From positions 1 to 64,000 of the IMG/VR virus record IMGVR_UViG_3300034117_002447: DNA of 64,000 nucleotides; one strand, written 5' to 3'. Below are positions 1 through 64,000 of this stretch, piece after piece. The translations under genes were made by a program, and so were the position numbers. The notes beneath the pieces were generated by a model. That model did no database searches and was not told the origin of the DNA. It saw only the letters and a list, made by a program, of their open reading frames with translations. How positions within the stretch are numbered: position 1 is the stretch's first letter; every line of letters begins with the position of its first letter.

Positions 1-308
1 CCTTTCCTGATGGAATCGAAAAGGAGAGAGAGATTGCGAGCCGACTTGCTGAGCTTGACCTACAGGAAAGGCTTGATCAAGGCTTAATTTCTCAAGCTCA
101 ATTCAAAGCAATTTTATTAGATGTTGTTAATCCAGATAAAATGATGAATATTAATTCGCATGCAATCCTATTAGGATACGGCTCAGTTTATAGACGCTCA
201 GATTCTCCCAATATAAACTGGTCCTATGACTCTACCTCAAAACTGTATAAATTCTATGCAGTACAAGACATTATGCCCAACCAAGAACTTACATACTTTT
301 CAAACTAA
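1..308 (+). CDS. SET-domain-like protein, C-terminal part (truncated by window; not in ORF track)
   Basis: Frame from nt 3 reads ...LLGYGSVYRRSDSPNINWSYDSTSKLYKFYAVQDIMPNQELTYFSN*, matching the SET pattern LGYGSxxNHSxxPN...A.rDI..geELT.dY. The stop TAA (306-308) overlaps the ATG of the next gene. Confidence 0.6.
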   Translation, partial: FPDGIEKEREIASRLAELDLQERLDQGLISQAQFKAILLDVVNPDKMMNINSHAILLGYGSVYRRSDSPNINWSYDSTSKLYKFYAVQDIMPNQELTYFSN

Positions 309-1969
309 TGAAGATACAAGAATTCTCATTCCGAAACATTTGTTCATACGGAAATAAATTACAGACGTTTAAATTTACTGACGAGCCTCGACTTGTTCTA
401 GTTCAAGGTAAAAACGGCTCAGGTAAATCTTCAATTTCTGATGCCTTAACTGTTTCTATCTATGGAAAATCGGCAATCCGAAAAACCAAGGAGATTCCTA
501 ATCGTATTAACAAGAATGCCTATACTCAAATTAAATTCTTAACCGATGGTGGTAAATTAATTGATATTGAACGTGGGCTTGAACCAAACTTTTCAAAAGT
601 ATCAGTAGACGGCGCTGAATATAACTTACCGGATAAACGCAGAGTTGATGAGTTCATAGAAGATGAATTAGCCAGAATCCCATTTAACGTATTCTCAAAT
701 ACAATCAGTCTATCAGTAAATGATTTTAAGAGCTTCGTTAAATTAAGTCCAGCAGATAAACGTCAAATTATCGATAAGATCTTTGGACTAGATATAGTTA
801 ATGACATGTCTAAAATCGTGAAAGAAGAATCCAAGAAAATTAAAGGGGATGTTTCTGCCCATGAAACGGCTATTTCAAGTAATCAGAGACTTCTTGAGTC
901 GTCTCTTCTTCAGCTTGAAAATCTAAAAGTTGAAATTGAAACTTCAAATGAGACTCGAATTTCTGAAATTACTGCTCAAATATCTCAATTAGAAATAGAC
1001 AAACAGGCTAAGAGAACTGAAGCAGCTTCTTTTAATACTAAAATAGAGGAAATCCGAACCTCAATCCGAACTAGTCAAGATAGCCAGTCTTCTACTCGTT
1101 TAAATATCTCAGAAATCCAAAAGAAGCTAGATATCTATGCAAAAAATAAATGCCCTCACTGTTTATCTGACTTAACTGACGAATTACACAGCCAAATTAA
1201 AGATAAGTTACAGGCAAAGAAGATTCAACAAGAGTCCCTAATTCCATCGATTACTGAATCGCTTGCAAGTCAGGCGACAGGTCTTAAAAAGATTGAGGAG
1301 TCTCAAAATACAGCAAAGGCCGATTACTATTCAATCGATGCAAATATTACATCTCTTAAGAGAGAACTCTCTGGATTAAAAACGCAAACAGTTAAAACAA
1401 CTGATCATCATTTAGCTGAAGTAATTAAAAACATACAGTCTGAAATTGATGATTCTAGTAAGACCTTAAAAGTTGAGCAAGAAAAGTTAAAAGTTTCGCA
1501 AGAAATGGAAATGATCTTATCGGATAACGGAATGAAACGTATGCTAATGAGTCAAATTATTCCACTATTAAATAAGAAGATCCTAAAAACCGCTAAAGTA
1601 TTAGAATTTAAGTTTTCGTTCGAGTTTGACCTAGAGTTCAATCCGATCATTACTCATTTAGGAATGCAAGTTTCACCAGACTCATTATCTGCTGGAGAAC
1701 AAAAGAAAATGAACTTAATCGTTCTGCTTTGTATACTTGAACTTATTAAACTTAAACATAATAAAGTAAACGTGTTATTCTTAGACGAAGTATTTTCTTC
1801 TCTTGACGTAGACTCTATTTTTAGAGTAGTTGACCTCTTAAAAACTTTCTCAAAGAAGTATAATATGACCGTGTTTGTTATCTCGCATGATCCATTACCT
1901 GAAGAATACTTCGATACTAAGATCCAGGTTGAAAATACTGACCATTTTTCAGATTTAGCTATTGTATAG
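308..1969 (+). CDS. gp46: SbcC/Rad50-like recombination ATPase (T4 gp46-like)
   Basis: Walker A GKNGSGKS, coiled coil with CPHC zinc hook, LSAGE signature, Walker B FLDE, VISHD. Confidence 0.93.
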   Translation: MKIQEFSFRNICSYGNKLQTFKFTDEPRLVLVQGKNGSGKSSISDALTVSIYGKSAIRKTKEIPNRINKNAYTQIKFLTDGGKLIDIERGLEPNFSKVSVDGAEYNLPDKRRVDEFIEDELARIPFNVFSNTISLSVNDFKSFVKLSPADKRQIIDKIFGLDIVNDMSKIVKEESKKIKGDVSAHETAISSNQRLLESSLLQLENLKVEIETSNETRISEITAQISQLEIDKQAKRTEAASFNTKIEEIRTSIRTSQDSQSSTRLNISEIQKKLDIYAKNKCPHCLSDLTDELHSQIKDKLQAKKIQQESLIPSITESLASQATGLKKIEESQNTAKADYYSIDANITSLKRELSGLKTQTVKTTDHHLAEVIKNIQSEIDDSSKTLKVEQEKLKVSQEMEMILSDNGMKRMLMSQIIPLLNKKILKTAKVLEFKFSFEFDLEFNPIITHLGMQVSPDSLSAGEQKKMNLIVLLCILELIKLKHNKVNVLFLDEVFSSLDVDSIFRVVDLLKTFSKKYNMTVFVISHDPLPEEYFDTKIQVENTDHFSDLAIV

Positions 1970-2022
1970 TTAACCTTTTTCCTTTTTTTGAGTATTATAG
2001 TTACTAGTTTAACACAATTAAT

Positions 2023-2913
2023 ATGATTACATTTAAAGGAAAGACTTTCGCTTCATGCTATGAAGACTCCATTAAGTATTTAATGGCTAACGGTCTTGTG
2101 AATAACGCTAGAGGAACTACCAGTAAAGAATTACTAGATGTTGCACTCGAAGTCGAAGATCCAACTCAATGCCTATACCTAAATCAGGCTAGAAGTTCGC
2201 AAATGAAATACATTGCAGCTGAATTCCTATGGTATTACATGGGTCGTAATGATGTAGCGTTTATTTCAAAATGGGCTAAATTCTGGGAAACAATTCAGAA
2301 CACAGACGGCACCGCAAACTCTGCTTACGGTAATCTAATCTTTAAAGAGACAAACTCTCATGATTTGACTCAGTATCAATGGGCAATTCAAAGCCTAATG
2401 AACGATTCGAACACTCGCCAAGCAGTTCTGCACTTCAATAAACCAGTTCACCAGCATTTTTCAAATAAAGATTTTGTTTGTACTATGTACGCAAATCTTC
2501 ATATTCGAAATAATAAACTTTACATGAGTGTTTTCATGAGAAGTAACGATGCAGTATGGGGTACACCAACTGATGTTGCTTTCTTCTGTTCTCTACAAAT
2601 GCAAATCCATTCTCATCTTAAGCAATTCTATCCAGAATTGGAATTAGGATCGTATACTCATGTCGCTAATTCATATCATGTTTACGATAGACACTACGAT
2701 CTAGCTGGCTACATGTTACAAAATGAATTTTCACCAGTAACTTTACCAGCTATCGTATCTGATTTAATCGAAATAGACGGAACTCCTAGTAAAGATTTTG
2801 AAATACTATTTGATTCTATTAATAAACATACAGACGATGTCCTAATTTTTCAAAATGGCGAAGACCTTTTGAAATGGATATTTGAAAAATCTCAAGGAAA
2901 TGTCAACTACTAA
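2023..2913 (+). CDS. Thymidylate synthase superfamily enzyme, dCMP hydroxymethylase-like
   Basis: TRQAV, DFVCT...IR and MRSNDAVWGTPTD motifs. Asp sits at the position of ThyA Asn177. Confidence 0.85.
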   Translation: MITFKGKTFASCYEDSIKYLMANGLVNNARGTTSKELLDVALEVEDPTQCLYLNQARSSQMKYIAAEFLWYYMGRNDVAFISKWAKFWETIQNTDGTANSAYGNLIFKETNSHDLTQYQWAIQSLMNDSNTRQAVLHFNKPVHQHFSNKDFVCTMYANLHIRNNKLYMSVFMRSNDAVWGTPTDVAFFCSLQMQIHSHLKQFYPELELGSYTHVANSYHVYDRHYDLAGYMLQNEFSPVTLPAIVSDLIEIDGTPSKDFEILFDSINKHTDDVLIFQNGEDLLKWIFEKSQGNVNY

Positions 2914-3376
2914 CTCACTATCCGTACAGAGGCAACATAAGGTTGATGTCGCCTACATCAAAATGGCCCAAGTTTGGGCAGAATTATCTCATGCAACTCG
3001 TAAAAAAGTTGGAGCATTAATTGTTAAGAATAACACGATTATTGCAGATGGATTCAATGGTACTCCTTCTGGATTTGAAAATGAATGCGAAGAGGCCGTA
3101 ATGAACGAAGACGGTTCATTTAGAGAATACAAAACAAAATGGTACGTTCTACACGCAGAGTCTAATGCTTTAGCTAAAGTTGCTAAATCTACTCAAAGTT
3201 GCGATGGATCGACCTTATACATAACTTACTCCCCATGTACAGATTGCAGTAAATTAATACTTCAAGCTGGAATAAAAAAAGTTGTTTATCTAGAGGAATA
3301 TCGAGATATTGCTGGACTTGATTTTTTAAGAAGAGCCGGGGTAGACGTTAAAAAAATCAGCCTAGATTCAATATGA
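2900..3376 (+). CDS. cd: dCMP deaminase
   Basis: KVGALIV, GFNGTPSG, HAESNA and PCxxC zinc motifs. ATG at 2900 preferred over TTG at 2882. Confidence 0.92.
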   Translation: MSTTNSLSVQRQHKVDVAYIKMAQVWAELSHATRKKVGALIVKNNTIIADGFNGTPSGFENECEEAVMNEDGSFREYKTKWYVLHAESNALAKVAKSTQSCDGSTLYITYSPCTDCSKLILQAGIKKVVYLEEYRDIAGLDFLRRAGVDVKKISLDSI

Positions 3377-3774
3377 TTGATACAGATGACAGAAGACTTG
3401 AAATCGTTTTCGTAAAAGACCAAAAACAATTTATTCAAACCTTTAGTAAGAAGCAGAAATGCGATTATTTACTAAACGTAAATAAAATAATCAAGGAGAA
3501 ATTTGAACAGGAAATTCTTGTGCCAAATAAGATCCAATCGTTCCTAATTAATTATGAGATTAAGAAATTAATCGATAAAGCAATTAACGTTAGAAACCGT
3601 AAATACAATAGAATCATTTACGTTAATTCTGGACTTAGTGCAAGTAGCGTAAATAATGCTATAAAATTCCTAAATACTGCGTATCAGTCAGTAGAGTTTA
3701 TCCCTCAATTAATAGATGGGGATCTTGAAATTGGAGAATTAACTGGAGTTGAAACAATAAAAAAGGGACTATAA
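3373..3774 (+). CDS. hypothetical protein
   Basis: 133-aa ORF overlapping the upstream stop (ATGA), ending at a terminator. Confidence 0.7.
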   Translation: MIDTDDRRLEIVFVKDQKQFIQTFSKKQKCDYLLNVNKIIKEKFEQEILVPNKIQSFLINYEIKKLIDKAINVRNRKYNRIIYVNSGLSASSVNNAIKFLNTAYQSVEFIPQLIDGDLEIGELTGVETIKKGL

Positions 3775-3790
3775 AGTCCCTTTTCTTTTT
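3759..3790. terminator. bidirectional intrinsic terminator
   Basis: AAAAAAGGGACT-ATAA-AGTCCCTTTT hairpin between convergent genes. Confidence 0.85.
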
Positions 3791-3808
3791 TATTAAGTTT
3801 CTAAAGAA

Positions 3809-4462
3809 TTACATCATTTCGTCTTCTTCTTCGTTCTCTTCTTCTTCGTTCTCGTCTTCTTCACCTTCTTCAGATTCTTCTTCTAAACAAAGTTTTTTAA
3901 CAGCTGCACAAAGTAGATTGCAAACTTCTTCTTTTTCAATTTCCATCTTTTCAGCGATATCTTCGATCATAGCTTCAAGATCTTCTCCGAAATCAGCCAT
4001 TAGATTTTCTAATTGCTCTTCGTCTACTTCAATTTCTTCTACTTCTGCTCCTTCTTCTGGAGTCTCTTCCATTTCTGGAGCTTCCTCTTCAGCTTCTGCG
4101 AACATGTTATAGCCTTCATTTTCGTTTACGAATTGTTCGAAACGTTTAATTTTTCCTTCTTCAACAGCGTCAACTGTTGCGATTGTTGGTTTTGCGTACA
4201 TAGGGTCAAATGGTTTTTTCTTAGCAGTTCTTGAGATTAAGTCACGAGTTACTGCTTTCCACGTCGTGTCATAATTATGATTGAATTTTCCACCTTCAAA
4301 ATCGGCATTTCTGTCGACTACTCGTTGGTATCCATCAAGTGATTTTCTTTTTGATTTATCAAAGTCTTCCTTCTCTTTGGGACCTCCGAATGCAGGCTTC
4401 TTCAAGTCACTGTATCGATCCATAGAAGGATTATCTCTGCGTTTTACGTTAAACATGTCCAT
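3809..4462 (-). CDS. acidic hypothetical protein, possible internal head protein
   Basis: Glu-rich C-terminus; internal KRFEQFVNE motif. Confidence 0.75.
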   Translation of the reverse strand: MDMFNVKRRDNPSMDRYSDLKKPAFGGPKEKEDFDKSKRKSLDGYQRVVDRNADFEGGKFNHNYDTTWKAVTRDLISRTAKKKPFDPMYAKPTIATVDAVEEGKIKRFEQFVNENEGYNMFAEAEEEAPEMEETPEEGAEVEEIEVDEEQLENLMADFGEDLEAMIEDIAEKMEIEKEEVCNLLCAAVKKLCLEEESEEGEEDENEEEENEEEDEMM

Positions 4463-4483
4463 AGTCAGTTAGCGATGATTTTT

Positions 4484-5068
4484 TTATTGTCCGATTCTAG
4501 ATTCAGTGTACATATCCGCTGTGAATTGTGCGGTTAGTTTATAAATACCGTCTCCTGCGTAATCTAGTGCAGTTTCAGTTAATTTATTTGGTCCAATGAA
4601 TACTGGTGAGAACATAAAGTCTCTGTAAATTACACCAGCTCTATTAAATTGCGTTACTTGAATGCTGGCATCCGCGTAGTCAACTTTTAAACCTTGACGA
4701 CCAGTTAATGGATCGTAAATTAAATCTGCCCATGCTCTTAGTGCATTGTAGATGTACATATCATTATTATTGTTTAAGTTAACCTCAAAATCAATATTAA
4801 ACTGATGATACGTCTGAGCTGGTTTAGCTGGAGCATAAGTTCTTTGAGCGAATTTATAGTTCTGCGTAATTACTGCTGAACCTGAACCTGCAAGCTCTGG
4901 TAAACTAGTTACCTTAAGAACGTGTTCAAGCATTAAGTTGTTACCGAAACCTATTTTACCAGCAACTGCTGGTGGAGGAGTAATAATTACCTCAAATTGA
5001 TTAAGGTACAACGGCTCGTACTTTCCAGGACCGGCTGTTGAGTTTTTAAAATGTGGTAGACCTGCCAT
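4484..5068 (-). CDS. gp19: tail tube protein (gp19-like)
   Basis: EP-Y-NQFEV, W.DLIYDP.TG and F.ADMY patterns typical of T4-like tube proteins; 194 aa; late promoter upstream. Confidence 0.85.
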   Translation of the reverse strand: MAGLPHFKNSTAGPGKYEPLYLNQFEVIITPPPAVAGKIGFGNNLMLEHVLKVTSLPELAGSGSAVITQNYKFAQRTYAPAKPAQTYHQFNIDFEVNLNNNNDMYIYNALRAWADLIYDPLTGRQGLKVDYADASIQVTQFNRAGVIYRDFMFSPVFIGPNKLTETALDYAGDGIYKLTAQFTADMYTESRIGQ

Positions 5069-5087
5069 CTTGTCTCTTATTTTTTAG

Positions 5088-6113
5088 TTATTTATTCTTG
5101 TCCGAAGCAACTTGTTTATCGGATGATCCTTCTGATTGAGAAGGTTCCCTTGCTTCAATTTCTTTTTGTATTTGCTTTTGTAAAGCCTTAATTTCAGAAG
5201 TAGTTTTACTTCCCAGTGTAATATTTGTTGCTTTAATAACGTCTGCTATATCTAATTCAGGTTTCTCTTTTGAATATACTGAATTTTGATCAGGCGTAAA
5301 GCTTAATTCGATCGATGGTAATATTTGAGCTAACAAATTTCCACCAAACTTAAATTCCTTTTCGTCAAACTCTGGAAATTCCATTCTAAATGTTCTGCCT
5401 AATAGACCTGACATTGAAATTTCTGCATAAATTTTAGTTTTATTATCAATCGTTTCTCCCGATACTACTTTTGATAGATTATTTGATACTTGATATAGAA
5501 ACTTAACCCCTGCAGAGTAAGCTCCTCTTTCTTGCTGACCTTCTAAAAATCTAAGACGATCTCCTTTAACTACTACTGTGTATGCATAGTCGCTAACTGC
5601 AGCAGTTTCGTCAGGCGTCACATCTGGTACATCAATTTCCTCAGGCTTAGTATCAATAATCGCAGGTAATCCAGGTTCTTCTACCTTAACCAGGTCACCA
5701 CCAGGCGAGTATCCTGCTAATTGTTTAGGAGCGTCTGGCCCAGGAGGTAAAGCTTTTTGAGTTTCTTCATCCTCTTCCTCCTCTTCTCCAGACCCTAACT
5801 GTTTGGGTGCATTTGGCCCAGGAGGTAAAGCTTCAGTAGCCTCATTCTTTTTACTAGATTCACTTGCAATTCGTGCATCAATTATCTTATTGATTTCAGA
5901 TATTAGATCATTGAGTAGAGCCCCTGATGTGTACTTAACATACAATGGAGCTGCATAGGCAGACGTATATTGTAAATCAGGATACACGTCAGTCTCGTGA
6001 ATTTCGATTCCTTGCTTTGTTTGATCCCACTTAGACTGTTGACCTTTCCCTGGATTACTCCAAGTTATGTTAAAGCTAATTAGTGATTCTGATATAACTC
6101 CTTGTGCGCTCAA
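5088..6113 (-). CDS. hypothetical protein with duplicated ALPPGP(N/D)APKQL motif
   Basis: 341-aa ORF (TTG start uncertain) with a 36-nt internal repeat at 5718-5753 and 5796-5831. Confidence 0.7.
   Translation of the reverse strand: MSAQGVISESLISFNITWSNPGKGQQSKWDQTKQGIEIHETDVYPDLQYTSAYAAPLYVKYTSGALLNDLISEINKIIDARIASESSKKNEATEALPPGPNAPKQLGSGEEEEEDEETQKALPPGPDAPKQLAGYSPGGDLVKVEEPGLPAIIDTKPEEIDVPDVTPDETAAVSDYAYTVVVKGDRLRFLEGQQERGAYSAGVKFLYQVSNNLSKVVSGETIDNKTKIYAEISMSGLLGRTFRMEFPEFDEKEFKFGGNLLAQILPSIELSFTPDQNSVYSKEKPELDIADVIKATNITLGSKTTSEIKALQKQIQKEIEAREPSQSEGSSDKQVASDKNK
5089..5095 (-). promoter_or_regulatory. T4-type late promoter ATAAATA upstream of the tail tube gene
   Basis: ATAAATA about 20 nt upstream of the ATG; the motif recurs before about 15 late genes. 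Confidence 0.7.
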
Positions 6114-6116
6114 TTA

Positions 6117-6422
6117 TTATCCTATTTCTTTTTCGCCTTGGAATTCTTTTCCGCGGTTGGATTTTTTCTTAGTTGGATCAACTGGCTTGTAATTTGCCCA
6201 AATCTCATTATAGATTCGGCATGAAGCTCCCATGAAATTGACAATCCCTACGAATTTCTTACGATCTTCGCCCTTCATACGTGAAATTTTCTTTCCGATG
6301 CTACGTGCATCATCTAAATCCAATTCCTCGTCGTCTGATTTTCCAACTAAATCCTTTATAGAATTCTCTTGAATTACGAACTGTTTAAATGGAGTTAGTC
6401 TGTTTTTATTTTTATCTGACAT
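6117..6422 (-). CDS. hypothetical protein, capsid-targeting-like N-terminus
   Basis: RLTPFKQFVIQE motif; operon context. Confidence 0.75.
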   Translation of the reverse strand: MSDKNKNRLTPFKQFVIQENSIKDLVGKSDDEELDLDDARSIGKKISRMKGEDRKKFVGIVNFMGASCRIYNEIWANYKPVDPTKKKSNRGKEFQGEKEIG

Positions 6423-6442
6423 GGTCGAGATTGATTTTTTAA

Positions 6443-6808
6443 TTACTTAGGCATTTTAGCCATGCTAGGCTCAACTTTCTTATTAATAGCATTTCCTTTA
6501 ATAACGATCTTCGCCATTTTAGAATCTACTACTTTATTAGAAGCCGTACCTTTGCTAGTAGGCAATTTAGAAGTTTTAGTATCAACTGTTTTTGTACTAG
6601 TTGTACCTTTACCTTTAGGAAGACTTGCCATTTCAGGTTTAACAGTTTTATTTGAGTTAGAACCTTTACCTTTAGGAAGTTCTTTCATCTCAGCATTAAC
6701 TGACTTGTTAGATTTAGAACCTTTACCCTTAGGAAGATCTGCCATTTCCTGGTTGATCGCTTTTTTCTCTAAAAGAAATTGTGCGTAATTTAAAACGGTG
6801 TTGCTCAT
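6443..6808 (-). CDS. Lys-rich repeat protein, putative DNA-binding internal head protein
   Basis: VLNYAQFLLE N-terminus, then about five 19-aa repeats (MxxLPKGKGS...); own late promoter at 6845. Confidence 0.75.
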   Translation of the reverse strand: MSNTVLNYAQFLLEKKAINQEMADLPKGKGSKSNKSVNAEMKELPKGKGSNSNKTVKPEMASLPKGKGTTSTKTVDTKTSKLPTSKGTASNKVVDSKMAKIVIKGNAINKKVEPSMAKMPK

Positions 6809-6844
6809 TGTGCTTTATTATTTTGTTTATTGTTTTTAGATAGT

Positions 6845-6851
6845 TATTTAT
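6845..6851 (-). promoter_or_regulatory. late promoter ATAAATA
   Basis: Lies between the major capsid terminator and the next gene. Confidence 0.7.
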
Positions 6852-6865
6852 TAGCGATTCTCCTA

Positions 6866-6901
6866 TAAAAAAAGAAAAGGCTCCCTTTTGAGGAGCCTTT
6901 T
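6866..6901 (-). terminator. intrinsic terminator after major capsid gene
   Basis: AAAAGGCTCC/GGAGCCTTTT hairpin followed by a T-run on the minus strand. Confidence 0.88.
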
Positions 6902-6927
6902 GCTTATGTATTTCCGTTTGCTTACGA

Positions 6928-8595
6928 TTAGTAAGATGCAGAAGGACGAGTAGAACCAGTCAATACACCTAGACCTGTTACGTTCAAGGTAATGTATTGA
7001 GTTTCTGGGTGCCATCCAGCTTCTGTAATAGCATAACGAGACTTCATACCAATTTTCGGAGAGAAAGTTCCCTCTGCGATTGTTTGAAGAGACTCTGCCA
7101 TGATATATGGAAGGAATTTAACACCTGGCTCTTCATCAGCGCCTTTACGACCGATATGGATACGATCGTCGCTGAATTTCAAGTTAGGATCTACGTACAC
7201 AGTTAAACCGTGAACTTTACCTGCAGGGTACAATTGACCAGCAGCAGATGGAAGATCGTTATTGAAAGGAGCGAACGAGTAACCAGCTACGTCTGCTAAA
7301 GCAGAAGCAACACGACCGTTAGTAACGATGTAAGTACCTGCACCGAAACGACCTCTATGATAAATCAAGTTAGCCATTTCAAGGATTTTAGTTACAACAC
7401 GACGTTGTAAAGTTGAGATGTTCTCGAAACCAGTTGAACCTACAGTTAAGTCCAAAGTAGTGATTCCTGCACCTTCAACTGCTGCGATAGCAGTGTTGTG
7501 AACAGAACCTAATTTGAATACACGGTCAACTAATTTTTTGTTGATTGATTGAGCAAGCTCGTTAACTGCTACGTTCTCTAACATAGAGATTACGTCGAAA
7601 TTCCAAACTCGGTTAAGATCTTGGATTTGCTCAACAGTTGCAGAGATAGCAACTTGGTCACCTTTAGCCTCAATGAATTTCGTAAACATACGAAGACCCA
7701 TTTGACGGAATTTAGAAACCTCAGCAACTTCTCTCTTCATTCCTTCGAATGGTAATTGAGAACCTGTGTCGCCTAAGAAAGGACCATCAAATGCAGTTGT
7801 TGCATAATCATCATCACTTACTGAAGTAAATCCAGAGATGTGGTTTTCTAAAGCAGATACCAAAGTAACTGTGTTAGCTGCGAATGCAGTTGTACCTAAA
7901 CCATCGTAAGGATCGCCTGTAGCACCAGTTCCAGAACCGATTGCTGTAGCACTAATTGATGCAAGGAAGTCAGCAACAGTAGTAGCACCATCAGTACCAG
8001 TTACTACTTTAAGGATTGGTTGACCATCAACACGTGATTTTCCAACCAATTGGAATTTCCAATCTGCGTTAGTACCGTCGATGAATTTACCAACTGCGAT
8101 AGATGCGCTGATTGAAGGAACTTTAACCATGAATGGCTCGTATGCTTTATCAGTGTTACCACCTTGGTATACGTAATCCAAATAAGGTAAGAAACCTACT
8201 GGAGAATCCATAGGAACTACACCAACTAGGTCGAAACCGATAGTTTTAGCAGCTACTTGGATAGCTACCGGTAAAAGGCTTGGGAATTTATCACCAGAAC
8301 CTGATGCAGAAGCACCGTAACCGTTTTTTACACCAGCAGATGAGAATGGAGTCATTGAGCTAGTTGGAGCAGAGATTGCACCGATTGAAGAGATAGAACC
8401 TGGTTGTTGTAAGAACAATCCTGGAGCTACCGCTGATTCATTGATTGAACCTGCGTTATCGAAAATTGCGTGGTTGTGAGCGTAGTCTACTAACCAAGGG
8501 CGAGCTTTTACGTCTGCACCGTAACCTTCTAAAACTGGAGTCCAAGTTTCGTTAATTGAAGCGTCGTTCAATTTTTTGAAAATTTTAGTTGCCAT
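6928..8595 (-). CDS. gp23: major capsid protein (gp23-like)
   Basis: W.PVLE N-terminus, DLVGVVPM..P.G motif, YxPY and KSRY motifs, INE processing-type site. Confidence 0.95.
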   Translation of the reverse strand: MATKIFKKLNDASINETWTPVLEGYGADVKARPWLVDYAHNHAIFDNAGSINESAVAPGLFLQQPGSISSIGAISAPTSSMTPFSSAGVKNGYGASASGSGDKFPSLLPVAIQVAAKTIGFDLVGVVPMDSPVGFLPYLDYVYQGGNTDKAYEPFMVKVPSISASIAVGKFIDGTNADWKFQLVGKSRVDGQPILKVVTGTDGATTVADFLASISATAIGSGTGATGDPYDGLGTTAFAANTVTLVSALENHISGFTSVSDDDYATTAFDGPFLGDTGSQLPFEGMKREVAEVSKFRQMGLRMFTKFIEAKGDQVAISATVEQIQDLNRVWNFDVISMLENVAVNELAQSINKKLVDRVFKLGSVHNTAIAAVEGAGITTLDLTVGSTGFENISTLQRRVVTKILEMANLIYHRGRFGAGTYIVTNGRVASALADVAGYSFAPFNNDLPSAAGQLYPAGKVHGLTVYVDPNLKFSDDRIHIGRKGADEEPGVKFLPYIMAESLQTIAEGTFSPKIGMKSRYAITEAGWHPETQYITLNVTGLGVLTGSTRPSASY

Positions 8596-8612
8596 TTTTT
8601 AAAAATGTTTTT

Positions 8613-10634
8613 TTAGTTTTGTGCTTTTCTTTTAAGCATGTCTATGTAAGTATTTGAATAGCCTCTTAAGCTTTCGTGTACTTGATTTAACGACACATAA
8701 CCTTCTTTACCTTGGCTTTCGTTAATAGTGTTATTATTTATAATAGTCTCTGTTGCAATTCTTTCATTAATTCCTCTGAAGTCACGAGAATCCCAGAAAG
8801 ATTTAACTTGATATGCTGAATTAAGAACTAGTGTGTTTGCTTGAGCAGCAACCCAATTTCTTTCTCCTTCAGTCATACTTTCAAATACATTTTTGTAAGC
8901 AGCTGGCATAAATTTAATATAGTTAGGAGTGTTTTCAACCTGTTTGTTAAGAACTGCCTCCATGATATTAACTACCTCTTCTTCATTAAAGTAGATTGCT
9001 CCTCTAAGAGTTTCAACGATTGCGGTTTTAGTAGGTTGATCTAACTTGTAAAATGCTTGTTTACGGCCTTCGCTTAACAATTTTAAGAAAGGATATTTAC
9101 CTTCTAGAACTGCGTTTGCTGAATTAGATTTAATATGTGTTAAGATACCGTCTACTGCACCAACTAGGTCATCTACTGTAGAAGTTTCACTGATTTCAAA
9201 TTCAACACCTTCGTTTAATTTCTTAACTTCTCCAAGTAGAGAACGAGTCTTAGCTGTTGCTCCTGGAAGAACTTTTTCATTAAGTGATTCTGCGATATAC
9301 TCAGAGTATTTAATACCTTTATTTAAGTTTTCACCTAAGTAATCAGAATATTTAATAGCGGCTTCTAAGTTTTCAGCGATATAGTTAGAATAGTGGATTC
9401 CTTTTTCTGCATTTTCTCCAACGTATTCAGCGTATTGAATTCCTCTATCAACGTTCTCAGCTAAGTAATTAGTGTATTCGATAGTTTTTTCAACGTTTTC
9501 TGCAACGTATTCAGAGTAGTTAATGTTTTGGTTAACTTTTTCTCCTAAGTATTCAGAATACTGGATATTCTTTTCAACTTTTTCTCCTAAGTAGTCAGAA
9601 TAGTCAATAACATTATTAACTTTTTCTGCAACGTGCTCAGTGTAGTTGATACCTTTTCCTAACATTGCTGATAGGTAGTTAGAATATTCAACTAACTGCT
9701 CCATTTCACCTGCTAGGTAATTAACGTATTCTACCATTTTAGCAACTACTGGAGATTCACCAGCTGTGCTTTCGCTGATCTGCTTAAGACCTTTATTGTT
9801 TTTTGAAATACTCTCTTGTAAAGTTGAGAATTTCTTCTTAACCAATTCAGAGTATTGGTTCATTTCATCTTTTGTTACAAACTCATTAGCCATTTGCTGT
9901 GTATTATTTTGTTGGGTTGGAATTTCAGAATTATTTATTTTATAAATCTTTACAGAATCTGCAAAGTTGAAATTTTCAGAAATATCTGTTAGTTTGCTAG
10001 TTATAGCAGTTGTCTTTAGTGTATCCAATGATTCAAAGATAGAAGCAAAGTTACCTTGTAAACTTTCAGACACTTGACTTAATGATGCTTGAGAGAAACC
10101 AGGTTCTGCTACTAAATCATAAGTAAAGATTTTATGCAACTTAACTTTTCCGTTTTCAGAAACGTTACCTGCTGCTCTTGATGAAACTGCTGTTGTGCAA
10201 CCAGCTTCAACTAAGGTCTTAGCGATCTTTCCACAAGGAGTATCAAGAAGACGAAGTCTAATCTTTACGCTATTTGAACCTTCATCGTAAGTAAGTCCTT
10301 CTACTACGTGAGATACGTTAGCTAAAGAAACATCAAATTTTTGTGGGTGATCAAGTTCACCAAAGAGTCTGCGCTCTTCGATCTTCTTTTTTAGGTATTC
10401 TAGATGAGGTAAATACTCCTGTTTTTCGTAAACTCGATTATTCTCGTTCATTACTCCAAAAACAGCGGCAGTACCTTCAAGGATAATGTCGTTATCTTCT
10501 CTAGTTACAGTGACAGCTTCGTTGATTTTCTCAATAATGAATACTGAGTTGTCAGGAACAGATGTCTTGTTCAAACTTTGTATTTTAGGATTAGCCAATT
10601 GTATCAGACTTTTTTGATTATTTATACGCGCCAC
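8613..10634 (-). CDS. gp21: prohead protease fused to scaffold/core domain (gp21+gp22-like); true start probably TTG at 10598 or 10574
   Basis: N.NNRVY, GELDHP, VSH, VSSRAAG and TYDLVAEPGF protease motifs, followed by about eleven 14-aa helical repeats. TATAAATA at 10619-10626 lies inside the ORF-track 5' end. Confidence 0.9.
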   Translation of the reverse strand: MARINNQKSLIQLANPKIQSLNKTSVPDNSVFIIEKINEAVTVTREDNDIILEGTAAVFGVMNENNRVYEKQEYLPHLEYLKKKIEERRLFGELDHPQKFDVSLANVSHVVEGLTYDEGSNSVKIRLRLLDTPCGKIAKTLVEAGCTTAVSSRAAGNVSENGKVKLHKIFTYDLVAEPGFSQASLSQVSESLQGNFASIFESLDTLKTTAITSKLTDISENFNFADSVKIYKINNSEIPTQQNNTQQMANEFVTKDEMNQYSELVKKKFSTLQESISKNNKGLKQISESTAGESPVVAKMVEYVNYLAGEMEQLVEYSNYLSAMLGKGINYTEHVAEKVNNVIDYSDYLGEKVEKNIQYSEYLGEKVNQNINYSEYVAENVEKTIEYTNYLAENVDRGIQYAEYVGENAEKGIHYSNYIAENLEAAIKYSDYLGENLNKGIKYSEYIAESLNEKVLPGATAKTRSLLGEVKKLNEGVEFEISETSTVDDLVGAVDGILTHIKSNSANAVLEGKYPFLKLLSEGRKQAFYKLDQPTKTAIVETLRGAIYFNEEEVVNIMEAVLNKQVENTPNYIKFMPAAYKNVFESMTEGERNWVAAQANTLVLNSAYQVKSFWDSRDFRGINERIATETIINNNTINESQGKEGYVSLNQVHESLRGYSNTYIDMLKRKAQN
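10619..10626 (-). promoter_or_regulatory. late promoter TATAAATA for the head operon
   Basis: Exact T4 gp55 consensus. Confidence 0.75.
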
Positions 10635-10662
10635 CTGTCATACATGGTGAGCCGTACTAACA

Positions 10663-11568
10663 TTATTTATTAATGCTAATCAGTAAGTCTTTGAATTCCT
10701 TTAACTTTTCTTCACTTAATTTCGAAAAGTCCGGACGGTTCACAATTATTTTAAAGAGATGGCTTCCTCTTTTACCAAATGCGGATACGAGTCCTTGGTT
10801 GGGTATCTTAACTACTAAGTCACTAAGTGAATCCCGGTTAAATGATTTTATTCTGTACTTTTTACCCAATGGGCTCTCTAAAATGACTTCTTCATTAAAC
10901 AAAATATCATATAGGCTGATCTCAATCTCTTGAACTAGATCACTATCTTCAAGTTCAAGGCCCAGCATATCAACATTTATGCGAATAATTAAATCGCCAA
11001 CCACATTGCCTGCCCGCTTTCTGTTAAAGTAATCGACTTCCTCAGTTTCCTGACTGGACCCTCCTCCTCTGACTTTTAGGACTAAAAAATATTTACCGTT
11101 TTCAAAAGAAATTGGATAAGGGTTAATTGCTAAATTAACTTCTGCTCTAATTTGCTTGTCTTCGAACTTTAATGCACCGTCTTTTGACTTTTTTGATATC
11201 GGGTATCCAATATCAAATACCGAACCGTCCATTAATTCTTTGATGGTTGCCCATTTGTCAACAGTAACCGTTAAGTGCCTAAAGTCTTGAGTTCTTGCTC
11301 CAGAGAAAGAGAAATCATGAAACGACCCAAAGAATTCCGAATTAAATGAAGAATTTTTAGGTGCCCGGGCAGAATCGTATACTCGTTTCTTATCTTCTGA
11401 TCCAATATGTTCATACGCCTCAGCTACTTCTTTGAATTTTTCTTCAAATTCTTTACTTCCACCATTTTTGTCAGGGTGGTATTTAGAAGCAAGCTTTCTG
11501 TAAGCTTTCTTTATTTCAGCAGAGTCCGCTGTTTCGGGAACTTCGAGAATTTTATAATAATTTTTCAA
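10663..11568 (-). CDS. dnaJ: DnaJ-family co-chaperone (J domain plus C-terminal domain, no Zn finger)
   Basis: YYKILEV...[17 protein letters not shown] (HPD motif); GDLII and IPNQGL C-terminal motifs. Confidence 0.9.
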
Positions 11569-11591
11569 ACGGTAAACCTGTCTTTTTGTTT

Positions 11592-11606
11592 CTAGTATAA
11601 TACTAG
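11592..11606. promoter_or_regulatory. palindromic divergent promoter/operator CTAGTAT-A-ATACTAG
   Basis: Contains the phage early-type motif TAGTATAATA on plus and TAGTATTATA on minus, between divergent dnaJ and the glycan operon. Confidence 0.55.
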
Positions 11607-11660
11607 AAATCGTTAGTTAGTTTACTTTCGATTAAATAACCTTATAAAAAATCAATTTAT

Positions 11661-14225
11661 GTGAAGCCCATTGCTTTTACCTATTACTCAAATGCAGTCT
11701 CCGATATTTTCTTAAAAAATGTGGAAACATTCCTCTACTATTCAGGAAAATACGACAGCCTAGTCATTTGCTCCGATATACCTTTGCCTAAAACCATAAT
11801 ATCGGCATTATGCGAAATTATTCAAGTGATTAAGATCTCCCCAAACGAGCAATCTATCTCGTTGAAGAAGAAATTTTCAAGTAATTCTAACCCAACTATA
11901 GTTAACCCTTTCATATTAACAGCACTTTCTTATTCAGAAGCATCGGATATTACTGTATTCGACCCCCATGTGTTTTTAATAAAGGATATAGACTTAACCA
12001 ATAATTCCAATCAATTTTTCTTTTCCCAGAACTCATTAATATCTACGAGCTTTTTTAAATTTAAGCCTTCTTCTGAGATTAGTCGGCTTGCTAATCAAAT
12101 TCTAATAAACCAGGATTATACTAACATATCAATAATCCAGGCCTTTAATTTCTTTATAACGAACTCACTAGCCTTTTCTGAAAAGTCGATACGGTCTGAT
12201 CTTTTTATCTTTACCAGACCTAGTGATGAAGTTGAATTAAAGGAAGATAAGATACTCGGCTTTGATTTTTTAAATTTAAGTAGGACTTCACATTTCAAGG
12301 AAATTTCCGGAATTAGAGATAATCATGTTGCCAAAAAGAAAAAGCAGCTACTTGCCTTTATCAAGAAAAAATACCAATACCTAGATCAGTCACTAGTTAC
12401 TGCTACTCAAAATAATGCAGCAGTTCCAATATCTTACGAAAACTTTAAAAAGTATTCAGACAAACTCACCAATACGGTACAGATCAATCTGATCTACACA
12501 AAACAGGTAGCTAATCACGCTAAGAATTTAGAAAAGACCCTAACCGAATTAGGGTTTATTGTAAAGTCTTCAATTAAATCTCCAGGTAGTGCTCTAAACC
12601 CAAATGACCCTAACTTGCATATCGTCATGTGCCCAAATGTATTCACGGATTTCCCAAAGAATTACATAGCCTACCAATTTGAACAAGCCCATTCAAGCTG
12701 GTTCACTAAAGATTACATACACAGGCTAAATTGTGCGATTGAAATATGGGATTATTCAGAATACAATATCAATTATTTCAAAGGAAAATTTGGAAGACCT
12801 CATATATTTGTACCAATCGGTCGAGTTGAACATGATGTTGATATAGTTAACCAAGCTAGAGATATAGATGTCCTGTTTTATGGAGAATACTCAGGCAGCA
12901 GTCGAAGAACTGAATTTCTAGATAGTATGAGAGAGCTTAGGTCCATCAAAGTAGTAGACGGATTTAGCGTACATAAGTTTGGATCAGATATCGTAGATAT
13001 TCTCAAGAGAACTAAAGTTGTACTAAATCACCACTACTACGATAATGGAAATCTTGAAGTAGTTAGAGTATATGAAGCCTTAAGCTACGGGTGTAAAGTC
13101 GTTTCCGAAGTTTCAGTTGATGATAATTACCACGATTTACCGATTTTAAGATATTCCAGTGTTACTGAAGCAGATCGGCTTCTAAAATTGGCACTAGCTG
13201 ATAATCAGGTTCGTGAATTTAACAAAAGTAATAAAGCTGTTATTAAATCAGCGATGAGTCGACTTGGTTTTAATATGCACAATCGAATTGCAGTATTTGC
13301 TCATTATGATGTCCTTAACCAGATCGACGATTATGTAGTTGACTATTTAACTAAACTTAGTAAATTTTGTGACAAAATAATATTTGTGTCTGACGGTAAC
13401 GTAAATCCTTCTGAGCTGGAAAAAATCTCTCATTTAATATCTGATAGTATATGTGGAAGGCACGGTGAATCAAACGATTTAGGTAGTTACAAGAGAGGTT
13501 TCAATTTAATAATTGAAAAGTACAAGTCTGACATTTCTAAAATTGATCAATTTCTTTTTGTTAATGATTCAGGTTATTGTGTGGGCGATCTAACTCCAGT
13601 CTTTGACACTATGACTGGTGCATCCGTTGATGCATGGGCACTATGTGATCATGCGCCCGACCCAAAACTAATAGAGGGCAAGTGCTATTTACAAAGTAAT
13701 TTTTTCTCAGTTAACCGAGCAGTATTTACGGCAAAACCGTTCTCTCAGTTTATGAACAGTATAACAGTTTCTCATAATAAATCAGAAATAGTTGACAAGT
13801 ATGAGCTAGGTTTATCTGAGATGTTAATTAAGAATGGTTATAGGACCGGTTGTTACATAAGCACAGTCAGTCTAGATGAGTACATTAGATCGAATGATAC
13901 TCAATTAACAACTGAGGTCCTTTCGCTACTTTCCGGAAATTATTCAGGCATAACTAGCGATATAATGTCAAGAATATTTCATTCAAAAATAGGAGGAGAC
14001 TATGTCTATTCTGATCATTTTTATACTCTACTAAAAATAGGATTTCCGTTAATTAAATGCTTAGCACTAGTTCCAAATCAGGAAACTGGCCCATATAATA
14101 AACTAATTGACTATTGGAAGCCGATCCTCATTTCTAAATTGGGATCAGCTCAAGTTAATCAAATGCTAACTCATATTTCTAGAATCGGTAAGACTCCGAA
14201 ATCACCTAACAAAAATATACGATAA
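11661..14225 (+). CDS. multidomain glycosyltransferase with C-terminal rhamnan synthesis F (RgpF)-like domain
   Basis: Middle DIDVLFYG...VVLNHHYY..GNLEVVRVYEALSYG (GT-B-like). C-terminal AVFAHYD...DDYVVDYL...NDLGSYKRG...FVNDS...LQSNFF (RgpF-like). Confidence 0.75.
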   Translation: MKPIAFTYYSNAVSDIFLKNVETFLYYSGKYDSLVICSDIPLPKTIISALCEIIQVIKISPNEQSISLKKKFSSNSNPTIVNPFILTALSYSEASDITVFDPHVFLIKDIDLTNNSNQFFFSQNSLISTSFFKFKPSSEISRLANQILINQDYTNISIIQAFNFFITNSLAFSEKSIRSDLFIFTRPSDEVELKEDKILGFDFLNLSRTSHFKEISGIRDNHVAKKKKQLLAFIKKKYQYLDQSLVTATQNNAAVPISYENFKKYSDKLTNTVQINLIYTKQVANHAKNLEKTLTELGFIVKSSIKSPGSALNPNDPNLHIVMCPNVFTDFPKNYIAYQFEQAHSSWFTKDYIHRLNCAIEIWDYSEYNINYFKGKFGRPHIFVPIGRVEHDVDIVNQARDIDVLFYGEYSGSSRRTEFLDSMRELRSIKVVDGFSVHKFGSDIVDILKRTKVVLNHHYYDNGNLEVVRVYEALSYGCKVVSEVSVDDNYHDLPILRYSSVTEADRLLKLALADNQVREFNKSNKAVIKSAMSRLGFNMHNRIAVFAHYDVLNQIDDYVVDYLTKLSKFCDKIIFVSDGNVNPSELEKISHLISDSICGRHGESNDLGSYKRGFNLIIEKYKSDISKIDQFLFVNDSGYCVGDLTPVFDTMTGASVDAWALCDHAPDPKLIEGKCYLQSNFFSVNRAVFTAKPFSQFMNSITVSHNKSEIVDKYELGLSEMLIKNGYRTGCYISTVSLDEYIRSNDTQLTTEVLSLLSGNYSGITSDIMSRIFHSKIGGDYVYSDHFYTLLKIGFPLIKCLALVPNQETGPYNKLIDYWKPILISKLGSAQVNQMLTHISRIGKTPKSPNKNIR

Positions 14226-14228
14226 TAA

Positions 14229-14978
14229 ATGAAACTTGCCATTTTTGCAATAGCATTAGACGAGGAGAGGTATTTAGCTGAATGGCTAGACTACCACAAG
14301 AGATTAGGAGTTACTGACTTTGTCATTTACGATAATTCAGCAAATAACAAACTACGAGACTTTGCCTCAGACTCAGTTAAGATCATCTATTTTCCTGGAA
14401 AAGGGATGCAAATTCCAGCATATAATAATTTTCTAGAAAATTTTGCTAGCGACTTTGACTATGCAATGGCACTCGATATTGATGAGTTTTTAGTAATTCA
14501 TAATGATTTATCAATTAACGAATTCATTCAAACCTACTTAACTTCAGCTGGTGTAGTAATCCATTGGCGATTCTTTGGGTCAAACGGTCATATTCGTTAC
14601 TCAGATCGACCAGTCTTGGAGAGATTCATTAAATGCCAAGACGATTGCTCTGACCATTTCAAAACAATCATCGACTGTAAAAAAGTAGTTAGGTATACAA
14701 ATCCTCACATGCCTGATTTGACAGTCGACGGTGAAATATTCGAGTTAACTGGTGAATTAGTAACAGGTCATGCGAGTCAAATAAATACAACTAGTATTGC
14801 ACAAATCAACCATTATTTTTGTAAATCATGGGAAGAATTCAACTGGAAGATCAATCGAGGCCGCATAACTCTCAATGTTGAACCTAGATCAACTGACGAT
14901 TTCTTTTGGGCGAATAGAAATGACGGTGTAGACAAGTCGGCTCTAAACTTAATAACTAATAAAAAAACTACAAAATAA
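14229..14978 (+). CDS. glycosyltransferase (GT2/GT92-like)
   Basis: DEERYLAEWLDYHKRLGV..FVIYDNS, DIDEF, W..FGSNG, K.I and INHY motifs. Confidence 0.85.
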   Translation: MKLAIFAIALDEERYLAEWLDYHKRLGVTDFVIYDNSANNKLRDFASDSVKIIYFPGKGMQIPAYNNFLENFASDFDYAMALDIDEFLVIHNDLSINEFIQTYLTSAGVVIHWRFFGSNGHIRYSDRPVLERFIKCQDDCSDHFKTIIDCKKVVRYTNPHMPDLTVDGEIFELTGELVTGHASQINTTSIAQINHYFCKSWEEFNWKINRGRITLNVEPRSTDDFFWANRNDGVDKSALNLITNKKTTK

Positions 14979-14980
14979 TA

Positions 14981-15619
14981 ATGTATTTACCAGTACCTTA
15001 CAAAGTTCAGTATGACACACAAAAATTTCCATTTAAGGAAATCGTCGAGTCAATTCTAGAAGTTGATAATCTATCTGAACTGCACAAATTAAAAGACTAC
15101 CTTTTCTTTTCTAGAGAAATGGATCAATCTACTGATTGGCACAAAGCTTATTACTCAAAATTCAGTGAGTTGTTTTACCCAACGTACGTTGAATTAGTTA
15201 AAGAATTAGCGAACTCATTCGAGTATGAATCAATCATTTATCAAAAAATCCCAACGTTTAGAACCCAACTCGTTAATAATTTAGCAGTCGGCGAATGGCA
15301 CAGGGACCGAGCATACAATCACGGAACTTCTGAAGTTAACTTTTGGATGCCATTTACTGATACTAACGAGACCAATACTATTTGGATGGAAAGTTCTGAA
15401 GGAAAGGAAGATTTCATGCCGTATACTGTAAAATACGGAGAAATTTTAGTATTTAATGGAGCTAATCTACTTCATGGAAATAAAACAAACACCTCTGACT
15501 CTACTCGAGTATCAGTTGACTTTAGATTAGTTGATCCAGCTAAATTTATTCCAACTAAAGCAGGCTCAATTAACATGAATTCGTCTTTTGAAGTAGGCGG
15601 ATATTTTGAAAAACTTTAA
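14981..15619 (+). CDS. StrG/PhyH-like 2OG-Fe(II) oxygenase
   Basis: YQ..PTFR, WHRD (HxD), NFWMPFT, LHGN..N.S..TRVS.DFR. Confidence 0.75.
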   Translation: MYLPVPYKVQYDTQKFPFKEIVESILEVDNLSELHKLKDYLFFSREMDQSTDWHKAYYSKFSELFYPTYVELVKELANSFEYESIIYQKIPTFRTQLVNNLAVGEWHRDRAYNHGTSEVNFWMPFTDTNETNTIWMESSEGKEDFMPYTVKYGEILVFNGANLLHGNKTNTSDSTRVSVDFRLVDPAKFIPTKAGSINMNSSFEVGGYFEKL

Positions 15620-15621
15620 TT

Positions 15622-16458
15622 ATGAAATTATCAGCAGGATACGTTGTCTTTGACGGACTAGAGACACTAGAGCAATCAATACGCTCAATCCGAGAATCAG
15701 TTGACCTTGTTCTCGTGTCATATCAAACTGTTTCTTGGGGAAACACTGAGTGTTCTCCTAACCTAGTTCCAATGTTAGAGAGACTCAAGAAGAAAGGATT
15801 AATTGACGCCATAATAGTATTCACAGACTTTGTACCATCATCCCTAACCACTGCTGAAGATGTGCTGAGAGCTAAGGTTTATGAGTGCAATAAACGTCAA
15901 AGCCTATTGGAAAAATCTCTTGAATTAGGAGCAACCCATTATCTTTCAATGGACGCGGATGAATTCTATGTTAAAGACGAATTTGACGAAGCTAAGCGAC
16001 AAATCATTGATAATAATTTACATGCGACTGCGGTTAAGTACATAAATTACGTAACGCCAACTCTACACCAAGGGTACTCCAAGTTTAAGGTCCCATTTAT
16101 CTACAAGATAGGATCGGCCAGTAGGCATCATTCAGTGCAATTCATGTTTTCTGATATAGACCCTACTCGCGGAATAGCGGATGACTCATACGAAAGATCG
16201 CGAGTATTTGACCCAGGAGTTATAACGATGCATCACATGGAAATGGTCAGAGAAGACTTGCTTGGAAAATACCAAGCGTCAAGTCGATATTTTAGAAATA
16301 GACAACAGTTACCTACTTTATCAGAAGATATTGACCGTGCTAAGAGCACCGGTAAACTTACCTATAATGCAATCCATTTCGGAGATGCAATTAGTCACTT
16401 AAATACTGAGCTTGAATTAGTTAAATGTGAAGATCAATTTGGATTAACGCCCAATTGA
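15622..16458 (+). CDS. GT-A fold glycosyltransferase-like protein
   Basis: Y.VFDGLE.LE.SIRSIR N-terminus, MDADEFY DxD motif, MHHM. Confidence 0.7.
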   Translation: MKLSAGYVVFDGLETLEQSIRSIRESVDLVLVSYQTVSWGNTECSPNLVPMLERLKKKGLIDAIIVFTDFVPSSLTTAEDVLRAKVYECNKRQSLLEKSLELGATHYLSMDADEFYVKDEFDEAKRQIIDNNLHATAVKYINYVTPTLHQGYSKFKVPFIYKIGSASRHHSVQFMFSDIDPTRGIADDSYERSRVFDPGVITMHHMEMVREDLLGKYQASSRYFRNRQQLPTLSEDIDRAKSTGKLTYNAIHFGDAISHLNTELELVKCEDQFGLTPN

Positions 16459-17244
16459 TACGGTTTCAGATAGGATCTGATCTTTCATGTTATTAATTAG
16501 AGATTGAGCTGCCGCTCCAGTAGAAGGCATTTTAGCATCAACCATTGCAGCTAATCCCATAAGAGCTGCAAACATTGAATCACCCATCACTGCACTTTCA
16601 ACAACATTTGACGAACCCAATCGGGTAGTCTTTCCATCTACGTGAACTGTTTGTGCGCTTGTTTTAATTGAATTGGAAATAACGTTAACTTGAGACTGGC
16701 TCATTACTGTGATTACGTTTCCATCTAATTCAACTGAGGAAAGGCCGTCTTTGTGATACAATTCAATTTTTGAATTTTGATCAATATTTAGGTAAGAGTC
16801 TTTCATTTCAAGAGTTAACCCTCGACCTTTATTAAACCAGAATTTTATCTGCTCATCTCCATCAAATAGGATATAGTGAGCTCCTTCGTACTCGTATTCT
16901 GTACTCTTCTTAAGCTCTTCCTTAATATCGTCGCCTATTTCCTGAACCTGTTCGTACTCTGGCGAATATAAGTCACCATTATTAAATCTCACATTAACAA
17001 TCGCTCCCTTTTTAGGAATTGATATTGATCCAGCCTTTGCGTCCTGCCCGAAAAATGCGGGCTTTTGAGATTGAACTGCCCATGGAATATCTTCAACTGG
17101 CAACGTATCAAATAGGCTAAATACTTTAACTTTACAGCGACCTTCTCTTAGAGGATCAGTCACATCAACGACTTCTCCTAAATACTTAGTAGTTAGGCGA
17201 TCCGACCCAGTAGGATCCTTCATTATATCGTGATTTGGATTCAT
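16444..17244 (-). CDS. gp5: baseplate hub/spike protein (gp5/VgrG-like OB fold)
   Basis: YLGEVVDVTDPLREGRCKVKV...DIPWA...IP..GA.V.V.F..GD...P; beta-helix-like C-terminus. Confidence 0.85.
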   Translation of the reverse strand: MNPNHDIMKDPTGSDRLTTKYLGEVVDVTDPLREGRCKVKVFSLFDTLPVEDIPWAVQSQKPAFFGQDAKAGSISIPKKGAIVNVRFNNGDLYSPEYEQVQEIGDDIKEELKKSTEYEYEGAHYILFDGDEQIKFWFNKGRGLTLEMKDSYLNIDQNSKIELYHKDGLSSVELDGNVITVMSQSQVNVISNSIKTSAQTVHVDGKTTRLGSSNVVESAVMGDSMFAALMGLAAMVDAKMPSTGAAAQSLINNMKDQILSETVSIGR

Positions 17245-17259
17245 TCGCTATTCTATATT

Positions 17260-18339
17260 TTATGGATAAACATCCCCCAATGAACCATCTGATACATTTG
17301 GTTTTACATCTGATCCTGGGTAAGTGTCATCTCCTACAGTCTGTCCTCCAACCGGCCCAACTGGCGATCTTCGCCCGAATACCTGATTAGTTGAAAGTAC
17401 TTCATTTGTTCTATTATACACATTTTGCGATAATGCGGTTTCAAGTCTAGTCTGTAATTGGTTAGTTAAGTCGCCTATTAATCTTGCAGGTAGACTTGCT
17501 GCACTTGATAAAAAGCGCTGAGCTCTTCCTTCTAGGCTATTTGCTAAACCTGAGAAAATACCAAGAGACTGATAATCAGATTGAGCTGAAGATTCTGATT
17601 CTTCGGTTACCCATCCAGCTTTAATCTTAAATGAAGTGTTAAATGGCTGATCTTGAGTGAACGCCTTCATTTCAAGCGAGGTTGGGCCGCTCATAAATCC
17701 ATCAAAATCAAACTCACAACGACTTAGTCTGTACTTTAACTGCTGTACTCCACTTTCTAAGCGGCCGTTATCATCCCTAATATCTCTTATTTCAAATAGA
17801 GTAATTGTCATGTCAAATGTTCTTAAGTTATCCGGAAGAGTATACGCTAATTTATCCTGATCGTATATAGCTCGTCTATAATTTTCTGCAAACTTAAGTA
17901 ATGGTTGCTGTATAGAATCAATGCAGTTAATTGTGATTTCAGCCTTTTTATTACCCTCCTTTATTCTACTTGCTGCTTTCCATAATGAATCTATTCCTGC
18001 TATTGACTGAAAATACCATGGAGAATTCTGTAGTAGTTGTAAATTAGCCTGCGCCGAGGTTAAGTGATGAGCGTATGCCCTTGTCCACGGCGAATCGTAT
18101 GCAGTTAAGAAGTCAATTGCTGACCATTCTACTACATTGTATGTATTTATTGTTTTATCAGTATTAGGATTTGCAAATAACTGGTCCCAATACAGAGCCA
18201 TTTCTCCATCATTTGAATATTTAGGTGGAAAAAAATCAATATCAAAAGTCAAGAATACTGGATCCTGAATATCGTATATGGAACTCTTTACGAACTGTTT
18301 CCATCTTCTTGGGCCGTTTGTTTTAAATTCTACTGCCAT
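17260..18339 (-). CDS. putative baseplate/tail tube-like protein
   Basis: Baseplate operon context; PWYFQSI.G motif and tube-like beta pattern. Confidence 0.5.
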   Translation of the reverse strand: MAVEFKTNGPRRWKQFVKSSIYDIQDPVFLTFDIDFFPPKYSNDGEMALYWDQLFANPNTDKTINTYNVVEWSAIDFLTAYDSPWTRAYAHHLTSAQANLQLLQNSPWYFQSIAGIDSLWKAASRIKEGNKKAEITINCIDSIQQPLLKFAENYRRAIYDQDKLAYTLPDNLRTFDMTITLFEIRDIRDDNGRLESGVQQLKYRLSRCEFDFDGFMSGPTSLEMKAFTQDQPFNTSFKIKAGWVTEESESSAQSDYQSLGIFSGLANSLEGRAQRFLSSAASLPARLIGDLTNQLQTRLETALSQNVYNRTNEVLSTNQVFGRRSPVGPVGGQTVGDDTYPGSDVKPNVSDGSLGDVYP

Positions 18340-18341
18340 AA

Positions 18342-19832
18342 TTAAACTTTATTTTCCATTTTTTGTGCAGGAATCCAATTTCTTCTACTTAATAAAATTT
18401 CAGTAGTGAACGATGTAGATTCGTTTAGCGGGTTGTATCGGTACACGATATCTTTAACATAATACGTATCAGTTAAATTTGTATCAAGTACTAAGTCAGT
18501 TGATCTAGCTTTATCTGCAATCTCTGGCTTTTGCGAATTAGTTTGAGTTTTATCGTCATTTAAACTATCGTCATACGCTTTTTTTGCACGACTTGAGTAA
18601 ATGTTAACCTTTATTCTACTTCCTCTTAGTATATTTTGATTGAATCCTGGAAGTTTTACCTTCAATACATTCTTTTCAGCTTCAATTTTATTATGTGTGT
18701 TTAATAATTTTGAGAATTTATAATTAGTGTGAGAGTTAAGGTAATCTGTCCCAGCCCATTTAACAATATCATTTTCCAAATAATCAGTTAATTCAGGGGC
18801 CTGATACACGCTTAATCCATCAGGTGAAGGCTCAGATAAAGGCTCAGAATACCAGTCTTTTACTGGAGATTCTTCTCCGTGGCGGTATAGAACAACCCTC
18901 TTTCGAAATCCTTCAGTTTTTAGGATATCACCATTGTCACCTATCATTGAGTACTCAAGAATCTTTAGATCTGACATAGTTGTTCCAACTTCAGCGTTTG
19001 ATAGAACTAATGAAATAGTCGATTCAGTCGAATCTAACTTTCCACCTTTTTCTGCACGGCTTACGTCTAAGTAATCAGTCGCGTACGATGGATAACTTTG
19101 AGGTATTTCAGCGTCATCTTTAAATTGTTTAAATTGCTTCTCTACGTTAATAAAATTTAAGACATAATACCTGTCAATAAAGCAGTCAAAAAACGTCTTT
19201 TCGTTCTTGTATGAATGATCTGTTACCTGTTTAATAAACGATTTATAATTTAGATTAGGATTAATCCAAGTCATTGCATCATTAGTTGAATCTTCATTAC
19301 TGGCAAAACCAAGGCCAAGTTCCTCTGCTATCTTTTTTAAAGCTTGAGCAGACGTCATATTTGAATAGGACTTTATAAAATTCCCATTTAACTTAGGGAC
19401 ATATAACTCTCCAAAGAATTCATATCTAACTGAAAAACCTCCGACTGGAATTGACTGAACTCCAGTAATCAGGAAAGTTTGAGAAAATGATTTAAGCTTA
19501 GGATGGCCAGTTGCAACGTACGCTGTTAATAGGGGCTTGGTTTTTGGGTACCCTACTGAGGTTAGCGAGCCAGTCGAATCTAACACACTGACATGAATGG
19601 TTGGAATTAATGAGTTTGTAAAAACCGTCATTCCTAAAATACTATCAGCTGGCATTCTAGAATTCCCAATCATTATTAATGGAGATTTTCTACCCAAATT
19701 CTGAGCAAAACCTGAAGCGTCCGGATTACGAATCTGTCTAGTAGAGTCTGGTGTTTCTAGGTCCAGTACATCAATACTTGGCGGAGTTATCTTTGGCTCA
19801 AGCGATAATAGTATTTGGTCGGACAATGCCAT
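18342..19832 (-). CDS. putative baseplate hub protein (gp27-like)
   Basis: Located between gp53-like and gp5-like genes; L..IAEELGLGFASN and FIDRYY.LNF.NV motifs. Confidence 0.55.
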   Translation of the reverse strand: MALSDQILLSLEPKITPPSIDVLDLETPDSTRQIRNPDASGFAQNLGRKSPLIMIGNSRMPADSILGMTVFTNSLIPTIHVSVLDSTGSLTSVGYPKTKPLLTAYVATGHPKLKSFSQTFLITGVQSIPVGGFSVRYEFFGELYVPKLNGNFIKSYSNMTSAQALKKIAEELGLGFASNEDSTNDAMTWINPNLNYKSFIKQVTDHSYKNEKTFFDCFIDRYYVLNFINVEKQFKQFKDDAEIPQSYPSYATDYLDVSRAEKGGKLDSTESTISLVLSNAEVGTTMSDLKILEYSMIGDNGDILKTEGFRKRVVLYRHGEESPVKDWYSEPLSEPSPDGLSVYQAPELTDYLENDIVKWAGTDYLNSHTNYKFSKLLNTHNKIEAEKNVLKVKLPGFNQNILRGSRIKVNIYSSRAKKAYDDSLNDDKTQTNSQKPEIADKARSTDLVLDTNLTDTYYVKDIVYRYNPLNESTSFTTEILLSRRNWIPAQKMENKV

Positions 19833-20431
19833 TATGAAAATATCTTATTTTTTACTAACGCTGCCTGTAGCTTGGTTCTAGAAATTGGATCAGGACAATC
19901 TTCTTTCTTAACTGACGTTACGTCGGTTCCAAATACAATTTTACCATTAACAACCTTCACTGAATTATCTTTAGCGATATTAGGCGGAGCCACCGTTGCT
20001 GCTGAATTAGCCTGTAGATAGTCAAGGCGATTCTTATCCTGTTTAGTTTTAGGAGAAATAAACGCAGTCTTTTTCTTCTTTCTAGTAGAAGTCTGCCAAT
20101 TCTCATTATTTCCATTAATATCAACCGGTTTGACCAACATCCCAGATAGAGCAGAGCCGTCTGGTACTTTTATTAAGTCATTAACGTCTAGCGAAAATGG
20201 ATTAGAGATTCCGTTGTATTTAAAAAGAACACATACGAAACTGGCAGTCTGATAAAATATTTTGGAAATCAAATCCCCTCGCATCTGAATTCCTTCTTCG
20301 ACTGCATACGTTCTTCCTTGGTTAACTAGAACTCCTCTAAACGAAACACTTCGCCGAGTTAAGTCGTTAACTACATCGCCGTTTGTTTTTGTAAAGTCGC
20401 CTTTTTGTTGTAAAACTTTTAAATCTAGCAT
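19832..20431 (-). CDS. baseplate wedge protein (gp53/LysM-like)
   Basis: RGDLISKIFY.....VLFKYNGISNPFSL....I.VP pattern. Confidence 0.6.
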   Translation of the reverse strand: MLDLKVLQQKGDFTKTNGDVVNDLTRRSVSFRGVLVNQGRTYAVEEGIQMRGDLISKIFYQTASFVCVLFKYNGISNPFSLDVNDLIKVPDGSALSGMLVKPVDINGNNENWQTSTRKKKKTAFISPKTKQDKNRLDYLQANSAATVAPPNIAKDNSVKVVNGKIVFGTDVTSVKKEDCPDPISRTKLQAALVKNKIFS

Positions 20432-20442
20432 ACTTAATCTTA

Positions 20443-22443
20443 TTAATTTTGTCCGTATTCTCTTTGGTAATAGTATAGAAGTAAACTATCATCAAGGCCT
20501 CCACTCTTATCTGCATCATTGAATTTAGCCTCATTTTGCTCAAATCCATATCCTCCGAGAAATCTATTTCTAAAGTTATGATAGCGACCTTTTGATCCCG
20601 CGCTTAGACTATTGTAATACTCAGTTAATTTTTCAGTAGACGCATCTCCACTTGTTCCAGCAATAGCATTCCATGTAGTATTATTCTGTTCGCCAAAGGT
20701 GTCTTCTAAAGTTGACGATTTTAGCATACCTGCCGTTAACTTAGTCTCACCAGCGTTAAGCATTCTCTCAATTGCCGTTTTATCTCTCGGCTTTCCTTGT
20801 TTTAAAGTAACCGTAAATGTTACGCCAGTAGGAAAATCGTCAGGGCCAATTTCTTGATCCCACTCCATTGCAGTATTCGTACAAATTAAATCCCCCATTA
20901 CGAAAATAGGGTTCATTGGATTTCCAACGACTAGATGCCACTCTCCAACCGGTCGGTCCGATAGTGCTGCCTTAATTGAAATTAGGTCAGGCACTGCTGA
21001 TCCAAGCTTAGTCATCAGCGCAGACTGTATTCCATCACTTAATAATTTAGCCGGGTCATTCATAAATTTACTACCGGCTAGGTCAACTGCTGACAACATA
21101 CTGCTTACGATCTTAGAAAATTCTTCTGAATTATTGCCTGAATAAGTCGACCCCCAGCTAGTCAGCATCTTTCCCAACGCCTCAGTCATTGTAGGGCTAA
21201 ACTTTAAACCTACTTTAGGGTAATATCTAGCAAGCTGCCCTAAAAATTGTGCATCATTGTAAGTTAAATTCATAAAATTAGAAATTAGGTCTAGTGCTGC
21301 TATTTTTGGACTTAATCCATTAAAAGACCTAAATGAATATGCGAATTTAATCGTCATTCCAGTTTGACTATTAGTTTCTTGCATACCGCGTTTTCTTCTA
21401 GAAGTCTTATCAATTACGTTAACTGGCCCGTATATTCTATTCCAATATGGACCAGTTGTATATAAGTTCTTTTGATACTGTTGCATTTTTGCATCGTATC
21501 CACTAAGCTCCTGGATGTTTTGATCCGACCCACTAAATGTTGCGTATGCTGCCTCAAGTGTAGTTTTTAATGCAGCTCCTCCAGGAAGACCCTGTATAGT
21601 TGATAATAATTCACTAAACGTAACCTCATTACCTGTGATTTCTTGTTCAGAAACAGTCAATGATTCCCATGGAATGTCCCAAGCAAATATTCCTAATTTA
21701 TTTAAGTCGTTAAGAGTGTCTGACCCAAACCAAGTAACTGCCTGTGCAATAGGTATTGCATTTTTACGCTGATCCGCTTGACCGAGTCTCAAGCTATCTG
21801 CAATTGGGAATGGGTATCTACGTAGGGTTACTAATCTATTATTCGGAACCTTTCCATAGTCTTTACAATACATAAAATCAGTTAATGCATAAGGCTGGAA
21901 ACCAACTGAGGTCCCCGCCGATATGTTTGCTCCCCACTGCTTTAATTTAGTAGCAGACGGATTCGATAAAATTCCTTCTTGATTAGTCTTAAAATTTCTA
22001 GCCTTCTGCCTAAGAGGGCCAGCCACTTTTTCCCATTGTGCAAGCTTTGCAAGTAGAGCTTTAGTCCTTTCTGCCGGGTCAGTTATTCCACTGGCATTAA
22101 TTCCAATAATCGCCAATTGTATGTCACTTGCTGCTTTATCTTCTGCTTCGTATTGGCTTGAATCTTTTAAATTACTTGAAAATCCAATAAAGTGACCTTC
22201 TGCTCGATATTTACTTCCTGCATTTAAAGGAGAGTACTGAAAAACTGTAAATTTATTAAATATCGAACTTACATTATGTTGGATTATTCCGTTATTCTCA
22301 GTTCCGATTAGAGATCCAAGTTCTCCAAAATCGCCTTTTAGAGTTCCAGTACCTCCAACTTTAGCTAAGGCCTCCATGTAATTAACTCCAGCGAATGCCG
22401 TATCGGTTACTAGATTAGTATGCGTTGTTATTTCGTCTGCCAT
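20443..22443 (-). CDS. baseplate/tail-tube junction protein (putative)
   Basis: First gene of the baseplate operon after a late promoter; C-terminal GEWHL.VGNP.NP...MG.LIC...GPDDFP..V.F.VTL..G.PRD tube-like domain. Confidence 0.55.
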   Translation of the reverse strand: MADEITTHTNLVTDTAFAGVNYMEALAKVGGTGTLKGDFGELGSLIGTENNGIIQHNVSSIFNKFTVFQYSPLNAGSKYRAEGHFIGFSSNLKDSSQYEAEDKAASDIQLAIIGINASGITDPAERTKALLAKLAQWEKVAGPLRQKARNFKTNQEGILSNPSATKLKQWGANISAGTSVGFQPYALTDFMYCKDYGKVPNNRLVTLRRYPFPIADSLRLGQADQRKNAIPIAQAVTWFGSDTLNDLNKLGIFAWDIPWESLTVSEQEITGNEVTFSELLSTIQGLPGGAALKTTLEAAYATFSGSDQNIQELSGYDAKMQQYQKNLYTTGPYWNRIYGPVNVIDKTSRRKRGMQETNSQTGMTIKFAYSFRSFNGLSPKIAALDLISNFMNLTYNDAQFLGQLARYYPKVGLKFSPTMTEALGKMLTSWGSTYSGNNSEEFSKIVSSMLSAVDLAGSKFMNDPAKLLSDGIQSALMTKLGSAVPDLISIKAALSDRPVGEWHLVVGNPMNPIFVMGDLICTNTAMEWDQEIGPDDFPTGVTFTVTLKQGKPRDKTAIERMLNAGETKLTAGMLKSSTLEDTFGEQNNTTWNAIAGTSGDASTEKLTEYYNSLSAGSKGRYHNFRNRFLGGYGFEQNEAKFNDADKSGGLDDSLLLYYYQREYGQN

Positions 22444-22468
22444 TTCTTTTGATTTGTTTCGTTATAGT

Positions 22469-22475
22469 TATTTAT
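22469..22475 (-). promoter_or_regulatory. late promoter ATAAATA
   Basis: Upstream of the baseplate operon, just after a terminator. Confidence 0.7.
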
Positions 22476-22485
22476 CGACCTAAAT

Positions 22486-22514
22486 AAAAAAAGGAAGATC
22501 GACAGACCTTCCTT
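22486..22514 (-). terminator. intrinsic terminator
   Basis: AAGGAAG..CTTCCTT stem with a T-run on the minus strand. Confidence 0.75.
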
Positions 22515-22536
22515 TCCAGTATTTCAGAGTAACTGA

Positions 22537-23034
22537 TTAGCTTCCGATCTGCACCGTGTATGTAAATTTACTTACGTCAAATCCACCGTGCATGTCTATT
22601 TCAATACCATGTGGATAAAAAGGCAAGCCTTCTATCTTAGCTTCAACTCTTCCTGAGAAATCTCCGCCGTCTTCTAATTCAATCTCGTGCCAAATTTCTT
22701 CATCGGTAGCCTCGTCCCAAATTGAATATTCTATCATAAGATAGAAGCCCTTAAGTTCAAAATCAATATCCTCAATTCCATGTCGTGAGTGAACTGCATC
22801 GATTTTATACAGTATCTTGCATGTTCCGTGAGAATGGTCGTTTATTTCCGCCATTGAGTCAAAACCTAAATCTTTCAGCTGGTCCTTATCTTCAGGAGAA
22901 ATACCAGCAGCCTTGTTTTCAATCTGTCTAGGAAAATTAGTTAAGTCAACGTCATATCTTTCCACTTCCATGGTCAATACATCATCTGCCCATGGATTTT
23001 TGTATTCTTCGTATAGAGCTACGTGTTTCTGCAT
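22537..23034 (-). CDS. acidic hypothetical protein
   Basis: VALYEEY N-terminus; LKDLGF motif. Confidence 0.75.
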   Translation of the reverse strand: MQKHVALYEEYKNPWADDVLTMEVERYDVDLTNFPRQIENKAAGISPEDKDQLKDLGFDSMAEINDHSHGTCKILYKIDAVHSRHGIEDIDFELKGFYLMIEYSIWDEATDEEIWHEIELEDGGDFSGRVEAKIEGLPFYPHGIEIDMHGGFDVSKFTYTVQIGS

Positions 23035-23420
23035 TATTTAGCGAATTTTAATTTTTTCTTCTCTGAAACTGCTTCGGATTTAGCAATTACTGCTAATCTA
23101 TATTCCAGCTCCTTAAACGAAGACACTCGACGTTCATTAACTAATTTACTCTTAGCTAAATTACGTTTTTTAGACTCATCAACCTTCTTAACAAGGTCGA
23201 TATTATCTTGGTAAAGTCCTGGGACTACCACAATTTCTTCTCCGTTAAACTCAATTGGTCTAACTAATTCTACTTCAAAACGATCCACATCTGGTTCGTA
23301 ACTGTTTTGATAAATCTCGGTGATTACTGCTTCAAGGCCATCTACTAATTCCAACAGACCGTTTTGCATCTCCTCAACGTCCGTCTTGATTACCACCTTG
23401 TCTCCGACTGAAAATTTCAT
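23034..23420 (-). CDS. hypothetical protein (KOW/SH3-like N-terminus)
   Basis: MKFSVGDKVVI pattern. Confidence 0.7.
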   Translation of the reverse strand: MKFSVGDKVVIKTDVEEMQNGLLELVDGLEAVITEIYQNSYEPDVDRFEVELVRPIEFNGEEIVVVPGLYQDNIDLVKKVDESKKRNLAKSKLVNERRVSSFKELEYRLAVIAKSEAVSEKKKLKFAK

Positions 23421-23686
23421 ACTTTCTCTTTTTTAATTTTTAGGGTTAAGTCTTCGGTTCCTTTAATAAGGCGGTGCCAGTCATGTTTAGGAATCGTTAC
23501 TATATTATTTAACGACGTCGGCAGTGCATTATCCATTTGAATCATCCAGTCCGTGTCATTTTCTGAAATTAAATGTCGAGTTTCGTCGTCTCTATGCCAT
23601 TTTAACTCAATTGGATCTATGTCTTGTGAGAAGGTTCTAACAAGTTCAGTACCAACCTCATTAATATCAACATAAGGCTTTATCAT
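23417..23686 (-). CDS. small cupin-like phage protein
   Basis: WHRD....I...DW..QMDNALP......IPK..WHRLIKG. Confidence 0.7.
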   Translation of the reverse strand: MIKPYVDINEVGTELVRTFSQDIDPIELKWHRDDETRHLISENDTDWMIQMDNALPTSLNNIVTIPKHDWHRLIKGTEDLTLKIKKEKV

Positions 23687-24180
23687 TTCTTTCTTACCTT
23701 TTGAGCTAAGTCCTTATCCGCCTTTCCCCAAGTTCCACTTGATTTTGTAACAAAAGAGTTTACTCTAGCATGGGCCCATGCTTCTTGACTTTGACCTGGT
23801 CGGTGACCTGTCTTCCAAGCAGCCATTCCTCTATTAAATACTTGCTTAAGAATACCAAATGGCATCTTATATTTTTCAGCTTTCTTCTTTAGTGATTTGT
23901 CTGCTGGGCTAGACTCATTAATTTCTACCCATTCGGAAAATTTATAGACGAGAGTCTCATCCATTTCACGATTCACCTTTTTGGTAAATGAGCTTTTAAC
24001 TTTAGAGCCTTTAAATTTTCCTGATTTATCTAGGTCTCCGGGCATTGGTTTATATGCATTATCGTCCGAATCGCTCATTTTTGATTGACGATTCATTTGA
24101 TTCAGCTTTTTATTCTTTTGATCCTTAGCCAGTCCTTTAAAATACGGACCTGATTTTCCAGTTACCTTGCCTTCGTTCAT
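23683..24180 (-). CDS. conserved large-phage protein (basic)
   Basis: GILKQVFNRGMAAWKTGHRPG...WAHARVNSF motif seen in large phages and giant viruses; late promoter at 24188. Confidence 0.7.
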   Translation of the reverse strand: MNEGKVTGKSGPYFKGLAKDQKNKKLNQMNRQSKMSDSDDNAYKPMPGDLDKSGKFKGSKVKSSFTKKVNREMDETLVYKFSEWVEINESSPADKSLKKKAEKYKMPFGILKQVFNRGMAAWKTGHRPGQSQEAWAHARVNSFVTKSSGTWGKADKDLAQKVRKK

Positions 24181-24196
24181 TTGTACCTATTTTATT

Positions 24197-25144
24197 TTAC
24201 CAAAATCCTGGGTAAGTTTTACCTCCCCATAAGTTAGCATATCGATTTATTCTACATGCCCAATAACCGGCAGTAAGTCTATCATTTTTTAGATGACATT
24301 GGTGCCTAGCCGCGAAACTTTTTCTAGCTTTCGGATCACTAACCTTTGCAGTTAGTCCACCGTGAACGTCTCCAAATGAAATCTTCTTTACCCTTTTTGT
24401 TTTTGGATTCATTACGTAAACGTGGTATTTCTTGGCTCCACCTCGAGCAGGTTTTCCAAGTTCAACCGATCTTCCTTGATACTCTGCCTCAAATAGAAAA
24501 TCTAATGGAACTAGTTCTCCACCGTATTCTCCAAATAAACCTAAATCCGTTTCTTCAAACAGAATCTGATCTATTCCAGACAGTGCTAATTCGCCTGACT
24601 CAAATCGACTTCGGGCTTCAGCTAATAGGCTAAAGTGAGCATCACTGGCTGGTCTATAAATAGACTCGCATACTGATAAATTATTTGTGATATGGTATTC
24701 TAAACCTTCAGACATTGGATCAAGATCCGGATTAGGAATCATTCTCCATCGTTTCTCTAGATTTGCTCCTTGACCTCTAGCTAATTTAACTTCTATTGAA
24801 TTTGCTTTTACTACCTCTAATGCATTAATATAATCCCCTGAATCCAATAGATCCTGAACCATTTCTGCATCGTCTGCTGCAAGTTTTGCCATGTAAACTA
24901 CTGGGTGTCTTTGTTGATTGAAGTGGCATCTCATACTCATCATACTTAGTGTATGATTGAACGATTTAGCTTGACCTCCAGTAAATCCCATGTCTTCAAG
25001 CTCTCCTAGTTCTTCTACGTTTGGAGCAGGCATAAAAGATTCAAGACCCTTGCAATCAGCGATCCCATAGTACCATTCACCATCTACTTCTTCAACTGAT
25101 TCATTGAATGCTTTAAATGGTTTAATATGGTTTTGCATTTGCAT
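24197..25144 (-). CDS. conserved large-phage protein
   Basis: IKPFKAFNE N-terminus; C-terminal AEYQGR.V.LGKP...KKY.VYV.NP...KKISFGD...RKSF.ARH.C...AGYWAC domain. Confidence 0.75.
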   Translation of the reverse strand: MQMQNHIKPFKAFNESVEEVDGEWYYGIADCKGLESFMPAPNVEELGELEDMGFTGGQAKSFNHTLSMMSMRCHFNQQRHPVVYMAKLAADDAEMVQDLLDSGDYINALEVVKANSIEVKLARGQGANLEKRWRMIPNPDLDPMSEGLEYHITNNLSVCESIYRPASDAHFSLLAEARSRFESGELALSGIDQILFEETDLGLFGEYGGELVPLDFLFEAEYQGRSVELGKPARGGAKKYHVYVMNPKTKRVKKISFGDVHGGLTAKVSDPKARKSFAARHQCHLKNDRLTAGYWACRINRYANLWGGKTYPGFW

Positions 25145-25157
25145 AATTTAATATTAT

Positions 25158-25583
25158 TTAAGCCTCTTCGCAAAGGTGTTCTTCGTTAACTGAATACCCA
25201 ACTCCGCAGTTTTCGCAAACCATAGAGTTTTCTTCCGACTCGTCGTTCTCGCGAATAGAGTCTTCTGCCATTTCATTGATTAAGAAATTTGCAACTTCTT
25301 CGATATCGTCCTTTGATGTAGCTATATGATCTGCTGCCCAATCGTGTCCATTCGTTAGAACCGCATCCACTTTTGATGGATCCATTTCCAATAAAATATC
25401 AACAAGTCTCTTAATTGTCTCTAGATTTCCAAAGAACATATAATTCTCAGCTCTATGATCATCATGATCAGTTGTGTGAGCTACTCGTTGTTCCATATCG
25501 TGATGAGGCGCTCTATGCGGCATCATTTCATGGTGTTCTGGTCCTTCTAGGAAATTTTCAAATGTTTTAACAATTTTATTCAT
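25158..25583 (-). CDS. hypothetical protein with His-rich segment and C-terminal CxxC
   Basis: VKTFENFLE N-terminus; NYMFF.NL...GHDWA.DHI motif. Confidence 0.75.
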   Translation of the reverse strand: MNKIVKTFENFLEGPEHHEMMPHRAPHHDMEQRVAHTTDHDDHRAENYMFFGNLETIKRLVDILLEMDPSKVDAVLTNGHDWAADHIATSKDDIEEVANFLINEMAEDSIRENDESEENSMVCENCGVGYSVNEEHLCEEA

Positions 25584-25585
25584 TA

Positions 25586-27142
25586 TTATAGGTTATTTTG
25601 TTCTTTTATAAAATCAGCGAAGCCTAATACAACGCCATACTTTTTCTTTTTGCCTTTTTTCTGAATTCCGAAATTATCTCCAGAACCAAATGATGTTTCA
25701 GTCGGTGGTGTAATAGCTCCCATTCCGCCAATTGATCCAGGTACCTGTGGAGAAACTCCAGGAGCTACTCCATCTTCGCTAACCTGTTTAGCCTTAGGTT
25801 CGTCTACTACAGAAGTATCGAATATGAATAGTCGACTAAACGCATCAGCTTTCATTTCTCCTTCTCGGCCTTTTACCGCTTTTCCTATTACTTTAGCTGC
25901 GCCGTTTAGGGTTTTTGCATAAATCGCATGTGCCCATTTACCAGTTCTTTCAAAAGCTTGTGCAGTTACTCCGCCGGTTTTTTCTCCACCGAATATCAAC
26001 TCCATTAACGATTGAGCAGCTTTTCTAAATTTCATTAATTTAGTTTCGTCTGCTATTTGTTTTCCATTTACTGGAAGAGAAGTTCTTTCGTATAACGGTA
26101 GTTTCTTATTAAAATCGTAATGGATTCCTTTATATTTCTTGGTATCGAATTGCTTATTCTTAGCCTTTTCAATTAACGCTACTTGAATCTGGTCAATTAG
26201 TCGCAATAGGTATTCCTTTGCTTCAGTCGATACGTCCGGAAATCCATTAACGCTTGTTCTAAGCTTATTCGCTTCCGCTAAAATATCATTCTCGTTTGTC
26301 CAATTTGTGTATTGAAATTCAAATATTCGTCTAATTAAAGAGGCAACGTTCTTATTTACGTAAACTCCAGCCTTAATGTCAGAGGTTACGTCATTTCCAA
26401 GTTCTGATGATATTTGAGAAGTGTACGTTGCTGTAGCATCTTCAATTCCGGCTGAAACTTCCTCCGGCATTTCCGCTGCTAAGATTTCAGCTGCTTCTAA
26501 ATTTGAAAATACTTCCTGTGCAGCAGCTTCTTTTTCTTCTTGATTTTGAGCTCCTTGAAATTTAGAATAAGACTGTTTAGTTTTCTCTGCTGGTATAATT
26601 ACCATTAGTGAATACAAATTATAGAGTTCATCGTTTATTTCAGAAACCTTTTTATTAATTTCTTCACTAAAATCAGGCTCGTCACCAGCTTTCTTTTTAG
26701 AGGCTTTGTTTTGATAAATTAGCTCAATTACTCTAACTCTACAAACAAATTTTGTAATTTTATCTGTAATTTGACCAACTTTTGCTTCATTTACCGGAAC
26801 CTCATTTAGAGCTTTCATTAACTCTTCTCTAAAGACTTTGATTCTTTCCTGTAAATATGCAAAATACTCCTCAAGAGTTTGCTTCATTTTAGGATCCGAA
26901 AATATCTTTGACAGAGTCGGATCATCTAATTTTCCAGTAAGCTCATCTTCTCCTAAATTAAATAGCATATCAAGAAGACGATTTAGGTCCTCGTTATTAT
27001 CGCCAGTAGGCCCAGATCCAGTCGTATCATCTTCGGACTTTACTTTATTGAGAATATCGTTAGCCTCATCGCCGATCTGAATCAGGTCAGTTTCAAGAAT
27101 TAAATTCTCAATTGATTGTAATTTTCTTACTTTTAAAAACAT
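25586..27142 (-). CDS. hypothetical helical protein
   Basis: 518-aa ORF in a tightly packed operon; C-terminal VLGFADFIKE. Confidence 0.75.
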   Translation of the reverse strand: MFLKVRKLQSIENLILETDLIQIGDEANDILNKVKSEDDTTGSGPTGDNNEDLNRLLDMLFNLGEDELTGKLDDPTLSKIFSDPKMKQTLEEYFAYLQERIKVFREELMKALNEVPVNEAKVGQITDKITKFVCRVRVIELIYQNKASKKKAGDEPDFSEEINKKVSEINDELYNLYSLMVIIPAEKTKQSYSKFQGAQNQEEKEAAAQEVFSNLEAAEILAAEMPEEVSAGIEDATATYTSQISSELGNDVTSDIKAGVYVNKNVASLIRRIFEFQYTNWTNENDILAEANKLRTSVNGFPDVSTEAKEYLLRLIDQIQVALIEKAKNKQFDTKKYKGIHYDFNKKLPLYERTSLPVNGKQIADETKLMKFRKAAQSLMELIFGGEKTGGVTAQAFERTGKWAHAIYAKTLNGAAKVIGKAVKGREGEMKADAFSRLFIFDTSVVDEPKAKQVSEDGVAPGVSPQVPGSIGGMGAITPPTETSFGSGDNFGIQKKGKKKKYGVVLGFADFIKEQNNL

Positions 27143-27143
27143 A

Positions 27144-27563
27144 TTACTTTTGTTGTAGCAAATATTGCGTTTTGTTTTTAAGGACTAGTACCTCATCTAT
27201 TAAATTATACAGATCAGAATCTTCCTCTCTATCAAATATTTCTGCAAATGTTCCACGTAATGCTTCATCTACTAATTTAAAGAATTCCATGTAAGCCATA
27301 TCATAATCGTAAACCATAATAGCTGCTTCTCCGAACTTAAGATTTTGTGATCCGTATTTACCAGCAATCGCTTCAACTATTGTGTCCATGCTCTCAATAA
27401 AACCTTCGTAGAAAGCTCCAAAGTGACGGTGTTCAGTATCGTATCCAGTTTGCCAGTGAATTATTTTTGCCTGATCCGCGATCTGCATTAGAGATAGCAC
27501 GAAATAGGCGATTGTTTTGTCTTCACCCGTATGTGGTTCAGTAAGGTCTTCTAGTCCAAACAT
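27144..27563 (-). CDS. ferritin/Dps-like four-helix protein
   Basis: IHWQT....EH..F..FY......D.IVE...GKYG...DL.NLIDE......NK..YLL. Confidence 0.75.
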   Translation of the reverse strand: MFGLEDLTEPHTGEDKTIAYFVLSLMQIADQAKIIHWQTGYDTEHRHFGAFYEGFIESMDTIVEAIAGKYGSQNLKFGEAAIMVYDYDMAYMEFFKLVDEALRGTFAEIFDREEDSDLYNLIDEVLVLKNKTQYLLQQK

Positions 27564-27580
27564 TAGTTTTTAAAGTATTT

Positions 27581-27871
27581 TTATCTGTCATTATCTCCAC
27601 GGCCAAGCGGACCAAGATAGTCGTGATCCTGCATATAGTCATTCGCTTTATTATTATATTTTTGGATTTTCTGCCATTTCTTAAACGGTGTAACCCAAAA
27701 GTCGCGATTCACTTTTTTCTGTAAAAAATCGTATACTTCGTTCCCGGTTGGATGCTGCATCACAGCATTCTTTAAAGGTTCTTTACCCTTCCGGTAGTTA
27801 TCTACGTTTTTAGCGCTCTTTTCCATAGGGTTATTTATTAGGCAATCTTCCACTACTTTGGAAGTTCTCAA
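27581..27871 (-). CDS. hypothetical protein
   Basis: 96-aa ORF; start uncertain (ATG at MEKSAK possible). Confidence 0.55.
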   Translation of the reverse strand: MRTSKVVEDCLINNPMEKSAKNVDNYRKGKEPLKNAVMQHPTGNEVYDFLQKKVNRDFWVTPFKKWQKIQKYNNKANDYMQDHDYLGPLGRGDNDR

Positions 27872-27926
27872 GTAAAACTTTATCCAAGTATTAAATATAA
27901 TTAGTTAACAAAAACTGTATACATCA

Positions 27927-29495
27927 ATGAAGTTTAACGAATTAACCCCAGAAGATGTTTCCAACCTATCTAATCTCTATTGGAATAAGGATTTAAGTTG
28001 GGACACCAGAATGAAAGAATTAAGCTCATTTCTAAATAAGTCCGAGAGAACTGTTCAGAAATGGTTAGCCAAATTAGGAATAACTGAAAGTTCAATACAA
28101 GAATCACCGCAATTAATTAAAGCCCGAGAGCGAAAATTCAATAAAAAGAAGAAACGTTTCATTATCACCTGGGCCCAAAACGATACGCCAGTTCATGAAG
28201 ACTTTGTATCCAATATCGAAAAGTACGCAGATCACATTAATGCAGATATCCACGTAATCGCAGGTCGCTATAAAAACCCAACCTCCGTTTTCTCTGATAA
28301 AAATTACGAAACGTGGTCTAGTCGAATTGAAACATATTTAGATGCAAATAGACATGAGGTTCACAAACACATGTGGATCATGTCAGATATTAAAATTCAG
28401 CCAACCGCAGTTGATCCAATGACTGGTCTTCAGGGAATGACTGGTATTAACTCATGTGTCTTTGGCTCTCCGAAAGTTCATTTAGAAACAGTTCCTGTAC
28501 TTGAAGGAAATCTTCCAAAAATGATGATGACTACTGGAGCATGCACCGTTTCTAACTATACTGATTCTAAATCAGGTAAGAAGGGAGAATTCCACCATAC
28601 TCTTGGTTTTGTAGTCGTTGAAATAAAAGACTCTAATACATTCTTCGCTAGACAAGTAACCGCAACCGACGATGGTAATTTCACTGACCTATACAATCGA
28701 GTTGAATACAATGACGATACTGAATCAAGCGAAATCTCTGAAGTAACTTCAGTAGCTGCCGCGATCCTAGGCGATCTTCACTATGGTCAACACGATCAAC
28801 GTGTAATTAATAAAACCCTAGACCTATTTAAGAAACTTCATCCTGAAAATGTTATTCTACATGACGTATTTGATGGACTTTCAATTAATCATCATGAAAT
28901 AAACGACCCATTCATTCAATATCACAGAGAGCAGGACGGGTCTAACTCATTGAGAAAAGAGGTCGATGCAATGCTAGTCGGGCTTGAGGATTTTAGAGAC
29001 TATAATGTAGCTATCGTTAGAAGTAATCATGACGATTTTCTAGACCGTTGGTTAAAAACCACTGACTGGAGAAAAGCTGCAACCATAAAGAACTCTCTTG
29101 AGTACATGGAATACAGTTCTCTACTGCTTAGGGGAGTTGCACCAAATGGAGTTATTCCGTACCTAATCAACGAGAGATTTCCAAGTTTCAAAACATTAGG
29201 CCGAAGTGATAGCCTTGTCGTAAATGGCTGGGAGCTTGCTCAACACGGAGATGTAGGTTCAAACGGATCACGCGGATCTCTGCTTCAATTTAGAAAATTA
29301 AATACAAAAATTGTAGTTGGACATTACCATTCTCCTGGAAGAAAGGACGGCGCGTTAGCTGTAGGGACTTCAACTAAATTAAGAGTTAACTATAATGTCG
29401 GACCTAGTGGATGGCTCCAGTCACACGTAATCATCCACCATGATGGTAAAGCGCAACATATCAATTTTATAAAAGGAGAATTTACAACTCTGTAG
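27927..29495 (+). CDS. N-terminal HTH plus calcineurin-like metallophosphoesterase
   Basis: GDLH, HDVFDG..INHH, SNHD, QHGD and GHYH metal motifs; N-terminal LSSFLNKSERTVQKWL HTH. Confidence 0.8.
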   Translation: MKFNELTPEDVSNLSNLYWNKDLSWDTRMKELSSFLNKSERTVQKWLAKLGITESSIQESPQLIKARERKFNKKKKRFIITWAQNDTPVHEDFVSNIEKYADHINADIHVIAGRYKNPTSVFSDKNYETWSSRIETYLDANRHEVHKHMWIMSDIKIQPTAVDPMTGLQGMTGINSCVFGSPKVHLETVPVLEGNLPKMMMTTGACTVSNYTDSKSGKKGEFHHTLGFVVVEIKDSNTFFARQVTATDDGNFTDLYNRVEYNDDTESSEISEVTSVAAAILGDLHYGQHDQRVINKTLDLFKKLHPENVILHDVFDGLSINHHEINDPFIQYHREQDGSNSLRKEVDAMLVGLEDFRDYNVAIVRSNHDDFLDRWLKTTDWRKAATIKNSLEYMEYSSLLLRGVAPNGVIPYLINERFPSFKTLGRSDSLVVNGWELAQHGDVGSNGSRGSLLQFRKLNTKIVVGHYHSPGRKDGALAVGTSTKLRVNYNVGPSGWLQSHVIIHHDGKAQHINFIKGEFTTL

Positions 29496-29514
29496 ATTCC
29501 TAACCTAATCACAT

Positions 29515-29541
29515 AAAAAAAGCTCCTTATGGAGCTTTTTT
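29515..29541. terminator. bidirectional intrinsic terminator
   Basis: AAAAAAAGCTCC-TTAT-GGAGCTTTTTT between convergent genes. Confidence 0.9.
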
Positions 29542-29548
29542 AGTTTAG

Positions 29549-31417
29549 TTAGTCTTCTATTTGAATTATAGGAGTTGGGTTAGGTTTCTTAATTTCATCT
29601 TCGATCACATTCTCATGACTAATAGATTCAGTTAATGATTCCATTAGATCTTTATTTAAGTTATAGAATTCTGAATGTATGGTGATCGGGGTAGCTTCTT
29701 TAAATGAAGCAAAATCTCTGTTTTTAATTGAGGTCATAATTGATTCTCCAATACTTGTAGTAGGTACTTCAATTAACGAAGTCTCTCTCTTAATATTTAG
29801 GTTTCTTGATCTCTTTTTTGCTAAGTCTAATTGTAGTGCGATATCTTTAATTCGGCTAGGTTCTGCTGCGATGCTAACTGGCTCAAAACCAGGTTTTATT
29901 GCTTTAAGTATAGATTCAATATTTCCATCTCCAACCATTACGTGACCTGCTATATTAGGTTTCTCGTTTGCCGTTAATTTAGATAGGGCGTTATTAATAG
30001 TTTCTTTCTTAAACGGGAAGATTTTTCCTGATTTTCCAGGATGTACGCATATTAATAGAGTAGGAAGTCCGTTTTTCTCAGTAAGGATTTTTGCATTCTT
30101 TAGGTGTCCTTTATGGATCGGTTGAAATTCTGAAATCAGTAAATTAACTTTCTTTACTTTACGCTCTTCATTTTGCGCGATATCGTATGTTTCAAAATAG
30201 CCAGGATTCTTATCGTCTCCTACAAATTCATTGAATGAAGGAAAATAGTTTTCAAATAATTGATCTCCCATTGCAACCTGTCCAAGTTTATCGATTTGTG
30301 CTAATAAATTAGTCTTCATTGCATCAGTGAATAGATTTGAATTTACTTTAACTTTCTTTTTTCTAAAAATATTAATGAATATTCGGTAAATTTCTTTATA
30401 ATTAGGATTCTTTGCAATTATAGTAGTTACGAATGGATCATTAATTAGGTCTAAATTAATATCAAACTCAGGTTTTTGTAGAAACGCTGGGACCTGAATA
30501 TCTAGATCTCCGTATTTGTCGCCGTACTCTTTAATAAACTCAGCAAACAGTCGATTTATCAGAGAAACGTATCTCTCCTCTGGAGTTTCTCCAGCCTCAA
30601 CGAATTCCCTAAGCTCTGATATTCTGTAGCCTTCAATAAAATTCATTAAATCAATAACAATAATCCAAATATAATCATCACTCTTCCTTTGAACTTTCTC
30701 AGGCGATAGCTGTTTTGCATTATCGTAAAAAACGGGATCAACTAATTTCGCTAGTACTGAAGCTTCATTCGCTGTTTTATTATCATCAAAGAATCTAAAT
30801 ACAATTTCGTCAATTGATCTCTCATACTCTTTAGTTTGAGCCGTTTCGTCAACAGTTGGATCCAATACTGCCATAATGTGTTTAGTGAATGAGATCGTTT
30901 TGAACTTTTCAATCAATGAAGCTGCTGGAGTAAACAGGAATTCCTGTATCTTTACCTTTTGTTCGTCATTAAGTTTACCTTGAAATAGAATCGCTGGAGG
31001 ATTTACTCCAAGCTTACCAGCCCATTCGTTTAATTTACCGAAATCATGAATAATCTCAGATAATTGGTAATTTTCATCCAATACCTTAATGTGACTTAGG
31101 GTTAGAGGAGTTTCACGATTCGGAGTATAATCCATTCCAAACACGTAATTTTCAGGAATTGCTGAAATTACATCAGTCCCAAGACTCTCAAAATGTCCAA
31201 TGCCCGGCTCGTAGTAGCGACTAAGAACTCGGTCGATGTAACCAATTTTGCTGTCTTTTTTAAAGAAGTTAAAGTTATTCTGTTGTGCATCTTTCTTGGC
31301 ACCAAAATAGGCACCGTCAATTTTTTCGTTGATGATAACTGTCTTATTTAAAAGACTGTCAAGGAAGTCCTTTCCACGCTTTTCATAAACGTCTCGTAAG
31401 TGTGATAATCCTGCCAT
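29549..31417 (-). CDS. RNA-ligase-like nucleotidyltransferase fused to HxGH cytidylyl/NMN-adenylyltransferase-like domain
   Basis: N-terminal EKIDG (KxDG motif I), later EIVFRF/AKLVDP (motif IV/V-like); C-terminal FQPIHKGH. Confidence 0.7.
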   Translation of the reverse strand: MAGLSHLRDVYEKRGKDFLDSLLNKTVIINEKIDGAYFGAKKDAQQNNFNFFKKDSKIGYIDRVLSRYYEPGIGHFESLGTDVISAIPENYVFGMDYTPNRETPLTLSHIKVLDENYQLSEIIHDFGKLNEWAGKLGVNPPAILFQGKLNDEQKVKIQEFLFTPAASLIEKFKTISFTKHIMAVLDPTVDETAQTKEYERSIDEIVFRFFDDNKTANEASVLAKLVDPVFYDNAKQLSPEKVQRKSDDYIWIIVIDLMNFIEGYRISELREFVEAGETPEERYVSLINRLFAEFIKEYGDKYGDLDIQVPAFLQKPEFDINLDLINDPFVTTIIAKNPNYKEIYRIFINIFRKKKVKVNSNLFTDAMKTNLLAQIDKLGQVAMGDQLFENYFPSFNEFVGDDKNPGYFETYDIAQNEERKVKKVNLLISEFQPIHKGHLKNAKILTEKNGLPTLLICVHPGKSGKIFPFKKETINNALSKLTANEKPNIAGHVMVGDGNIESILKAIKPGFEPVSIAAEPSRIKDIALQLDLAKKRSRNLNIKRETSLIEVPTTSIGESIMTSIKNRDFASFKEATPITIHSEFYNLNKDLMESLTESISHENVIEDEIKKPNPTPIIQIED

Positions 31418-31422
31418 ATCTG

Positions 31423-32031
31423 TTATTTATTAGGCTCTATTCCTAATAATGTATAACACTCGGCATTAAATGAATTAACCGAATCTTCATCAAACTTATT
31501 AAAAACGATGCTTAGTTTGTTATTTTTTTCTGAATTTACAAGATCTTTTACACCAAGCTCAATTAGATGAGCCATTAGTTGCTGTTCTTCTAGTGTAGAA
31601 TGTGCTCCATCCCAAGTATCTTTAACTCTGCTAGAATCACCAGTTTGACCTGCAACTGAAACTACTAACGTTTTTGAATTTGCATATAAATTAGTTTTCA
31701 ATAGAGTTAAGAATTCAAGCTCAGCTTTAGTTCGAGTTAATCTTTTTCTTAAGATTGCCCAAGTGTATGCAGATATGATAGCTCGATCAAATATCCAAAT
31801 TTTATCTGAATATTCAGGTCTAAGATTCATTTCCATAATGGTCATGATATTTCCCAAGCTAAAATAATGAAGACTTGGATCAGTGTCTAATCCAACTAAT
31901 CCTAACGTTTTAATATGATCTGCGAAATAGAATTTGTAGTACTCAATTCTTGGATCATTTGCCTTCTCGATAAATTGATTAATTAAAAATGTTTTGCCAC
32001 AGTGCCTGGCGCCTTCTACGAATAATATCAT
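31423..32031 (-). CDS. P-loop nucleoside monophosphate kinase-like protein
   Basis: FVEGARHCGKT Walker A; IFDRAIIS motif as in dTMP kinases. Confidence 0.75.
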   Translation of the reverse strand: MILFVEGARHCGKTFLINQFIEKANDPRIEYYKFYFADHIKTLGLVGLDTDPSLHYFSLGNIMTIMEMNLRPEYSDKIWIFDRAIISAYTWAILRKRLTRTKAELEFLTLLKTNLYANSKTLVVSVAGQTGDSSRVKDTWDGAHSTLEEQQLMAHLIELGVKDLVNSEKNNKLSIVFNKFDEDSVNSFNAECYTLLGIEPNK

Positions 32032-32567
32032 TGTATGCTTAATTTTTCAATTTGAGATAGTTCAGCAATGGACCTAGCGGTTTCCCATGCGATTGTAATT
32101 ACTCGACTCTTATCAACAAAGATGAATTCAATATCAATCATTAAGCCTGCATCCAAGAATGCTTCTGTGTACTTAATGATTTCCCATAGTGAATCTTCAA
32201 ATATTGTGATTGAATTAGCTTCGTGAGTTCTAATCAATTTAAGGGCAACCTCAGCCTTAGCAGATTCTCTTCCAAGAAAGAACGTTTTATCGAATAAGAT
32301 TCCGCCATTATCTCTAAGTATTTCAAGAACTCTTTCTTGACAGGCTTTAACTCGGTGAGTTATTAAAAAACTAAGAACGTCTGGTTGCGCTTGAGTTTGC
32401 TCGCAAGTATTTAAGATTGCTCGAATGTTGAACTCCGGTGATAAAGACTCAGGCGAGTCAAACCAGTCGTAGGGCGTAATTCCCTTTGCTTCTTTGCATG
32501 TGTAACCTGGCACTCTAAAGAGAGTTTCGTCAAAGTCGAATATGTTAATATGAATATGATTTTCCAT
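32028..32567 (-). CDS. HAD phosphatase (Swiss-Army-Knife RNA repair-like)
   Basis: IFDFDETLF..P, WFDSPESL, LITHR and IFEDS motifs. Confidence 0.75.
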   Translation of the reverse strand: MENHIHINIFDFDETLFRVPGYTCKEAKGITPYDWFDSPESLSPEFNIRAILNTCEQTQAQPDVLSFLITHRVKACQERVLEILRDNGGILFDKTFFLGRESAKAEVALKLIRTHEANSITIFEDSLWEIIKYTEAFLDAGLMIDIEFIFVDKSRVITIAWETARSIAELSQIEKLSIQ

Positions 32568-32581
32568 AGAGTATTTTACTG

Positions 32582-32614
32582 ATAAATAACCTAGTAGTTT
32601 TATCTAATATACTA
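32582..32614. promoter_or_regulatory. divergent promoters: late ATAAATA (+, 32582-32588) and early-type TAGTATATTA (-, 32605-32614)
   Basis: Both recurring motifs lie in a 51-nt divergent intergenic region. Confidence 0.6.
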
Positions 32615-32618
32615 AATT

Positions 32619-33089
32619 ATGAACAGATCGCTAAGAAAAACAAGAGAATACGATGGAAACCATTATCAATTGGTTAGAGACTGTGTGCAGGCGCAAAAAC
32701 CTTTCGTAATTTATAACTTTACTAATTCAAAACAGTACAATCAAGTCCTAAAAGACCTAGATGACTATGGCAAGCTGCCTTATGTGCTACAAATACTAAA
32801 TTCAATAGAAAATAGCGGCCACCGGATCAAGAGATCATTTCCTAGTATCTTTGTTACTAATGAGGGTTCTGACGTATCTCATGAGCAATTCAAGGAGATG
32901 GTTAGAGGGTCAATTCAGCACTATAAATTAGACTCAGTTGTATGCCTTTACGATGGAGGCGTCTCTGTCTTCTACACAAACGGTGATCATCATGAACTTG
33001 GGGATTCAATTTACTCAAGTAATATAATTCAAGAGTTCAATAGTGACTTCTATCAAATCGAAAGTCTATATTATTGCTTTATCAGTTAA
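32619..33089 (+). CDS. hypothetical protein
   Basis: 156-aa ORF after a late promoter. Confidence 0.7.
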   Translation: MNRSLRKTREYDGNHYQLVRDCVQAQKPFVIYNFTNSKQYNQVLKDLDDYGKLPYVLQILNSIENSGHRIKRSFPSIFVTNEGSDVSHEQFKEMVRGSIQHYKLDSVVCLYDGGVSVFYTNGDHHELGDSIYSSNIIQEFNSDFYQIESLYYCFIS

Positions 33090-33121
33090 AACTTACTGCA
33101 AGTTTTTGATAAAATATAGGT

Positions 33122-33562
33122 ATGGAAGAAACTACCCCAAAAAGAACTATTGCTGAAGTTTTTAGAGAGAAACGAGAATCGTTCTCTGGCGAAATCTATG
33201 TAGGAATCAAACTTCTCGAGCACATTCGTAAGATTCCTGAGGCTCAAGTGACATTTCTTAGCTTAAGGCAGAGAATGCTTGAGGAGAATCACACTCTTAT
33301 TGAGCACTTTACTCAACTTAAGAAGACTTTCCGTGAAAAGAAGGGTGAAGAGTGGATCGATGCATCAAAGAATCATCAAATGAGGTATGGCGCTAATGAA
33401 AAGAATACAATAGTTGATGGAAAGACCGCCTCGCTTAAAGAAAAGATCGAACAGGTTGAAAATCAGATAACTTTTTACTCAGATTCCATTAAAACAATTG
33501 ACGCAGTTCTATTTGGTATTAAAACCAGATTAGACGTACAAAAGCTCCTAGACGGGCATTAA
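33122..33562 (+). CDS. uvsY: recombination mediator UvsY-like
   Basis: Helical 146-aa protein with a C-terminal F...SIKTID..LFGIK.R pattern, directly upstream of uvsW. Confidence 0.6.
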   Translation: MEETTPKRTIAEVFREKRESFSGEIYVGIKLLEHIRKIPEAQVTFLSLRQRMLEENHTLIEHFTQLKKTFREKKGEEWIDASKNHQMRYGANEKNTIVDGKTASLKEKIEQVENQITFYSDSIKTIDAVLFGIKTRLDVQKLLDGH

Positions 33563-33577
33563 AAATATTTTAAATGC

Positions 33578-35128
33578 TTGTTAACCTTTAAATTATCAAA
33601 CGATCGACAATTTCTTGTACTTGTAAGCCATGACACAAAGGGCGAACTCAAAGATCTTCAATTCTATTTTAAAAAGAGGCAAAAAGGCTATCTTTTTAAT
33701 CGTCTATATAAACGAAAGTTATGGGACGGATACGACCATTTTGTTGTAGTCGATAAAGAAACCGGCGCTCACAAAATCGGAGTCGGCCTTTGGAAAGAAC
33801 TATTTAATTTCAGTAAGAAATTTGAGTATGAGGTTCATATCGAAGATTATGAGAAATTATTTAACTTAAATTTCACAAAGGATCAACTTGCAAAGTTTAC
33901 GTCAGTTATGCTGGATGGTTCAAACATTGAGGCTAGAGACTATCAATTAGAGGCAGTATTTCGTGCCTTAAAATACAAGTTCTGTTCTCTTGAACTTGCA
34001 ACATCTGCTGGTAAAACAATTATTTTCTTTTTATATTTAGCCTTTCTTAAGAGAAAGGGTATTCTCGCCGGAAATGGCAAAAAAGCCCTAATCGTAGTTC
34101 CTAGAGCTGGACTAGTTAGTCAAACTGCTGAAAAATTCACAGACGATTACAATACCGGTCTGATGAGCTTTAACGTAATGACGATCGGCGGAAAGAGTAA
34201 GTACACAGACAAAGCATTTGCTGAATCTGAGATAGTTATTTCAACTTACCAAAGTCTAATTAACAGACCTCCTGAATTCTTCAAGGAATTTAGCATTGTT
34301 TGTATCGATGAGTGTCACACAAGTAGAGGAAACTCTGTTCGGGATATTTTAATACAGTCAGTTAATGTCGAATACAAACTTGGACTTTCCGGAACAATTA
34401 AAATAGAAGAAGACTATTCGGATTTCTTCAGAATTCAAGAATTTCTTGGTCCATTAAGTATGACTCTATCCGCAAGTCACTTAATTGAGAATAACTACTC
34501 ACCTGATGTCTATATTAAAATGGTTTACTTAGAATATCCTAAAACTGAACCTTTTGTTGAGAAATACATGGCTCTGCGAGAAGAAGGAAAGTCCGGTAAA
34601 GAGATGTACGACTCTGAAAAAGCGTTCATTGTCTCTTACGAACCTAGAATTGACTTCATTTCTGCATTCGTTAAGAAACTTGAAGGAAATACTTTGATTC
34701 TATACATAAACGTTAAGGATCAGTACGGCCAGCGTATTTGTGATAAGATTAAGGAATGGAGAGAGCACGTTTATTACATAGACGGTGGTGTTGATAGCTC
34801 AGATCGTGATGAATATCAAAGAATTATGGAAGCTGGTCCTGGCGTTACACTAGTCGCATCATACGGAACTTTCTCTACTGGAATTGACTTAAAAAACGTT
34901 AATCACATTATCTTGGCCGAGAGTTACAAATCTGAGGTAACAATACGTCAATCTATTGGTAGGGGAATGCGTGGATTAAAAGGGAAAGTTAAGGTAACGA
35001 TTTACGATCTAATAGACGATCTTAATGGCTACATCGTTAAGCACGGTCATGCTAGAGAGAAAATTTATAAGAGTCAGAAATTCATTGTGTCAAAACACAA
35101 ATTTGACTTAAATAGATTCGTTAATTAA
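33578..35128 (+). CDS. uvsW: UvsW-like SF2 DNA helicase
   Basis: ARDYQLEAV, ATSAGKT, IDECH, GLSGT, TFSTGIDL and RQSIGRGMR motifs. Confidence 0.93.
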   Translation: MLTFKLSNDRQFLVLVSHDTKGELKDLQFYFKKRQKGYLFNRLYKRKLWDGYDHFVVVDKETGAHKIGVGLWKELFNFSKKFEYEVHIEDYEKLFNLNFTKDQLAKFTSVMLDGSNIEARDYQLEAVFRALKYKFCSLELATSAGKTIIFFLYLAFLKRKGILAGNGKKALIVVPRAGLVSQTAEKFTDDYNTGLMSFNVMTIGGKSKYTDKAFAESEIVISTYQSLINRPPEFFKEFSIVCIDECHTSRGNSVRDILIQSVNVEYKLGLSGTIKIEEDYSDFFRIQEFLGPLSMTLSASHLIENNYSPDVYIKMVYLEYPKTEPFVEKYMALREEGKSGKEMYDSEKAFIVSYEPRIDFISAFVKKLEGNTLILYINVKDQYGQRICDKIKEWREHVYYIDGGVDSSDRDEYQRIMEAGPGVTLVASYGTFSTGIDLKNVNHIILAESYKSEVTIRQSIGRGMRGLKGKVKVTIYDLIDDLNGYIVKHGHAREKIYKSQKFIVSKHKFDLNRFVN

Positions 35129-35925
35129 TAGTCTTCTGAATCAGAGGTCCATACGTAAAAATCAGCTAATGCAGTCTGTCTAAATCTATTAATATCATCT
35201 TTAATTGCATCAAGATCCCTTTCTATTTGATACAATTCATTCAGTTTTTCACGTAACCAGTTTTCAACTTCATCTCGAGCTTCAATAATCTCCTCTGCTT
35301 TAGCAGCAGTCTCTTCATCAATTATTCCAAACTCAATGAGCTCAGCAGTCTCTTCTGGATTTTCAATGATTTGTTTTAGTAACTGAATTGATCCAGCATT
35401 TGCGTCTGCTACTTCTTCTAAGTACATATCGAATTTATCTTCTAGAATTCTTTCCAAGTCAGAATGACTGTCCTCCATTGCTAGTAATAGCCAGCCTCCG
35501 CTTTGGCCCCCTACTCCAACTTTAGTTAACCAGTCATACGTATTCATATAGTCTTCTGAATTAACTTCGTAAGTCTCTTCCATGAATCTACCCCACTGAT
35601 CCCACATTGCTGATTCTAATGACGACTCATCTTCTTCAATTTCCTCAGCTGAATATCCTTTTAGTGCTGCCCATTTCTGTACATCTGGGTATGAGTGGAT
35701 TTTCATGTCTAGTGCATAATGGTCGTTTCTAAAATTTCGACTTTCTCTATTATACCAGTAAGTATCCTCCAATTCATTAACCTGTTTATCAAAGTCTTTA
35801 AGTAGATCCAATATAACAGAATCTTCTGTGAACTTATTTAGGTATTGAGCATAGTGATTTGCGTAATTCCAATCACCTCTTTCTAGAATAAATTGTGAAA
35901 ATGTATGGAGTCTTTTACCTAGCAT
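35125..35925 (-). CDS. acidic hypothetical protein
   Basis: LHTFSQFILE N-terminus; GGQSGGWL motif. Confidence 0.75.
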   Translation of the reverse strand: MLGKRLHTFSQFILERGDWNYANHYAQYLNKFTEDSVILDLLKDFDKQVNELEDTYWYNRESRNFRNDHYALDMKIHSYPDVQKWAALKGYSAEEIEEDESSLESAMWDQWGRFMEETYEVNSEDYMNTYDWLTKVGVGGQSGGWLLLAMEDSHSDLERILEDKFDMYLEEVADANAGSIQLLKQIIENPEETAELIEFGIIDEETAAKAEEIIEARDEVENWLREKLNELYQIERDLDAIKDDINRFRQTALADFYVWTSDSEDY

Positions 35926-36187
35926 TCTTTGCTTTAGTTGTTTCTTTTAACTCCATGTAGTTTGAGAAGCTTTGAACCTTATTTTCAGCTAACTGTAATT
36001 CCATTGATCGTACTTGAACTTGGGGTTGGCTTTGAGGCTGGGCCGGTTGAGGCGTTTGAATTTTATTAACTAATTCACTTACTTTAGTTTGAATTGACTG
36101 TAGCTTTTTTACTTGATCTGTCGTTAGTTGAGTTAAGTTCTCTTCTACCGTATACAGATACTCAATGAATGAATCCAATTGTTCCAT
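35915..36187 (-). CDS. hypothetical coiled-coil protein
   Basis: Gln/Pro linker; VQSFSNYMELKE near the C-terminus. Confidence 0.7.
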   Translation of the reverse strand: MEQLDSFIEYLYTVEENLTQLTTDQVKKLQSIQTKVSELVNKIQTPQPAQPQSQPQVQVRSMELQLAENKVQSFSNYMELKETTKAKNAR

Positions 36188-36790
36188 TTAGATTGATATT
36201 TTTGAGGCAATTACAATGCCAAGTATTAGCTTTGCATAAATCAGTCTAAAATGAAGAAACGTGAAAATCACGTCACATTCTGCCTTTGATAATTTAACCA
36301 GACCAGTTTTAGTGTAAAGCTTATTCAAATTATTTATTAGTGTCACAGTTTGGTTAACTGACCTATTTCCTACTAGACCTGCCAGCACTTCGTTAAACGT
36401 TTCCTGGCTAAGAGAGCTCTTGCGATCTGAAACAAGAGTCATCCATTCATCCGCTTCTAAAGACATGTCGCGTTTTACTAAAAGATCCTTGGTTTTAATA
36501 CCTCGGTCAATTCGCTTAGCTATCCTGTCAAGTTTTGTGATGGATTCAGCAATTTCACCGATCCAAATAAGTTCATCCTTTACAATTGAGATACTTGCGT
36601 TGATTGGAGATCCGGTGTGTCTAAAATTGATAACATACGGAGTTGATGATCTGCTTGTTTCAAAATCGTCATCGAACATCACAGCAGCGACTGGAGAAGT
36701 TGATATTTGAATATCAAAGTCTTTATCAAATGGAAAATTGCTTAAAAATGGATAAGCTCTATTAATTACAGAGCGATCAGTGTTTACCAT
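36188..36790 (-). CDS. hypothetical protein
   Basis: 200-aa ORF after a late promoter at 36808-36814. Confidence 0.7.
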   Translation of the reverse strand: MVNTDRSVINRAYPFLSNFPFDKDFDIQISTSPVAAVMFDDDFETSRSSTPYVINFRHTGSPINASISIVKDELIWIGEIAESITKLDRIAKRIDRGIKTKDLLVKRDMSLEADEWMTLVSDRKSSLSQETFNEVLAGLVGNRSVNQTVTLINNLNKLYTKTGLVKLSKAECDVIFTFLHFRLIYAKLILGIVIASKISI

Positions 36791-36861
36791 GTTTTCAACT
36801 TTTTAGTTATTTATTTGGTAAATTAAACCCAAATGAATATTCACAAGTACAATACTCGTAT

Positions 36862-38487
36862 ATGTCAAAACAGTTAGAACAGCAAATTAAATCACTAGAT
36901 TTAAAGCAGAATGCAATTAAAATCTTAATTAACTCATTCTATGGTGCCTTCGGTAACCGATATTTCTATTTTCATAATAACGAAATAGCTAAATCTATTA
37001 CTCTACAAGGTCAAGATTTAATTAAATTCTCAATCCGGGCAGTAAATCACTACTTTCAGCACAAGTGGCACCTAGATACTGAACTTCATGAAATTTTAGG
37101 AATTTCAGACAAAAAAGTTTCTCAAATTGAAAAAGAAGCTGCAATTTACACAGATACTGACTCTGTGTATGTCTGTTTTGATTATGCAATTCAGTCAGTA
37201 GAAGGATTAGACTTAGATAATAAAGAGTCTCTTGAGTTCTGTTTGGCAATTAACCGAAACCGATTAAAGGATTATTTTGAACAAGCTTTTGAGAAATACG
37301 CAGTTCATTTCAACACAGACAATCGCCAAAATTTTGAGCTTGAAAATCTTTCTAGTTCAGGAATCTGGCTCGCTAAGAAGAAATACATCTTAAGCGTATC
37401 ATATAAAGATAATAAGCACGAACGACTACTTGATAAAGAATCATTAATCATTAAGGGTCTTGAAGCAATTCAAGCTTCCTATCCAATTTGGGCAAGACAG
37501 CACTTACAAAAGCTGTATTCATATCTTTTAGGAATCGGGTATAACTTGGATCTTGAAGAAGACTTGATTCCGAAATTACAGGCTCTAAAAGACGAGTGTA
37601 ATTCGCTAACGGTCGATGAGATTGCTTTTAACTTCTCAGTTCGAGTTTACGAAGATTACCTAAAGAGCCTAAATCCATTAGTAATGGAGAAAGGAATGCC
37701 GATTTACGGTAGAGCTGCTGCATATCACAATCACGTGATAAAGAAAACCAAAAATCAAAAGTATGCATTGATACGAAGCGGTTCAAAGATTAAATTTTAC
37801 TATGCTTCGCCGAATGAGTATGAATTTGATATTTTTGCGTACGCTCCAGGCTCTTATCCAGAAGAATTCGCAGTGCCTATGGATAGAGATCAACAGTTCT
37901 TCCGATTAATCATTGAGCCAATTAATAAATTATTAGTTGCAATGGGTTATCCGGAATTAACTTCAGCCCTTGTTCGTAAAGTTGAACTTGTTAAATCAAG
38001 AAGCCGTAGCAAAGAATTCACAAACGAAGAAACTTTCCCACTGTATGCAGTTGACTCAAAAACTCTAGCCTATTCTGAAATTCCGGAAAGCTGCCAAGAA
38101 TACATTGGTAATCCAGACAAGCCGGTACCTGCGAATTTATTCCCAGTTTACATTTCAGCAATTTCTAAATTTGGCCTAAATACAGTAATCGTTCCAAAAC
38201 ACGAACTTACTAAGTATCGCGATCGAGTAGCAAAGAAATTAGGAATTGAAGTAGAAGATCCATTTGCAATTCCAGTTGAAGTGATGCAAGAATACTTAAG
38301 ATCGAATGGCTGGAGCGAAATAATCAATACTCCGTCTGGTGGTTCATGGTTGCAAACTGACAAGTACGAAAAAGCTGTTAAAACCGGAAAGGATTACTAC
38401 AAAATGGGATACGATCTTGACAAAGCTTACAAAAACGCAACTAAACCAAAACCTGTAAAGAAGGTAACTATAACTGATGAGAATTGA
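36862..38487 (+). CDS. polB: family B DNA polymerase, C-terminal subunit of a split enzyme
   Basis: Starts with motif B KILINSFYGAFG, then motif C YTDTDSVY, KKKY and IKGLE. No exonuclease domain or motif A. Confidence 0.9.
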   Translation: MSKQLEQQIKSLDLKQNAIKILINSFYGAFGNRYFYFHNNEIAKSITLQGQDLIKFSIRAVNHYFQHKWHLDTELHEILGISDKKVSQIEKEAAIYTDTDSVYVCFDYAIQSVEGLDLDNKESLEFCLAINRNRLKDYFEQAFEKYAVHFNTDNRQNFELENLSSSGIWLAKKKYILSVSYKDNKHERLLDKESLIIKGLEAIQASYPIWARQHLQKLYSYLLGIGYNLDLEEDLIPKLQALKDECNSLTVDEIAFNFSVRVYEDYLKSLNPLVMEKGMPIYGRAAAYHNHVIKKTKNQKYALIRSGSKIKFYYASPNEYEFDIFAYAPGSYPEEFAVPMDRDQQFFRLIIEPINKLLVAMGYPELTSALVRKVELVKSRSRSKEFTNEETFPLYAVDSKTLAYSEIPESCQEYIGNPDKPVPANLFPVYISAISKFGLNTVIVPKHELTKYRDRVAKKLGIEVEDPFAIPVEVMQEYLRSNGWSEIINTPSGGSWLQTDKYEKAVKTGKDYYKMGYDLDKAYKNATKPKPVKKVTITDEN

Positions 38488-39601
38488 GGAAATAACCGCA
38501 TTCATTGAAACCTTATTACGTAAGAGATTCCACGATGTTCCTGAGAAACAAAAAATTGATGGAGAGACTGGCCGTAAGCTAAATTTCGCGTGTCCAATTT
38601 GCGGAGACTCGGACAAGAAGGTTTCAAAGAAGCGTGGTAACCTCTATTTAGATACTGGGGCTTATAAATGTTTTAATGATGGTTGTATGGCATATATGAC
38701 CATGGGAGAATTTGTTGCCAGAATGAGTAAGGAACATGGAATCATGCTTCCAAGCTTTATCCTAGATACAGAATACTCACCAGTTGCAAAACCCAAAAAG
38801 ACAGAGAATCAATTAATTAGATTCTTAACATCCGATACATCAAGTCTTGTTACAATAACTGAAGTAATCAATAGGTTCTCGTTAAAGAGACTTGATATGG
38901 TTTCAGAAGAATCTAGAGCGTATCAGTACATAAAGGGCCGAGCGATCAACTTAATTGAAGATTTCGGAGATTGTCTCTATACTGATTCATCCGATAATAA
39001 AGTCTATATTTTTAATTTCGATAGAAGATCCGGTAAAATACTAGGATTCTCAATTAGAAGTCTCGATCCAAATTCCGAACGTAAGTACATAATCAAGTCA
39101 TATTCCGATATTATTCATATCTTCTCTCAGATAGGACTCTCGAAGGATCTGGTGGAAGATGCGAACTTTCTTAATAACTACTTCAATATCTTGAACGTTG
39201 ACTTCAGCAAGCCAATCAGAATGACTGAGGGTCAATTCGATTCAATGTTCATAACTAACGCGATTGCAACCTCTGGTGCATCTAAAGCCAGAAGTATTTT
39301 CTCTAATCTAGGGTCAAAGGGTGCTACTCAAGTTATATTTGACCGAGATAAGGCAGGCAAGACTCAAATGATGAATTTTATCCAGCAAGGATACTCTGTG
39401 TTTTTGTGGAATAAAGCAATCGGTGACCTAAAGAGAAAATTTAGTTCTACTGAAGATATGATGGCTCTACAAAAAGTCAAAGATATTAATGACCTTTTCT
39501 GTTACATGCATGACAGAAATTCAAATACTTCAATTGAAAGCTTTAATGAATGGATCAATAGTTATTTTAGCGATTCCGTGTTTGACATGGCGTACCTATA
39601 A
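38477..39601 (+). CDS. gp61: DNA primase (gp61-like)
   Basis: CPICGDS...RG...YKCFNDGC zinc finger; TEGQFDSMF and IFDRDKAG TOPRIM motifs. Confidence 0.85.
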   Translation: MRIEEITAFIETLLRKRFHDVPEKQKIDGETGRKLNFACPICGDSDKKVSKKRGNLYLDTGAYKCFNDGCMAYMTMGEFVARMSKEHGIMLPSFILDTEYSPVAKPKKTENQLIRFLTSDTSSLVTITEVINRFSLKRLDMVSEESRAYQYIKGRAINLIEDFGDCLYTDSSDNKVYIFNFDRRSGKILGFSIRSLDPNSERKYIIKSYSDIIHIFSQIGLSKDLVEDANFLNNYFNILNVDFSKPIRMTEGQFDSMFITNAIATSGASKARSIFSNLGSKGATQVIFDRDKAGKTQMMNFIQQGYSVFLWNKAIGDLKRKFSSTEDMMALQKVKDINDLFCYMHDRNSNTSIESFNEWINSYFSDSVFDMAYL

Positions 39602-39604
39602 ATA
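39597..39604 (+). promoter_or_regulatory. late promoter TATAAATA
   Basis: Exact T4 late consensus, 5 nt upstream of the gp4-like ATG. Confidence 0.7.
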
Positions 39605-39609
39605 ACTAT

Positions 39610-40116
39610 ATGAAACCGAAAGAGCAGAAGAGCATCAAGACTTTCTTAAAACCGCGAGCTGGAACAATCCGTCAGGGATACTTTAAACCAGCGTTCCCTG
39701 AGAAGTACGTTGGCGATACTTCGCAAATAATATTCAGATCAAGCTGGGAATTCAAATTCCTAAAATGGTGTGATCACAGCCCGACTGTTATTAAATACTC
39801 AAGCGAACCAGTAGGAATTCCTTACTATTCTCCTCTTGATAAACGCGGACACACATATTATGTTGATTTTTATATCGTAACCAAAGATAGCTCAGGAAAG
39901 GAGCAGTCTTGGTTAATTGAGGTAAAGCCTGACAAGTATACCAAACCACCTACTGCCCCAGCAAGAATGACTGACAAGCAAACTGCAAGTTATGTATATG
40001 CAGCCAAGCAATACATTGTAAATCAGGCAAAATTTGAAGCAGCTAAAGAGTTCGCTTCAGTAAGAGGTTTAAAATTTGGGATAATAACCGAAAACTTTCT
40101 GTTCAAATCAATATAA
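39610..40116 (+). CDS. gp4: head completion nuclease (gp4-like, TnsA-fold PD-(D/E)xK)
   Basis: FRSSWE..F..WCD.....YSSEP..IPY, YYVDF, IEVKP, NQAKFEAA and F.IITE motifs. Confidence 0.88.
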   Translation: MKPKEQKSIKTFLKPRAGTIRQGYFKPAFPEKYVGDTSQIIFRSSWEFKFLKWCDHSPTVIKYSSEPVGIPYYSPLDKRGHTYYVDFYIVTKDSSGKEQSWLIEVKPDKYTKPPTAPARMTDKQTASYVYAAKQYIVNQAKFEAAKEFASVRGLKFGIITENFLFKSI

Positions 40117-40125
40117 AAGATATAA

Positions 40126-40791
40126 ATGACGCAATTAGAAACTATACAAGACTTTTATCAAAACGGAACAGACCCGGACTTTAGTCCAAACCCAAATCAC
40201 GTATTCATAAATATGACTCGTGGTGGAGACCGTACTATTCTGATTCCTGGTCATTTTTATACTCATACTGAACTTGAACCAATTGGGCCAGATCAGGTTC
40301 CAACTTGGGACGAATACGAATTACTTAAATATCCTTCCGTAAAAGATGTGGCCCTTGCTGCAAAATATCGAGTAAAGAAGCCGTATTATGATAACCGCCC
40401 CATATTTCTAGCATTAAGCCCTGATGGATTGGGCCTAAATGTTAAATTAATGTCCCAACCTCTAAGAAAACGGTTTATTCGGACATACTTAAATAAAATG
40501 AGTACTCCATTAGCTAACTGTTTTGAAGACGGCAACCTAATGGAATTTAATAAACGAATCAGGGAACGAGCAGTTGCTCCATTTTTTACGGTCGATACGA
40601 CATTTATAAAGACCCTACTTGGAATGCCGGACATTAAATTCAATCTTCTGGTGAATAAATACAATAGAGAAAAGATGCGAAACTTAACCCTTATCGACTG
40701 GGATACTGTTCCTAACTTACACTTAGCGAACTATTCAACTGACAGGACAATATCGGCTAGATCAAGTTTCTCTCTATTTGAAATAAAATAA
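40126..40791 (+). CDS. putative DNA end protector (gp2-like)
   Basis: YYD.RPI......LGLN...M...LR..F pattern; position between gp4 and portal. Confidence 0.45.
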   Translation: MTQLETIQDFYQNGTDPDFSPNPNHVFINMTRGGDRTILIPGHFYTHTELEPIGPDQVPTWDEYELLKYPSVKDVALAAKYRVKKPYYDNRPIFLALSPDGLGLNVKLMSQPLRKRFIRTYLNKMSTPLANCFEDGNLMEFNKRIRERAVAPFFTVDTTFIKTLLGMPDIKFNLLVNKYNREKMRNLTLIDWDTVPNLHLANYSTDRTISARSSFSLFEIK

Positions 40792-40799
40792 ACAATTAA

Positions 40800-42482
40800 A
40801 TGGCAGGATTTTTAGACAGTAACCCAATGAAAGGGCTTAGATCAAGCTTAACCGCACTAAGTCGATTTGGTATGAAATACGATGACCTTCTTGTGAAGAA
40901 CTCACAAGCGATAGGTTACATTGAAGGTCAGTTAACGGGTTTCAACAACGCAATGGGAGATGATCTGATGAAGGCTACTCTTGCTCTATCCGATACGACA
41001 TCCTCATTAAAGAACAAGTCAATCGCGTTCTTTCAATTAGACTATGTTCAGAAAAGAGAGAGACTTAGGGATCTTGCATCAAATGGCGAAATTGAATTCG
41101 TTATTGAAACTATTGCAGATGATGCAATTGTATACGATGAAGATAATCGATTCTGTTATCCAAATGACCTAGTTGGAGAAATTAATTACCGAGGAAAGAA
41201 TAAAGACCAACGTCTTAACTATCAAGAAAAAGTAATTGAGAAGTACCAAGAAAATTTTGCAAAGATCTATAGTGCATGGAGTTTCGACAGAGGAATTTCA
41301 GCATGGCAGTACTTTTACCAATGGTTAATTGAAGGTCACTTGGCATTTGAAATCATTTACGACAATATCTCAAATCCAAAAGATATTATTGGATTTAAGG
41401 AATTAGATCCATCTACTCTTTATCCTGAAGTAAAAAAAGATTCAGGCGGAAAAATTTATCTGCAATGGTCTCAACGTGATCCCATTAATAAGATGAATCG
41501 TACCTTAACTGATTCACAAATTATCTACATTTCATATTCAAATGAATTTAGAACCAAGCGAGTTAGTTTCGTAGAGAGACTACTTCGTTCATTTAACCTA
41601 CTTCGTTTAATTGAACACTCTAAGATTATTTGGCATACAATGAATGCGCCAATTCGTTTAAAAACAAGCGTACCAGTTGGAACAAAATCAATGCAAAAAG
41701 CCAAAGAAGATGTTCGTGAGTTTACCAATACCTTAAAAGAAGATATAACATTCGATGGTAGCTCTGGAGAATTAATGGTTGATGGAAAACCTAATATTCT
41801 TTTCTATAAAAACTACGTTCTTCCAGTAAACGATAGAGGCGAGAAAATCGATATTGAAGCACTTGAATATCCAGGCCCAAATTTATCAGGCTCTGAATTA
41901 TTAAAATACTTTCAAGATAAACTAAAGCTTGACTCTAAACTTCCATATTCACGTTGGTCAGAAGGTCAAGGTGCATACACTATGAATGCGGAAGGTATTT
42001 CAAGAGAGGAGATTCGCTACAATAAATTCATCAAGAGATTAAGATCAGCCTTCAAAGAGTTAATCACCAAACCTCTGTATTTGCAAATGTGCTTAGATAT
42101 TAAGGATTTAAAAACGGATCACCGTTTCTCAAATGCAGTAGGTATGCTATGGCACAATGATAATGTATTCGAGGAGATTAAAACTCAGGAATTACTTAAT
42201 AAACGTCTTGCTACCCTTAATGCAATGAAAGCGGTAGTGAATGATGATGCTAAACCTTACTTCTCAACCGAATACTTAATTAAAGAATACTTGAAATTAA
42301 GTGACGAGGATATTGCTAAAAACCGAAGCTACCAAGCAACTCAAGACAATGATGCTAAAGCTGACGGTGGCGCCGCTGCTGGTGGAGCCGCTGCTGCTGG
42401 TGGAGCGCCTGCTGCCCCAGCTGGAGAAGAACCGGCTGGTGGAGAAACCTCATCTGAAGTAGGAACACCAGGACAACTTTAA
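40800..42482 (+). CDS. gp20: portal protein (gp20-like)
   Basis: IETIADDAIV, W.I.G.L.F, LRLIE.S.II.....AP.R, L.YFQ.KL...S.LP.SR and I.REE..YNKFI.RL...F motifs. Confidence 0.93.
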   Translation: MAGFLDSNPMKGLRSSLTALSRFGMKYDDLLVKNSQAIGYIEGQLTGFNNAMGDDLMKATLALSDTTSSLKNKSIAFFQLDYVQKRERLRDLASNGEIEFVIETIADDAIVYDEDNRFCYPNDLVGEINYRGKNKDQRLNYQEKVIEKYQENFAKIYSAWSFDRGISAWQYFYQWLIEGHLAFEIIYDNISNPKDIIGFKELDPSTLYPEVKKDSGGKIYLQWSQRDPINKMNRTLTDSQIIYISYSNEFRTKRVSFVERLLRSFNLLRLIEHSKIIWHTMNAPIRLKTSVPVGTKSMQKAKEDVREFTNTLKEDITFDGSSGELMVDGKPNILFYKNYVLPVNDRGEKIDIEALEYPGPNLSGSELLKYFQDKLKLDSKLPYSRWSEGQGAYTMNAEGISREEIRYNKFIKRLRSAFKELITKPLYLQMCLDIKDLKTDHRFSNAVGMLWHNDNVFEEIKTQELLNKRLATLNAMKAVVNDDAKPYFSTEYLIKEYLKLSDEDIAKNRSYQATQDNDAKADGGAAAGGAAAAGGAPAAPAGEEPAGGETSSEVGTPGQL

Positions 42483-42494
42483 TTTTAGGTATAC

Positions 42495-43418
42495 ATGAAT
42501 CGTAAAGTAACAGTAATAGGTGGGGCCGGATTTATCGGATCTCACCTTGTTAAATCACTCGTAGAGCAAGGGTTCCGAGTAACCGTAATCGATAATCTAT
42601 CGACCGGTAAGAAAAGCAACATTAAAAACTTAGCGATTGACCTAAGAGTCTACGATATTACAGGGGATCCCAAGAAGATCGCCGCCATCATTAAAGGTTC
42701 AGAATGCGTATTCCATTTAGCCGCATTAACTTCTGTCCAGGAGTCATTAGAATCACCTACTCTATATAATTTAGTAAATGTAATAGGAACCTCAAACGTG
42801 CTTGAAGCGTGTCGAATCGCTGGTGTATCGGAATTAGTGTTTAGCTCAACTAGTGCAGTATACGGAAACACTGAGTTATTTCCAACTAATGAATCTGTAC
42901 CGCTTGATCCAATTTCAACCTATGCGTTAACTAAACAGATTGGGGAAAATTATTGCAAATTATATTCTTCAATTTACAGAATAAAAACGACGTGCCTTAG
43001 ATATTTCAATGTTTACGGTCCAAATTCAAATCCTGACAGTTCATACCGCTCAGTCATTCCAATATTTTTAGAAAAAGCTAAGGCTGGCAAACCTTTACCA
43101 ATCACAAATGACGGAGAACAGCGAAGAGATTTTATTCACGTATCAGATGTAGTTAGAGCAAATATTGCTGCATTACACTCACCAGCATACAATGCGCTCG
43201 CTAACGCTTCAGATAAGTATCACCGAATTATTAATATAGGAAGTGGAGAAAATATCAGCGTAAATCAAATCGCTGAAATGGTTGGCGGAAAAACGGTAAA
43301 TGTAGGTTTTAGATTAGAGCCGAAGATTAGTTTAGCTGACGTCACTGCCGCTAAATCGTATCTTGATTGGAACCCGTTAATTAAATTAGAAGATTGGCTT
43401 AAAGGTCAAACATTGTAG
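42495..43418 (+). CDS. NAD-dependent nucleotide-sugar epimerase/dehydratase (GalE-like SDR)
   Basis: GGAGFIGS, HLAA, SSTSAVYG, YALTK, LRYFNVYG and RDFIHV motifs. Confidence 0.92.
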   Translation: MNRKVTVIGGAGFIGSHLVKSLVEQGFRVTVIDNLSTGKKSNIKNLAIDLRVYDITGDPKKIAAIIKGSECVFHLAALTSVQESLESPTLYNLVNVIGTSNVLEACRIAGVSELVFSSTSAVYGNTELFPTNESVPLDPISTYALTKQIGENYCKLYSSIYRIKTTCLRYFNVYGPNSNPDSSYRSVIPIFLEKAKAGKPLPITNDGEQRRDFIHVSDVVRANIAALHSPAYNALANASDKYHRIINIGSGENISVNQIAEMVGGKTVNVGFRLEPKISLADVTAAKSYLDWNPLIKLEDWLKGQTL

Positions 43419-43788
43419 CAAACGCAGACTGTCCGTCTATCTTAATGTCCAAGCCTAATCCTACTTTATATGGATCAGATATATCGTCCATTTTAAATGC
43501 ATTAGCTGCAATTGAGTAAGGTCGACTGAATAAAACATATTCATTAATTTGATCGTTTGCCTCCTTTTCCATAGCGCTAATGTCTGATTGCTCAAATTCA
43601 AAAAGATACTTTTCGGCATTGAATCCAATATCTTCCCCAAGAACTTCACCTGCTCTAGTAAGTAGCGTCATTCTAATTTGTTGAAGAGCATTTTCAATTG
43701 AGTCATTTGATTCATAAATACCTTCTTGGTAGTTTGGATCGCCTGGTGCTCGTAAGTATAGGTCTTTTCCTACTGGTTGTGTTGCCAT
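43399..43788 (-). CDS. gp25: baseplate wedge gp25-like protein
   Basis: ENALQQIRMTLLT..GEVLG...IG.....YLFE pattern. Confidence 0.65.
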   Translation of the reverse strand: MATQPVGKDLYLRAPGDPNYQEGIYESNDSIENALQQIRMTLLTRAGEVLGEDIGFNAEKYLFEFEQSDISAMEKEANDQINEYVLFSRPYSIAANAFKMDDISDPYKVGLGLDIKIDGQSAFATMFDL

Positions 43789-43795
43789 GTCTTAA

Positions 43796-44536
43796 TTACC
43801 ATCTTGCAAAGTACAAGAAGTCTGGAGTATTTTCGCCTTTCATCATTTCAAGTACTTGAGTAAGCTCATTTTCAGCTTTAGTGACTAGATTTGTGTAGTT
43901 AGGTTTGATTCCGCCTGGAAGATTATAATCGAATGTCGTTAACAGATCACCAAGTCTCAATTTAGCCTTTGCTCTTACGTATCTTTGAAACAATTCATCA
44001 TTATACAGATCATCAGCTGGGATTTTCTTAGCGATCGTTAGAACAATACCGTTTTGTCTAGGGGTTCTTCCGAGTATTGTTAGTTTTCGAGTATTCTTAT
44101 TGTAGTCGTATGCAAAAGTGTCAATGGTAAAGCCTTTAACTAGGTCAAGAAACGAGAAGATAATCGTTCTGTACATAATAGATTCCCCAATGAATGGTGT
44201 TAAAAATACCTCTGACCCAATGAACTTATTATCCGCAAAATCCGCATCCATTGTTCCAAACATTGAGCCTGAAGAATTGGGCTGCTTAACATCATGAACG
44301 AAACCTACGCACTCAGGTAACTGAATCGTTCTGTGCTGCTTAAATCCAGTAGACGTAAAAACTTCTTGAGGAATCAGTAAATATCGCGGTTCAACTGCAT
44401 GTTTCCAGTTATCATAAAAATATCTCTCAGAATTAGTGATGATACGTTTAATCTCTGGTTCTGGAATAGAATAAGGTAGCGCTTTTGCAAACGTTAATTC
44501 ATCCTGGATGTCTAATATTAACTCGTCTAACGTCAT
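43796..44536 (-). CDS. gp13: neck protein (gp13-like)
   Basis: C-terminal FQRYV.AK.K...G..L..F...LPGGI..N pattern. Confidence 0.75.
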   Translation of the reverse strand: MTLDELILDIQDELTFAKALPYSIPEPEIKRIITNSERYFYDNWKHAVEPRYLLIPQEVFTSTGFKQHRTIQLPECVGFVHDVKQPNSSGSMFGTMDADFADNKFIGSEVFLTPFIGESIMYRTIIFSFLDLVKGFTIDTFAYDYNKNTRKLTILGRTPRQNGIVLTIAKKIPADDLYNDELFQRYVRAKAKLRLGDLLTTFDYNLPGGIKPNYTNLVTKAENELTQVLEMMKGENTPDFLYFARW

Positions 44537-44550
44537 TTCGTTAAGTAATT

Positions 44551-44916
44551 TTATGCAGTCTTAGTAGCCTTTGCTTTCTGCTCAGCTTGTTGTTCAATCT
44601 GCTTGATTTTAGTCAATAGCTGAATCTTTTCTGCATCAGTTGCAGCAGCTGCGACTTGGTCCCTAAGTGCTTTGGTCTGATTAATTATATCGATCTGTGC
44701 TTGAGTATCAGCTGAGCTCTCTTGAATAGGAGTTTTAGATACTTTCGTGTAATCAGGCTCAGTTACCTTAACTTGAGATAGATCAGCACTCTTAACTTGA
44801 TCAATTGTTTTTTCTTTCTTAACTTGATCAGGTTTTGAGGCCGTTGCATGTTTCTTGGGATCGCTTAAGTTAGACCCTTTATGAAAATCGTCGAAGTTTA
44901 AAATTTTGTTACTCAT
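44551..44916 (-). CDS. hypothetical protein
   Basis: KILNFDDF N-terminus; coiled-coil C-terminus. Confidence 0.7.
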   Translation of the reverse strand: MSNKILNFDDFHKGSNLSDPKKHATASKPDQVKKEKTIDQVKSADLSQVKVTEPDYTKVSKTPIQESSADTQAQIDIINQTKALRDQVAAAATDAEKIQLLTKIKQIEQQAEQKAKATKTA

Positions 44917-44931
44917 AGTAGTTACTTTTTA

Positions 44932-45189
44932 TTATTTATTAGATTCCATATACTCGTTAAATCGTAGGACTTTATAAACTCTAGGATTTGAGCCGATTCT
45001 GGATGGAGTCGAATTAGTTGTCATATCTCGCTTAGAATACGGCGCTGTATTCAACCAGTGCTGAGGAAGCCCACCCACAGCCACATTTACTGGAGTAGGT
45101 TGAATATTCATATCAGTTCTTTGTTGAAATGAACTGGCTGGTACAGTAATTTCACCAGATGACATTTTATTATTATGTGGATTGTCCAT
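44932..45189 (-). CDS. hypothetical protein
   Basis: C-terminal KVLRFNEYME; late promoter at 45196-45202. Confidence 0.7.
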   Translation of the reverse strand: MDNPHNNKMSSGEITVPASSFQQRTDMNIQPTPVNVAVGGLPQHWLNTAPYSKRDMTTNSTPSRIGSNPRVYKVLRFNEYMESNK

Positions 45190-45220
45190 ATTGATTATTT
45201 ATTCACGGCCTAACCTAAAT

Positions 45221-45247
45221 AAAAAAGCTCGGAATGTTCCGAGCTTT
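45221..45247 (-). terminator. intrinsic terminator
   Basis: AAAGCTCGGAA-TG-TTCCGAGCTTT hairpin with a T-run on the minus strand. Confidence 0.85.
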
Positions 45248-45269
45248 AGTTTTATATTTAATTATGAAT

Positions 45270-46238
45270 TTAAGCTTTAGTAAAAATAGCTTTGCCTAAT
45301 GCTCCGCCTAGTTCAATAACATTACTTCCTTCTTTTTTAACAAGTGCAGCAATTTCGCTTTCATCAAAGTCTTTAGTTTGTCCTTTACTATCAGTTACCG
45401 TATAGTAATTTCCCATCCAACCTTCTTTTGGACCGTCTATGTGTTGAATAATGATAGGGCCGCTGTAGATCGGAGACTTCACCGTTACTTTATATGGGGT
45501 TTTTCCTACATATACTACGTATTTACTCGCATCTGGTGTTACCCATTTTCCTCCAGCCTTTGGATATTGAATAGCTCTTTCGTTAATCGGCTCTTCCACA
45601 TCAACCTCAGCCGCTGCTTCCATCATACACTTACTCATGTACGAGCCAACTTCATTTAAGTAATTCTCGTATGTATGGTTAGGATCTGCGTCTTCATCGC
45701 ACATTTGAGCCTCTTTAATTAGAATTTCTTCGCATACTGATTTAACTGCATTCTGTGCTTCTTCTGACATTGCTGGGCTGTAGCCTTCGGTCATTGGTGA
45801 CCAACACTCATTAACGAAATTTTCAAATGTGTTAGAAGCTTTACCTTCAGTATCCTCTTTCGACTTATTAAGTAATTTAAAATCGCCTGAATCAATTTTT
45901 CCATTTCGATTCTTATCTAAGTTCTTTTGTTTACCTTTAAGTTTTTCGTCAATTTCATCAGATACAACTTCAAGTTCTACTGGAATAGAGTACTCATGAT
46001 CTCCGTGCATTGCCGTTAGCATGCCGTTACCGTCATAGTCGAATCTAAGCTCAAGCTCTTCACCTGATTTACTTCTAATAACGATCATTGCATGGTCGTC
46101 TCCATGATCTCCCAATGAAACTATTTCTACTGGATGCATTTCATCCAAATTTTCATCAGCTACTCTTGGATTAGCGCCAATTGCATCTTCTTTACCTTTC
46201 ATGAAATTAGGCACTCTGTTTTTACCAAATCTTCCCAT
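45270..46238 (-). CDS. multidomain hypothetical protein with EF-hand-like loop
   Basis: LDKNRNGKIDSGDF; internal TFENFVNE; late promoter at 46259-46265. Confidence 0.7.
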   Translation of the reverse strand: MGRFGKNRVPNFMKGKEDAIGANPRVADENLDEMHPVEIVSLGDHGDDHAMIVIRSKSGEELELRFDYDGNGMLTAMHGDHEYSIPVELEVVSDEIDEKLKGKQKNLDKNRNGKIDSGDFKLLNKSKEDTEGKASNTFENFVNECWSPMTEGYSPAMSEEAQNAVKSVCEEILIKEAQMCDEDADPNHTYENYLNEVGSYMSKCMMEAAAEVDVEEPINERAIQYPKAGGKWVTPDASKYVVYVGKTPYKVTVKSPIYSGPIIIQHIDGPKEGWMGNYYTVTDSKGQTKDFDESEIAALVKKEGSNVIELGGALGKAIFTKA

Positions 46239-46275
46239 TATGTATGGTTATTTTTGATTATTTATCTGCAGACGT

Positions 46276-48258
46276 TTACTTAAATGATAAGTTTTCTTCT
46301 TTGGCTTTATGAGTAATCACCAATTTATCACCATCTTTAATCTTTCCGTCGATAAAGGCCTCTGCTATAAGATCTTCTACGTGATTTTGAATAACTCTCT
46401 TTAGTGGACGAGCTCCAAATTTAGGGTCATAGCCATTTTCAATTAAGAATTCTTTTGCCTGTTTAGTCAACTCAACAGTGTATCCATTTTCCTTAACTCT
46501 AGCATACAGGTCTAAAAGTTCAATTTCAACGATCTTAGTAATATCTTCTTTCTTAAGAGTCTCGAAGATAATAATATCATCTAGTCGATTGATAAACTCT
46601 GGTGCAAACTGCTTACTAACAGCCTTCTTTAGAACGCTTGCTGCGATCTCTTTCTGCTTTTCAAATTGATCAACAGCTGACGAGAATCCAATACCTCCTC
46701 CAAAATCTTGCAATTCCTTAACTCCCAAATTAGAAGTCATAATAATCACAGTATTTTTAAAATCTATTTTACGACCAAGCCCATCAGTTAAATGGCCTTC
46801 ATCCAATACTTGAAGTAGAGTGTGAAAAATATCAGGATGAGCTTTTTCGACCTCGTCCAATAGAACTACTGAATAGGGTTTACGCTTAACTCTCTCAGTA
46901 AGCTGACCACCTTCATCGTATCCAACGTATCCTGGAGGAGCTCCTATTAATTTAGTCGACGTAAATTTTTCTCCAAACTCAGTCATGTCTATTCTGATTA
47001 ACGAGTCCTCTGAGTCGAACATGAATTTTGCAAGCTGCTTTGCCAATTCGGTTTTACCAACACCAGTTGGGCCGAGGAACATGAAAGTCCCAATTGGTCT
47101 ATTTTTAGACTTAAGCCCTGCTCTTGATCGCTGGATTGCTTTTGTTAATTTGACCACTGCTTCAGGCTGACCGATTACTCGATCCTTTAACCAGCTTGCC
47201 ATATTAGCAAGTCTTTCAAGCTCAGAACCTTTGAGTCTAGTAATTGGAATTCCAGTAATTGCGGCAACTACTGATGCGATATCTTCTTCTGAAACATTTA
47301 GGCGATTCACCTTTAATGATTCTTCCCATTTTGATTTTTCTTCGTCAATTTCTGACATTACCTTAAGTGCTTCGTCTCTCAATTTAGCAGCCGCTTCGTA
47401 CTGTTGTCCATCTACTGCCTTTTGTTTGCGTTCGCTTACCTCAACTAATTTTACCTCAAGTGACTTAATTTCTTCAGGTACAACTACTCCGTTTATGTGA
47501 ACTGCTGAGCCAGCTTCGTCCATTAAGTCAATCGCTTTATCCGGTAGAAATCTGTCCTGTAAGTATCGATCACTGTAGGTAACGCAAGCATCAAGTGCTT
47601 CGTCAGTGTATCTTACTGAGTGATGGTCTTCGTACTTCTGGCGTATATTCTGGATGATCTGGCGAGCTTGTTCTGGCGTAGATGGATCTACCATCACTTG
47701 CTGAAATCTACGATTCAGGGCACCATCTTTTTCAATAGATCCTCTAAATTCGTCAAGCGTTGTTGCACCAATACACTGAATCTGTCCACGAGAAAGTGCA
47801 GGTTTCAGGATATTCGCCGCATCCAATGATCCGCTAGCTGAGCCAGCTCCAATTAGGGTATGAATCTCATCTATGAATAGGATAACATGCGGATTTTGTT
47901 GAACTTCGTCAATTATTTGTTCCATTCGCTCTTCGAATTGACCTCTGTACTTTGTACCTGCTACTAAATTCGCAAGCTCAAGAGTAACGATCTTTTTATC
48001 GAATAGAACTCGTGGACAAGTTTTGTCAATGATCATTTTTGCAAGACCTTCGACGATGGCAGTTTTACCAACTCCAGGCTCTCCAATCAAGAGAGGATTG
48101 TTCTTTTTTCTACGTGCGAGTATTTGACTGCAACGCTTTATTTCTTTTTCCCTACCAACGACTGGATCTAACTTTCCCTCAATAGCTAATTGAGTAAGAT
48201 CTTTCCCGAACGAATCGAGCATTGGAGTTTTTCCGGTTTTGTTGTTTTGTTTTGCCAT
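46276..48258 (-). CDS. clpC: ClpC-like AAA+ ATPase lacking the N-terminal domain
   Basis: GEPGVGKT, GTKYRGQFEERM, IDEIH, UVR-type M-domain (QQYEAAAKLRD), GPTGVGKT, LDEVEKAH and GARPL motifs. Confidence 0.9.
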   Translation of the reverse strand: MAKQNNKTGKTPMLDSFGKDLTQLAIEGKLDPVVGREKEIKRCSQILARRKKNNPLLIGEPGVGKTAIVEGLAKMIIDKTCPRVLFDKKIVTLELANLVAGTKYRGQFEERMEQIIDEVQQNPHVILFIDEIHTLIGAGSASGSLDAANILKPALSRGQIQCIGATTLDEFRGSIEKDGALNRRFQQVMVDPSTPEQARQIIQNIRQKYEDHHSVRYTDEALDACVTYSDRYLQDRFLPDKAIDLMDEAGSAVHINGVVVPEEIKSLEVKLVEVSERKQKAVDGQQYEAAAKLRDEALKVMSEIDEEKSKWEESLKVNRLNVSEEDIASVVAAITGIPITRLKGSELERLANMASWLKDRVIGQPEAVVKLTKAIQRSRAGLKSKNRPIGTFMFLGPTGVGKTELAKQLAKFMFDSEDSLIRIDMTEFGEKFTSTKLIGAPPGYVGYDEGGQLTERVKRKPYSVVLLDEVEKAHPDIFHTLLQVLDEGHLTDGLGRKIDFKNTVIIMTSNLGVKELQDFGGGIGFSSAVDQFEKQKEIAASVLKKAVSKQFAPEFINRLDDIIIFETLKKEDITKIVEIELLDLYARVKENGYTVELTKQAKEFLIENGYDPKFGARPLKRVIQNHVEDLIAEAFIDGKIKDGDKLVITHKAKEENLSFK

Positions 48259-48285
48259 ATACAGTTATTATACTCTTTTTAAGTG

Positions 48286-48909
48286 TTAATCCCACCAACC
48301 TTTCATACCTGATCCATCAAACCAATTGTCCCAAGCTGAATCTTTGTCAGTTGACTTGTCTGCAAACATGGTAAATTGAGTTCGGTTTTGCCCTTGTAAG
48401 ATGGCCCATAGTTCAGACCATTCAGTATCTTCGATTTCACGTGCTCTATTGAAAACTTTACGATTGTGCTCTTTTTCCTCTGGAGTATCGTTGTCGACTA
48501 ATTGAGAATATCCAGGTTTGTCTGGAACCGCTTCGAACTCCCATTCATGATGAATAATTTCGCCCAGTTCAGCCTCAGCCATTTCAATATAATTATCTTG
48601 ATTGTAATTCTTAATAAGTTCAACTGCTCTACGCATCTTAGCAACCTTCTTTAGCCTAGGCCCGTCTACTTCAAGACCTCGCTTCTCAAGATTGTCAGCT
48701 ATGTGAGTTAACGCAATCTCCATGAACTGTAGAGAGCCATGATGGTCCCACCAGTAATGACCGTTTAGTGCCTTTTTAAAACGCCAAACGTTTTTAACGA
48801 AACGCCCGATATCGTACCGAAAAAACGAGTAGAATTTATAAATTTTACTTTCATGCCACCTGAGACGCTTTAAGCTATCTCCGAATGTATCTGCGAATTT
48901 TACTTCCAT
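48286..48909 (-). CDS. hypothetical protein
   Basis: 207-aa ORF, WWD C-terminus. Confidence 0.75.
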   Translation of the reverse strand: MEVKFADTFGDSLKRLRWHESKIYKFYSFFRYDIGRFVKNVWRFKKALNGHYWWDHHGSLQFMEIALTHIADNLEKRGLEVDGPRLKKVAKMRRAVELIKNYNQDNYIEMAEAELGEIIHHEWEFEAVPDKPGYSQLVDNDTPEEKEHNRKVFNRAREIEDTEWSELWAILQGQNRTQFTMFADKSTDKDSAWDNWFDGSGMKGWWD

Positions 48910-49175
48910 TATTGTATTGAGTCTATTTTTGGGGGTTTAACTGATTCTGTATCGCAATGTGATTTTTTACAAGGTTTAATAAAATATACGGTGTCAGGCT
49001 TTACTTCAACCTCAACTCGCTTTTCAACGTAAACTGTGTCAATTTTAGAAGAGCTCGCGAATGGAACTTCTTTAGAGTTTCTTGATCTAGCTAATACAGT
49101 TCCAATAGCAACCATTAGTATGATCGTAATAACTGGAGATAGTCCAAGTAGTGATAGTTTTGTGTATTTAGTCAT
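48909..49175 (-). CDS. predicted membrane protein
   Basis: N-terminal hydrophobic helix; DTVY repeats. Confidence 0.65.
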   Translation of the reverse strand: MTKYTKLSLLGLSPVITIILMVAIGTVLARSRNSKEVPFASSSKIDTVYVEKRVEVEVKPDTVYFIKPCKKSHCDTESVKPPKIDSIQ

Positions 49176-49611
49176 CTAATCTTTGAATTAACGTTTGTAA
49201 TGAGTGCTTTACATTTTTACTAAAAGTTCTTTCCATCTGCTTTCTACGGTCCTCCACTTCATTTACGAAAGCTGTGTATAATTGACGGTAAGCCTTTTGT
49301 GAAAGTTTAATGTTGTATCCAAATACATGATTAATAATAACTAATTCGTATTCTTCTAAGATTAATAGGATGTTATTTGCATCATTTTTTACAAAGTATC
49401 GGTTGCTAATTGGACTTATTAGTAATTCGCTGTCCTTTTGTAAAATCATCTTTCTAAAAAGAATTGAGGCATCTCGATCCGATGAATTTTCTTCAGCTCT
49501 TATTACATCAAGTGGATTAAATAATCGGGTCATTTTAATACCGACTCTTTGAAAAATGCGCTTAGCTCTATGTTTAATAGCACCGACTCTATCTGAATTG
49601 TGTGTTTTCAT
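49168..49611 (-). CDS. hypothetical protein
   Basis: 147-aa ORF after the TAGTATAATA motif (49617-49626). Confidence 0.7.
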   Translation of the reverse strand: MKTHNSDRVGAIKHRAKRIFQRVGIKMTRLFNPLDVIRAEENSSDRDASILFRKMILQKDSELLISPISNRYFVKNDANNILLILEEYELVIINHVFGYNIKLSQKAYRQLYTAFVNEVEDRRKQMERTFSKNVKHSLQTLIQRLDD

Positions 49612-49634
49612 AAGATTATTATACTACTAATTTA

Positions 49635-50018
49635 TTAACCTAGTCCGTTTACTATATGATTTAACAAATCATCAGCGGTCGCTCTTGATTTAGGAAGCTC
49701 ATATTCAACAAAATCAGTTGAACATCGACTCTCCTCAACACATTTCCATAAACTTGGAATATCGTAACAAATAGGTGTTCCATCTTTGTCCCATGCTTGA
49801 TTAGGATCGGCTCCTACTGAACTGTCTCTTTCATAAAGAAACCACGAAATCCAGTCTTCGCCTTCTTCTCCATAATAGGCTCTAAGCAGTAGAGACCGTA
49901 ATGACGAATATGAATCGCTAAACTCGATTAAATCAACTCCCATTTTGTACAGGGCACTGATTTTTTCGTCTTGTTCTTTAATTTGGTTTATTACCTTCTC
50001 GAATACTTCCAGCTTCAT
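49635..50018 (-). CDS. hypothetical protein
   Basis: DWISWFLYE motif; operon context. Confidence 0.7.
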   Translation of the reverse strand: MKLEVFEKVINQIKEQDEKISALYKMGVDLIEFSDSYSSLRSLLLRAYYGEEGEDWISWFLYERDSSVGADPNQAWDKDGTPICYDIPSLWKCVEESRCSTDFVEYELPKSRATADDLLNHIVNGLG

Positions 50019-50226
50019 TTAGGATAATTTTAGATTGGTTTTCTATTTGTTGAACGTATTCTTCAAGGATCGTCTCCATTCCTGCTGCAATTAATTCAGT
50101 TAATTCTTCTTGTGAATTGACCATTCCCATTTGTTGAGCAAGTGCTAGGGCTTGAACTGTTTCGATTGCACCAGTTCTAGCTATTGTTTGGATTAATCCA
50201 AGTTCGGCATTTGTGTTTTCTGACAT
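49978..50226 (-). CDS. hypothetical protein
   Basis: 82-aa ORF after the AGTACAATAT motif. Confidence 0.6.
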   Translation of the reverse strand: MSENTNAELGLIQTIARTGAIETVQALALAQQMGMVNSQEELTELIAAGMETILEEYVQQIENQSKIILNEAGSIREGNKPN

Positions 50227-50251
50227 AGTATTTGTTTTTTATATTGTACTC

Positions 50252-50824
50252 TTAATCCTTTAAAAATTTTAAGATTTTATCCTTTATTCCAGACTGCTTA
50301 ATGCCTTCCATTCGCTTTGGTGTAAGTACGAAATTATCTAAGGCCCACACATCTTTCCAACTCTCGCCGCTTTTACCCATGTTTAAGTCGTCAATTGCAA
50401 CCCAATGAGTTATTTCAGGATGATCGTGTAAGTACTGCTTAATTTCAATAGATCTTACTTGTTCAAGATCCCAATCCGGTGACCAGATAAAAATACTTCC
50501 ATGCACAGTACAGTCCTTTAGGTCTGGGGTAAATGCGATCGGCTTTTTACAGATGCCCTTTGATTCATAATACTCGCCCATTTCTTCAACGGTCGCCCAA
50601 CGTGTCCAATCTGAACTTACTACAATTTCAGCATCAGTCTGCTTTATAATATCGTTAAGTATTGAAACTGCTTTCTGATTAAAGTTGTCAAATCTAAACT
50701 CAACTGGATTGTCTTTAGTATTAATTTGCATCGCAGTCTTAGACCTTTTAGTCTTCTTAAATCGACTTCCCCATTCAGTAGCTAGGCAAATAACTCCATC
50801 ATGGTCTAAAAAAATTACCTTCAT
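50252..50824 (-). CDS. HAD-superfamily protein (SAK-2-like)
   Basis: VIFLDHDGVI, IVVSSDW, GI...P...TP and WVAIDD motifs. Confidence 0.85.
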   Translation of the reverse strand: MKVIFLDHDGVICLATEWGSRFKKTKRSKTAMQINTKDNPVEFRFDNFNQKAVSILNDIIKQTDAEIVVSSDWTRWATVEEMGEYYESKGICKKPIAFTPDLKDCTVHGSIFIWSPDWDLEQVRSIEIKQYLHDHPEITHWVAIDDLNMGKSGESWKDVWALDNFVLTPKRMEGIKQSGIKDKILKFLKD

Positions 50825-51081
50825 TAGTTACCTTGATTTGCATCATTTTTGACGTACTCCAGCATTTGAGGAGTCGCTGCGATTAATTCAAATTCCTGAT
50901 CAGTTAATCCAAATTCAGGATCCTCTTCTAATTCTTTTCGTAGGTGGTCGTAGTCTGCAGCGCTAGGCTCTTCAAAGAACCCACAAAAATGCAGAACGTA
51001 CATTTCATTCTTTTTATCGTCTCGTCTTACTGCAACTATTCCGTGAGTAATGTCCTGGACGGTTTTATCCTCTGAGCTCAT
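50824..51081 (-). CDS. hypothetical protein
   Basis: Tightly packed operon ORF. Confidence 0.65.
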   Translation of the reverse strand: MSSEDKTVQDITHGIVAVRRDDKKNEMYVLHFCGFFEEPSAADYDHLRKELEEDPEFGLTDQEFELIAATPQMLEYVKNDANQGN

Positions 51082-51361
51082 ATACTGAATTTTCTGTTTT
51101 AAATTTTACAAACTCAAACCTGCCGTCCGAGTCTTTGCGCTCTTCTAGAATTTCAGTTACTACAGTAGTCAACCAATAGTCTTGAGCTGAATAGGATCTG
51201 GCAGTAACTGATCCAACTAGGAGAGAGCATCCAACTACTGGAATTGAGTCAACTACCTCTTTGTAGGTACGATCTTCGTTCCATGCGATTGCTTCAACTC
51301 GAGCTCCTCGTTCTTTGAACTCTTCTCGTCCGTCTGGGTGTATTTTAATTAAAGTCGGCAT
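51065..51361 (-). CDS. hypothetical protein
   Basis: W.TT.VTEI...F.T.NSVYEL pattern of small phage proteins. Confidence 0.7.
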   Translation of the reverse strand: MPTLIKIHPDGREEFKERGARVEAIAWNEDRTYKEVVDSIPVVGCSLLVGSVTARSYSAQDYWLTTVVTEILEERKDSDGRFEFVKFKTENSVYELRG

Positions 51362-51593
51362 TGTTTTCTAGATTTTTTTGTATTCGGTCGTACATTTTAT
51401 CGTCAATCTTATCTCTAAGGTTACGGTAAATAAGTATTCTTAAACTGGTTGGATACTTTGTTCTTTCGAGCTTTTTGTCAAATAGATCAATTAACTTTCT
51501 AGCAACACTTTCCTGCATGGGATGCGTGCATGATGCAATAATATTTTCTATCCAGACAATAATATCCCCAGGTTGGTTACTTCTTGCGGCCAT
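51345..51593 (-). CDS. hypothetical protein
   Basis: Operon ORF. Confidence 0.65.
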   Translation of the reverse strand: MAARSNQPGDIIVWIENIIASCTHPMQESVARKLIDLFDKKLERTKYPTSLRILIYRNLRDKIDDKMYDRIQKNLENNADFN

Positions 51594-51611
51594 AATTAAT
51601 GGATTTTTTTT

Positions 51612-51953
51612 TTAATTAACTGAGGTCGTTAAACCGTCAGCCTTCTTTGAAGCGATAGGTTTTCTTGAGTGGCGAAATTTAACACCTTCGTCAGTAATCG
51701 TTACGTAGCACTGTTGACCTTCCAAGTTTTCAACAACCCAGCCAAAACAGCCTTGATCTGCGCACTCTACCAATATTTTGCGAGCATCCGCTGATTCAGG
51801 TAATTCTACAATTTCTCCAGTTTGATAGATTAACCATTTTCCAGGTTTATCAACAAATACGGTCTTTGAATTTTCTGCCGTTATTATCGGCATTTGTGCA
51901 CTTGCTGAGATGGTGATAATTGCACATACCATCGATAAAAATAAATTTTTCAT
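51612..51953 (-). CDS. predicted secreted protein
   Basis: Signal peptide MKNLFLSMVCAIITISASA-Q. Confidence 0.65.
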   Translation of the reverse strand: MKNLFLSMVCAIITISASAQMPIITAENSKTVFVDKPGKWLIYQTGEIVELPESADARKILVECADQGCFGWVVENLEGQQCYVTITDEGVKFRHSRKPIASKKADGLTTSVN

Positions 51954-51955
51954 GT

Positions 51956-52177
51956 TTACGAGTTTAAATTGTTAATTGTGTCTACTAAGTCGTTGATAAC
52001 GCTCTTTGCTCCATTTAATCTTACCATTTCCTGGAAAATTGGGCCGTTGCAATTCTCTTCAAAAAAGACTATTATATTTTCTTTGCCTGAACTCATGAAG
52101 TCGTATGCTTGCTTAATAAGCACTGCCTCATACAAGTCTTCTTTGTAGTCTATTTTATCTAGTCCCATAATATTCAA
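51956..52177 (-). CDS. hypothetical protein
   Basis: Operon ORF. Confidence 0.55.
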   Translation of the reverse strand: MNIMGLDKIDYKEDLYEAVLIKQAYDFMSSGKENIIVFFEENCNGPIFQEMVRLNGAKSVINDLVDTINNLNS

Positions 52178-52400
52178 ATGTTATTGTGTCTCCAGCCTTG
52201 CAGTGTTCTCTGCATGCAACCGTATCTCCATTCGTCAATACTGCTCTATATCGTGGAGACATTTCATCGTGAATTGATATTGGGGTCTTTTTAAAGGTAC
52301 GTACCACCTTGTACTTTTCAATTCGAATTGGTTCCGGTTTGTTATAACCGCAGCTTGTTACCAACAAAGCCACGATTAAGAGACTAGTGTAGTATTTCAT
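52155..52400 (-). CDS. predicted lipoprotein
   Basis: Lipobox-like LLVTSC after a hydrophobic stretch. Confidence 0.65.
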   Translation of the reverse strand: MKYYTSLLIVALLVTSCGYNKPEPIRIEKYKVVRTFKKTPISIHDEMSPRYRAVLTNGDTVACREHCKAGDTITFEYYGTR

Positions 52401-52669
52401 TGCTCAACGAAGTTTTCTTTTGTGATTGCTAGGATTCGGTTTCTTTGAGAGGTCGTCAGCATATTGCGGTATTCCCACATCCAAGCCAAAGCCTTTCCAA
52501 TTTCCTGTTCCATGTAGGAGGTGCCGCTGTTAAATAGATCCTCAGGATTTTTTGAAACATCGTCCTCTTCAAGTTCTTCTTTTAAATCTTCGTACATTTC
52601 TCGCTTTTCACGAGATGATAATTCCGATAAGATATCAGAAACGTCTACGTCTACTTCGAATGTTGCCAT
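52397..52669 (-). CDS. hypothetical protein
   Basis: First gene after the TAGTATATTA motif (52695-52704). Confidence 0.7.
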   Translation of the reverse strand: MATFEVDVDVSDILSELSSREKREMYEDLKEELEEDDVSKNPEDLFNSGTSYMEQEIGKALAWMWEYRNMLTTSQRNRILAITKENFVEQ

Positions 52670-52715
52670 AAGTATATTTTTTGTTTATTACTTATAATAT
52701 ACTAATAAAAACAAA

Positions 52716-52741
52716 AAAAGTCCCACAAAAGTGAGACTTCA
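52716..52741 (-). terminator. intrinsic terminator
   Basis: AAGTCTCAC-TTTT-GTGGGACTT stem followed by a T-run on the minus strand. Confidence 0.8.
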
Positions 52742-52762
52742 AAAAAAAAAAATGATGAATCG

Positions 52763-53155
52763 TTAATTTGACTTAAAAATCATACCCACTGCAATTCCGA
52801 CAACTGCCGTTACTATAATCCATAGTATTTTAGTTACAGTAGATTTCCATGACATAAGCTCCTTATGTTCATCCAATATTACTTGATAAATTCTAGCCTC
52901 CTCTTCCTTCCTTTTACGAAATTCAGTGTTCTTATTTACTCTAACGACAATACCGTCTTCAGGATCAAGCAGCTGCTTTTTGATCTGTCTCAGATCTTCG
53001 TGCATGTCCTCTTGGGAAGATTCTAAACCTTCCATTCTCTCTTGAATTATCTTAAGTTCGCCATTTGGCAATTTGGCCTTGATTACGTCGAGCGCATCAA
53101 GTATGTCGTTCATCATAGTATCGACATCTTGGTTATTTCTAGTTCTACCGCTCAT
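52763..53155 (-). CDS. coiled-coil protein with C-terminal transmembrane helix (XhlA/holin-like)
   Basis: Heptad region, then KILWIIVTAVVGIAVGMIF. Confidence 0.6.
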   Translation of the reverse strand: MSGRTRNNQDVDTMMNDILDALDVIKAKLPNGELKIIQERMEGLESSQEDMHEDLRQIKKQLLDPEDGIVVRVNKNTEFRKRKEEEARIYQVILDEHKELMSWKSTVTKILWIIVTAVVGIAVGMIFKSN

Positions 53156-53176
53156 TTGATTAGCAAGAAAAGTTTT

Positions 53177-53473
53177 TTAGAATCCGCCGTTTTCGTCGGT
53201 GTGTGCTTCAATATCGTTAGCTGATGTTTCAACTTCAATATTAGGTTCATTGTCAGAAGTTCCTTCTTCTGAATCATCTTGCATGTGGTTTGGAACGTTG
53301 TGTTCAGTTTCTCCGCCTTCTACTTCTTCAGCTGGTGCTGGTAATAGTGCTTGATCTTCTCCGCCCTGTGGCATTTCAGCAGTATGGTCCATTTCGTGGC
53401 CCATTTCCTGACCCATTTCGCCTGTTCCTTGTTGAACGAATTCTTCGAAACTTAAAATTTTATTATTATGCAT
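53177..53473 (-). CDS. acidic low-complexity protein, capsid-targeting-like N-terminus
   Basis: KILSFEEFVQQ; late promoter at 53494-53500. Confidence 0.7.
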   Translation of the reverse strand: MHNNKILSFEEFVQQGTGEMGQEMGHEMDHTAEMPQGGEDQALLPAPAEEVEGGETEHNVPNHMQDDSEEGTSDNEPNIEVETSANDIEAHTDENGGF

Positions 53474-53507
53474 TTGTTTGAATAATTTGAGTTTATTTAT
53501 CTGTATA

Positions 53508-53531
53508 ACTGGAACATTTAGAGCCCCGCTC
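53508..53531. repeat. downstream arm of inverted repeat enclosing ORF 53542-54348
   Basis: ACTGGAACATTTAGAGCCCCGCTC is the near-reverse complement of 54426-54447. Confidence 0.85.
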
Positions 53532-53541
53532 AGGACTAATG

Positions 53542-54348
53542 TTACTCAGTTATGGAGGTTCCGCAATTAGGGCAGAATTTCCAACTTGATTTTTTGTGGC
53601 GAGTACCGCAACCTGTGCAATAAGAGCGAATTTCTCCCATTTCAACAGGTTTTTTACTTTCCGGTAGAATCTGCCACCTGACGGTTGTACAGCTCCATGA
53701 ATTGTATTGGCCGTCTGCATATTCGAAGTTTTGACTAGAGCTTTCGCCCTTTTCAATTCGACCCGTTTCCATCGACCCCGGTATTCCGGCTGGACCTTGA
53801 GGGCCGTTTGAACCTTGTGGACCTAGCGAACTTGCGCAGTAAAATGCATTAGCTGAACCTCCAATATTAGAAGTTAGCGTATGACCTGGCCACTGGTGAG
53901 TCGTGTACGTAAATGGCTGTTGCCAAATATTCGTACCTGAATTGCCGTTTAGCTGATAAGACGATTCATCATAGAACTGTACTTCGACCTTGCCGTTATC
54001 GGCGATTGCTCGAACAGTTCCAGTTGACGTATCAACGTCGTAAGTTTCAAACTTGAATTTTTTAGCAACATCCATAAATCTTTCAAGATAGACTCTCTGG
54101 CCTGGTTTCACGATAATTCCTGCATTCGATAACAGTTTCCCATTTATCCAGATTTTTGCAAGAACTGGTGTTGTTTTTGGATTGTGCAGTTCAATTTCAA
54201 AATGTGAACTGTCTTTTAGATAGACTGACTGACCGTAGGTCTTTAGTCTTCCCCTGCCCTTTGTTATGTGGGCAGTAGGTTGGGGTTGGCTGCTGAAAGT
54301 ATTAAATACTGCAGTTGAACCACCAGTTGTGATTGTTTGTTGGTACAT
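53542..54348 (-). CDS. hypothetical protein with beta-rich N-domain, short Gly-X-Y stretch and C-terminal zinc ribbon
   Basis: FEIELHNP...LAKIWING...V.PGQRVYLERF; GPQGSNGPQGPAG; CTGCG...FCPNCG. Confidence 0.85.
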   Translation of the reverse strand: MYQQTITTGGSTAVFNTFSSQPQPTAHITKGRGRLKTYGQSVYLKDSSHFEIELHNPKTTPVLAKIWINGKLLSNAGIIVKPGQRVYLERFMDVAKKFKFETYDVDTSTGTVRAIADNGKVEVQFYDESSYQLNGNSGTNIWQQPFTYTTHQWPGHTLTSNIGGSANAFYCASSLGPQGSNGPQGPAGIPGSMETGRIEKGESSSQNFEYADGQYNSWSCTTVRWQILPESKKPVEMGEIRSYCTGCGTRHKKSSWKFCPNCGTSITE

Positions 54349-54363
54349 AGTAGTTATGTTATT

Positions 54364-54447
54364 TTTTGCTCATCTATTTGTAACCTTTCGCGATTACTCA
54401 AGGGCTCGTAAACCCTAGACGAACAGAGCGAGGCTCTATGTTCCAGT
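54364..54447 (-). other. structured 5' leader with upstream inverted-repeat arm (54426-54447) and two hairpins
   Basis: Minus strand: ACTGGAACATAGAGCCTCGCTC, then AGGGTT-TACG-AGCCCT and GTAATC-GCGAAA-GGTTAC. Confidence 0.65.
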
Positions 54448-54487
54448 AATATTTAACTCAGAAAATTTAGAAAGTTTCTCGAGAAGA

Positions 54488-55384
54488 TTAAGCGATTGCT
54501 TTAAGTGAAATAGGTTCAGCAGTTCTCTTATCGTATACGTAAAGTGAATCTGCGATTTTTGTCTTTACCCAGTCCCCATTTTCTCCAATTGGGAGCTCGA
54601 CTGTATCTCCAGGATTTAGAGTTTTGGCAATCTTTCTGCCATCCGGTAAAATAATTCCCAATTTCAAGAATCGGTCTTCTCTAAAAGAATCACGGTTTAG
54701 GACACCATCAATTGTGCATTCAGTGAACTCTTTTAGGAATGGAATAAACACCTTAATTTTTCTACCAGCTGCGACTGAGTATTGTTGTTCTCCGCTAATA
54801 ACTGCTGGAGTATAGGCAGCTCTTCTTTCTGGGATTACTTGACCGTCTTCTGTAAGTTCAAATACGCTATTTACTGTCTCTTCTGGTAATTCATATACGG
54901 TAACTGATCCAGTTTTACCCTTTCTAGAAAGATGATTTTCCAAATCCATTTGAATATCTTTATGAGACATTCTGTGAGGGAGCACCTTGATTGTTGTAAG
55001 AACATCATCTGAAATATAGGCGAAAACTCGCTCGCCGATGTGAATTTTTTCAATCTCTCCACTAAATGATTTTACAGACATTGTTACTGGATAAGAGGTA
55101 CCCTCTATCTTTAAGAATGGTGCAACTACTGGTAGGGCTTTATGGCCTGATGGAAATTGAGTTCTCTCAATATGGTCTTGGCTCTTTTTAAATTCAGATT
55201 TAATAGCATCAATGAGTTGAGAGTAGACTTCGTTTATTTCAAATCCAGCTTCTCGAATAAATTGTCTCGCTGGCTTAGGTAAGTTAATTGACTCTAGATT
55301 ATAGATTCGTTGATCTATACGACCCTCTCCGTGAGAAGAGATTCGGGCTTCAGTTATGAATTGTGTAAATTTAAGTAACTTCAA
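54488..55384 (-). CDS. hypothetical protein, capsid-targeting-like N-terminus
   Basis: LLKFTQFITE; TATAAATA at 55408-55415. Confidence 0.75.
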   Translation of the reverse strand: MKLLKFTQFITEARISSHGEGRIDQRIYNLESINLPKPARQFIREAGFEINEVYSQLIDAIKSEFKKSQDHIERTQFPSGHKALPVVAPFLKIEGTSYPVTMSVKSFSGEIEKIHIGERVFAYISDDVLTTIKVLPHRMSHKDIQMDLENHLSRKGKTGSVTVYELPEETVNSVFELTEDGQVIPERRAAYTPAVISGEQQYSVAAGRKIKVFIPFLKEFTECTIDGVLNRDSFREDRFLKLGIILPDGRKIAKTLNPGDTVELPIGENGDWVKTKIADSLYVYDKRTAEPISLKAIA

Positions 55385-55423
55385 AATTAATCATTCTATT
55401 TGAAGTTTATTTATACGACTCGA

Positions 55424-55678
55424 CTACTTCCCTACGTATTCTGAAGGCAGATCTGCAGGTTTAAATACTCTACAGAAACCAAAATGGACCCATCGATTAA
55501 GGAAATCTACTGAGTATTCCTGCTTGTCGGTAGTGACCATTCCATTAATTGGATCGCTTGAGCCCTTAATTATAGTTTCATTAGGTTTGTCCTTTCTAGA
55601 AAAGACTATGATATTACCCTTTTTTAAATTTGCCATGTTGATTAAGTTAAGTACCCCAGGAGGGATTCGAACCCCCAT
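55424..55678 (-). CDS. hypothetical protein; true start likely ATG (MANLKKG) at 55636
   Basis: The ORF-track 5' end overlaps tRNA-Arg(ACG). Confidence 0.55.
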   Translation of the reverse strand: MGVRIPPGVLNLINMANLKKGNIIVFSRKDKPNETIIKGSSDPINGMVTTDKQEYSVDFLNRWVHFGFCRVFKPADLPSEYVGK

Positions 55679-55724
55679 CTCACGGTCCGTAGCCGTGTGT
55701 TCTGATCCATTGAACTACCGGGGC
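55652..55724 (-). tRNA. trnR-ACG: tRNA-Arg(ACG)
   Basis: GCCCCGG/CTGGGGT acceptor; CACGG-CT-ACG-GA-CCGTG anticodon arm; TTCGAAT T-loop; no encoded CCA. Confidence 0.93.
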
Positions 55725-55733
55725 AGGTACTAA

Positions 55734-55964
55734 TTAGTTTCGGTTATGTGCAGCTTTCCAGCGCTCTTGCAGACCTTCCCAGTAGCCACTTTCGTTTTGA
55801 AAACGTTGAACCACTTGAACATCTTCGGGAAAACCTAGTGCAAGCTTAGCCTGATTACGAATATCAGCCTTCATAATTGTCTGAATCAAGGCTGTGTGAA
55901 ACGATCCAGCTGTTCCAATCTTATAGAACATGAATTCTCTTTCTGCGTTTGTTATTTCTTCCAT
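55734..55964 (-). CDS. small conserved phage protein within the tRNA array
   Basis: GSFHTALI.....AD..N..KL..GFPE pattern; TAGTACAATA upstream. Confidence 0.7.
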   Translation of the reverse strand: MEEITNAEREFMFYKIGTAGSFHTALIQTIMKADIRNQAKLALGFPEDVQVVQRFQNESGYWEGLQERWKAAHNRN

Positions 55965-55988
55965 AGCTATATTGTACTAAATAATTTG

Positions 55989-56062
55989 TAATCCAGGCAG
56001 GACTCGAACCTGCGACCTACCGCTTAGAAGGCGGTTGCTCTATTCCACTGAGCTACTGGACT
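55989..56062 (-). tRNA. trnR-TCT: tRNA-Arg(TCT)
   Basis: AGTCCAG/CTGGATT acceptor; ACCGC-CT-TCT-AA-GCGGT. Confidence 0.93.
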
Positions 56063-56063
56063 A

Positions 56064-56151
56064 TGGCGGAGAGTGGAGGTCTCGATCCCCATTCCCTTTC
56101 GGGAACCGCTCGCTTAGCAGGCGGCGACAACACCTTGTTGCTTCACTCTCC
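56064..56151 (-). tRNA. trnS-GCT: tRNA-Ser(GCT), non-canonical (8/4) fold
   Basis: GGAGAGTG/CACTCTCC 8-bp acceptor, 5-bp D stem, CT-GCT-AA loop, long variable arm, 4-bp T stem with ATCGAGA loop, G73, CCA encoded. Confidence 0.85.
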
Positions 56152-56156
56152 ATTAG

Positions 56157-56237
56157 TACTCCCGGTGGGACTCGAACCCACAAGCATTGCGCACTCGATC
56201 TTAAGCCGAGCGTGTTTACCAGTTTCACCACGGGAGC
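56157..56237 (-). tRNA. trnL-TAA: tRNA-Leu(TAA)
   Basis: GCTCCCG/CGGGAGT acceptor; CTCGG-CT-TAA-GA-TCGAG; variable arm; A73. Confidence 0.93.
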
Positions 56238-56244
56238 ATTTTTG

Positions 56245-56320
56245 TACCTCTGGTGGGATTCGAACCCACAAAATCTCTTGATCCTAAGTCAAGCGGCTTT
56301 ACCAGTTTACCCACAGAGGC
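56245..56320 (-). tRNA. trnL-TAG: tRNA-Leu(TAG) with very short variable region
   Basis: GCCTCTG/CAGAGGT acceptor; CTTGA-CT-TAG-GA-TCAAG; variable region only AGATTTT. Confidence 0.88.
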
Positions 56321-56323
56321 AGT

Positions 56324-56401
56324 TGGGGTAAACGATCGGGATCGAACCGACGACCTCCTGAACCACAATCAGGCGCTCTAACCAACTGAGCTACGTCTAC
56401 C
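56324..56401 (-). tRNA. trnH-GTG: tRNA-His(GTG)
   Basis: G-1 and C73; CCTGA-TT-GTG-GT-TCAGG; CCA encoded. Confidence 0.95.
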
Positions 56402-56416
56402 ATGTAAAAGAACGAG

Positions 56417-56500
56417 CGGAAGAGTGAGGTATCGATCCCCATACCCGAAGGTACCACTAGTTTTCAAGACTAGGTCCAGCGCCAGCTGAATTACTCTTCC
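56417..56500 (-). tRNA. trnS-TGA: tRNA-Ser(TGA), likely (8/4) fold
   Basis: GGAAGAGT/ACTCTTCC; CTAGT-CT-TGA-AA-ACTAG; GTACC-TTCG-GGTAT variable arm; GGGG-ATCGATA-CCTC T arm; G73. Confidence 0.9.
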
Positions 56501-56508
56501 AGTTTTTG

Positions 56509-56578
56509 AGGTCAATGTTGGAATCGAACCAACTCCTCAGATTTTGCAGACCTGACGGCCTCCACGACCAAACTGACC
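56509..56578 (-). tRNA. trnC-GCA: tRNA-Cys(GCA)
   Basis: GGTCAGT/ATTGACC acceptor; CAGGT-CT-GCA-AA-ATCTG; U73; compact D arm. Confidence 0.92.
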
Positions 56579-56580
56579 AA

Positions 56581-56616
56581 AAACAAAAAAGGCTTAAACG
56601 TTAGTCTAAGCCTTTT
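56581..56616 (-). terminator. attenuator-type intrinsic terminator immediately upstream of the tRNA array
   Basis: AAAAGGCTTAGAC-TAAC-GTTTAAGCCTTTTTTGTTT on the minus strand, ending a few nt before tRNA-Cys. Confidence 0.9.
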
Positions 56617-56640
56617 CAGTAGAAGTTTTCTTATCTTACA

Positions 56641-56712
56641 TCACGGCCTAGACACATCGAGACTTAATCTCAACGAACGTAAACAAAGTGAATGTAAGGA
56701 TAATGTTTTCAT
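56641..56712 (-). CDS. leader peptide MKTLSLHSLCLRSLRLSLDVSRP (putative tRNA-operon attenuator peptide)
   Basis: ATG...TGA, 23 aa; codons 4-18 are all Leu/Ser/His/Cys/Arg; the 3' end GTCTAGGCC is complementary to the terminator 5' arm GGCTTAGAC. Confidence 0.8.
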   Translation of the reverse strand: MKTLSLHSLCLRSLRLSLDVSRP

Positions 56713-56717
56713 GTTAA

Positions 56718-56727
56718 TAATATACTA
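56718..56727 (-). promoter_or_regulatory. early-type promoter motif TAGTATATTA driving leader and tRNA array
   Basis: Identical 10-mer at 32605, 52695 and 61987; variants at 11593, 36845, 48266, 49617 and 55970. A late-type ATAAATA is also present at 56747-56753. Confidence 0.7.
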
Positions 56728-56749
56728 CAATATTTCTAATTGGTTTTAT

Positions 56750-58081
56750 TTATTCTTTTCTTTTTGCTAATTTTCTTTTAACTGCTTCCCGAGTCGACTC
56801 CATTTTCTTGGCATAACTTGGATTTTTTCGCTTGTTAAAATTAATTTGTTGATTTAGCGATCCAGTAATCTTTTGCATGTTACCACCTCTTGTTCTGATT
56901 AACCAATCCGCTAATTTATTAACTCCAAGGTCTCTGAATTTTCCATTTGCATCAGGTGCATCAGAATCGTGCCATTTAAGTTTTTTCTTTTCTGAAATTT
57001 CATCTTCATCAGCTTCATCATCTTCTTCGTCATCCCATCTGTGATACTGTTCCTCAATTGCCTTATTTAAAAGATCTTGAATTTTGTCGTACATTCCAAG
57101 CGAGTCTTCGAAACCAGTTACGGCACTCATAAAGAGTTCAATATCTTCAGCTATCTCATTAGACTTCATTGAAACTGGATCTCCATTTTGGAATAGGTCA
57201 GACCATTCATAGTCTTCAAGTTCAGCATCTTCGTAAAGTCCGATATCTTTTTGTGCGACACTAACTGACGACTTAACAGTTTCATCGATAAAGTTTATTC
57301 TGACTTCAAAATCAGTCCATACGTCTCTTTCTATATCCGGATATTCGGATGAATCTATTCCGTAATCATCTATAGATTGATTGAACTGGCCTGAAACAAT
57401 AACGATTTGATCTTCTGCAGTTGCTCCATTGACTAGTTCTGCGATTGCATCAGTGTCAACTCCACCAAAACCCATTGCTCTTAGTTCTGCAGCTTCTTCA
57501 TCAGATAAGTTCTCAATTATGAATTTTCCTTTTGTGTTAGGCTCATCAGAATCATGCCATTTAAGTTTCTTCTTTTCTGATACTTCTCCAAGACGTCTAT
57601 CGATTATGTCATTTACTATATCGACTGCCATGTCTACAAACATGCCTTCGTATTCAATTCGCTGCAAAATCTGAGTTAACTCATCAGCGATTCCTTGAGA
57701 ATCGTGATTTTCTGAATCCAGTTTAAAATCAACTTCATACGCATTACCTGCACCGTCAAAATCAATCCCAGAATTTAAGACTGCCACTTGTACTTTAGAT
57801 TTCATTGTCTCAAAGTCGAAATCAACATAGTACTGAACAAGGAACACGCTATCTAATTCAGCAGCCTCTGCTCTTTCTGGATCAAGTCCTAAATCATCAG
57901 CTGTCATATCAAATCCCAAATCGAAACCTAATGTCGTGTCGGTCTTCTCCTCTGGGTTGTATTCGGCCATTAATCCTTGAATTTCATCCGTGTCAATCTT
58001 TGAATTAAAACCTAATGCTGCTAATTCTTCAGCATCATCAGTATTTTCATTAACGAATTGTGTAAATCGTTTAAGTCTCAT
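56750..58081 (-). CDS. very acidic modular protein, capsid-targeting-like N-terminus
   Basis: LKRFTQFVNE; two acidic domains each preceded by ELxA(L/M)GF and each followed by SEKKKLKWHDSD. Confidence 0.75.
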   Translation of the reverse strand: MRLKRFTQFVNENTDDAEELAALGFNSKIDTDEIQGLMAEYNPEEKTDTTLGFDLGFDMTADDLGLDPERAEAAELDSVFLVQYYVDFDFETMKSKVQVAVLNSGIDFDGAGNAYEVDFKLDSENHDSQGIADELTQILQRIEYEGMFVDMAVDIVNDIIDRRLGEVSEKKKLKWHDSDEPNTKGKFIIENLSDEEAAELRAMGFGGVDTDAIAELVNGATAEDQIVIVSGQFNQSIDDYGIDSSEYPDIERDVWTDFEVRINFIDETVKSSVSVAQKDIGLYEDAELEDYEWSDLFQNGDPVSMKSNEIAEDIELFMSAVTGFEDSLGMYDKIQDLLNKAIEEQYHRWDDEEDDEADEDEISEKKKLKWHDSDAPDANGKFRDLGVNKLADWLIRTRGGNMQKITGSLNQQINFNKRKNPSYAKKMESTREAVKRKLAKRKE

Positions 58082-58665
58082 TATCCTGGGAAATTGTCTA
58101 GTGCTGCATCAACTTCATCCATTAAGTCCGGTCTTGCTCTCTGAATTGCTCCAGCGATTGAGCCGACTAAATTAATCAGTTCGTGATATTCTGAATAGGT
58201 ATCGTATGCACTATCGTTATTTTTAATAGAGATAACATCGATCGTTGTATCTTGAATATATGCTAGTAGGGTATCGAAATTTACCTGACTTGCTGAGTAA
58301 ACTCCATCCTCTTCATCTTCGTTATCATAATCTTCAGTTGAGTCAAGGTAATCATTGTACTGTCTGGCCTGACTCACTAGCTCCGCAAGTTCAGCTTGAG
58401 AATCTCCGACCTTGGCTGAAGTTAGGTCTTCGTGAGATATTTTAGTTAGAGCAAAAACTGGAACTTTAACAATATTGCCTTTTGAGTTATGTAATTCAAC
58501 TTTTGCAAAATCGCTATCGATATCAAGCACTTGGCCTTTACCTCGGTATGAGTCAACGTAATTTCCTACATTGATCTCTGGTGAATTGTCATCAGCTAAT
58601 TCCTTTTCTGGATTGTCTAGGAATCTGTCAAGATCAAATTCTTCGTATAGTTTAAGGTGTTTCAT
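58081..58665 (-). CDS. acidic hypothetical protein with KOW/SH3-like segment
   Basis: MKHLKLYEEF; TATAAATA at 58671-58678. Confidence 0.75.
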   Translation of the reverse strand: MKHLKLYEEFDLDRFLDNPEKELADDNSPEINVGNYVDSYRGKGQVLDIDSDFAKVELHNSKGNIVKVPVFALTKISHEDLTSAKVGDSQAELAELVSQARQYNDYLDSTEDYDNEDEEDGVYSASQVNFDTLLAYIQDTTIDVISIKNNDSAYDTYSEYHELINLVGSIAGAIQRARPDLMDEVDAALDNFPG

Positions 58666-58669
58666 AGAG

Positions 58670-60406
58670 TTATTTATACTCTATTCGCAATCTCGCTTTG
58701 AAGTCAGGTGGGAATTGATCACCTGCGGATTTCATTAGGTCTGCGAAACATCCATCAAGTAGATGAGTCACCGCCCAATCCTCAGGTGTACGTATTGAGC
58801 GGCCTACTCCTTGCAGGACAGCGATTGAGGTCTTCCAATTGTACCATTGCTGGCTGTATTCCAATTTAGCAGCAACGTACTTGTCGCCGAGATGAGGGTA
58901 CGGAACCTTTAAGAAGATTTGGAATCTACTCTGGTCGTCAACCATGTTCAAGCCTTCAAGAATAGATGGACCCATCAGTACCATTGCCTTCTTCTTCTTC
59001 ATTATCTTTAGCGCGATCTCTTTCTCTTCAGATCCTTTATAGAGAACAATGCGTTTCTTAACATCTTTGGGAAGACCTGTCCAGATCTTAGTATTCAATT
59101 CATAAGAACCTGAATGAATGATTCCGGAGTGCTCAGAGTTCTCCCTGACTATTCTGGTTACTGAATCAATTGCCCATTGTAGATTCTCTTGTAGGAATCT
59201 GGTTGACATTTTTTTACCTGGATAGAAAATGATAGGTGACTTCTCCCAATTGAAATGACTTTCAATCTTAAAGTACTTAGCCTTCTTGATTCCGTGATTT
59301 CTCATGAAATCGCTGGGACTGCCCATTGTAGCAGTCATCAGTAACTTGAATCCAAATTTCGTAAAGAAGTGTTTCTGTAATAGGTAGTACTCATCGATAC
59401 AGTTGAATGTGATTGACTTTTCGCCAGGATTCTTTACGAGCTTCTCAAGACCTACTTGTTCAATGATTTTACAATAGTCTTCTAGTTTACAGTGAACGTC
59501 CTTACACCAGTCCGCCATGCCAAAGACAGCCAACCATTCGGATGGAATGCTGCCCTCTAAAAATTCAATTGATGCATTTTCTCTAAGCGAAGAGGTTGCC
59601 TGAACTGCAATGCTCAAGAGTCTAGTAACCTCCTTAAGTAATTTAAGCAAGTTGCCATGATCCTCCTGTTCGTAAATCATATCAATCACTTTTGCTAATC
59701 GTTCAGTGTCCACTTGTGGTATCTTTTGGCCAATATCGCCGGTGCTTTCAATTAAGCTCTCAGTCTTTTTAACAATTTCATGCGAAACGATTGGACTGAA
59801 ATGGCTCTGTACAATATCAAGTAGCTTATGGGCCTCATCGCATACTACAAAATCTCTTTGTGGAAATGGGGAGCCCTTACCGTTGCCTTGCTGATTTTGC
59901 TCAACGTAATTTCGTTGAATCAGGGCGTATGGATAGGTTAACAGAGAGACTGGCGACTTGATTGCCTTTTTTCTTGAGGTCAAGTAGCCACATTGTTTGA
60001 AACACGGAAGAGATTCAGCCTTTTCATAAGAGGTTCCTTTACTCTTGCACTCACCGACTGAAAATTTCTCGTCGTTCACAACGCATCGGTAGTTATCAAC
60101 ACCTTTTATATTACCCCAATTCCATACCTGCAACTTTTTAAAATCTTTGACGTATTGTTCATGAAGAGAGAGGTCAGATGCTAAGATATAGCCGCGATTT
60201 CCCTTAAATGCAAGAAAATCAGCAAATAACATTGCGATAACTGACTTGCCTGATCCAGTCGGCGCATCAAGTAGATAAATTCCATTATGGTCTTCTTCGT
60301 ATGCTGAAATAATATCGATTATCGCTTCTTTTTGCTGAGGTCTAAACTCAATGCTCGGATGTTTACCTTTTATGAACTCTTCAAAGTCCCGTGTGAGTTT
60401 ACTCAT
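58670..60406 (-). CDS. DinG/YoaA-like SF2 helicase
   Basis: FRPQQKE, APTGSGKS, Fe-S-type Cys cluster (RC..EC..C...CGY), DEAH, TATM, EGLN, KVPYP and QGVGR.IR motifs. Confidence 0.9.
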   Translation of the reverse strand: MSKLTRDFEEFIKGKHPSIEFRPQQKEAIIDIISAYEEDHNGIYLLDAPTGSGKSVIAMLFADFLAFKGNRGYILASDLSLHEQYVKDFKKLQVWNWGNIKGVDNYRCVVNDEKFSVGECKSKGTSYEKAESLPCFKQCGYLTSRKKAIKSPVSLLTYPYALIQRNYVEQNQQGNGKGSPFPQRDFVVCDEAHKLLDIVQSHFSPIVSHEIVKKTESLIESTGDIGQKIPQVDTERLAKVIDMIYEQEDHGNLLKLLKEVTRLLSIAVQATSSLRENASIEFLEGSIPSEWLAVFGMADWCKDVHCKLEDYCKIIEQVGLEKLVKNPGEKSITFNCIDEYYLLQKHFFTKFGFKLLMTATMGSPSDFMRNHGIKKAKYFKIESHFNWEKSPIIFYPGKKMSTRFLQENLQWAIDSVTRIVRENSEHSGIIHSGSYELNTKIWTGLPKDVKKRIVLYKGSEEKEIALKIMKKKKAMVLMGPSILEGLNMVDDQSRFQIFLKVPYPHLGDKYVAAKLEYSQQWYNWKTSIAVLQGVGRSIRTPEDWAVTHLLDGCFADLMKSAGDQFPPDFKARLRIEYK

Positions 60407-60783
60407 TTATCGTTGTTATTTTTAGAAGAAACTGCCTGTATCAACAAGCTTGCAGTCGAATAGTTCGTTGCAATAGGAATATTATACACATTACACAATC
60501 TAAGTAACATTTGAACGTCAACTTCATGCGGATGTGCAGTTAATGGATCAATAAAGAAGATAACTCCATCTATTTTACCGTTGACTAACTCTGCTGCGAT
60601 CTGAGCGTCTCCGCCTTGCGGTCCAGACTTCATTCGGTCGACCTCAAGACCTGCATGCTCAATGTGAGTACCGGTCGTACCAGTTGCAACAACCTCGTGC
60701 TGCTTAAAAAAATCAAGACGCTTCATGATGAATGCCACCATGTCCGCCTTTTTATTATCGTGTGCAATTACTGCTATTCTCAT
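60403..60783 (-). CDS. mgsA: methylglyoxal synthase
   Basis: IAHDNKK, ATGTTG, SGPQGGDAQI, DPL..HPHEVDV and PIATN motifs. Confidence 0.95.
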   Translation of the reverse strand: MRIAVIAHDNKKADMVAFIMKRLDFFKQHEVVATGTTGTHIEHAGLEVDRMKSGPQGGDAQIAAELVNGKIDGVIFFIDPLTAHPHEVDVQMLLRLCNVYNIPIATNYSTASLLIQAVSSKNNNDK

Positions 60784-60794
60784 ATTTCGTTTAA

Positions 60795-61103
60795 TTAATC
60801 TTCTGATCCTATTATGTAGTCGTACTCACAGCATGGATATTCTCTACCGCGCTCATCAATCCAGCACCAAACTTTATCAGCTTTAATCCACTTCCAGTCA
60901 ACTCCCTCTTCGCCTTCCGGTAAATTAGGTGAGTCTAGTGGTGGATGATACGAGTTTACACTAACGTAATTGTGATTACAATCACATCCACGAGAGACAC
61001 AATCATCACATGAATTTGGATTACCTCCATCTCTATAACCTGGCCCGTAACACCAAGTTGCGATCTTTCCGCAGTCGCAACGTTCCTTACCAGCTACCGA
61101 CAT
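60795..61103 (-). CDS. Cys-rich hypothetical protein
   Basis: CDCG...CDDCVSRGCDC...YPCCEY. Confidence 0.7.
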   Translation of the reverse strand: MSVAGKERCDCGKIATWCYGPGYRDGGNPNSCDDCVSRGCDCNHNYVSVNSYHPPLDSPNLPEGEEGVDWKWIKADKVWCWIDERGREYPCCEYDYIIGSED

Positions 61104-61293
61104 CAGTTAAGTCTAATGGATGTTTTGGTGCATTGCTGCTAGTGACAGTGATTGTGTCTCCGATTCCACATGATGATACTGTCCAGGTTAAGTTTCCCCA
61201 TTCGCCAAACAGGGCTTTTAGGTGCTTACCCCAAGCATCAAACTTTTTCTGCTGCTTGTCGTTTAGGGTTATTGATATTATCGTGTTTGCCAT
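61087..61293 (-). CDS. hypothetical protein
   Basis: C-terminal LDLTDVGSW pattern. Confidence 0.65.
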   Translation of the reverse strand: MANTIISITLNDKQQKKFDAWGKHLKALFGEWGNLTWTVSSCGIGDTITVTSSNAPKHPLDLTDVGSW

Positions 61294-61981
61294 ATTGTTT
61301 CTTGTATTTCTTAAATATCTTTTCGAATTTCTTAGCTGCCGTAACTGAGCCTCTGGTCTTTGCCATCGTTGCCGTTAATCCTGTCGCCATATAAGCCTGA
61401 ATCTCATCCGCGATTACGTGGCTTGTGTAGCCGATTTGAATCAAGTAGCTTTCAAGCTGTTCGTATAGATCTCGCTTTAAAGATAATACTAACTCCATCA
61501 TCTCGGTTTTATACGCCTTATTTGTATAGAATAGCCCGTGAGCAAATTCATGATCCATTACTCTTGATTCCAATGAATCGACTCCAAGTAGATAGAACTT
61601 ACCTTTTTTCTGGTACTGTCTAATAATAGACACAACCTCTGTCATTTCATGATCGTACGAAGTTATGTCAGTATGATACTGATAAACTCCTCGCATACAG
61701 GCTTCAAGAGATTCGCTAGGAACATTGTATCCGCTCCAGTCCGCTGTGTAACTAAAATAGTTAGCTGATCTCTCTTTTCGGTAACGATTCATGTAGACAA
61801 AAATATCAAAGTCCTGTCCTCTAAATTCAGGAAAAGGGGATTCATAATACTCTTGTGCTCTAAGAAAGAGCATCGCTCTCTCAAAAGAGTCCTTTGCCAA
61901 GACTGCATAAATCTTTGGAGCGATTTCATACAACTCATAATTAATAAGCTTTGAATTCTCCTGTTTGTGTAGTACTTTCAT
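61238..61981 (-). CDS. hypothetical protein with HExxH zinc-metalloprotease-like motif
   Basis: DHEFAHG...DEIQAY; TAGTATATTA directly upstream. Confidence 0.7.
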   Translation of the reverse strand: MKVLHKQENSKLINYELYEIAPKIYAVLAKDSFERAMLFLRAQEYYESPFPEFRGQDFDIFVYMNRYRKERSANYFSYTADWSGYNVPSESLEACMRGVYQYHTDITSYDHEMTEVVSIIRQYQKKGKFYLLGVDSLESRVMDHEFAHGLFYTNKAYKTEMMELVLSLKRDLYEQLESYLIQIGYTSHVIADEIQAYMATGLTATMAKTRGSVTAAKKFEKIFKKYKKQYGKHDNINNPKRQAAEKV

Positions 61982-61995
61982 AAGTCTAATATACT

Positions 61996-62026
61996 AAAAA
62001 AGGCGACCGTTAGATCGATCGCCTTA
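61996..62026 (-). terminator. intrinsic terminator ending the tRNA/ncRNA transcript
   Basis: AAGGCGATCG...CGGTCGCCTT stem followed by TTTT on the minus strand. Confidence 0.75.
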
Positions 62027-62188
62027 ATTCAATTTACCTTGCCAATTGTAAGTAGGTTTAGTTGTGGACTTTTACTTCTTATGCGTCCATAAGAATCCTT
62101 CCAGTCAGTGTTTCTTTTTCTACAGTCTTTAAACTATCGTTGCACGTTATCTGACAATTTCAACACGAAGCAAGCGTGTTAACAATCG

Positions 62189-62309
62189 TAGTCAGGACAG
62201 GATTCGAACCTGCATGGTCACATCTCTTACCTTTGTTTTCCCCGCTAAGGGAGTGGTGAACGAAGCGAGTTCCGCACCACATAGCGTCTACCAATTCCGC
62301 CACCTGACT
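62189..62309 (-). ncRNA. 121-nt tRNA-like RNA with Leu-type acceptor/D/T arms and a 70-nt insert in place of the anticodon and variable arms
   Basis: AGTCAGG/CCTGACT-A acceptor; GCG-GAATTGGTAGA-CGC D arm; GCAGG-TTCGAAT-CCTGT T arm; no canonical anticodon arm. Confidence 0.75.
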
Positions 62310-62357
62310 ATTTAAAACATACCACTCAAATGGGTATTTGTTACAGTGTCACAATTG

Positions 62358-62426
62358 TTGCCTATACTCCGGTTAATTACTCCTTCTGTACCCAACGGCT
62401 TTATGTTGGCTTATAATTGGCTATTT
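62358..62426 (-). ncRNA. candidate structured RNA, recalled as similar to the Bacteroidota Flavo-1 motif (unverified)
   Basis: Minus strand AGCC...AAAGCCGTTGGGTACAGAAGGA...CCGGAGTATAGGC in a non-coding gap between tRNA elements. Confidence 0.45.
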
Positions 62427-62461
62427 CAAAGTAACTCACATTTTTATTTGTGATATGTGTT

Positions 62462-62542
62462 TGGTACCCTCTGAGAGACTCGAACTCTCACCCTAAGACT
62501 AGATCCTAAGTCTAGCGCGTCTACCAATTCCGCCAAGAGGGC
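62462..62542 (-). tRNA. trnL-TAG: tRNA-Leu(TAG), second copy
   Basis: GCCCTCT/AGAGGGT acceptor; CTAGA-CT-TAG-GA-TCTAG; CCA encoded. Confidence 0.93.
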
Positions 62543-62634
62543 AACTTAAAGAACGTTTGTTTTGTTATAAAGTTATTATACCCAATAACTATTAATAATT
62601 TCCTGAGGTCATTTTTTATTTTCAGCAATTCTCG

Positions 62635-63177
62635 TTAGAATGGGCTGATTAACTCTTTAAACGGGGTTCCCAATTGATCTTTATCCGAAATGATAGGATT
62701 TTCAATTTCCCAATCAATCGCTAAGTCCGCATCATTCCATAATATACAGCCTTCATGTTCTTTTGAATAACCGTTTGTGCATTTATAGGAAAAAATAGTG
62801 TCGTCTTCTAGGCTAACGAAGCCATGCGCAAAGCCTGGTGGAATCCAAAGTTGATTGCGATCAGTCGTATTTAATACAACTTGAAAGGATTTACCGTAGC
62901 TTGGAGAGTCTCGACGAATATCTACCGCAACATCCAACACGCTTCCTGTAATTACCTGAACCAATTTTCCTTGATCAAACGGTGGAGCTTGAAAATGCAA
63001 TCCACGAAGGACTCCTTTTTTGGATCTAGATAAATTATCCTGAACAAATGAATGCTCATTAAGAAATTCAGAATATTTCAGCTGATTAAACGATTCTAGA
63101 AAAAATCCTCTTTCATCGCCAAACACGGATGGATAAACTGATATAAGCCCGTTAGGAAATTCTTGTACAACTTTCAT
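62635..63177 (-). CDS. rmlC: dTDP-4-dehydrorhamnose 3,5-epimerase
   Basis: FGDERGFF, VQDNLS.S..GVLRGLHFQ, DVAVDIR, WIPPGFAHGF and YKCT motifs. Confidence 0.95.
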   Translation of the reverse strand: MKVVQEFPNGLISVYPSVFGDERGFFLESFNQLKYSEFLNEHSFVQDNLSRSKKGVLRGLHFQAPPFDQGKLVQVITGSVLDVAVDIRRDSPSYGKSFQVVLNTTDRNQLWIPPGFAHGFVSLEDDTIFSYKCTNGYSKEHEGCILWNDADLAIDWEIENPIISDKDQLGTPFKELISPF

Positions 63178-63198
63178 TAGTTAATCTATTTTTAATAA

Positions 63199-63672
63199 TT
63201 ACATTACCGTGTGAGGTATCTGAACTCTCACGCAGTTTTGAGGTTCTCCCTCATTCATGAAGAAGTTATTAATGTAACCCATCATGTTCGCTGATCCAAT
63301 TGGATTCGCTGAGTGTACGTAGACTGCTGGAAACCGAATCGGCACATTACGCTTATCGAAACGACTCATCTCAATTCTCTTTGGATTCTCGTCGTAGAAC
63401 TGATTCACCAACCACTTAGTGCAATCCATTCCAGTTTTTTCAGTAATGTTCGTGTAGTCTAGCTTATAGTTAGGACTTACATTCGTGAAGTACTCTGACA
63501 TAGCTGAGTCACCCAAGTCGTGATCCAATGAGATCATGTGAATGTTCTTTAATCCAATTTCCATCACCTTGTCCTTGAACTCCTGGTATGATCTAACAAC
63601 TATCCAGTCCTGTTCAATTGGTGTTCGAACGTCATCTAAATAGATTCTGATCGGTAATTTTTCTTCTTCCAT
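63199..63672 (-). CDS. cyclic-phosphate-processing receiver-like domain protein
   Basis: IYLDDVRTP, WIVVRSY.EF, ISLDHDLG, TG.DC..WL and VHSANP.G..NM motifs. Confidence 0.8.
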   Translation of the reverse strand: MEEEKLPIRIYLDDVRTPIEQDWIVVRSYQEFKDKVMEIGLKNIHMISLDHDLGDSAMSEYFTNVSPNYKLDYTNITEKTGMDCTKWLVNQFYDENPKRIEMSRFDKRNVPIRFPAVYVHSANPIGSANMMGYINNFFMNEGEPQNCVRVQIPHTVM

Positions 63673-63686
63673 TTGTATTTGTTTTA

Positions 63687-64000
63687 TTAATGTGAGTCTC
63701 CAATATCGTGCTTTTCTCCGTAAATCAAATAGTCTGGATTAATTACCTTTGCTACTCGATTACGCTCACCGCTTATGTGCTTAATAACAATGCCTTCATG
63801 CGGCACCTTAGTTCCTTTGATCATATTACCAAAGACGAACTGGTCTTGTGTCTCTTGTGACCACGGTCCTGTGTATAGGACTCCAACGTGAGGTAACTCT
63901 AGCGCTTCTTTGAAAAGGAATTCAGTGTAAATAGTGGACTCGTATTTGCCGTTTACTGTGGCATCGAATCCAACGAATTCAATATCAGTCAGACCGTACT
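63687..64000 (-). CDS. RNA ligase (Rnl2/DRB0094-like), C-terminal part (truncated by window; not in ORF track)
   Basis: Frame from 63998 reads ...FVGFD...LPHVGVLYTG...HEGIVIK...RVAKVINPDYL...*, containing ligase motifs IIIa, IV and V. Confidence 0.75.
   Translation of the reverse strand, partial: YGLTDIEFVGFDATVNGKYESTIYTEFLFKEALELPHVGVLYTGPWSQETQDQFVFGNMIKGTKVPHEGIVIKHISGERNRVAKVINPDYLIYGEKHDIGDSH

What the first reader, a model, noticed from the sequence alone, without database searches (positions are those of the whole stretch)
2023..3376. ThyA-family enzyme with the cytosine-specifying Asp, suggesting modified cytosine in the phage DNA
The sequence DFVCT...IR...MRSNDAVWGTPTD aligns with T4 gp42 dCMP hydroxymethylase (DFMCT...IR...MRSNDVVFGFRND) rather than ThyA (PC...RSCDVFLGLPFN). 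The Asn of ThyA versus Asp of gp42 at this position determines dUMP versus dCMP specificity (established). This predicts 5hmC or 5mC synthesis (inference). It overlaps a dCMP deaminase gene, which competes for dCMP, so flux partitioning or an unusual pathway is possible. The glycosyltransferases and NMP kinase in the window are candidate partners.
Basis: partly seen in the sequence, partly recalled or inferred. Interest (0 to 1): 0.68.

Follow-up and report, generated by a model that had tools for sequence, protein, structure and literature searches.

The report
Phage dCMP hydroxymethylase with partner deaminase
An uncultured 271-kb freshwater phage carries a thymidylate-synthase relative with every residue that makes phage T4's enzyme turn dCMP into 5-hydroxymethyl-dCMP, plus the helper genes T4 uses, so its DNA very probably carries 5-hydroxymethylcytosine, which is a known trick in a new phage lineage.

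Summary
ORF 2023-2913 is a ThyA-family protein (Pfam 77.7 bits; AlphaFold pLDDT 92.6, thymidylate-synthase fold). It has Asp184 at the E. coli N177 position.

Its signature at E. coli positions 143/147/169/177 is D/T/D/D. This matches T4 gp42 and differs from ThyA (L/H/D/N), the Xp12 dCMP methylase (N/P/D/D), the RB69 5-hydroxy-dCMP synthase (E/T/N/D) and the SPO1 dUMP hydroxymethylase (D/N/D/N). All T4 residues shown by mutagenesis to be needed for hydroxymethylation are present, and they are invariant or nearly so in 120 relatives. Ser174 and Arg132 point to a deoxyribose substrate.

The same 271-kb genome encodes:
- a gp56-like dCTPase;
- a canonical ThyA;
- the adjacent S-TIM5/T4-type dCMP deaminase;
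- a thymidylate-kinase-fold P-loop protein.

This is essentially T4's scheme for replacing cytosine, so no unusual pathway is needed. The "overlap" is 14-32 nt and is absent in relatives. The gene adjacency is conserved in 79 of 79 related loci and is a published signature of cytosine-modifying phages.

No α/β-glucosyltransferase homologue was found. The window's rhamnose and glycosyltransferase genes remain untested candidates.

Verdict: a new member of a known kind, with the chemistry predicted and not measured.

The parts
2023..2913 (+). ThyA-family gene, 296 aa. Predicted deoxycytidylate 5-hydroxymethyltransferase (5hm-dCMP synthase). Key residues: E67, W88, I91, S100, Y102, R132, D150, C153, T154, R173, S174, D176, D184, H219, Y221.
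   Evidence: Pfam PF00303 at 77.7 bits. Best solved-structure sequence hits are MilA (9e-18) and T4 dCH (1e-13), ahead of ThyA (1e-10). The residue signature is identical to T4 gp42 and invariant or nearly so in 120 homologues. AF2 pLDDT is 92.6, and Foldseek gives MilA TMq 0.79 and T4 dCH TMt 0.75.
2900..3376 (+). dCMP deaminase. The longest ORF starts at TTG 2882; the likely start is ATG 2900.
   Evidence: Pfam PF00383 at 2.6e-22 and PHROG 174 at 1e-49. Best solved relative is the cyanophage S-TIM5 dCMP deaminase 4p9c (1e-40), then T4 cd 1vq2 (1e-22). It lies adjacent to the ThyA-like gene in 79 of 79 assessable related loci.
3373..3774 (+). Conserved 133-aa ORF of unknown function. It is the last gene of the same-strand run, and its start overlaps the deaminase stop (ATGA).
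   Evidence: No Pfam or PHROG hit. The Atlas look-alikes are uninformative. It is present directly after the deaminase in the related loci.
3759..3786 (.). Two-way terminator-like hairpin that closes the SbcC / ThyA-like / deaminase / orf133 run, facing the convergent structural genes.
   Evidence: Consensus scan found a 10-12 bp stem followed by a T-run on both strands. This is a pattern match only.
1970..2022 (+). 53-nt intergenic region upstream of the ThyA-like gene, with one sigma-70-like match (TTAACC-17-TATTAT).
   Evidence: The number of promoter-like hits in the region is no higher than in shuffles, so this is weak.
308..1969 (+). gp46/SbcC-like recombination nuclease subunit, the conserved upstream neighbour. 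It places the pair at the end of the T4-like replication/recombination module.
   Evidence: PHROG 77 at 7.6e-78. The order PolB-exo ... UvsX ... DnaB ... gp47, gp46, ThyA-like, deaminase is kept in relatives.
31423..32031 (-). 202-aa P-loop protein with a thymidylate-kinase-like fold. Candidate dNMP kinase for 5hm-dCMP (inference).
   Evidence: Walker A motif at residues 7-14. AF2 pLDDT 89. Foldseek top hits are thymidylate kinases at E 5.6e-6, TM 0.55-0.64. Atlas look-alikes include 'thymidylate kinase family' clusters. It is conserved in 5 of 5 related genomes. It is not detectably related to T4 gp1.
11661..15619 (+). Glycan gene cluster: RgpF-like 854-aa protein (11661-14225), GT2/GT92 GT-A glycosyltransferase (14229-14978) and PhyH-like dioxygenase (14981-15619). 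These are candidate DNA-decorating enzymes only.
   Evidence: Pfam hits. The RgpF-like slot is kept but hypervariable among relatives, at 28-45% identity against 70-84% for the neighbouring protease. Nothing links the cluster to DNA.
42495..43418 (+). NAD-dependent sugar-nucleotide epimerase/dehydratase. Possible supplier of an activated sugar.
   Evidence: Pfam PF01370 at 3.5e-62 and PF16363 at 8.6e-51.
62635..63177 (-). dTDP-4-dehydrorhamnose 3,5-epimerase (RmlC).
   Evidence: Pfam PF00908 at 8.1e-66.

Best explanation
ORF 2023-2913 encodes a folate-dependent dCMP hydroxymethylase that works like T4 gp42.

Proposed catalysis: Cys153 attacks C6 of dCMP. Asp184 reads and protonates the cytosine N3/N4 face. 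Glu67 opens 5,10-methylene-THF. Asp150 and Ser100 then hold a water molecule that attacks the exocyclic methylene. This replaces the hydride transfer seen in thymidylate synthase, so the product is 5-hydroxymethyl-dCMP.

Proposed pathway in the genome:
- A gp56-like dCTPase (G000 262967-263446) removes dCTP and returns dCMP.
- The hydroxymethylase takes part of that dCMP.
- The adjacent dCMP deaminase takes the rest to dUMP for the phage's own canonical ThyA (G000 150321-151487).
- A kinase phosphorylates 5hm-dCMP. This may be the thymidylate-kinase-fold protein at 31423-32031, or a host enzyme.
- The split B-family polymerase incorporates the product, giving DNA in which C is largely or wholly replaced by 5hmC, possibly decorated further.

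What is shown and what is inferred:
- Shown: family membership, fold, residue signature, its conservation, gene neighbourhood, and presence of the dCTPase, ThyA and deaminase.
- Inferred: substrate, product, the identity of the kinase, the extent of replacement, and any glycosylation.
For: Family and fold:
- Pfam thymidylate synthase.
- AF2 pLDDT 92.6; best structural matches are MilA and T4 dCH.

Residue signature at E. coli ThyA positions 143/147/169/177:
- Window: D/T/D/D, the same as T4 gp42.
- E. coli ThyA, RB69 td and the phage's own second ThyA: L/H/D/N.
- Xp12 dCMP methylase: N/P/D/D.
- RB69 gp48 5-hydroxy-dCMP synthase: E/T/N/D.
- SPO1 gp29 and PhiW-14 dUMP hydroxymethylases: D/N/D/N.
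The meaning of these positions comes from PMC13326640, PMC8670742 and PMC6400193.

Mutagenesis-defined T4 residues: S94, Y96, D145, C148 and D179 correspond to window S100, Y102, D150, C153 and D184. Across 120 homologues S100, Y102 and D184 are invariant and D150 and C153 are present in 119.

Sugar specificity: the deoxyribose markers Ser167 and Arg126 are present, where MilA has Ala and Lys.

Tree: the ML tree puts the clade beside T4 gp42, Xp15 and RsoM2USA, all with Asp177, at 93/89 support.

Pathway genes:
- A gp56 homologue at E 1.5e-22, 37-39% identical over its full length to Straboviridae dCTPases.
- No trimeric dUTPase and no MazG.
- A canonical ThyA at 314 bits, and no ThyX.
- A deaminase closest to the allosteric S-TIM5 and T4 dCMP deaminases.

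Conservation:
- The ThyA-like/deaminase pair is kept in 79 of 79 loci.
- The dCTPase is kept in the two closest relatives searched.
- The canonical ThyA is found in two of the five related records.

Closest cultured homologues sit beside known hypermodification genes: a beta-glucosyltransferase in Lactobacillus phage ATCCB, and a carbamoyltransferase plus deaminase in Xp15.
Against: - No biochemistry and no nucleoside analysis. The phage is uncultured.
- Residue rules for product choice rest on few characterised enzymes. The 2026 discovery that gp42-like proteins can be flavin hydroxylases shows how the family can surprise.
- By raw phmmer score the protein is nearer to the SPO1 dUMP hydroxymethylase (73.5 bits) than to T4 gp42 (54 bits). 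Deep tree branches are long and not strongly supported.
- Arg127 is Gln, as in SPO1 gp29.
- No gp1-type dNMP kinase and no alpha/beta-glucosyltransferase homologue were found.
- Relatives at 62-65% identity show no gp56-like gene in records that are 67-84% complete, so full replacement of C may not hold across the clade.
Confidence: 0.72

Rival explanations
1. The enzyme is a dCMP methyltransferase of the Xp12/PaMx74 type. The DNA would carry 5-methylcytosine, and the adjacent deaminase would convert 5-methyl-dCTP or 5-methyl-dCMP into thymidine nucleotides.
For: - Asp at position 177 is shared with Xp12.
- An engineered N177D/N229D thymidylate synthase methylates dCMP (cited in PMC8670742).
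- Several ThyA homologues found beside deaminases in metaviromes made 5mdCMP when tested (bioRxiv 10.1101/2024.12.05.627091).
Against: - Position 143 is Asp, as in all hydroxymethylases aligned. It is Asn in Xp12, and D145N abolishes T4 dCH activity (PMC6400193).
- Position 147 is Thr, not Pro.
- The genome has its own canonical ThyA, so a 5mC-to-T bypass is not needed.
- The deaminase is far closer to the S-TIM5 and T4 dCMP deaminases (1e-40, 1e-22) than to the PBCV-1-type enzyme (5e-17) named as the nearest structure to the 5mC-selective deaminase.
- phmmer gives 41 bits against Xp12, compared with 54-73 bits against hydroxymethylases.
Confidence: 0.1
2. The enzyme is a flavin-dependent 5-hydroxy-dCMP synthase like RB69 gp48, DLP3 gp80 and RL38J1 gp216. 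The window's glycosyltransferases would then attach sugars directly to 5-hydroxycytosine.
For: - It shares Asp177, an acidic residue at 143 and Thr147 with RB69 gp48.
- The window encodes sugar-nucleotide enzymes and glycosyltransferases.
- The activity was found in diverse IMG/VR ThyA homologues (PMC13326640).
Against: - The only diagnostic residue reported, Asn at position 169, is Asp here and in 120 of 120 relatives.
- Gly173 and Tyr209 are kept, where RB69 gp48 has Val and Phe.
- phmmer gives only 27 bits against RB69 gp48.
Confidence: 0.05
3. The enzyme acts on uracil nucleotides, either as a dUMP hydroxymethylase like SPO1 gp29 or as a second thymidylate synthase. The Asp would be a neutral variant.
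For: - The highest pairwise phmmer score among the references is to SPO1 gp29.
- It shares Asp143 and Gln127 with SPO1 gp29.
- Some database records annotate close homologues as dUMP hydroxymethyltransferase.
Against: - Asp at position 177 is invariant in 120 of 120 relatives. It is the experimentally established cytosine determinant (Graves 1992, Hardy 1992 and Liu & Santi 1992, as cited in PMC8670742 and PMC13326640).
- Position 147 is Thr, not Asn as in both dUMP hydroxymethylases.
- A canonical ThyA already exists in the genome.
- The homologue annotated as a dUMP enzyme also has D/T/D/D, so that label is probably wrong.
Confidence: 0.04
4. The enzyme makes 5hm-dCMP, but the neighbouring deaminase works on the modified nucleotide. 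The phage would then also, or mainly, make 5-hydroxymethyl-dU for its DNA.
For: Seven deaminases found next to Asp177 ThyA homologues produced 5hmdU when supplied with 5hmdC nucleotides in vivo, and 5mC/5hmC selectivity is scattered across the deaminase family (bioRxiv 10.1101/2024.12.05.627091). The pairing is strictly conserved here.
Against: - The deaminase is close (about 1e-40) to the S-TIM5 dCMP deaminase.
- A canonical ThyA needs the dUMP that an ordinary dCMP deaminase supplies.
- No 5hmU-specific follow-up genes were seen.
Confidence: 0.07

Closest known systems
Phage T4 gp42, deoxycytidylate 5-hydroxymethyltransferase (PDB 1B5E/6A9B), with its partners gp56 dCTPase, cd dCMP deaminase and td thymidylate synthase
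   Same: - Same fold.
- Same residues at every position known to matter: T4 E60, S94, Y96, R123, D145, C148, T149, S169, D171, D179, H216 and Y218.
- Same set of partner genes in the genome: gp56-like dCTPase, dCMP deaminase and canonical ThyA.
- Both lie in a T4-type replication/recombination module.
   Different: - Only about 23-24% identity.
- 296 aa against 246 aa, with a C-terminal extension that superposes on MilA's and has no counterpart in T4 dCH.
- Arg124 is Gln here.
- The gene is fused into an operon with the deaminase, whereas in T4 genes 42, cd and td are scattered.
- No gp1 kinase and no alpha/beta-glucosyltransferase homologues.
- The host phage is a 271-kb freshwater virus whose capsid protein is nearest to LR756500 and the Lak megaphages.
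MilA, CMP 5-hydroxymethylase of mildiomycin biosynthesis (PDB 5JNH/5B6D)
   Same: It is the best sequence hit (9e-18) and the best structural hit (TMq 0.79) among solved structures, including the C-terminal extension. It has Asp at positions 143 and 177.
   Different: MilA's ribose-preference residues, Ala176 and Lys133', are Ser174 and Arg132 here. These are the states of the deoxyribose-specific enzymes (PMC5175136). MilA belongs to a bacterial antibiotic pathway, not to a phage DNA pathway.
Asp177 ThyA homologue plus dCMP deaminase pairs of modified-cytosine metavirome contigs (MetaGPA, Yang et al. 2021; 5mC-selective deaminase preprint 2024), and cultured examples such as Xanthomonas phage Xp15
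   Same: The gene pair, its orientation and the Asp177 criterion are the same. Xp15 has the same D/T/D/D signature with a deaminase immediately downstream. The published IMG/VR screen used the same filter that this locus passes.
   Different: In Xp15-type contigs a carbamoyltransferase accompanies the pair, and in Xp12-type contigs the product is 5mC and no second ThyA is present. Here there is no carbamoyltransferase, while a gp56-like dCTPase and a canonical ThyA are present.
RB69 gp48 / DLP3 gp80 5-hydroxy-dCMP synthases (Lee et al., NAR 2026)
   Same: They are ThyA homologues of T4-like phages with Asp177 and an acidic residue at 143, and they are accompanied by sugar-nucleotide and glycosyltransferase genes.
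   Different: The diagnostic D169N change is absent here (Asp176). Gly173 and Tyr209 are retained. Sequence similarity is much weaker, at 27 bits.

Membership tests
Thymidylate synthase / pyrimidine hydroxymethylase superfamily (Pfam PF00303) | Profile match above the curated threshold | tested here: met
   77.7 bits against a cut-off of 24.3, covering profile positions 3-251 of 266.
Thymidylate synthase / pyrimidine hydroxymethylase superfamily (Pfam PF00303) | Thymidylate-synthase fold | tested here: met
   AF2 pLDDT 92.6, pTM 0.92. Foldseek gives 396 PDB matches at E <= 0.001; every entry shown in the listing is MilA, T4 dCH or a thymidylate synthase.
Thymidylate synthase / pyrimidine hydroxymethylase superfamily (Pfam PF00303) | Catalytic Cys146, Glu58, Tyr94, phosphate-binding Arg21/Arg126'/Arg166, and His207/Tyr209 for the 3'-OH (E. 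coli numbering) | tested here: met
   All are present (C153, E67, Y102, R, R132, R173, H219, Y221). Only Arg127 is replaced, by Gln, as in SPO1 gp29.
dCMP hydroxymethylase (T4 gp42 type, EC 2.1.2.8) | Asp at the ThyA-N177 / T4-D179 position (cytosine specificity) | tested here: met
   D184, invariant in 120 of 120 homologues.
dCMP hydroxymethylase (T4 gp42 type, EC 2.1.2.8) | Acidic residue at ThyA-L143 / T4-D145, plus Ser94 and Tyr96, which position the substrate water | tested here: met
   D150, S100 and Y102; present in 119-120 of 120 family members. Their roles come from PMC6400193.
dCMP hydroxymethylase (T4 gp42 type, EC 2.1.2.8) | Asp retained at ThyA-D169 / T4-D171 | tested here: met
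   D176; 120 of 120.
dCMP hydroxymethylase (T4 gp42 type, EC 2.1.2.8) | Deoxyribose markers Ser167 and Arg126' | tested here: met
   S174 and R132.
dCMP hydroxymethylase (T4 gp42 type, EC 2.1.2.8) | Catalyses dCMP + CH2-THF + H2O -> 5hm-dCMP + THF | not testable with these tools
   This needs an enzyme assay, or in vivo expression followed by LC-MS.
T4-type cytosine-replacement pathway | Phage dCTPase (gp56) that removes dCTP from the pool | tested here: met
   G000 262967-263446 matches T4 gp56 at 1.5e-22 and is 37-39% identical over its full length to Straboviridae dCTPases. The Pfam dUTPase_2 match is borderline, 22.8 against 22.9.
T4-type cytosine-replacement pathway | Separate thymidylate synthase and dCMP deaminase for dTMP supply | tested here: met
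   Canonical ThyA at 314 bits with L/H/D/N. Deaminase adjacent.
T4-type cytosine-replacement pathway | gp1-type dNMP kinase that accepts 5hm-dCMP | tested here: inconclusive
   No gp1 homologue; best E 0.22. A conserved thymidylate-kinase-fold protein is a candidate, but its substrate is unknown.
T4-type cytosine-replacement pathway | alpha/beta-glucosyltransferase acting on 5hmC in DNA | tested here: not met
   No match to T4 beta-GT or to the Lactobacillus phage ATCCB beta-GT. T4 alpha-GT was not used as a query. The window's GT-A and RgpF-like enzymes have unknown targets.
T4-type cytosine-replacement pathway | 5hmC, or a derivative of it, in virion DNA | not testable with these tools
   All public runs holding this DNA are kept only as assembled contigs.
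Canonical thymidylate synthase ThyA (EC 2.1.1.45) | Asn177, Leu143 and His147 | tested here: not met
   Asp, Asp and Thr at these positions.
dCMP methyltransferase (Xp12 type) | Asp177 with a non-acidic residue at 143 (Asn in Xp12) and Pro at 147 | tested here: not met
   Asp177 is met, but position 143 is Asp and 147 is Thr. The signature rests on one reference sequence.
5-hydroxy-dCMP synthase (RB69 gp48 type) | Asn at ThyA-D169 | tested here: not met
   Asp176. The rule comes from PMC13326640.
CMP hydroxymethylase (MilA/BcmA type) | Ala at ThyA-S167 and Lys at Arg126' | tested here: not met
   Ser174 and Arg132.

The most novel reading that the evidence does not exclude
The 5hmC made by this pathway may be further decorated with a glycan not yet described on DNA, for example a rhamnose-containing one. 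The phage's own RmlC, NAD-dependent epimerase/dehydratase, RgpF-like rhamnosyltransferase-type protein and GT-A glycosyltransferase would build it. The RgpF-like slot is hypervariable among relatives, which would fit an arms race over DNA decoration. My evidence does not exclude this. It does not support it beyond co-occurrence in one genome, and the same genes could instead glycosylate virion proteins or host envelope.
Probability: 0.1. Interest if true: 0.7.

Novelty: new member of a known kind. Interest (0 to 1): 0.36.

Why it matters
If correct, a widespread and recurrent clade of large freshwater phages replaces cytosine with a 5-hydroxymethylcytosine-type base. The clade was seen in lake metagenomes from 2016 to 2024 and has hundreds of homologues in public data. 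This has several consequences:
- It would affect how these viruses are recovered and quantified by sequencing protocols that are sensitive to base modification.
- It would shape which host restriction, CRISPR and modification-dependent defences matter in lakes.
- It extends the T4 paradigm to a lineage whose capsid is nearest to LR756500 and the Lak megaphages.
- It gives a compact three-gene operon (hydroxymethylase, deaminase, unknown 133-aa protein) and a non-gp1 kinase candidate that are easy to test by the published co-expression and LC-MS assay.

It does not reveal a new principle.

Tried and rejected
- **Relatives from the look-up of encoding contigs as search handles (L006, L007, L038, L039).** These loci are not held, so three searches covered only LR756500. 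LR756500 has the ThyA-like gene but gave no match to the dCTPase, the kinase or a canonical ThyA. The tool warns that an empty answer shows nothing.
- **T4 partner queries.** phmmer of T4 gp1, beta-GT and Dam against all genome ORFs found nothing. Neighbours of the closest cultured homologues (ATCCB beta-GT and UDP-Galp mutase, Xp15 carbamoyltransferase, RsoM2USA and AB434P2 neighbours) also found nothing, apart from the deaminase.
- **Kinase search by profile and sequence.** PHROGs on ten unassigned window ORFs, looking for a kinase, gave no family for 31423-32031. A PDB sequence search gave nothing either. Only the fold search was informative.
- **The 133-aa ORF.** The Atlas look-alike search gave only low-overlap, unrelated clusters.
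- **Sequencing runs.** Runs were sought in the hope of raw long reads that could show base modification. All holders are kept as contigs only. The metatranscriptome contigs laid on 1500-7400 come from relatives 90-95% identical and cover mostly the structural genes. Small pieces touch 1877-2109, 2861-3052 and 3084-3734. These are compatible with transcription across the ThyA-like/deaminase junction but prove nothing, because DNA can be present in such libraries.
- **Palindrome statistics as indirect evidence of modification.** The result is suggestive but does not discriminate; see Noticed in passing.
- **Conserved gene overlap.** Rejected, because relatives have a gap instead.
- **An alternative genetic code, as in Lak phages.** Rejected, because all genes read through under table 11.
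- **The exhaustive representative-protein search.** Not used, because family scans and the word search settled the protein.
Full report
**What is there**

The window is the first 64 kb of a single 271,290-bp IMG/VR virus contig, CheckV 100%. Three other assemblies of 270-271 kb carry a 100% identical copy of the gene at different contig positions. This fits one circularly permuted genome of about 270 kb.

On the + strand, a gp46/SbcC-like gene (308-1969) is followed by four features:
- a 296-aa ThyA-family ORF (2023-2913);
- a dCMP deaminase (longest ORF 2882-3376);
- a conserved 133-aa ORF (3373-3774);
- a two-way terminator-like hairpin (3759-3786), facing convergent structural genes.

The finding's coordinates therefore span two genes. 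The quoted 32-nt overlap depends on a TTG start. The first ATG (2900) gives 14 nt, and in relatives the deaminase begins after the ThyA-like stop. The adjacency itself is kept in 79 of 79 related IMG/VR loci where it can be assessed.

**The enzyme**

The ORF matches Pfam Thymidylat_synt at 77.7 bits. Among solved structures its best sequence matches are:
- MilA CMP hydroxymethylase, 9e-18;
- T4 dCMP hydroxymethylase, 1e-13;
- thymidylate synthases, 1e-10 and weaker.

An AlphaFold2 model built on 34 family members has pLDDT 92.6. Its best Foldseek match is MilA over nearly its whole length (TMq 0.79), including a C-terminal extension that T4 dCH lacks. T4 dCH gives TMt 0.75.

**Residue tests**

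I fetched reference genes from annotated records and aligned them: E. coli thyA, T4 gp42, RB69 td and gp48, Xp12, SPO1 gp29 and PhiW-14. The literature gives four diagnostic positions in E. coli numbering:
- **177:** Asn for uracil, Asp for cytosine.
- **143:** a bulky hydrophobic residue for methyl transfer, Asp or Glu for hydroxymethylation.
- **169:** Asn marks the recently discovered flavin-dependent 5-hydroxy-dCMP synthases.
- **147:** the second most discriminating position between modified-cytosine and unmodified contigs.

These rules come from PMC13326640, PMC8670742 and PMC6400193.

Signatures at 143/147/169/177:

| Enzyme | Signature |
|---|---|
| E. coli ThyA, RB69 td, the phage's own second ThyA | L/H/D/N |
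| T4 gp42 | D/T/D/D |
| Window protein | D/T/D/D |
| Xp12 dCMP methylase | N/P/D/D |
| RB69 gp48 | E/T/N/D |
| SPO1 gp29 and PhiW-14 dUMP hydroxymethylases | D/N/D/N |

The T4 residues whose mutation abolishes or cripples hydroxymethylation are S94, Y96, D145, C148 and D179. They correspond to window S100, Y102, D150, C153 and D184. Trp83 of ThyA is replaced by a small hydrophobic residue (I91), as in T4 (V85).

MilA's two ribose-preference residues (Ala and Lys) are Ser174 and Arg132 here, the deoxyribose state (PMC5175136).

Across 120 metagenomic homologues of 56-92% identity:
- positions 169 and 177 are invariant;
- positions 143, 146 and 147 are identical in 119.

The closest cultured-phage homologues also read D/T/D/D: Lactobacillus phage ATCCB, Ralstonia RsoM2USA, Agathobaculum AB434P2 and Xanthomonas Xp15. 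Two of them sit beside known hypermodification genes: a beta-glucosyltransferase and UDP-galactopyranose mutase in ATCCB, and a carbamoyltransferase and deaminase in Xp15.

**Phylogeny**

A maximum-likelihood tree places the window clade plus LR756500 next to T4 gp42, RsoM2USA and Xp15. ThyA, Xp12, SPO1, PhiW-14 and RB69 gp48 fall on the other side. The separating branch has 93/89 support, the deep terminal branches are very long, and the tool warns of long-branch effects.

By raw phmmer score the protein is nearer to SPO1 gp29 than to T4 gp42. The tree is therefore compatible with the assignment but does not carry it. The residue evidence does.

**Rest of the pathway**

- **Thymidylate synthase.** The genome holds a second, canonical ThyA (G000 150321-151487, 314 bits) with three 30-40-aa insertions, and no ThyX.
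- **dCTPase.** A homologue of T4 gp56 lies at G000 262967-263446, directly upstream of the exonuclease half of a split B-family polymerase. On the circular map this is about 10 kb upstream of the ThyA-like gene. It is 37-39% identical over its full length to Straboviridae dCTPases. No trimeric dUTPase and no MazG were found.
- **Deaminase.** It is closest to the cyanophage S-TIM5 dCMP deaminase (1e-40) and to T4 cd (1e-22). The PBCV-1-type enzyme, which resembles the 5mC-selective deaminases, scores lower at 5e-17.
- **Kinase.** No gp1 homologue exists. A conserved 202-aa P-loop protein (31423-32031) folds with pLDDT 89 into a thymidylate-kinase-like structure, with E 5.6e-6 and TM 0.55-0.64. 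Its substrate is unknown.
- **Glycosyltransferases.** No beta-glucosyltransferase or carbamoyltransferase homologues were found.
- **Ribonucleotide reductase.** Genes for both subunits lie upstream of the dCTPase.

Conservation in relatives: the dCTPase is present in the two closest long contigs (82-84% identity), but no match was found in three more distant, incomplete ones. Canonical ThyA is present in two of the five.

**Interpretation**

The set of hydroxymethylase, dCTPase, deaminase and thymidylate synthase is T4's scheme.

The pairing of a dCMP deaminase with an Asp177 ThyA homologue is also already documented. It occurs in 70% of deaminase-bearing modified-cytosine contigs against 6% of unmodified ones. 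The same authors screened IMG/VR with a filter that this locus passes.

I therefore rate the finding as a new member of a known kind. The prediction of 5hmC over 5mC or 5hoC is the added value. Its weakness is that the product rules rest on a handful of characterised enzymes.

**Candidate decoration**

The window carries the following genes:
- an RgpF-like 854-aa protein;
- a GT2/GT92 GT-A glycosyltransferase;
- a PhyH-like dioxygenase;
- an NAD-dependent sugar epimerase/dehydratase;
- RmlC.

GT-A enzymes are known to glycosylate 5hmC in phage DNA (bioRxiv 10.1101/2023.12.21.572611).

The RgpF-like slot is retained but evolves much faster than its neighbours. Nothing ties these genes to DNA, and they lie inside the structural module. 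I treat DNA glycosylation as possible and unsupported.

**Ecology**

Fourteen DNA runs labelled lake water or freshwater metagenome (2016-2024) hold the stretch essentially completely. The major capsid protein is nearest to the uncultured 462-kb phage LR756500 (37%) and to the Prevotella Lak megaphages (32-38%). The genome reads normally under table 11.

**Limits**

No tool here can see a modified base. All public data for this phage are assembled contigs. Everything about substrate, product, extent of replacement and kinase identity is inference from homology and residue rules.

Noticed in passing
whole genome G000:C1 (window included): The NdeI site CATATG is completely absent: 0 observed against 29.6 expected from a maximal-order Markov model. 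It is partly depleted in relatives with 75-82% ThyA-like identity (30 against 72) and not depleted in more distant ones (119 against 134). GATATC, GGTACC, CTATAG and GGATCC are about half of expectation. Most four-base palindromes containing C (GATC, GGCC, AGCT, GTAC, CATG, CTAG, TCGA, ACGT) sit at 0.99-1.02 of expectation, though CGCG (0.71) and GCGC (0.90) are depleted and CCGG (1.19) and TGCA (1.16) enriched. NdeI is one of the few C-containing enzymes reported to cut fully glucosyl-5hmC T4 DNA (PMC7653180). The pattern would fit a modified genome that still has to avoid the sites its modification does not protect, but it could equally reflect one host strain's restriction system.
   Followed up: partly
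window 36862-38487 (+) and G000:C1:263465-264847 (+): The B-family DNA polymerase is split into an exonuclease half and a polymerase half. Each matches T4 gp43, and they are encoded about 44 kb apart on the circular map. The same exonuclease-half gene is seen in relatives.
   Followed up: partly
G000:C1:150321-151487 (-), outside the window: [quoted passage not shown] In the alignment, Trp83 appears as Asp next to the first insertion. Relatives have open frames of 401 and 429 aa at the corresponding match. Its neighbours are a 2OG-Fe(II) oxygenase (151883-152596) and an Fpg/Nei-family DNA glycosylase (152947-153753).
   Followed up: partly
window 50252-50824, 63199-63672; G000:C1:63687-66200: An RNA-repair-type cassette: an HAD_SAK_2 domain protein, a cyclic-phosphate-processing receiver domain (cREC_REC), an RNA ligase with a PHA02142 OB domain, and a CCA-adding/poly(A) polymerase head-domain protein. 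An RmlC gene (62635-63177) lies among them.
   Followed up: no
window 11661-14225 (+): The RgpF-like gene occupies the same slot after the DnaJ-like gene in several relatives, but it is only 28-45% identical where the adjacent prohead protease is 70-84% identical. This makes it a fast-evolving glycan locus.
   Followed up: partly
window 3373-3774 (+): A 133-aa ORF with no recognisable family always follows the deaminase and is probably co-transcribed with the hydroxymethylase and deaminase. It could be an unrecognised part of the nucleotide pathway.
   Followed up: partly
window 39610-40116 (+): A TnsA-like endonuclease N-terminal domain protein (Pfam 6.4e-22) lies between the primase-like gene and the T4-type portal gene. 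It may be a mobile or homing element.
   Followed up: no
L036 (Agathobaculum phage AB434P2, OP172633.1) 2914-3576: This record annotates its ThyA homologue as deoxyuridylate hydroxymethyltransferase, but the protein has Asp at position 177 and the D/T/D/D signature. The label is probably wrong, and the enzyme is more likely cytosine-specific.
   Followed up: partly
G000:C1:73440-74523 (-), outside the window: A 138-aa AAA_33 P-loop kinase-like protein lies next to a ClpP protease homologue. It is a second, weaker kinase candidate (best T4 gp1 E-value 0.22).
   Followed up: no

What the first reader, a model, noticed from the sequence alone, without database searches (positions are those of the whole stretch)
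3809..58665. About 18 unrelated ORFs share a T4 capsid-targeting-like motif, implying a large packaged protein cargo
A motif [ILV]x(F/Y)xx(F/Y)xxE recurs. At N-termini: RLTPFKQFVIQE (6422), VLNYAQFLLE (6808), VALYEEY (23034), IKPFKAFNE (25144), VKTFENFLE (25583), LHTFSQFILE (35925), ILNFDDF (44916), ILSFEEFVQQ (53473), LLKFTQFITE (55384), LKRFTQFVNE (58081), LKLYEEF (58665). Internally or at C-termini: ORFs starting at 4462, 24180, 27142, 31417, 36187, 45189 and 46238. Most sit in units behind ATAAATA late promoters (seen). T4 internal proteins use an MKTYQEFIAE-type capsid-targeting sequence cleaved after Glu by gp21 (established). Inference: many acidic, basic and enzymatic proteins are packaged and possibly ejected into the host, and the C-terminal or internal copies would extend the known targeting rule.
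Basis: partly seen in the sequence, partly recalled or inferred. Interest (0 to 1): 0.72.

Follow-up and report, generated by a model that had tools for sequence, protein, structure and literature searches.

The report
Capsid-targeting tags on 39 phage proteins
A 271-kb freshwater jumbo phage puts a short T4-like "capsid-targeting" tag on the N-terminus of about 39 otherwise unrelated late proteins (11 in this window), which suggests, without proving, that it loads an unusually large and varied protein cargo into its head.

Summary
The N-terminal motif is real and far above chance. A scoring matrix built from it finds 37 N-terminal hits in 323 ORFs, against about 0.5 in three kinds of shuffle. 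With manual additions the set is 39 proteins genome-wide, 11 of them in the window. Consensus: [ILV]-x-x-[FY]-x-x-[FW]-[VLI]-x-E.

Once the tag is trimmed, the carriers share no BLAST similarity. Conservation is at the peptide level, not the DNA level. 35 of 39 sit in units behind a T4-late-type promoter, RATAAATAAY.

The four conserved positions are the four T4 CTS residues mapped by mutagenesis (Y4 and F7 for targeting, I8 and E10 for cleavage). The matrix picks T4 ipII and ipIII as its top N-terminal hits in T4.

The phage has a gp23-like capsid protein, a gp21-type protease fused to a scaffold, and a gp55-like late sigma factor. The scaffold carries 11 tandem 14-residue repeats with the same aromatic-xx-aromatic-[LVI]-x-E pattern.

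Relatives share the trait. The cultured phage PAU has its own version on about 20 proteins.

Of the seven internal or C-terminal copies claimed, three have support and four are at chance level.

Packaging itself is inferred, not shown. Verdict: a new, greatly expanded variant of a known mechanism.

The parts
6443..6808 (-). Tagged protein, 121 aa, directly downstream of the capsid gene. N-terminus MSNTVLNYAQFLLE|KK. The rest is basic (pI 10.3) and made of LPKGKGS..K.V repeats, so it is the best candidate for a T4-IP-like internal protein.
   Evidence: 16.5 bits. Orthologs sit right after the MCP in 27 of the 38 distinct sequences aligned, and V5, Y8, E14 and K15 are invariant. Own ATAAATA at -43.
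6117..6422 (-). Tagged protein, 101 aa. N-terminus MSDKNKNRLTPFKQFVIQE, with the Glu one place later than in the consensus.
   Evidence: 18.0 bits. Relatives have ...VTSFQSFV[IV]QENSI. It lies in the same unit as 6443..6808.
24197..25144 (-). Tagged protein, 315 aa. N-terminus MQMQNHIKPFKAFNE.
   Evidence: 15.8 bits. The G001 homolog covers only aa 138-315 and has no tag, so the tagged N-terminal part is an add-on. Late unit from 27832..27838.
25158..25583 (-). Tagged acidic protein, 141 aa. N-terminus MNKIVKTFENFLE.
   Evidence: 17.3 bits. The G001 ortholog keeps VKTFEAFEQD.
35125..35925 (-). Tagged acidic protein, 266 aa. N-terminus MLGKRLHTFSQFILE.
   Evidence: 23.4 bits. The G001 ortholog is 31% identical overall yet keeps VKTFTQFITE.
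53177..53473 (-). Tagged, very acidic protein, 98 aa. N-terminus MHNNKILSFEEFVQQ, with Gln where the consensus has Glu.
   Evidence: 17.6 bits. ATAAATA at -27.
54488..55384 (-). Tagged protein, 298 aa, with a TTG start. N-terminus (M)KLLKFTQFITE.
   Evidence: 18.3 bits. ATAAATA at -30.
56750..58081 (-). Tagged acidic protein, 443 aa. N-terminus MRLKRFTQFVNE.
   Evidence: 26.9 bits. Second gene of the unit that starts at 58665.
58081..58665 (-). Tagged acidic protein, 194 aa. N-terminus MKHLKLYEEFDLD, with Asp in place of the cleavage Glu. In T4, Asp at that position allows targeting but blocks processing.
   Evidence: 17.2 bits. ATAAATA at -12. T4 rule from PMC9026906.
22537..23034 (-). Weak candidate, 165 aa. 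N-terminus MQKHVALYEEY. It has the aromatic pair only, with no [LVI]xE.
   Evidence: 0.2 bits. No ortholog in G001, G003 or G005.
44551..44916 (-). Weak candidate, 121 aa, basic. N-terminus MSNKILNFDDFHKG. It has the aromatic pair only.
   Evidence: 1.9 bits, but the G001 ortholog keeps ILKFDDFKKG, 8 of 10 identical. ATAAATA at -23.
3809..4462 (-). 217-aa protein with a basic N-terminal half and a very acidic C-terminal half. It carries a perfect internal tag at aa 105-115, IKRFEQFVNEN (nt 4118..4150). Candidate prohead-core protein; T4 gp67 likewise has an acidic tail.
   Evidence: 29.6 bits, the only outstanding internal hit. The EEG.I.RF.QFVNE block is among the best conserved in 21 full-length orthologs. 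T4 gp67 sequence.
45270..46238 (-). 322-aa protein with two internal copies: SNTFENFVNEC at aa 135 and NHTYENYLNEV at aa 187.
   Evidence: 10.6 and 12.1 bits. Both are conserved in the G001 homolog. Own ATAAATA at -27.
25586..27142 (-). 518-aa protein of unknown function with a C-terminal tag-like end, ...KKKKYGVVLGFADFIKEQNNL. It is not the portal.
   Evidence: 10.4 bits, which on its own is chance level. The G001 ortholog is 34% identical and ends ...ILEFSDFINQNN. The portal is at 40800..42482.
8613..10634 (-). Prohead protease fused to a scaffold, 673 aa. The S77 protease domain spans aa 50-176. Eleven tandem 14-aa repeats, consensus x-Y-S-E-Y-[LVI]-[AG]-E-N-v-x-K-x-I, span aa 302-455 (nt 9270..9731).
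   Evidence: Peptidase_S77 4e-9 and Peptidase_S80 2.5e-6. GELDHP and VSSRAAG align with the GELNHP and VSSRGLG segments of T4 gp21; I take these to hold the catalytic His and Ser from my own recollection of T4 gp21, which no tool result or paper here confirmed. Repeats. Residues 295-452 are predicted as one helix at low confidence.
6928..8595 (-). Major capsid protein, T4 gp23 family. It has a propeptide and an invariant [ILV]-x-E at aa 51-53 (INE|S).
   Evidence: PF07068 1.5e-41. 23% identical to T4 gp23. The site is invariant across 48 relatives.
58671..58677 (-). Example of the late-promoter core ATAAATA (consensus RATAAATAAY). Others serving tagged genes: 6845..6851, 27832..27838, 36808..36814, 44933..44939, 53494..53500, 55408..55414.
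   Evidence: Position +7 is A in 61 of 63 sites, and there is no conserved -35 element. A gp55-like late sigma factor lies at genome 241571..241990.

Best explanation
The motif is a capsid (prohead-core) targeting tag of the T4 CTS type.

Shown:
- A 10-19-residue N-terminal tag is shared by about 39 otherwise unrelated proteins.
- Nearly all of them are in late transcription units.
- The phage has a head-assembly module homologous to that of T4.

Inferred mechanism:
1. The tag forms a short amphipathic helix. Its hydrophobic stripe is [ILV] at -3, an aromatic at 0, an aromatic at +3 and [VLI] at +4. This stripe docks the protein onto the scaffold core while the prohead assembles.
2. The scaffold is fused to the protease and consists of 11 tandem 14-residue units with the same aromatic-xx-aromatic-[LVI]-x-E pattern. 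A tag would therefore behave like one extra scaffold unit.
3. The S77 protease cuts after the Glu of [VLI]-x-E. This breaks the scaffold into short peptides, removes the capsid-protein propeptide (INE|S), and frees the cargo from its tag.
4. The cargo stays in the head with the DNA, and at least part of it is ejected into the next host.

The cargo includes basic repeat proteins like the T4 internal proteins, many acidic proteins, two cell-wall hydrolases (a lysozyme and a VanY-type peptidase), and nucleotide-directed enzymes (NUDIX, 2H phosphoesterase, HAD). This would fit wall penetration and pre-made counter-defence.

Tags with Asp or Gln in place of Glu may be targeted but not cleaved.
For: Strength and position:
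- 37 hits against about 0.5 expected, and the hits are almost all at the N-terminus.

Carriers are unrelated:
- 39 BLAST singletons once the tag is trimmed.
- Different folds carry it: lysozyme, VanY, NUDIX, 2H, HAD.

The tag is a separable add-on:
- The NUDIX domain starts at residue 18.
- The G003 NUDIX ortholog and the G005 nucleotidyltransferase homolog lack the tag.

Selection is on the peptide:
- Codons at conserved positions vary synonymously, and the offset from Met varies from 3 to 11.
- Both aromatics are kept in 16 of 16 ortholog pairs, even at 31% overall identity.

Match to T4:
- The conserved positions equal Y4, F7, I8 and E10 of the T4 CTS (PMC9026906).
- T4 ipII and ipIII are the top N-terminal T4 hits at 16.3 bits.
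- T-even internal proteins are described as diverse proteins sharing only a CTS (PMC3012670).

Machinery is present:
- gp23-like MCP, S77 protease, portal, gp55-like sigma factor.
- An invariant [ILV]xE in the MCP propeptide.

Late expression by proxy:
- 35 of 39 against 97 of 284, p=2e-11.
- Promoter logo RATAAATAAY.

Placement:
- Two tagged genes directly follow the MCP, and others lie among tail and baseplate genes.

Scaffold repeats:
- Same pattern as the tag; class-level permutation p=0.012.
- Present in G000, G001, G002, G004 and G005. Absent in G003 and pT24, which have 1-2 tag hits.

Relatives:
- 24 tagged genes in G001 and 14 in G005.
- PAU has about 20 proteins starting MK[TS][LI]xxL[YF]E. 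They include its scaffold and both proteins its depositors annotate as 'internal capsid protein'.
Against: - There is no virion proteome, so no direct evidence of packaging, cleavage or ejection.
- Complex prediction on scaffold plus tag gave 'no answer'.
- The 20-letter profile test of scaffold repeat against tag was not significant (p=0.09). The scaffold link was noticed post hoc and rests on few lineages.
- Only 20 of 39 tags have all four positions in exact register.
- 4 of 39 lack an identifiable late promoter. One of these, the HAD enzyme, sits in an operon that looks early or middle.
- In T4 the matrix also hits proteins that are not CTS carriers: Soc and gp61.1.
- The phage also encodes DnaJ and a ClpB-like ATPase, which could be alternative readers of an N-terminal tag.
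- The gene calls and transcription units are my own heuristics.
Confidence: 0.7

Rival explanations
1. The tag is read by something other than the prohead core. Candidates are the phage's own DnaJ, ClpB-like or GroEL-type chaperones (a folding, unfolding or degradation tag), or a membrane or assembly-site localisation signal. In that case the proteins are not packaged.
For: A DnaJ homolog lies directly upstream of the protease-scaffold gene. A ClpB/ClpA-like ATPase lies at 46276..48258. The N-terminus of T4 gp23 is reported to direct proteins to GroEL (Snyder and Tarkowski 2005, cited in PMC10052503). Enzymes such as HAD and NUDIX have no obvious need to be in a virion.
Against: The four conserved positions match the mapped targeting and cleavage residues of the T4 CTS. 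The tag ends in the protease-type [VLI]xE site, which also occurs in the MCP propeptide and in the scaffold repeats. The PAU proteins annotated as internal capsid proteins carry the PAU version of the tag. The tag is not hydrophobic enough to be a signal peptide or membrane anchor.
Confidence: 0.13
2. The shared N-terminus is a DNA-level or translation-level feature. It could be a mobile 5' cassette of promoter plus first codons spread by recombination, or a by-product of AT-rich or leaderless start-region constraints, with no function as a peptide.
For: All consensus residues (K, I, F, N, E, Q, Y) have AT-rich codons. Several promoters lie only 12-13 nt from the ATG, which implies near-leaderless mRNAs. 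T4-type phages are known to shuffle regulatory cassettes; this last point is my own recollection and was not checked here.
Against: Shuffles that keep each N-terminus's own composition, or the position-specific composition, give about 0.5 hits against 37 observed. Codons at conserved positions differ synonymously (TTT/TTC, GAA/GAG, AAT/AAC), and the promoter-to-ATG and Met-to-motif distances both vary. Conserved internal copies exist. T4, pT24 and G003 have similar GC content but only 1-5 hits at >=8 bits.
Confidence: 0.04
3. The carriers are a single, fast-diverging paralog family whose only surviving similarity is the N-terminus.
For: Many carriers are clustered (101-114 kb and 133-149 kb), small, and without known domains. 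Neighbours 79678..80241 and 80268..80819 have near-identical tags.
Against: There is no pairwise BLAST similarity beyond the tag. Unrelated enzyme folds carry it. Untagged homologs of tagged proteins exist in other phages.
Confidence: 0.05

Closest known systems
T4 capsid targeting sequence (CTS) of IPI, IPII, IPIII and Alt (Mullaney and Black 1996; reviewed in PMC9026906 and PMC3012670)
   Same: Both are extreme N-terminal tags of 10-19 residues. The aromatic pair has i, i+3 spacing (Y4 and F7 in T4) and is followed by [LI]-x-E for a gp21-type protease. Both are shared by otherwise unrelated late proteins. The head module is homologous (gp23, gp21, gp20) and transcription is gp55-type late. 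T4 ipII and ipIII score 16.3 bits on this phage's matrix.
   Different: Scale: 3-5 carriers in T4 against about 39 here, 12% of ORFs. The consensus differs (MK.[IL]K.F.QF[VIL]NE against MKTYQEFIAE). Many carriers are acidic or enzymatic rather than small and basic. The protease is fused to a scaffold built from 11 tag-like repeats. At least one conserved internal copy exists. The MCP is only 23% identical to gp23. Packaging has not been tested.
Propeptide-directed head proteins of phiKZ-like giant phages (phiKZ gp175, SPN3US gp245; PMC5694885, PMC10052503)
   Same: These are jumbo phages that load many proteins (about 50 or more head proteins in SPN3US) and process some of them with an assemblin-fold protease that cuts after Glu. 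The protease here also hits Peptidase_S80.
   Different: There the propeptides are mostly 111-254 residues long, share no short consensus, and are cut at A-x-E in SPN3US. Only about 9 substrates are known in SPN3US. Here the tag is a short, shared, T4-like consensus. The chimallivirus hallmark genes were not looked for here.
N-terminal tag of Sphingomonas (Sphingobacterium) phage PAU: MK[TS][LI]xxL[YF]E(AKLNE)
   Same: PAU belongs to the same broad group of Bacteroidota jumbo phages (MCP 28% identical). About 20 otherwise different proteins share an N-terminal tag ending in Glu, concentrated around the head genes. They include the scaffold and two proteins annotated as 'internal capsid protein'.
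   Different: The consensus is different: one aromatic residue, and an L..L[YF]E pattern. The PAU scaffold carries the tag once at its N-terminus instead of as tandem repeats. I found no paper describing the PAU tag.
Encapsulin cargo-loading peptides (my own knowledge, not checked here)
   Same: A short terminal peptide is enough to load unrelated enzymes into an HK97-fold shell, so it works in a similar way.
   Different: Those peptides are usually C-terminal, bind the shell protein directly, and are not cleaved. There is no scaffold or protease. Not a member of this family.

Membership tests
T4-type capsid targeting sequence (CTS) | Located at the extreme N-terminus, about 10-19 residues long | tested here: met
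   The first aromatic lies at residue 4-12 in 38 of the 39 carriers (0-based offset 3-11 from Met). The exception is the longest-ORF call of 148558..149844, whose probable true start is an internal Met. N-terminal hits 37 against 0.33 expected; internal hits are at chance.
T4-type capsid targeting sequence (CTS) | Targeting residues: two large hydrophobic or aromatic residues spaced i, i+3 (T4 residues 4 and 7) | tested here: met
   38 of 39 carriers have [FYW]xx[FYW]. Kept in 16 of 16 ortholog pairs. T4 mapping from PMC9026906.
T4-type capsid targeting sequence (CTS) | Processing residues: [L/I]-x-E immediately after the second aromatic (T4 residues 8 and 10) | tested here: inconclusive
   20 of 39 carriers have [ILVM]-x-E in exact register. 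Several are shifted by one place (FVIQE, FLE, FNE). Three have Asp and two have Gln. About 8 have no such site.
T4-type capsid targeting sequence (CTS) | The phage encodes a gp21-family prohead protease and a scaffold core | tested here: met
   Peptidase_S77 above its cut-off. The segments matching GELNHP and VSSRGLG of T4 gp21 are conserved; their catalytic role is my recollection, not a tool result. The protease is fused to a helical repeat scaffold.
T4-type capsid targeting sequence (CTS) | Carried by otherwise unrelated proteins | tested here: met
   39 BLAST singletons after trimming, with distinct Pfam folds.
T4-type capsid targeting sequence (CTS) | Carriers are expressed late, together with the head proteins | tested here: met
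   By promoter proxy only: 35 of 39 lie in RATAAATAAY units, and a gp55-like sigma factor is present. Metatranscriptome contigs cover the MCP and the two tagged genes beside it, but these libraries do not prove transcription.
T4-type capsid targeting sequence (CTS) | The tag is sufficient for incorporation into proheads and is removed by the protease | not testable with these tools
   This needs proteomics or fusion experiments. The complex prediction gave no answer.
phiKZ-type long propeptides / inner-body proteins | Long propeptides (>100 aa) without a shared short consensus, cut at small-residue-x-E sites | tested here: not met
   The tags are short and share a consensus, and P3 is [VLI]. 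The comparison comes from PMC5694885 and PMC10052503.
Mobile 5' regulatory cassette (DNA-level repeat) | Nucleotide-level identity extending from the promoter into the first codons | tested here: not met
   Synonymous codon variation and variable spacing. Composition-preserving null models.

The most novel reading that the evidence does not exclude
This clade of freshwater, probably Bacteroidota-infecting jumbo phages has turned the T4 CTS principle into a general cargo-loading system. The scaffold is a tandem array of tag-like helical units fused to the protease. Any protein given a single unit co-assembles with it. About 40 different proteins per genome, 12% of the genes, are thereby packaged and at least partly injected as a ready-made arsenal. 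That arsenal would include wall hydrolases and enzymes that destroy nucleotide signals (Acb1-like 2H phosphoesterase, NUDIX, HAD). If so, the packaged proteome could be read directly from the sequence.
Probability: 0.35. Interest if true: 0.8.

Novelty: new variant of a known kind. Interest (0 to 1): 0.66.

Why it matters
If the tag works as in T4, the set of proteins a jumbo phage carries in its head can be predicted from sequence alone. That would hold for uncultured phages, and for lineages with their own tag dialect such as PAU. It would supply a ready list of candidate injected host-takeover and anti-defence proteins, most of which are currently ORFans. It would show that packaging of diverse cargo through a short portable tag is ancient and widespread in the T4 superfamily, and can be scaled up about ten-fold. 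The scaffold built of tag-like repeats points to a concrete and testable receptor for the CTS, which is still undefined in T4. Such tags could also serve to load foreign proteins into Bacteroidota phage capsids.

Tried and rejected
- Megablast of 12 kb against GenBank phages found no match.
- Complex prediction of the protease-scaffold with the first 40 residues of the tagged basic protein, using my own alignments A1 and A2, scored 0.00, 'no answer'. It is not evidence either way.
- The 20-letter profile-profile test of tag against scaffold repeat gave p=0.09. Only the 8-class version reached p=0.012, so the scaffold-mimicry idea remains a suggestion.
- Pfam and PHROGs scans of the window's tagged proteins gave no informative family.
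- I asked whether the internal tag in 3809..4462 is a recent gene fusion. It is not: the full-length architecture is conserved in about 40 relatives.
- I asked whether 25586..27142, with its C-terminal copy, is the portal. It is not: the portal is 40800..42482.
- Metatranscriptome contigs at 95-99% likeness cover the MCP, the scaffold, the tail tube, 3809..4462 and the two tagged genes next to the MCP. They give no transcript ends and cannot prove transcription.
- An all-against-all clustering of N-termini timed out. It was replaced by a class-pattern count.
- I rejected composition or codon bias, a paralog family and a DNA cassette as explanations (see the rival explanations).

Full report
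**What the window is.** The window is bases 1-64000 of a 271,290-bp IMG/VR virus record. CheckV rates it 100% complete, and it has a 126-bp terminal overlap. GC content is about 37%. The same sequence recurs in many lake-water metagenomes from 2016 to 2024.

No close GenBank phage exists. By capsid protein, the nearest records are an uncultured huge phage (LR756500.1, 37%), the Prevotella Lak phages (32-38%), Tenacibaculum phage pT24 (31%), Flavobacterium phage MaF61 (29%), Sphingomonas phage PAU (28%) and Chryseobacterium phage MA9V-1 (27%). PAU's host is in fact a Sphingobacterium (PMC3738902). This is therefore a jumbo-phage lineage that probably infects Bacteroidota and has a distant T4-type head.

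The T4-type head module is present:
- A gp23-family capsid protein at 6928..8595 (PF07068 1.5e-41; 23% identical to T4 gp23).
- A 673-aa protein at 8613..10634 whose N-terminal part is a Peptidase_S77 (gp21) domain. Its GELDHP and VSSRAAG segments align with GELNHP and VSSRGLG of T4 gp21. I take these segments to hold the catalytic His and Ser from my own recollection of T4 gp21.
- A T4-type portal at 40800..42482.
- Tail tube and baseplate-hub genes in the window.
- A gp55-like late sigma factor at genome position 241571..241990 (phrog_234, 1e-16).

**Checking the observation.** I called 323 ORFs with a crude caller (first ATG, longest ORF, greedy non-overlap) and inspected all N-termini. The motif proved much more widespread than reported.

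An iterated position matrix settles on the consensus M-K-x-[IL]-K-x-[FY]-[ES]-[QE]-[FW]-[VLI]-N-E-[NSA].

Significance tests:
- Scoring without the Met-proximal columns gives 37 N-terminal hits at >=10 bits. Whole-protein shuffles give 0.33.
- Shuffling each protein's own first 26 residues gives 0.49. Column shuffles that keep position-specific N-terminal composition give 0.52.
- The matrix was trained on the same data, so I added two independent checks. The regex [FYW]xx[FYW][ILVM]xE gives 18 hits against 0.9 expected. A blind count of all class patterns at positions 0, 3, 4 and 6 ranks 'aromatic..aromatic-aliphatic.E' first in this genome and in relative G001 (18 against 2.7 and 18 against 2.2). 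It is not among the top four patterns listed for G003, pT24 or T4.

Internal positions as a whole are at chance: 9 hits at >=10 bits, against 4.1 in shuffled and 8 in reversed proteins.

With four manual additions, the set is 39 proteins genome-wide, 11 of them in the window. The additions are three borderline cases and one TTG-start gene. Nine of the 11 window cases are strong. ORF starts 23034 and 44916 keep only the aromatic pair.

**Internal and C-terminal copies.**
- The ORF starting at 4462 (3809..4462) has a perfect internal copy, IKRFEQFVNEN at aa 105, scoring 29.6 bits. It is not a fusion artefact. About 40 relatives have the same 215-aa architecture, and EEG.I.RF.QFVNE is one of its best-conserved blocks. 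The protein has a basic N-terminal half and a very acidic tail. In that respect it resembles the T4 core protein gp67.
- The ORF starting at 46238 has two copies, FENFVNE and YENYLNE, both conserved in G001.
- The ORF starting at 27142 ends in ...VLGFADFIKEQNNL. This is chance level on its own, but its 34%-identical G001 ortholog ends in ...ILEFSDFINQNN.
- The ORFs starting at 24180, 31417, 36187 and 45189 score <=6.5 bits and are not distinguishable from chance.

**Is it a peptide signal?**
- After the tag is trimmed, the 39 proteins give no pairwise BLASTP hit at E<1e-3.
- Those with recognisable domains belong to unrelated folds. Phage_lysozyme, VanY and NUDIX score above their Pfam cut-offs. 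A 2H/Acb1-like phosphoesterase scores just below its cut-off but has HTTL and HATI motifs. There is also a weak HAD match with a DLDGV motif and a weak nucleotidyltransferase match.
- The tag is an add-on. The NUDIX domain starts at residue 18. The NUDIX ortholog in G003 and the nucleotidyltransferase homolog in G005 start directly with the domain.
- At the conserved positions codons vary synonymously. The distances from promoter to ATG and from Met to motif also vary.
- In 16 ortholog pairs, both aromatics are kept in all 16, even where overall identity is 31%. Identity is 55% in the tag against 42% in the next 30 residues.

These results argue against a paralog family, a DNA cassette or a composition artefact.

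**Late expression.** ATAAATA occurs 96 times in the genome. 67 of these lie within 100 nt upstream of a same-strand start, although only 8% of the genome is non-coding. The logo is RATAAATAAY with no -35 element, as in T4 late promoters.
- 20 of 38 tagged genes against 42 of 285 others have it directly upstream (p=7e-7).
- Counting tight operons, the figures are 35 of 39 against 97 of 284 (p=2e-11).

Metatranscriptome contigs from lake samples (95-99% alike) cover the capsid gene, the two tagged genes next to it, 3809..4462, the tail tube and the scaffold. Such contigs do not prove transcription.

**Link to the T4 CTS.** According to the review of L. W. Black's work (PMC9026906), only the first 10 residues of IPIII (MKTYQEFIAE) are needed for packaging. 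Residues 4 and 7 matter for targeting, and residues 8 and 10 for processing at L/I-x-E. Asp at position 10 blocks processing but not targeting. Those four residues (Y, F, I, E) fall exactly on the four conserved positions here.

Applied to the whole T4 genome, my matrix ranks ipII and ipIII top among N-termini at 16.3 bits. It also hits Soc and gp61.1, which are probably false positives. The T4 head review describes T-even internal proteins as a diverse set of proteins sharing only a CTS that loads them into the scaffolding core (PMC3012670). That is the same logic on a ten-fold smaller scale.

The capsid protein here has an invariant [ILV]-x-E (INE|S, aa 51-53) in an otherwise variable linker across 48 relatives. 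T4 gp23 has LTE at residues 63-65; from my own recollection that is its maturation site.

**A possible receptor.** Residues 302-455 of the protease-scaffold protein are 11 tandem 14-residue units, for example NYSEYVAENVEKTI. They carry the same aromatic-xx-aromatic-[LVI]-x-E-[NS] pattern as the tag. AlphaFold predicts residues 295-452 as one long helix, at low confidence, as would be expected for a coiled-coil monomer. The scaffold holds 8 of the 32 internal matches to the class regex in the whole proteome.

A column-permutation test gives p=0.09 with 20 letters and p=0.012 with 8 residue classes. This is suggestive, and it was noticed post hoc.

Across lineages, the repeats are present in G000, G001, G002, G004 and G005. 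They are absent in G003 and pT24. Tag counts were made for five of these. G000, G001 and G005 have 39, 24 and 14 tagged genes; G003 and pT24 have 1-2. In T4, the N-terminus of scaffold gp22 (MLKEQLIAEAQ) resembles the CTS. In PAU the scaffold itself starts with the PAU tag.

My working model is that the tag is one scaffold unit. It co-assembles with the scaffold, and the fused protease then cuts at every [VLI]-x-E. A complex prediction gave no answer.

**Relatives.**
- The gene right after the capsid gene is a basic LPKGKGS-repeat protein with a conserved VL[NS]Y.[EQ][FY]L[LF]EKK start in 27 of the 38 distinct sequences aligned. It is the best candidate for a T4-IP-like internal protein.
- PAU has about 20 proteins starting MK[TS][LI]xxL[YF]E(AKLNE), concentrated around its head genes. 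They include the scaffold gp152, and gp142 and gp154, the two proteins its depositors annotate as 'internal capsid protein'.
- I found no paper describing either tag set.

**Verdict.** The motif is real, N-terminal, selected at the peptide level and tied to late genes. It is best explained as a T4-type capsid-targeting tag used on an unusually large scale (confidence about 0.7). Scaffold mimicry is a plausible mechanism (about 0.4). Packaging, cleavage and ejection remain untested.

**Caveats.** The gene calls and operon definitions are heuristic. The matrix is partly circular, which I mitigated as described above. The phyletic correlation rests on few genomes.

Noticed in passing
window 8613..10634 (repeats at 9270..9731): The prohead protease is fused to the scaffold in one 673-aa protein. 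It contains 11 tandem 14-residue helical repeats (42-nt period at DNA level). The architecture is conserved in more than 20 relatives.
   Followed up: yes
window 10663..11568; 46276..48258: The phage encodes a DnaJ homolog directly upstream of the protease-scaffold gene, and a ClpB/ClpA-like AAA+ ATPase (phrog_4871, 1e-250). By eye only, GroEL-like and GroES-like ORFs lie at about 243.8 kb and 258.8 kb of the genome; these were not checked with a tool.
   Followed up: partly
window, e.g. 58671..58677, 27832..27838, 29549..31417 upstream: Many RATAAATAAY late promoters sit only 12-13 nt from the ATG. This implies leaderless or near-leaderless late mRNAs. Promoter-to-ATG distances fall into two groups, about 12-13 and about 24-35 nt.
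   Followed up: partly
window 6928..8595 (MCP aa 64-80) and 25586..27142 (aa about 465-485): A similar segment, PGSI..[MI]GAI..PT, occurs in the capsid-protein propeptide/linker and near the C-terminus of the 518-aa protein of unknown function. This may be a second shared recognition element.
   Followed up: no
window 55651..56578 and 62462..62542: A cluster of six tRNA genes (Arg x2, Leu x2, His, Cys) plus one further tRNA-Leu lies between tagged genes.
   Followed up: partly
T4 record NC_000866: 18966..19130 (gp61.1) and 104117.. (gp22): T4 gp61.1, a 54-aa hypothetical protein next to the primase gene, starts MKTFKEFIKED and is CTS-like. The T4 scaffold gp22 starts MLKEQLIAEAQ, which resembles the CTS MKTYQEFIAEA.
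   Followed up: no
Tenacibaculum phage pT24 (LC168164.1), whole genome: The class pattern [LIVM]xx[FYW][LIVM]xE is over-represented at pT24 N-termini (16 against 5.6 expected). This may be a third tag dialect.
   Followed up: no
window 58081..58665; genome 111834..112148, 112157..112738: A subset of tags has Asp where the cleavage Glu should be (FDLD, FDND, FQD). In T4 that change allows targeting but blocks processing, so these proteins may keep their tag.
   Followed up: no
genome 101.7-114.5 kb and 132.6-149.9 kb (outside the window): There are two dense clusters of tagged genes, 11 within about 13 kb and 8 within about 17 kb. They resemble the hyperplastic internal-protein loci of T-even phages.
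   Followed up: partly
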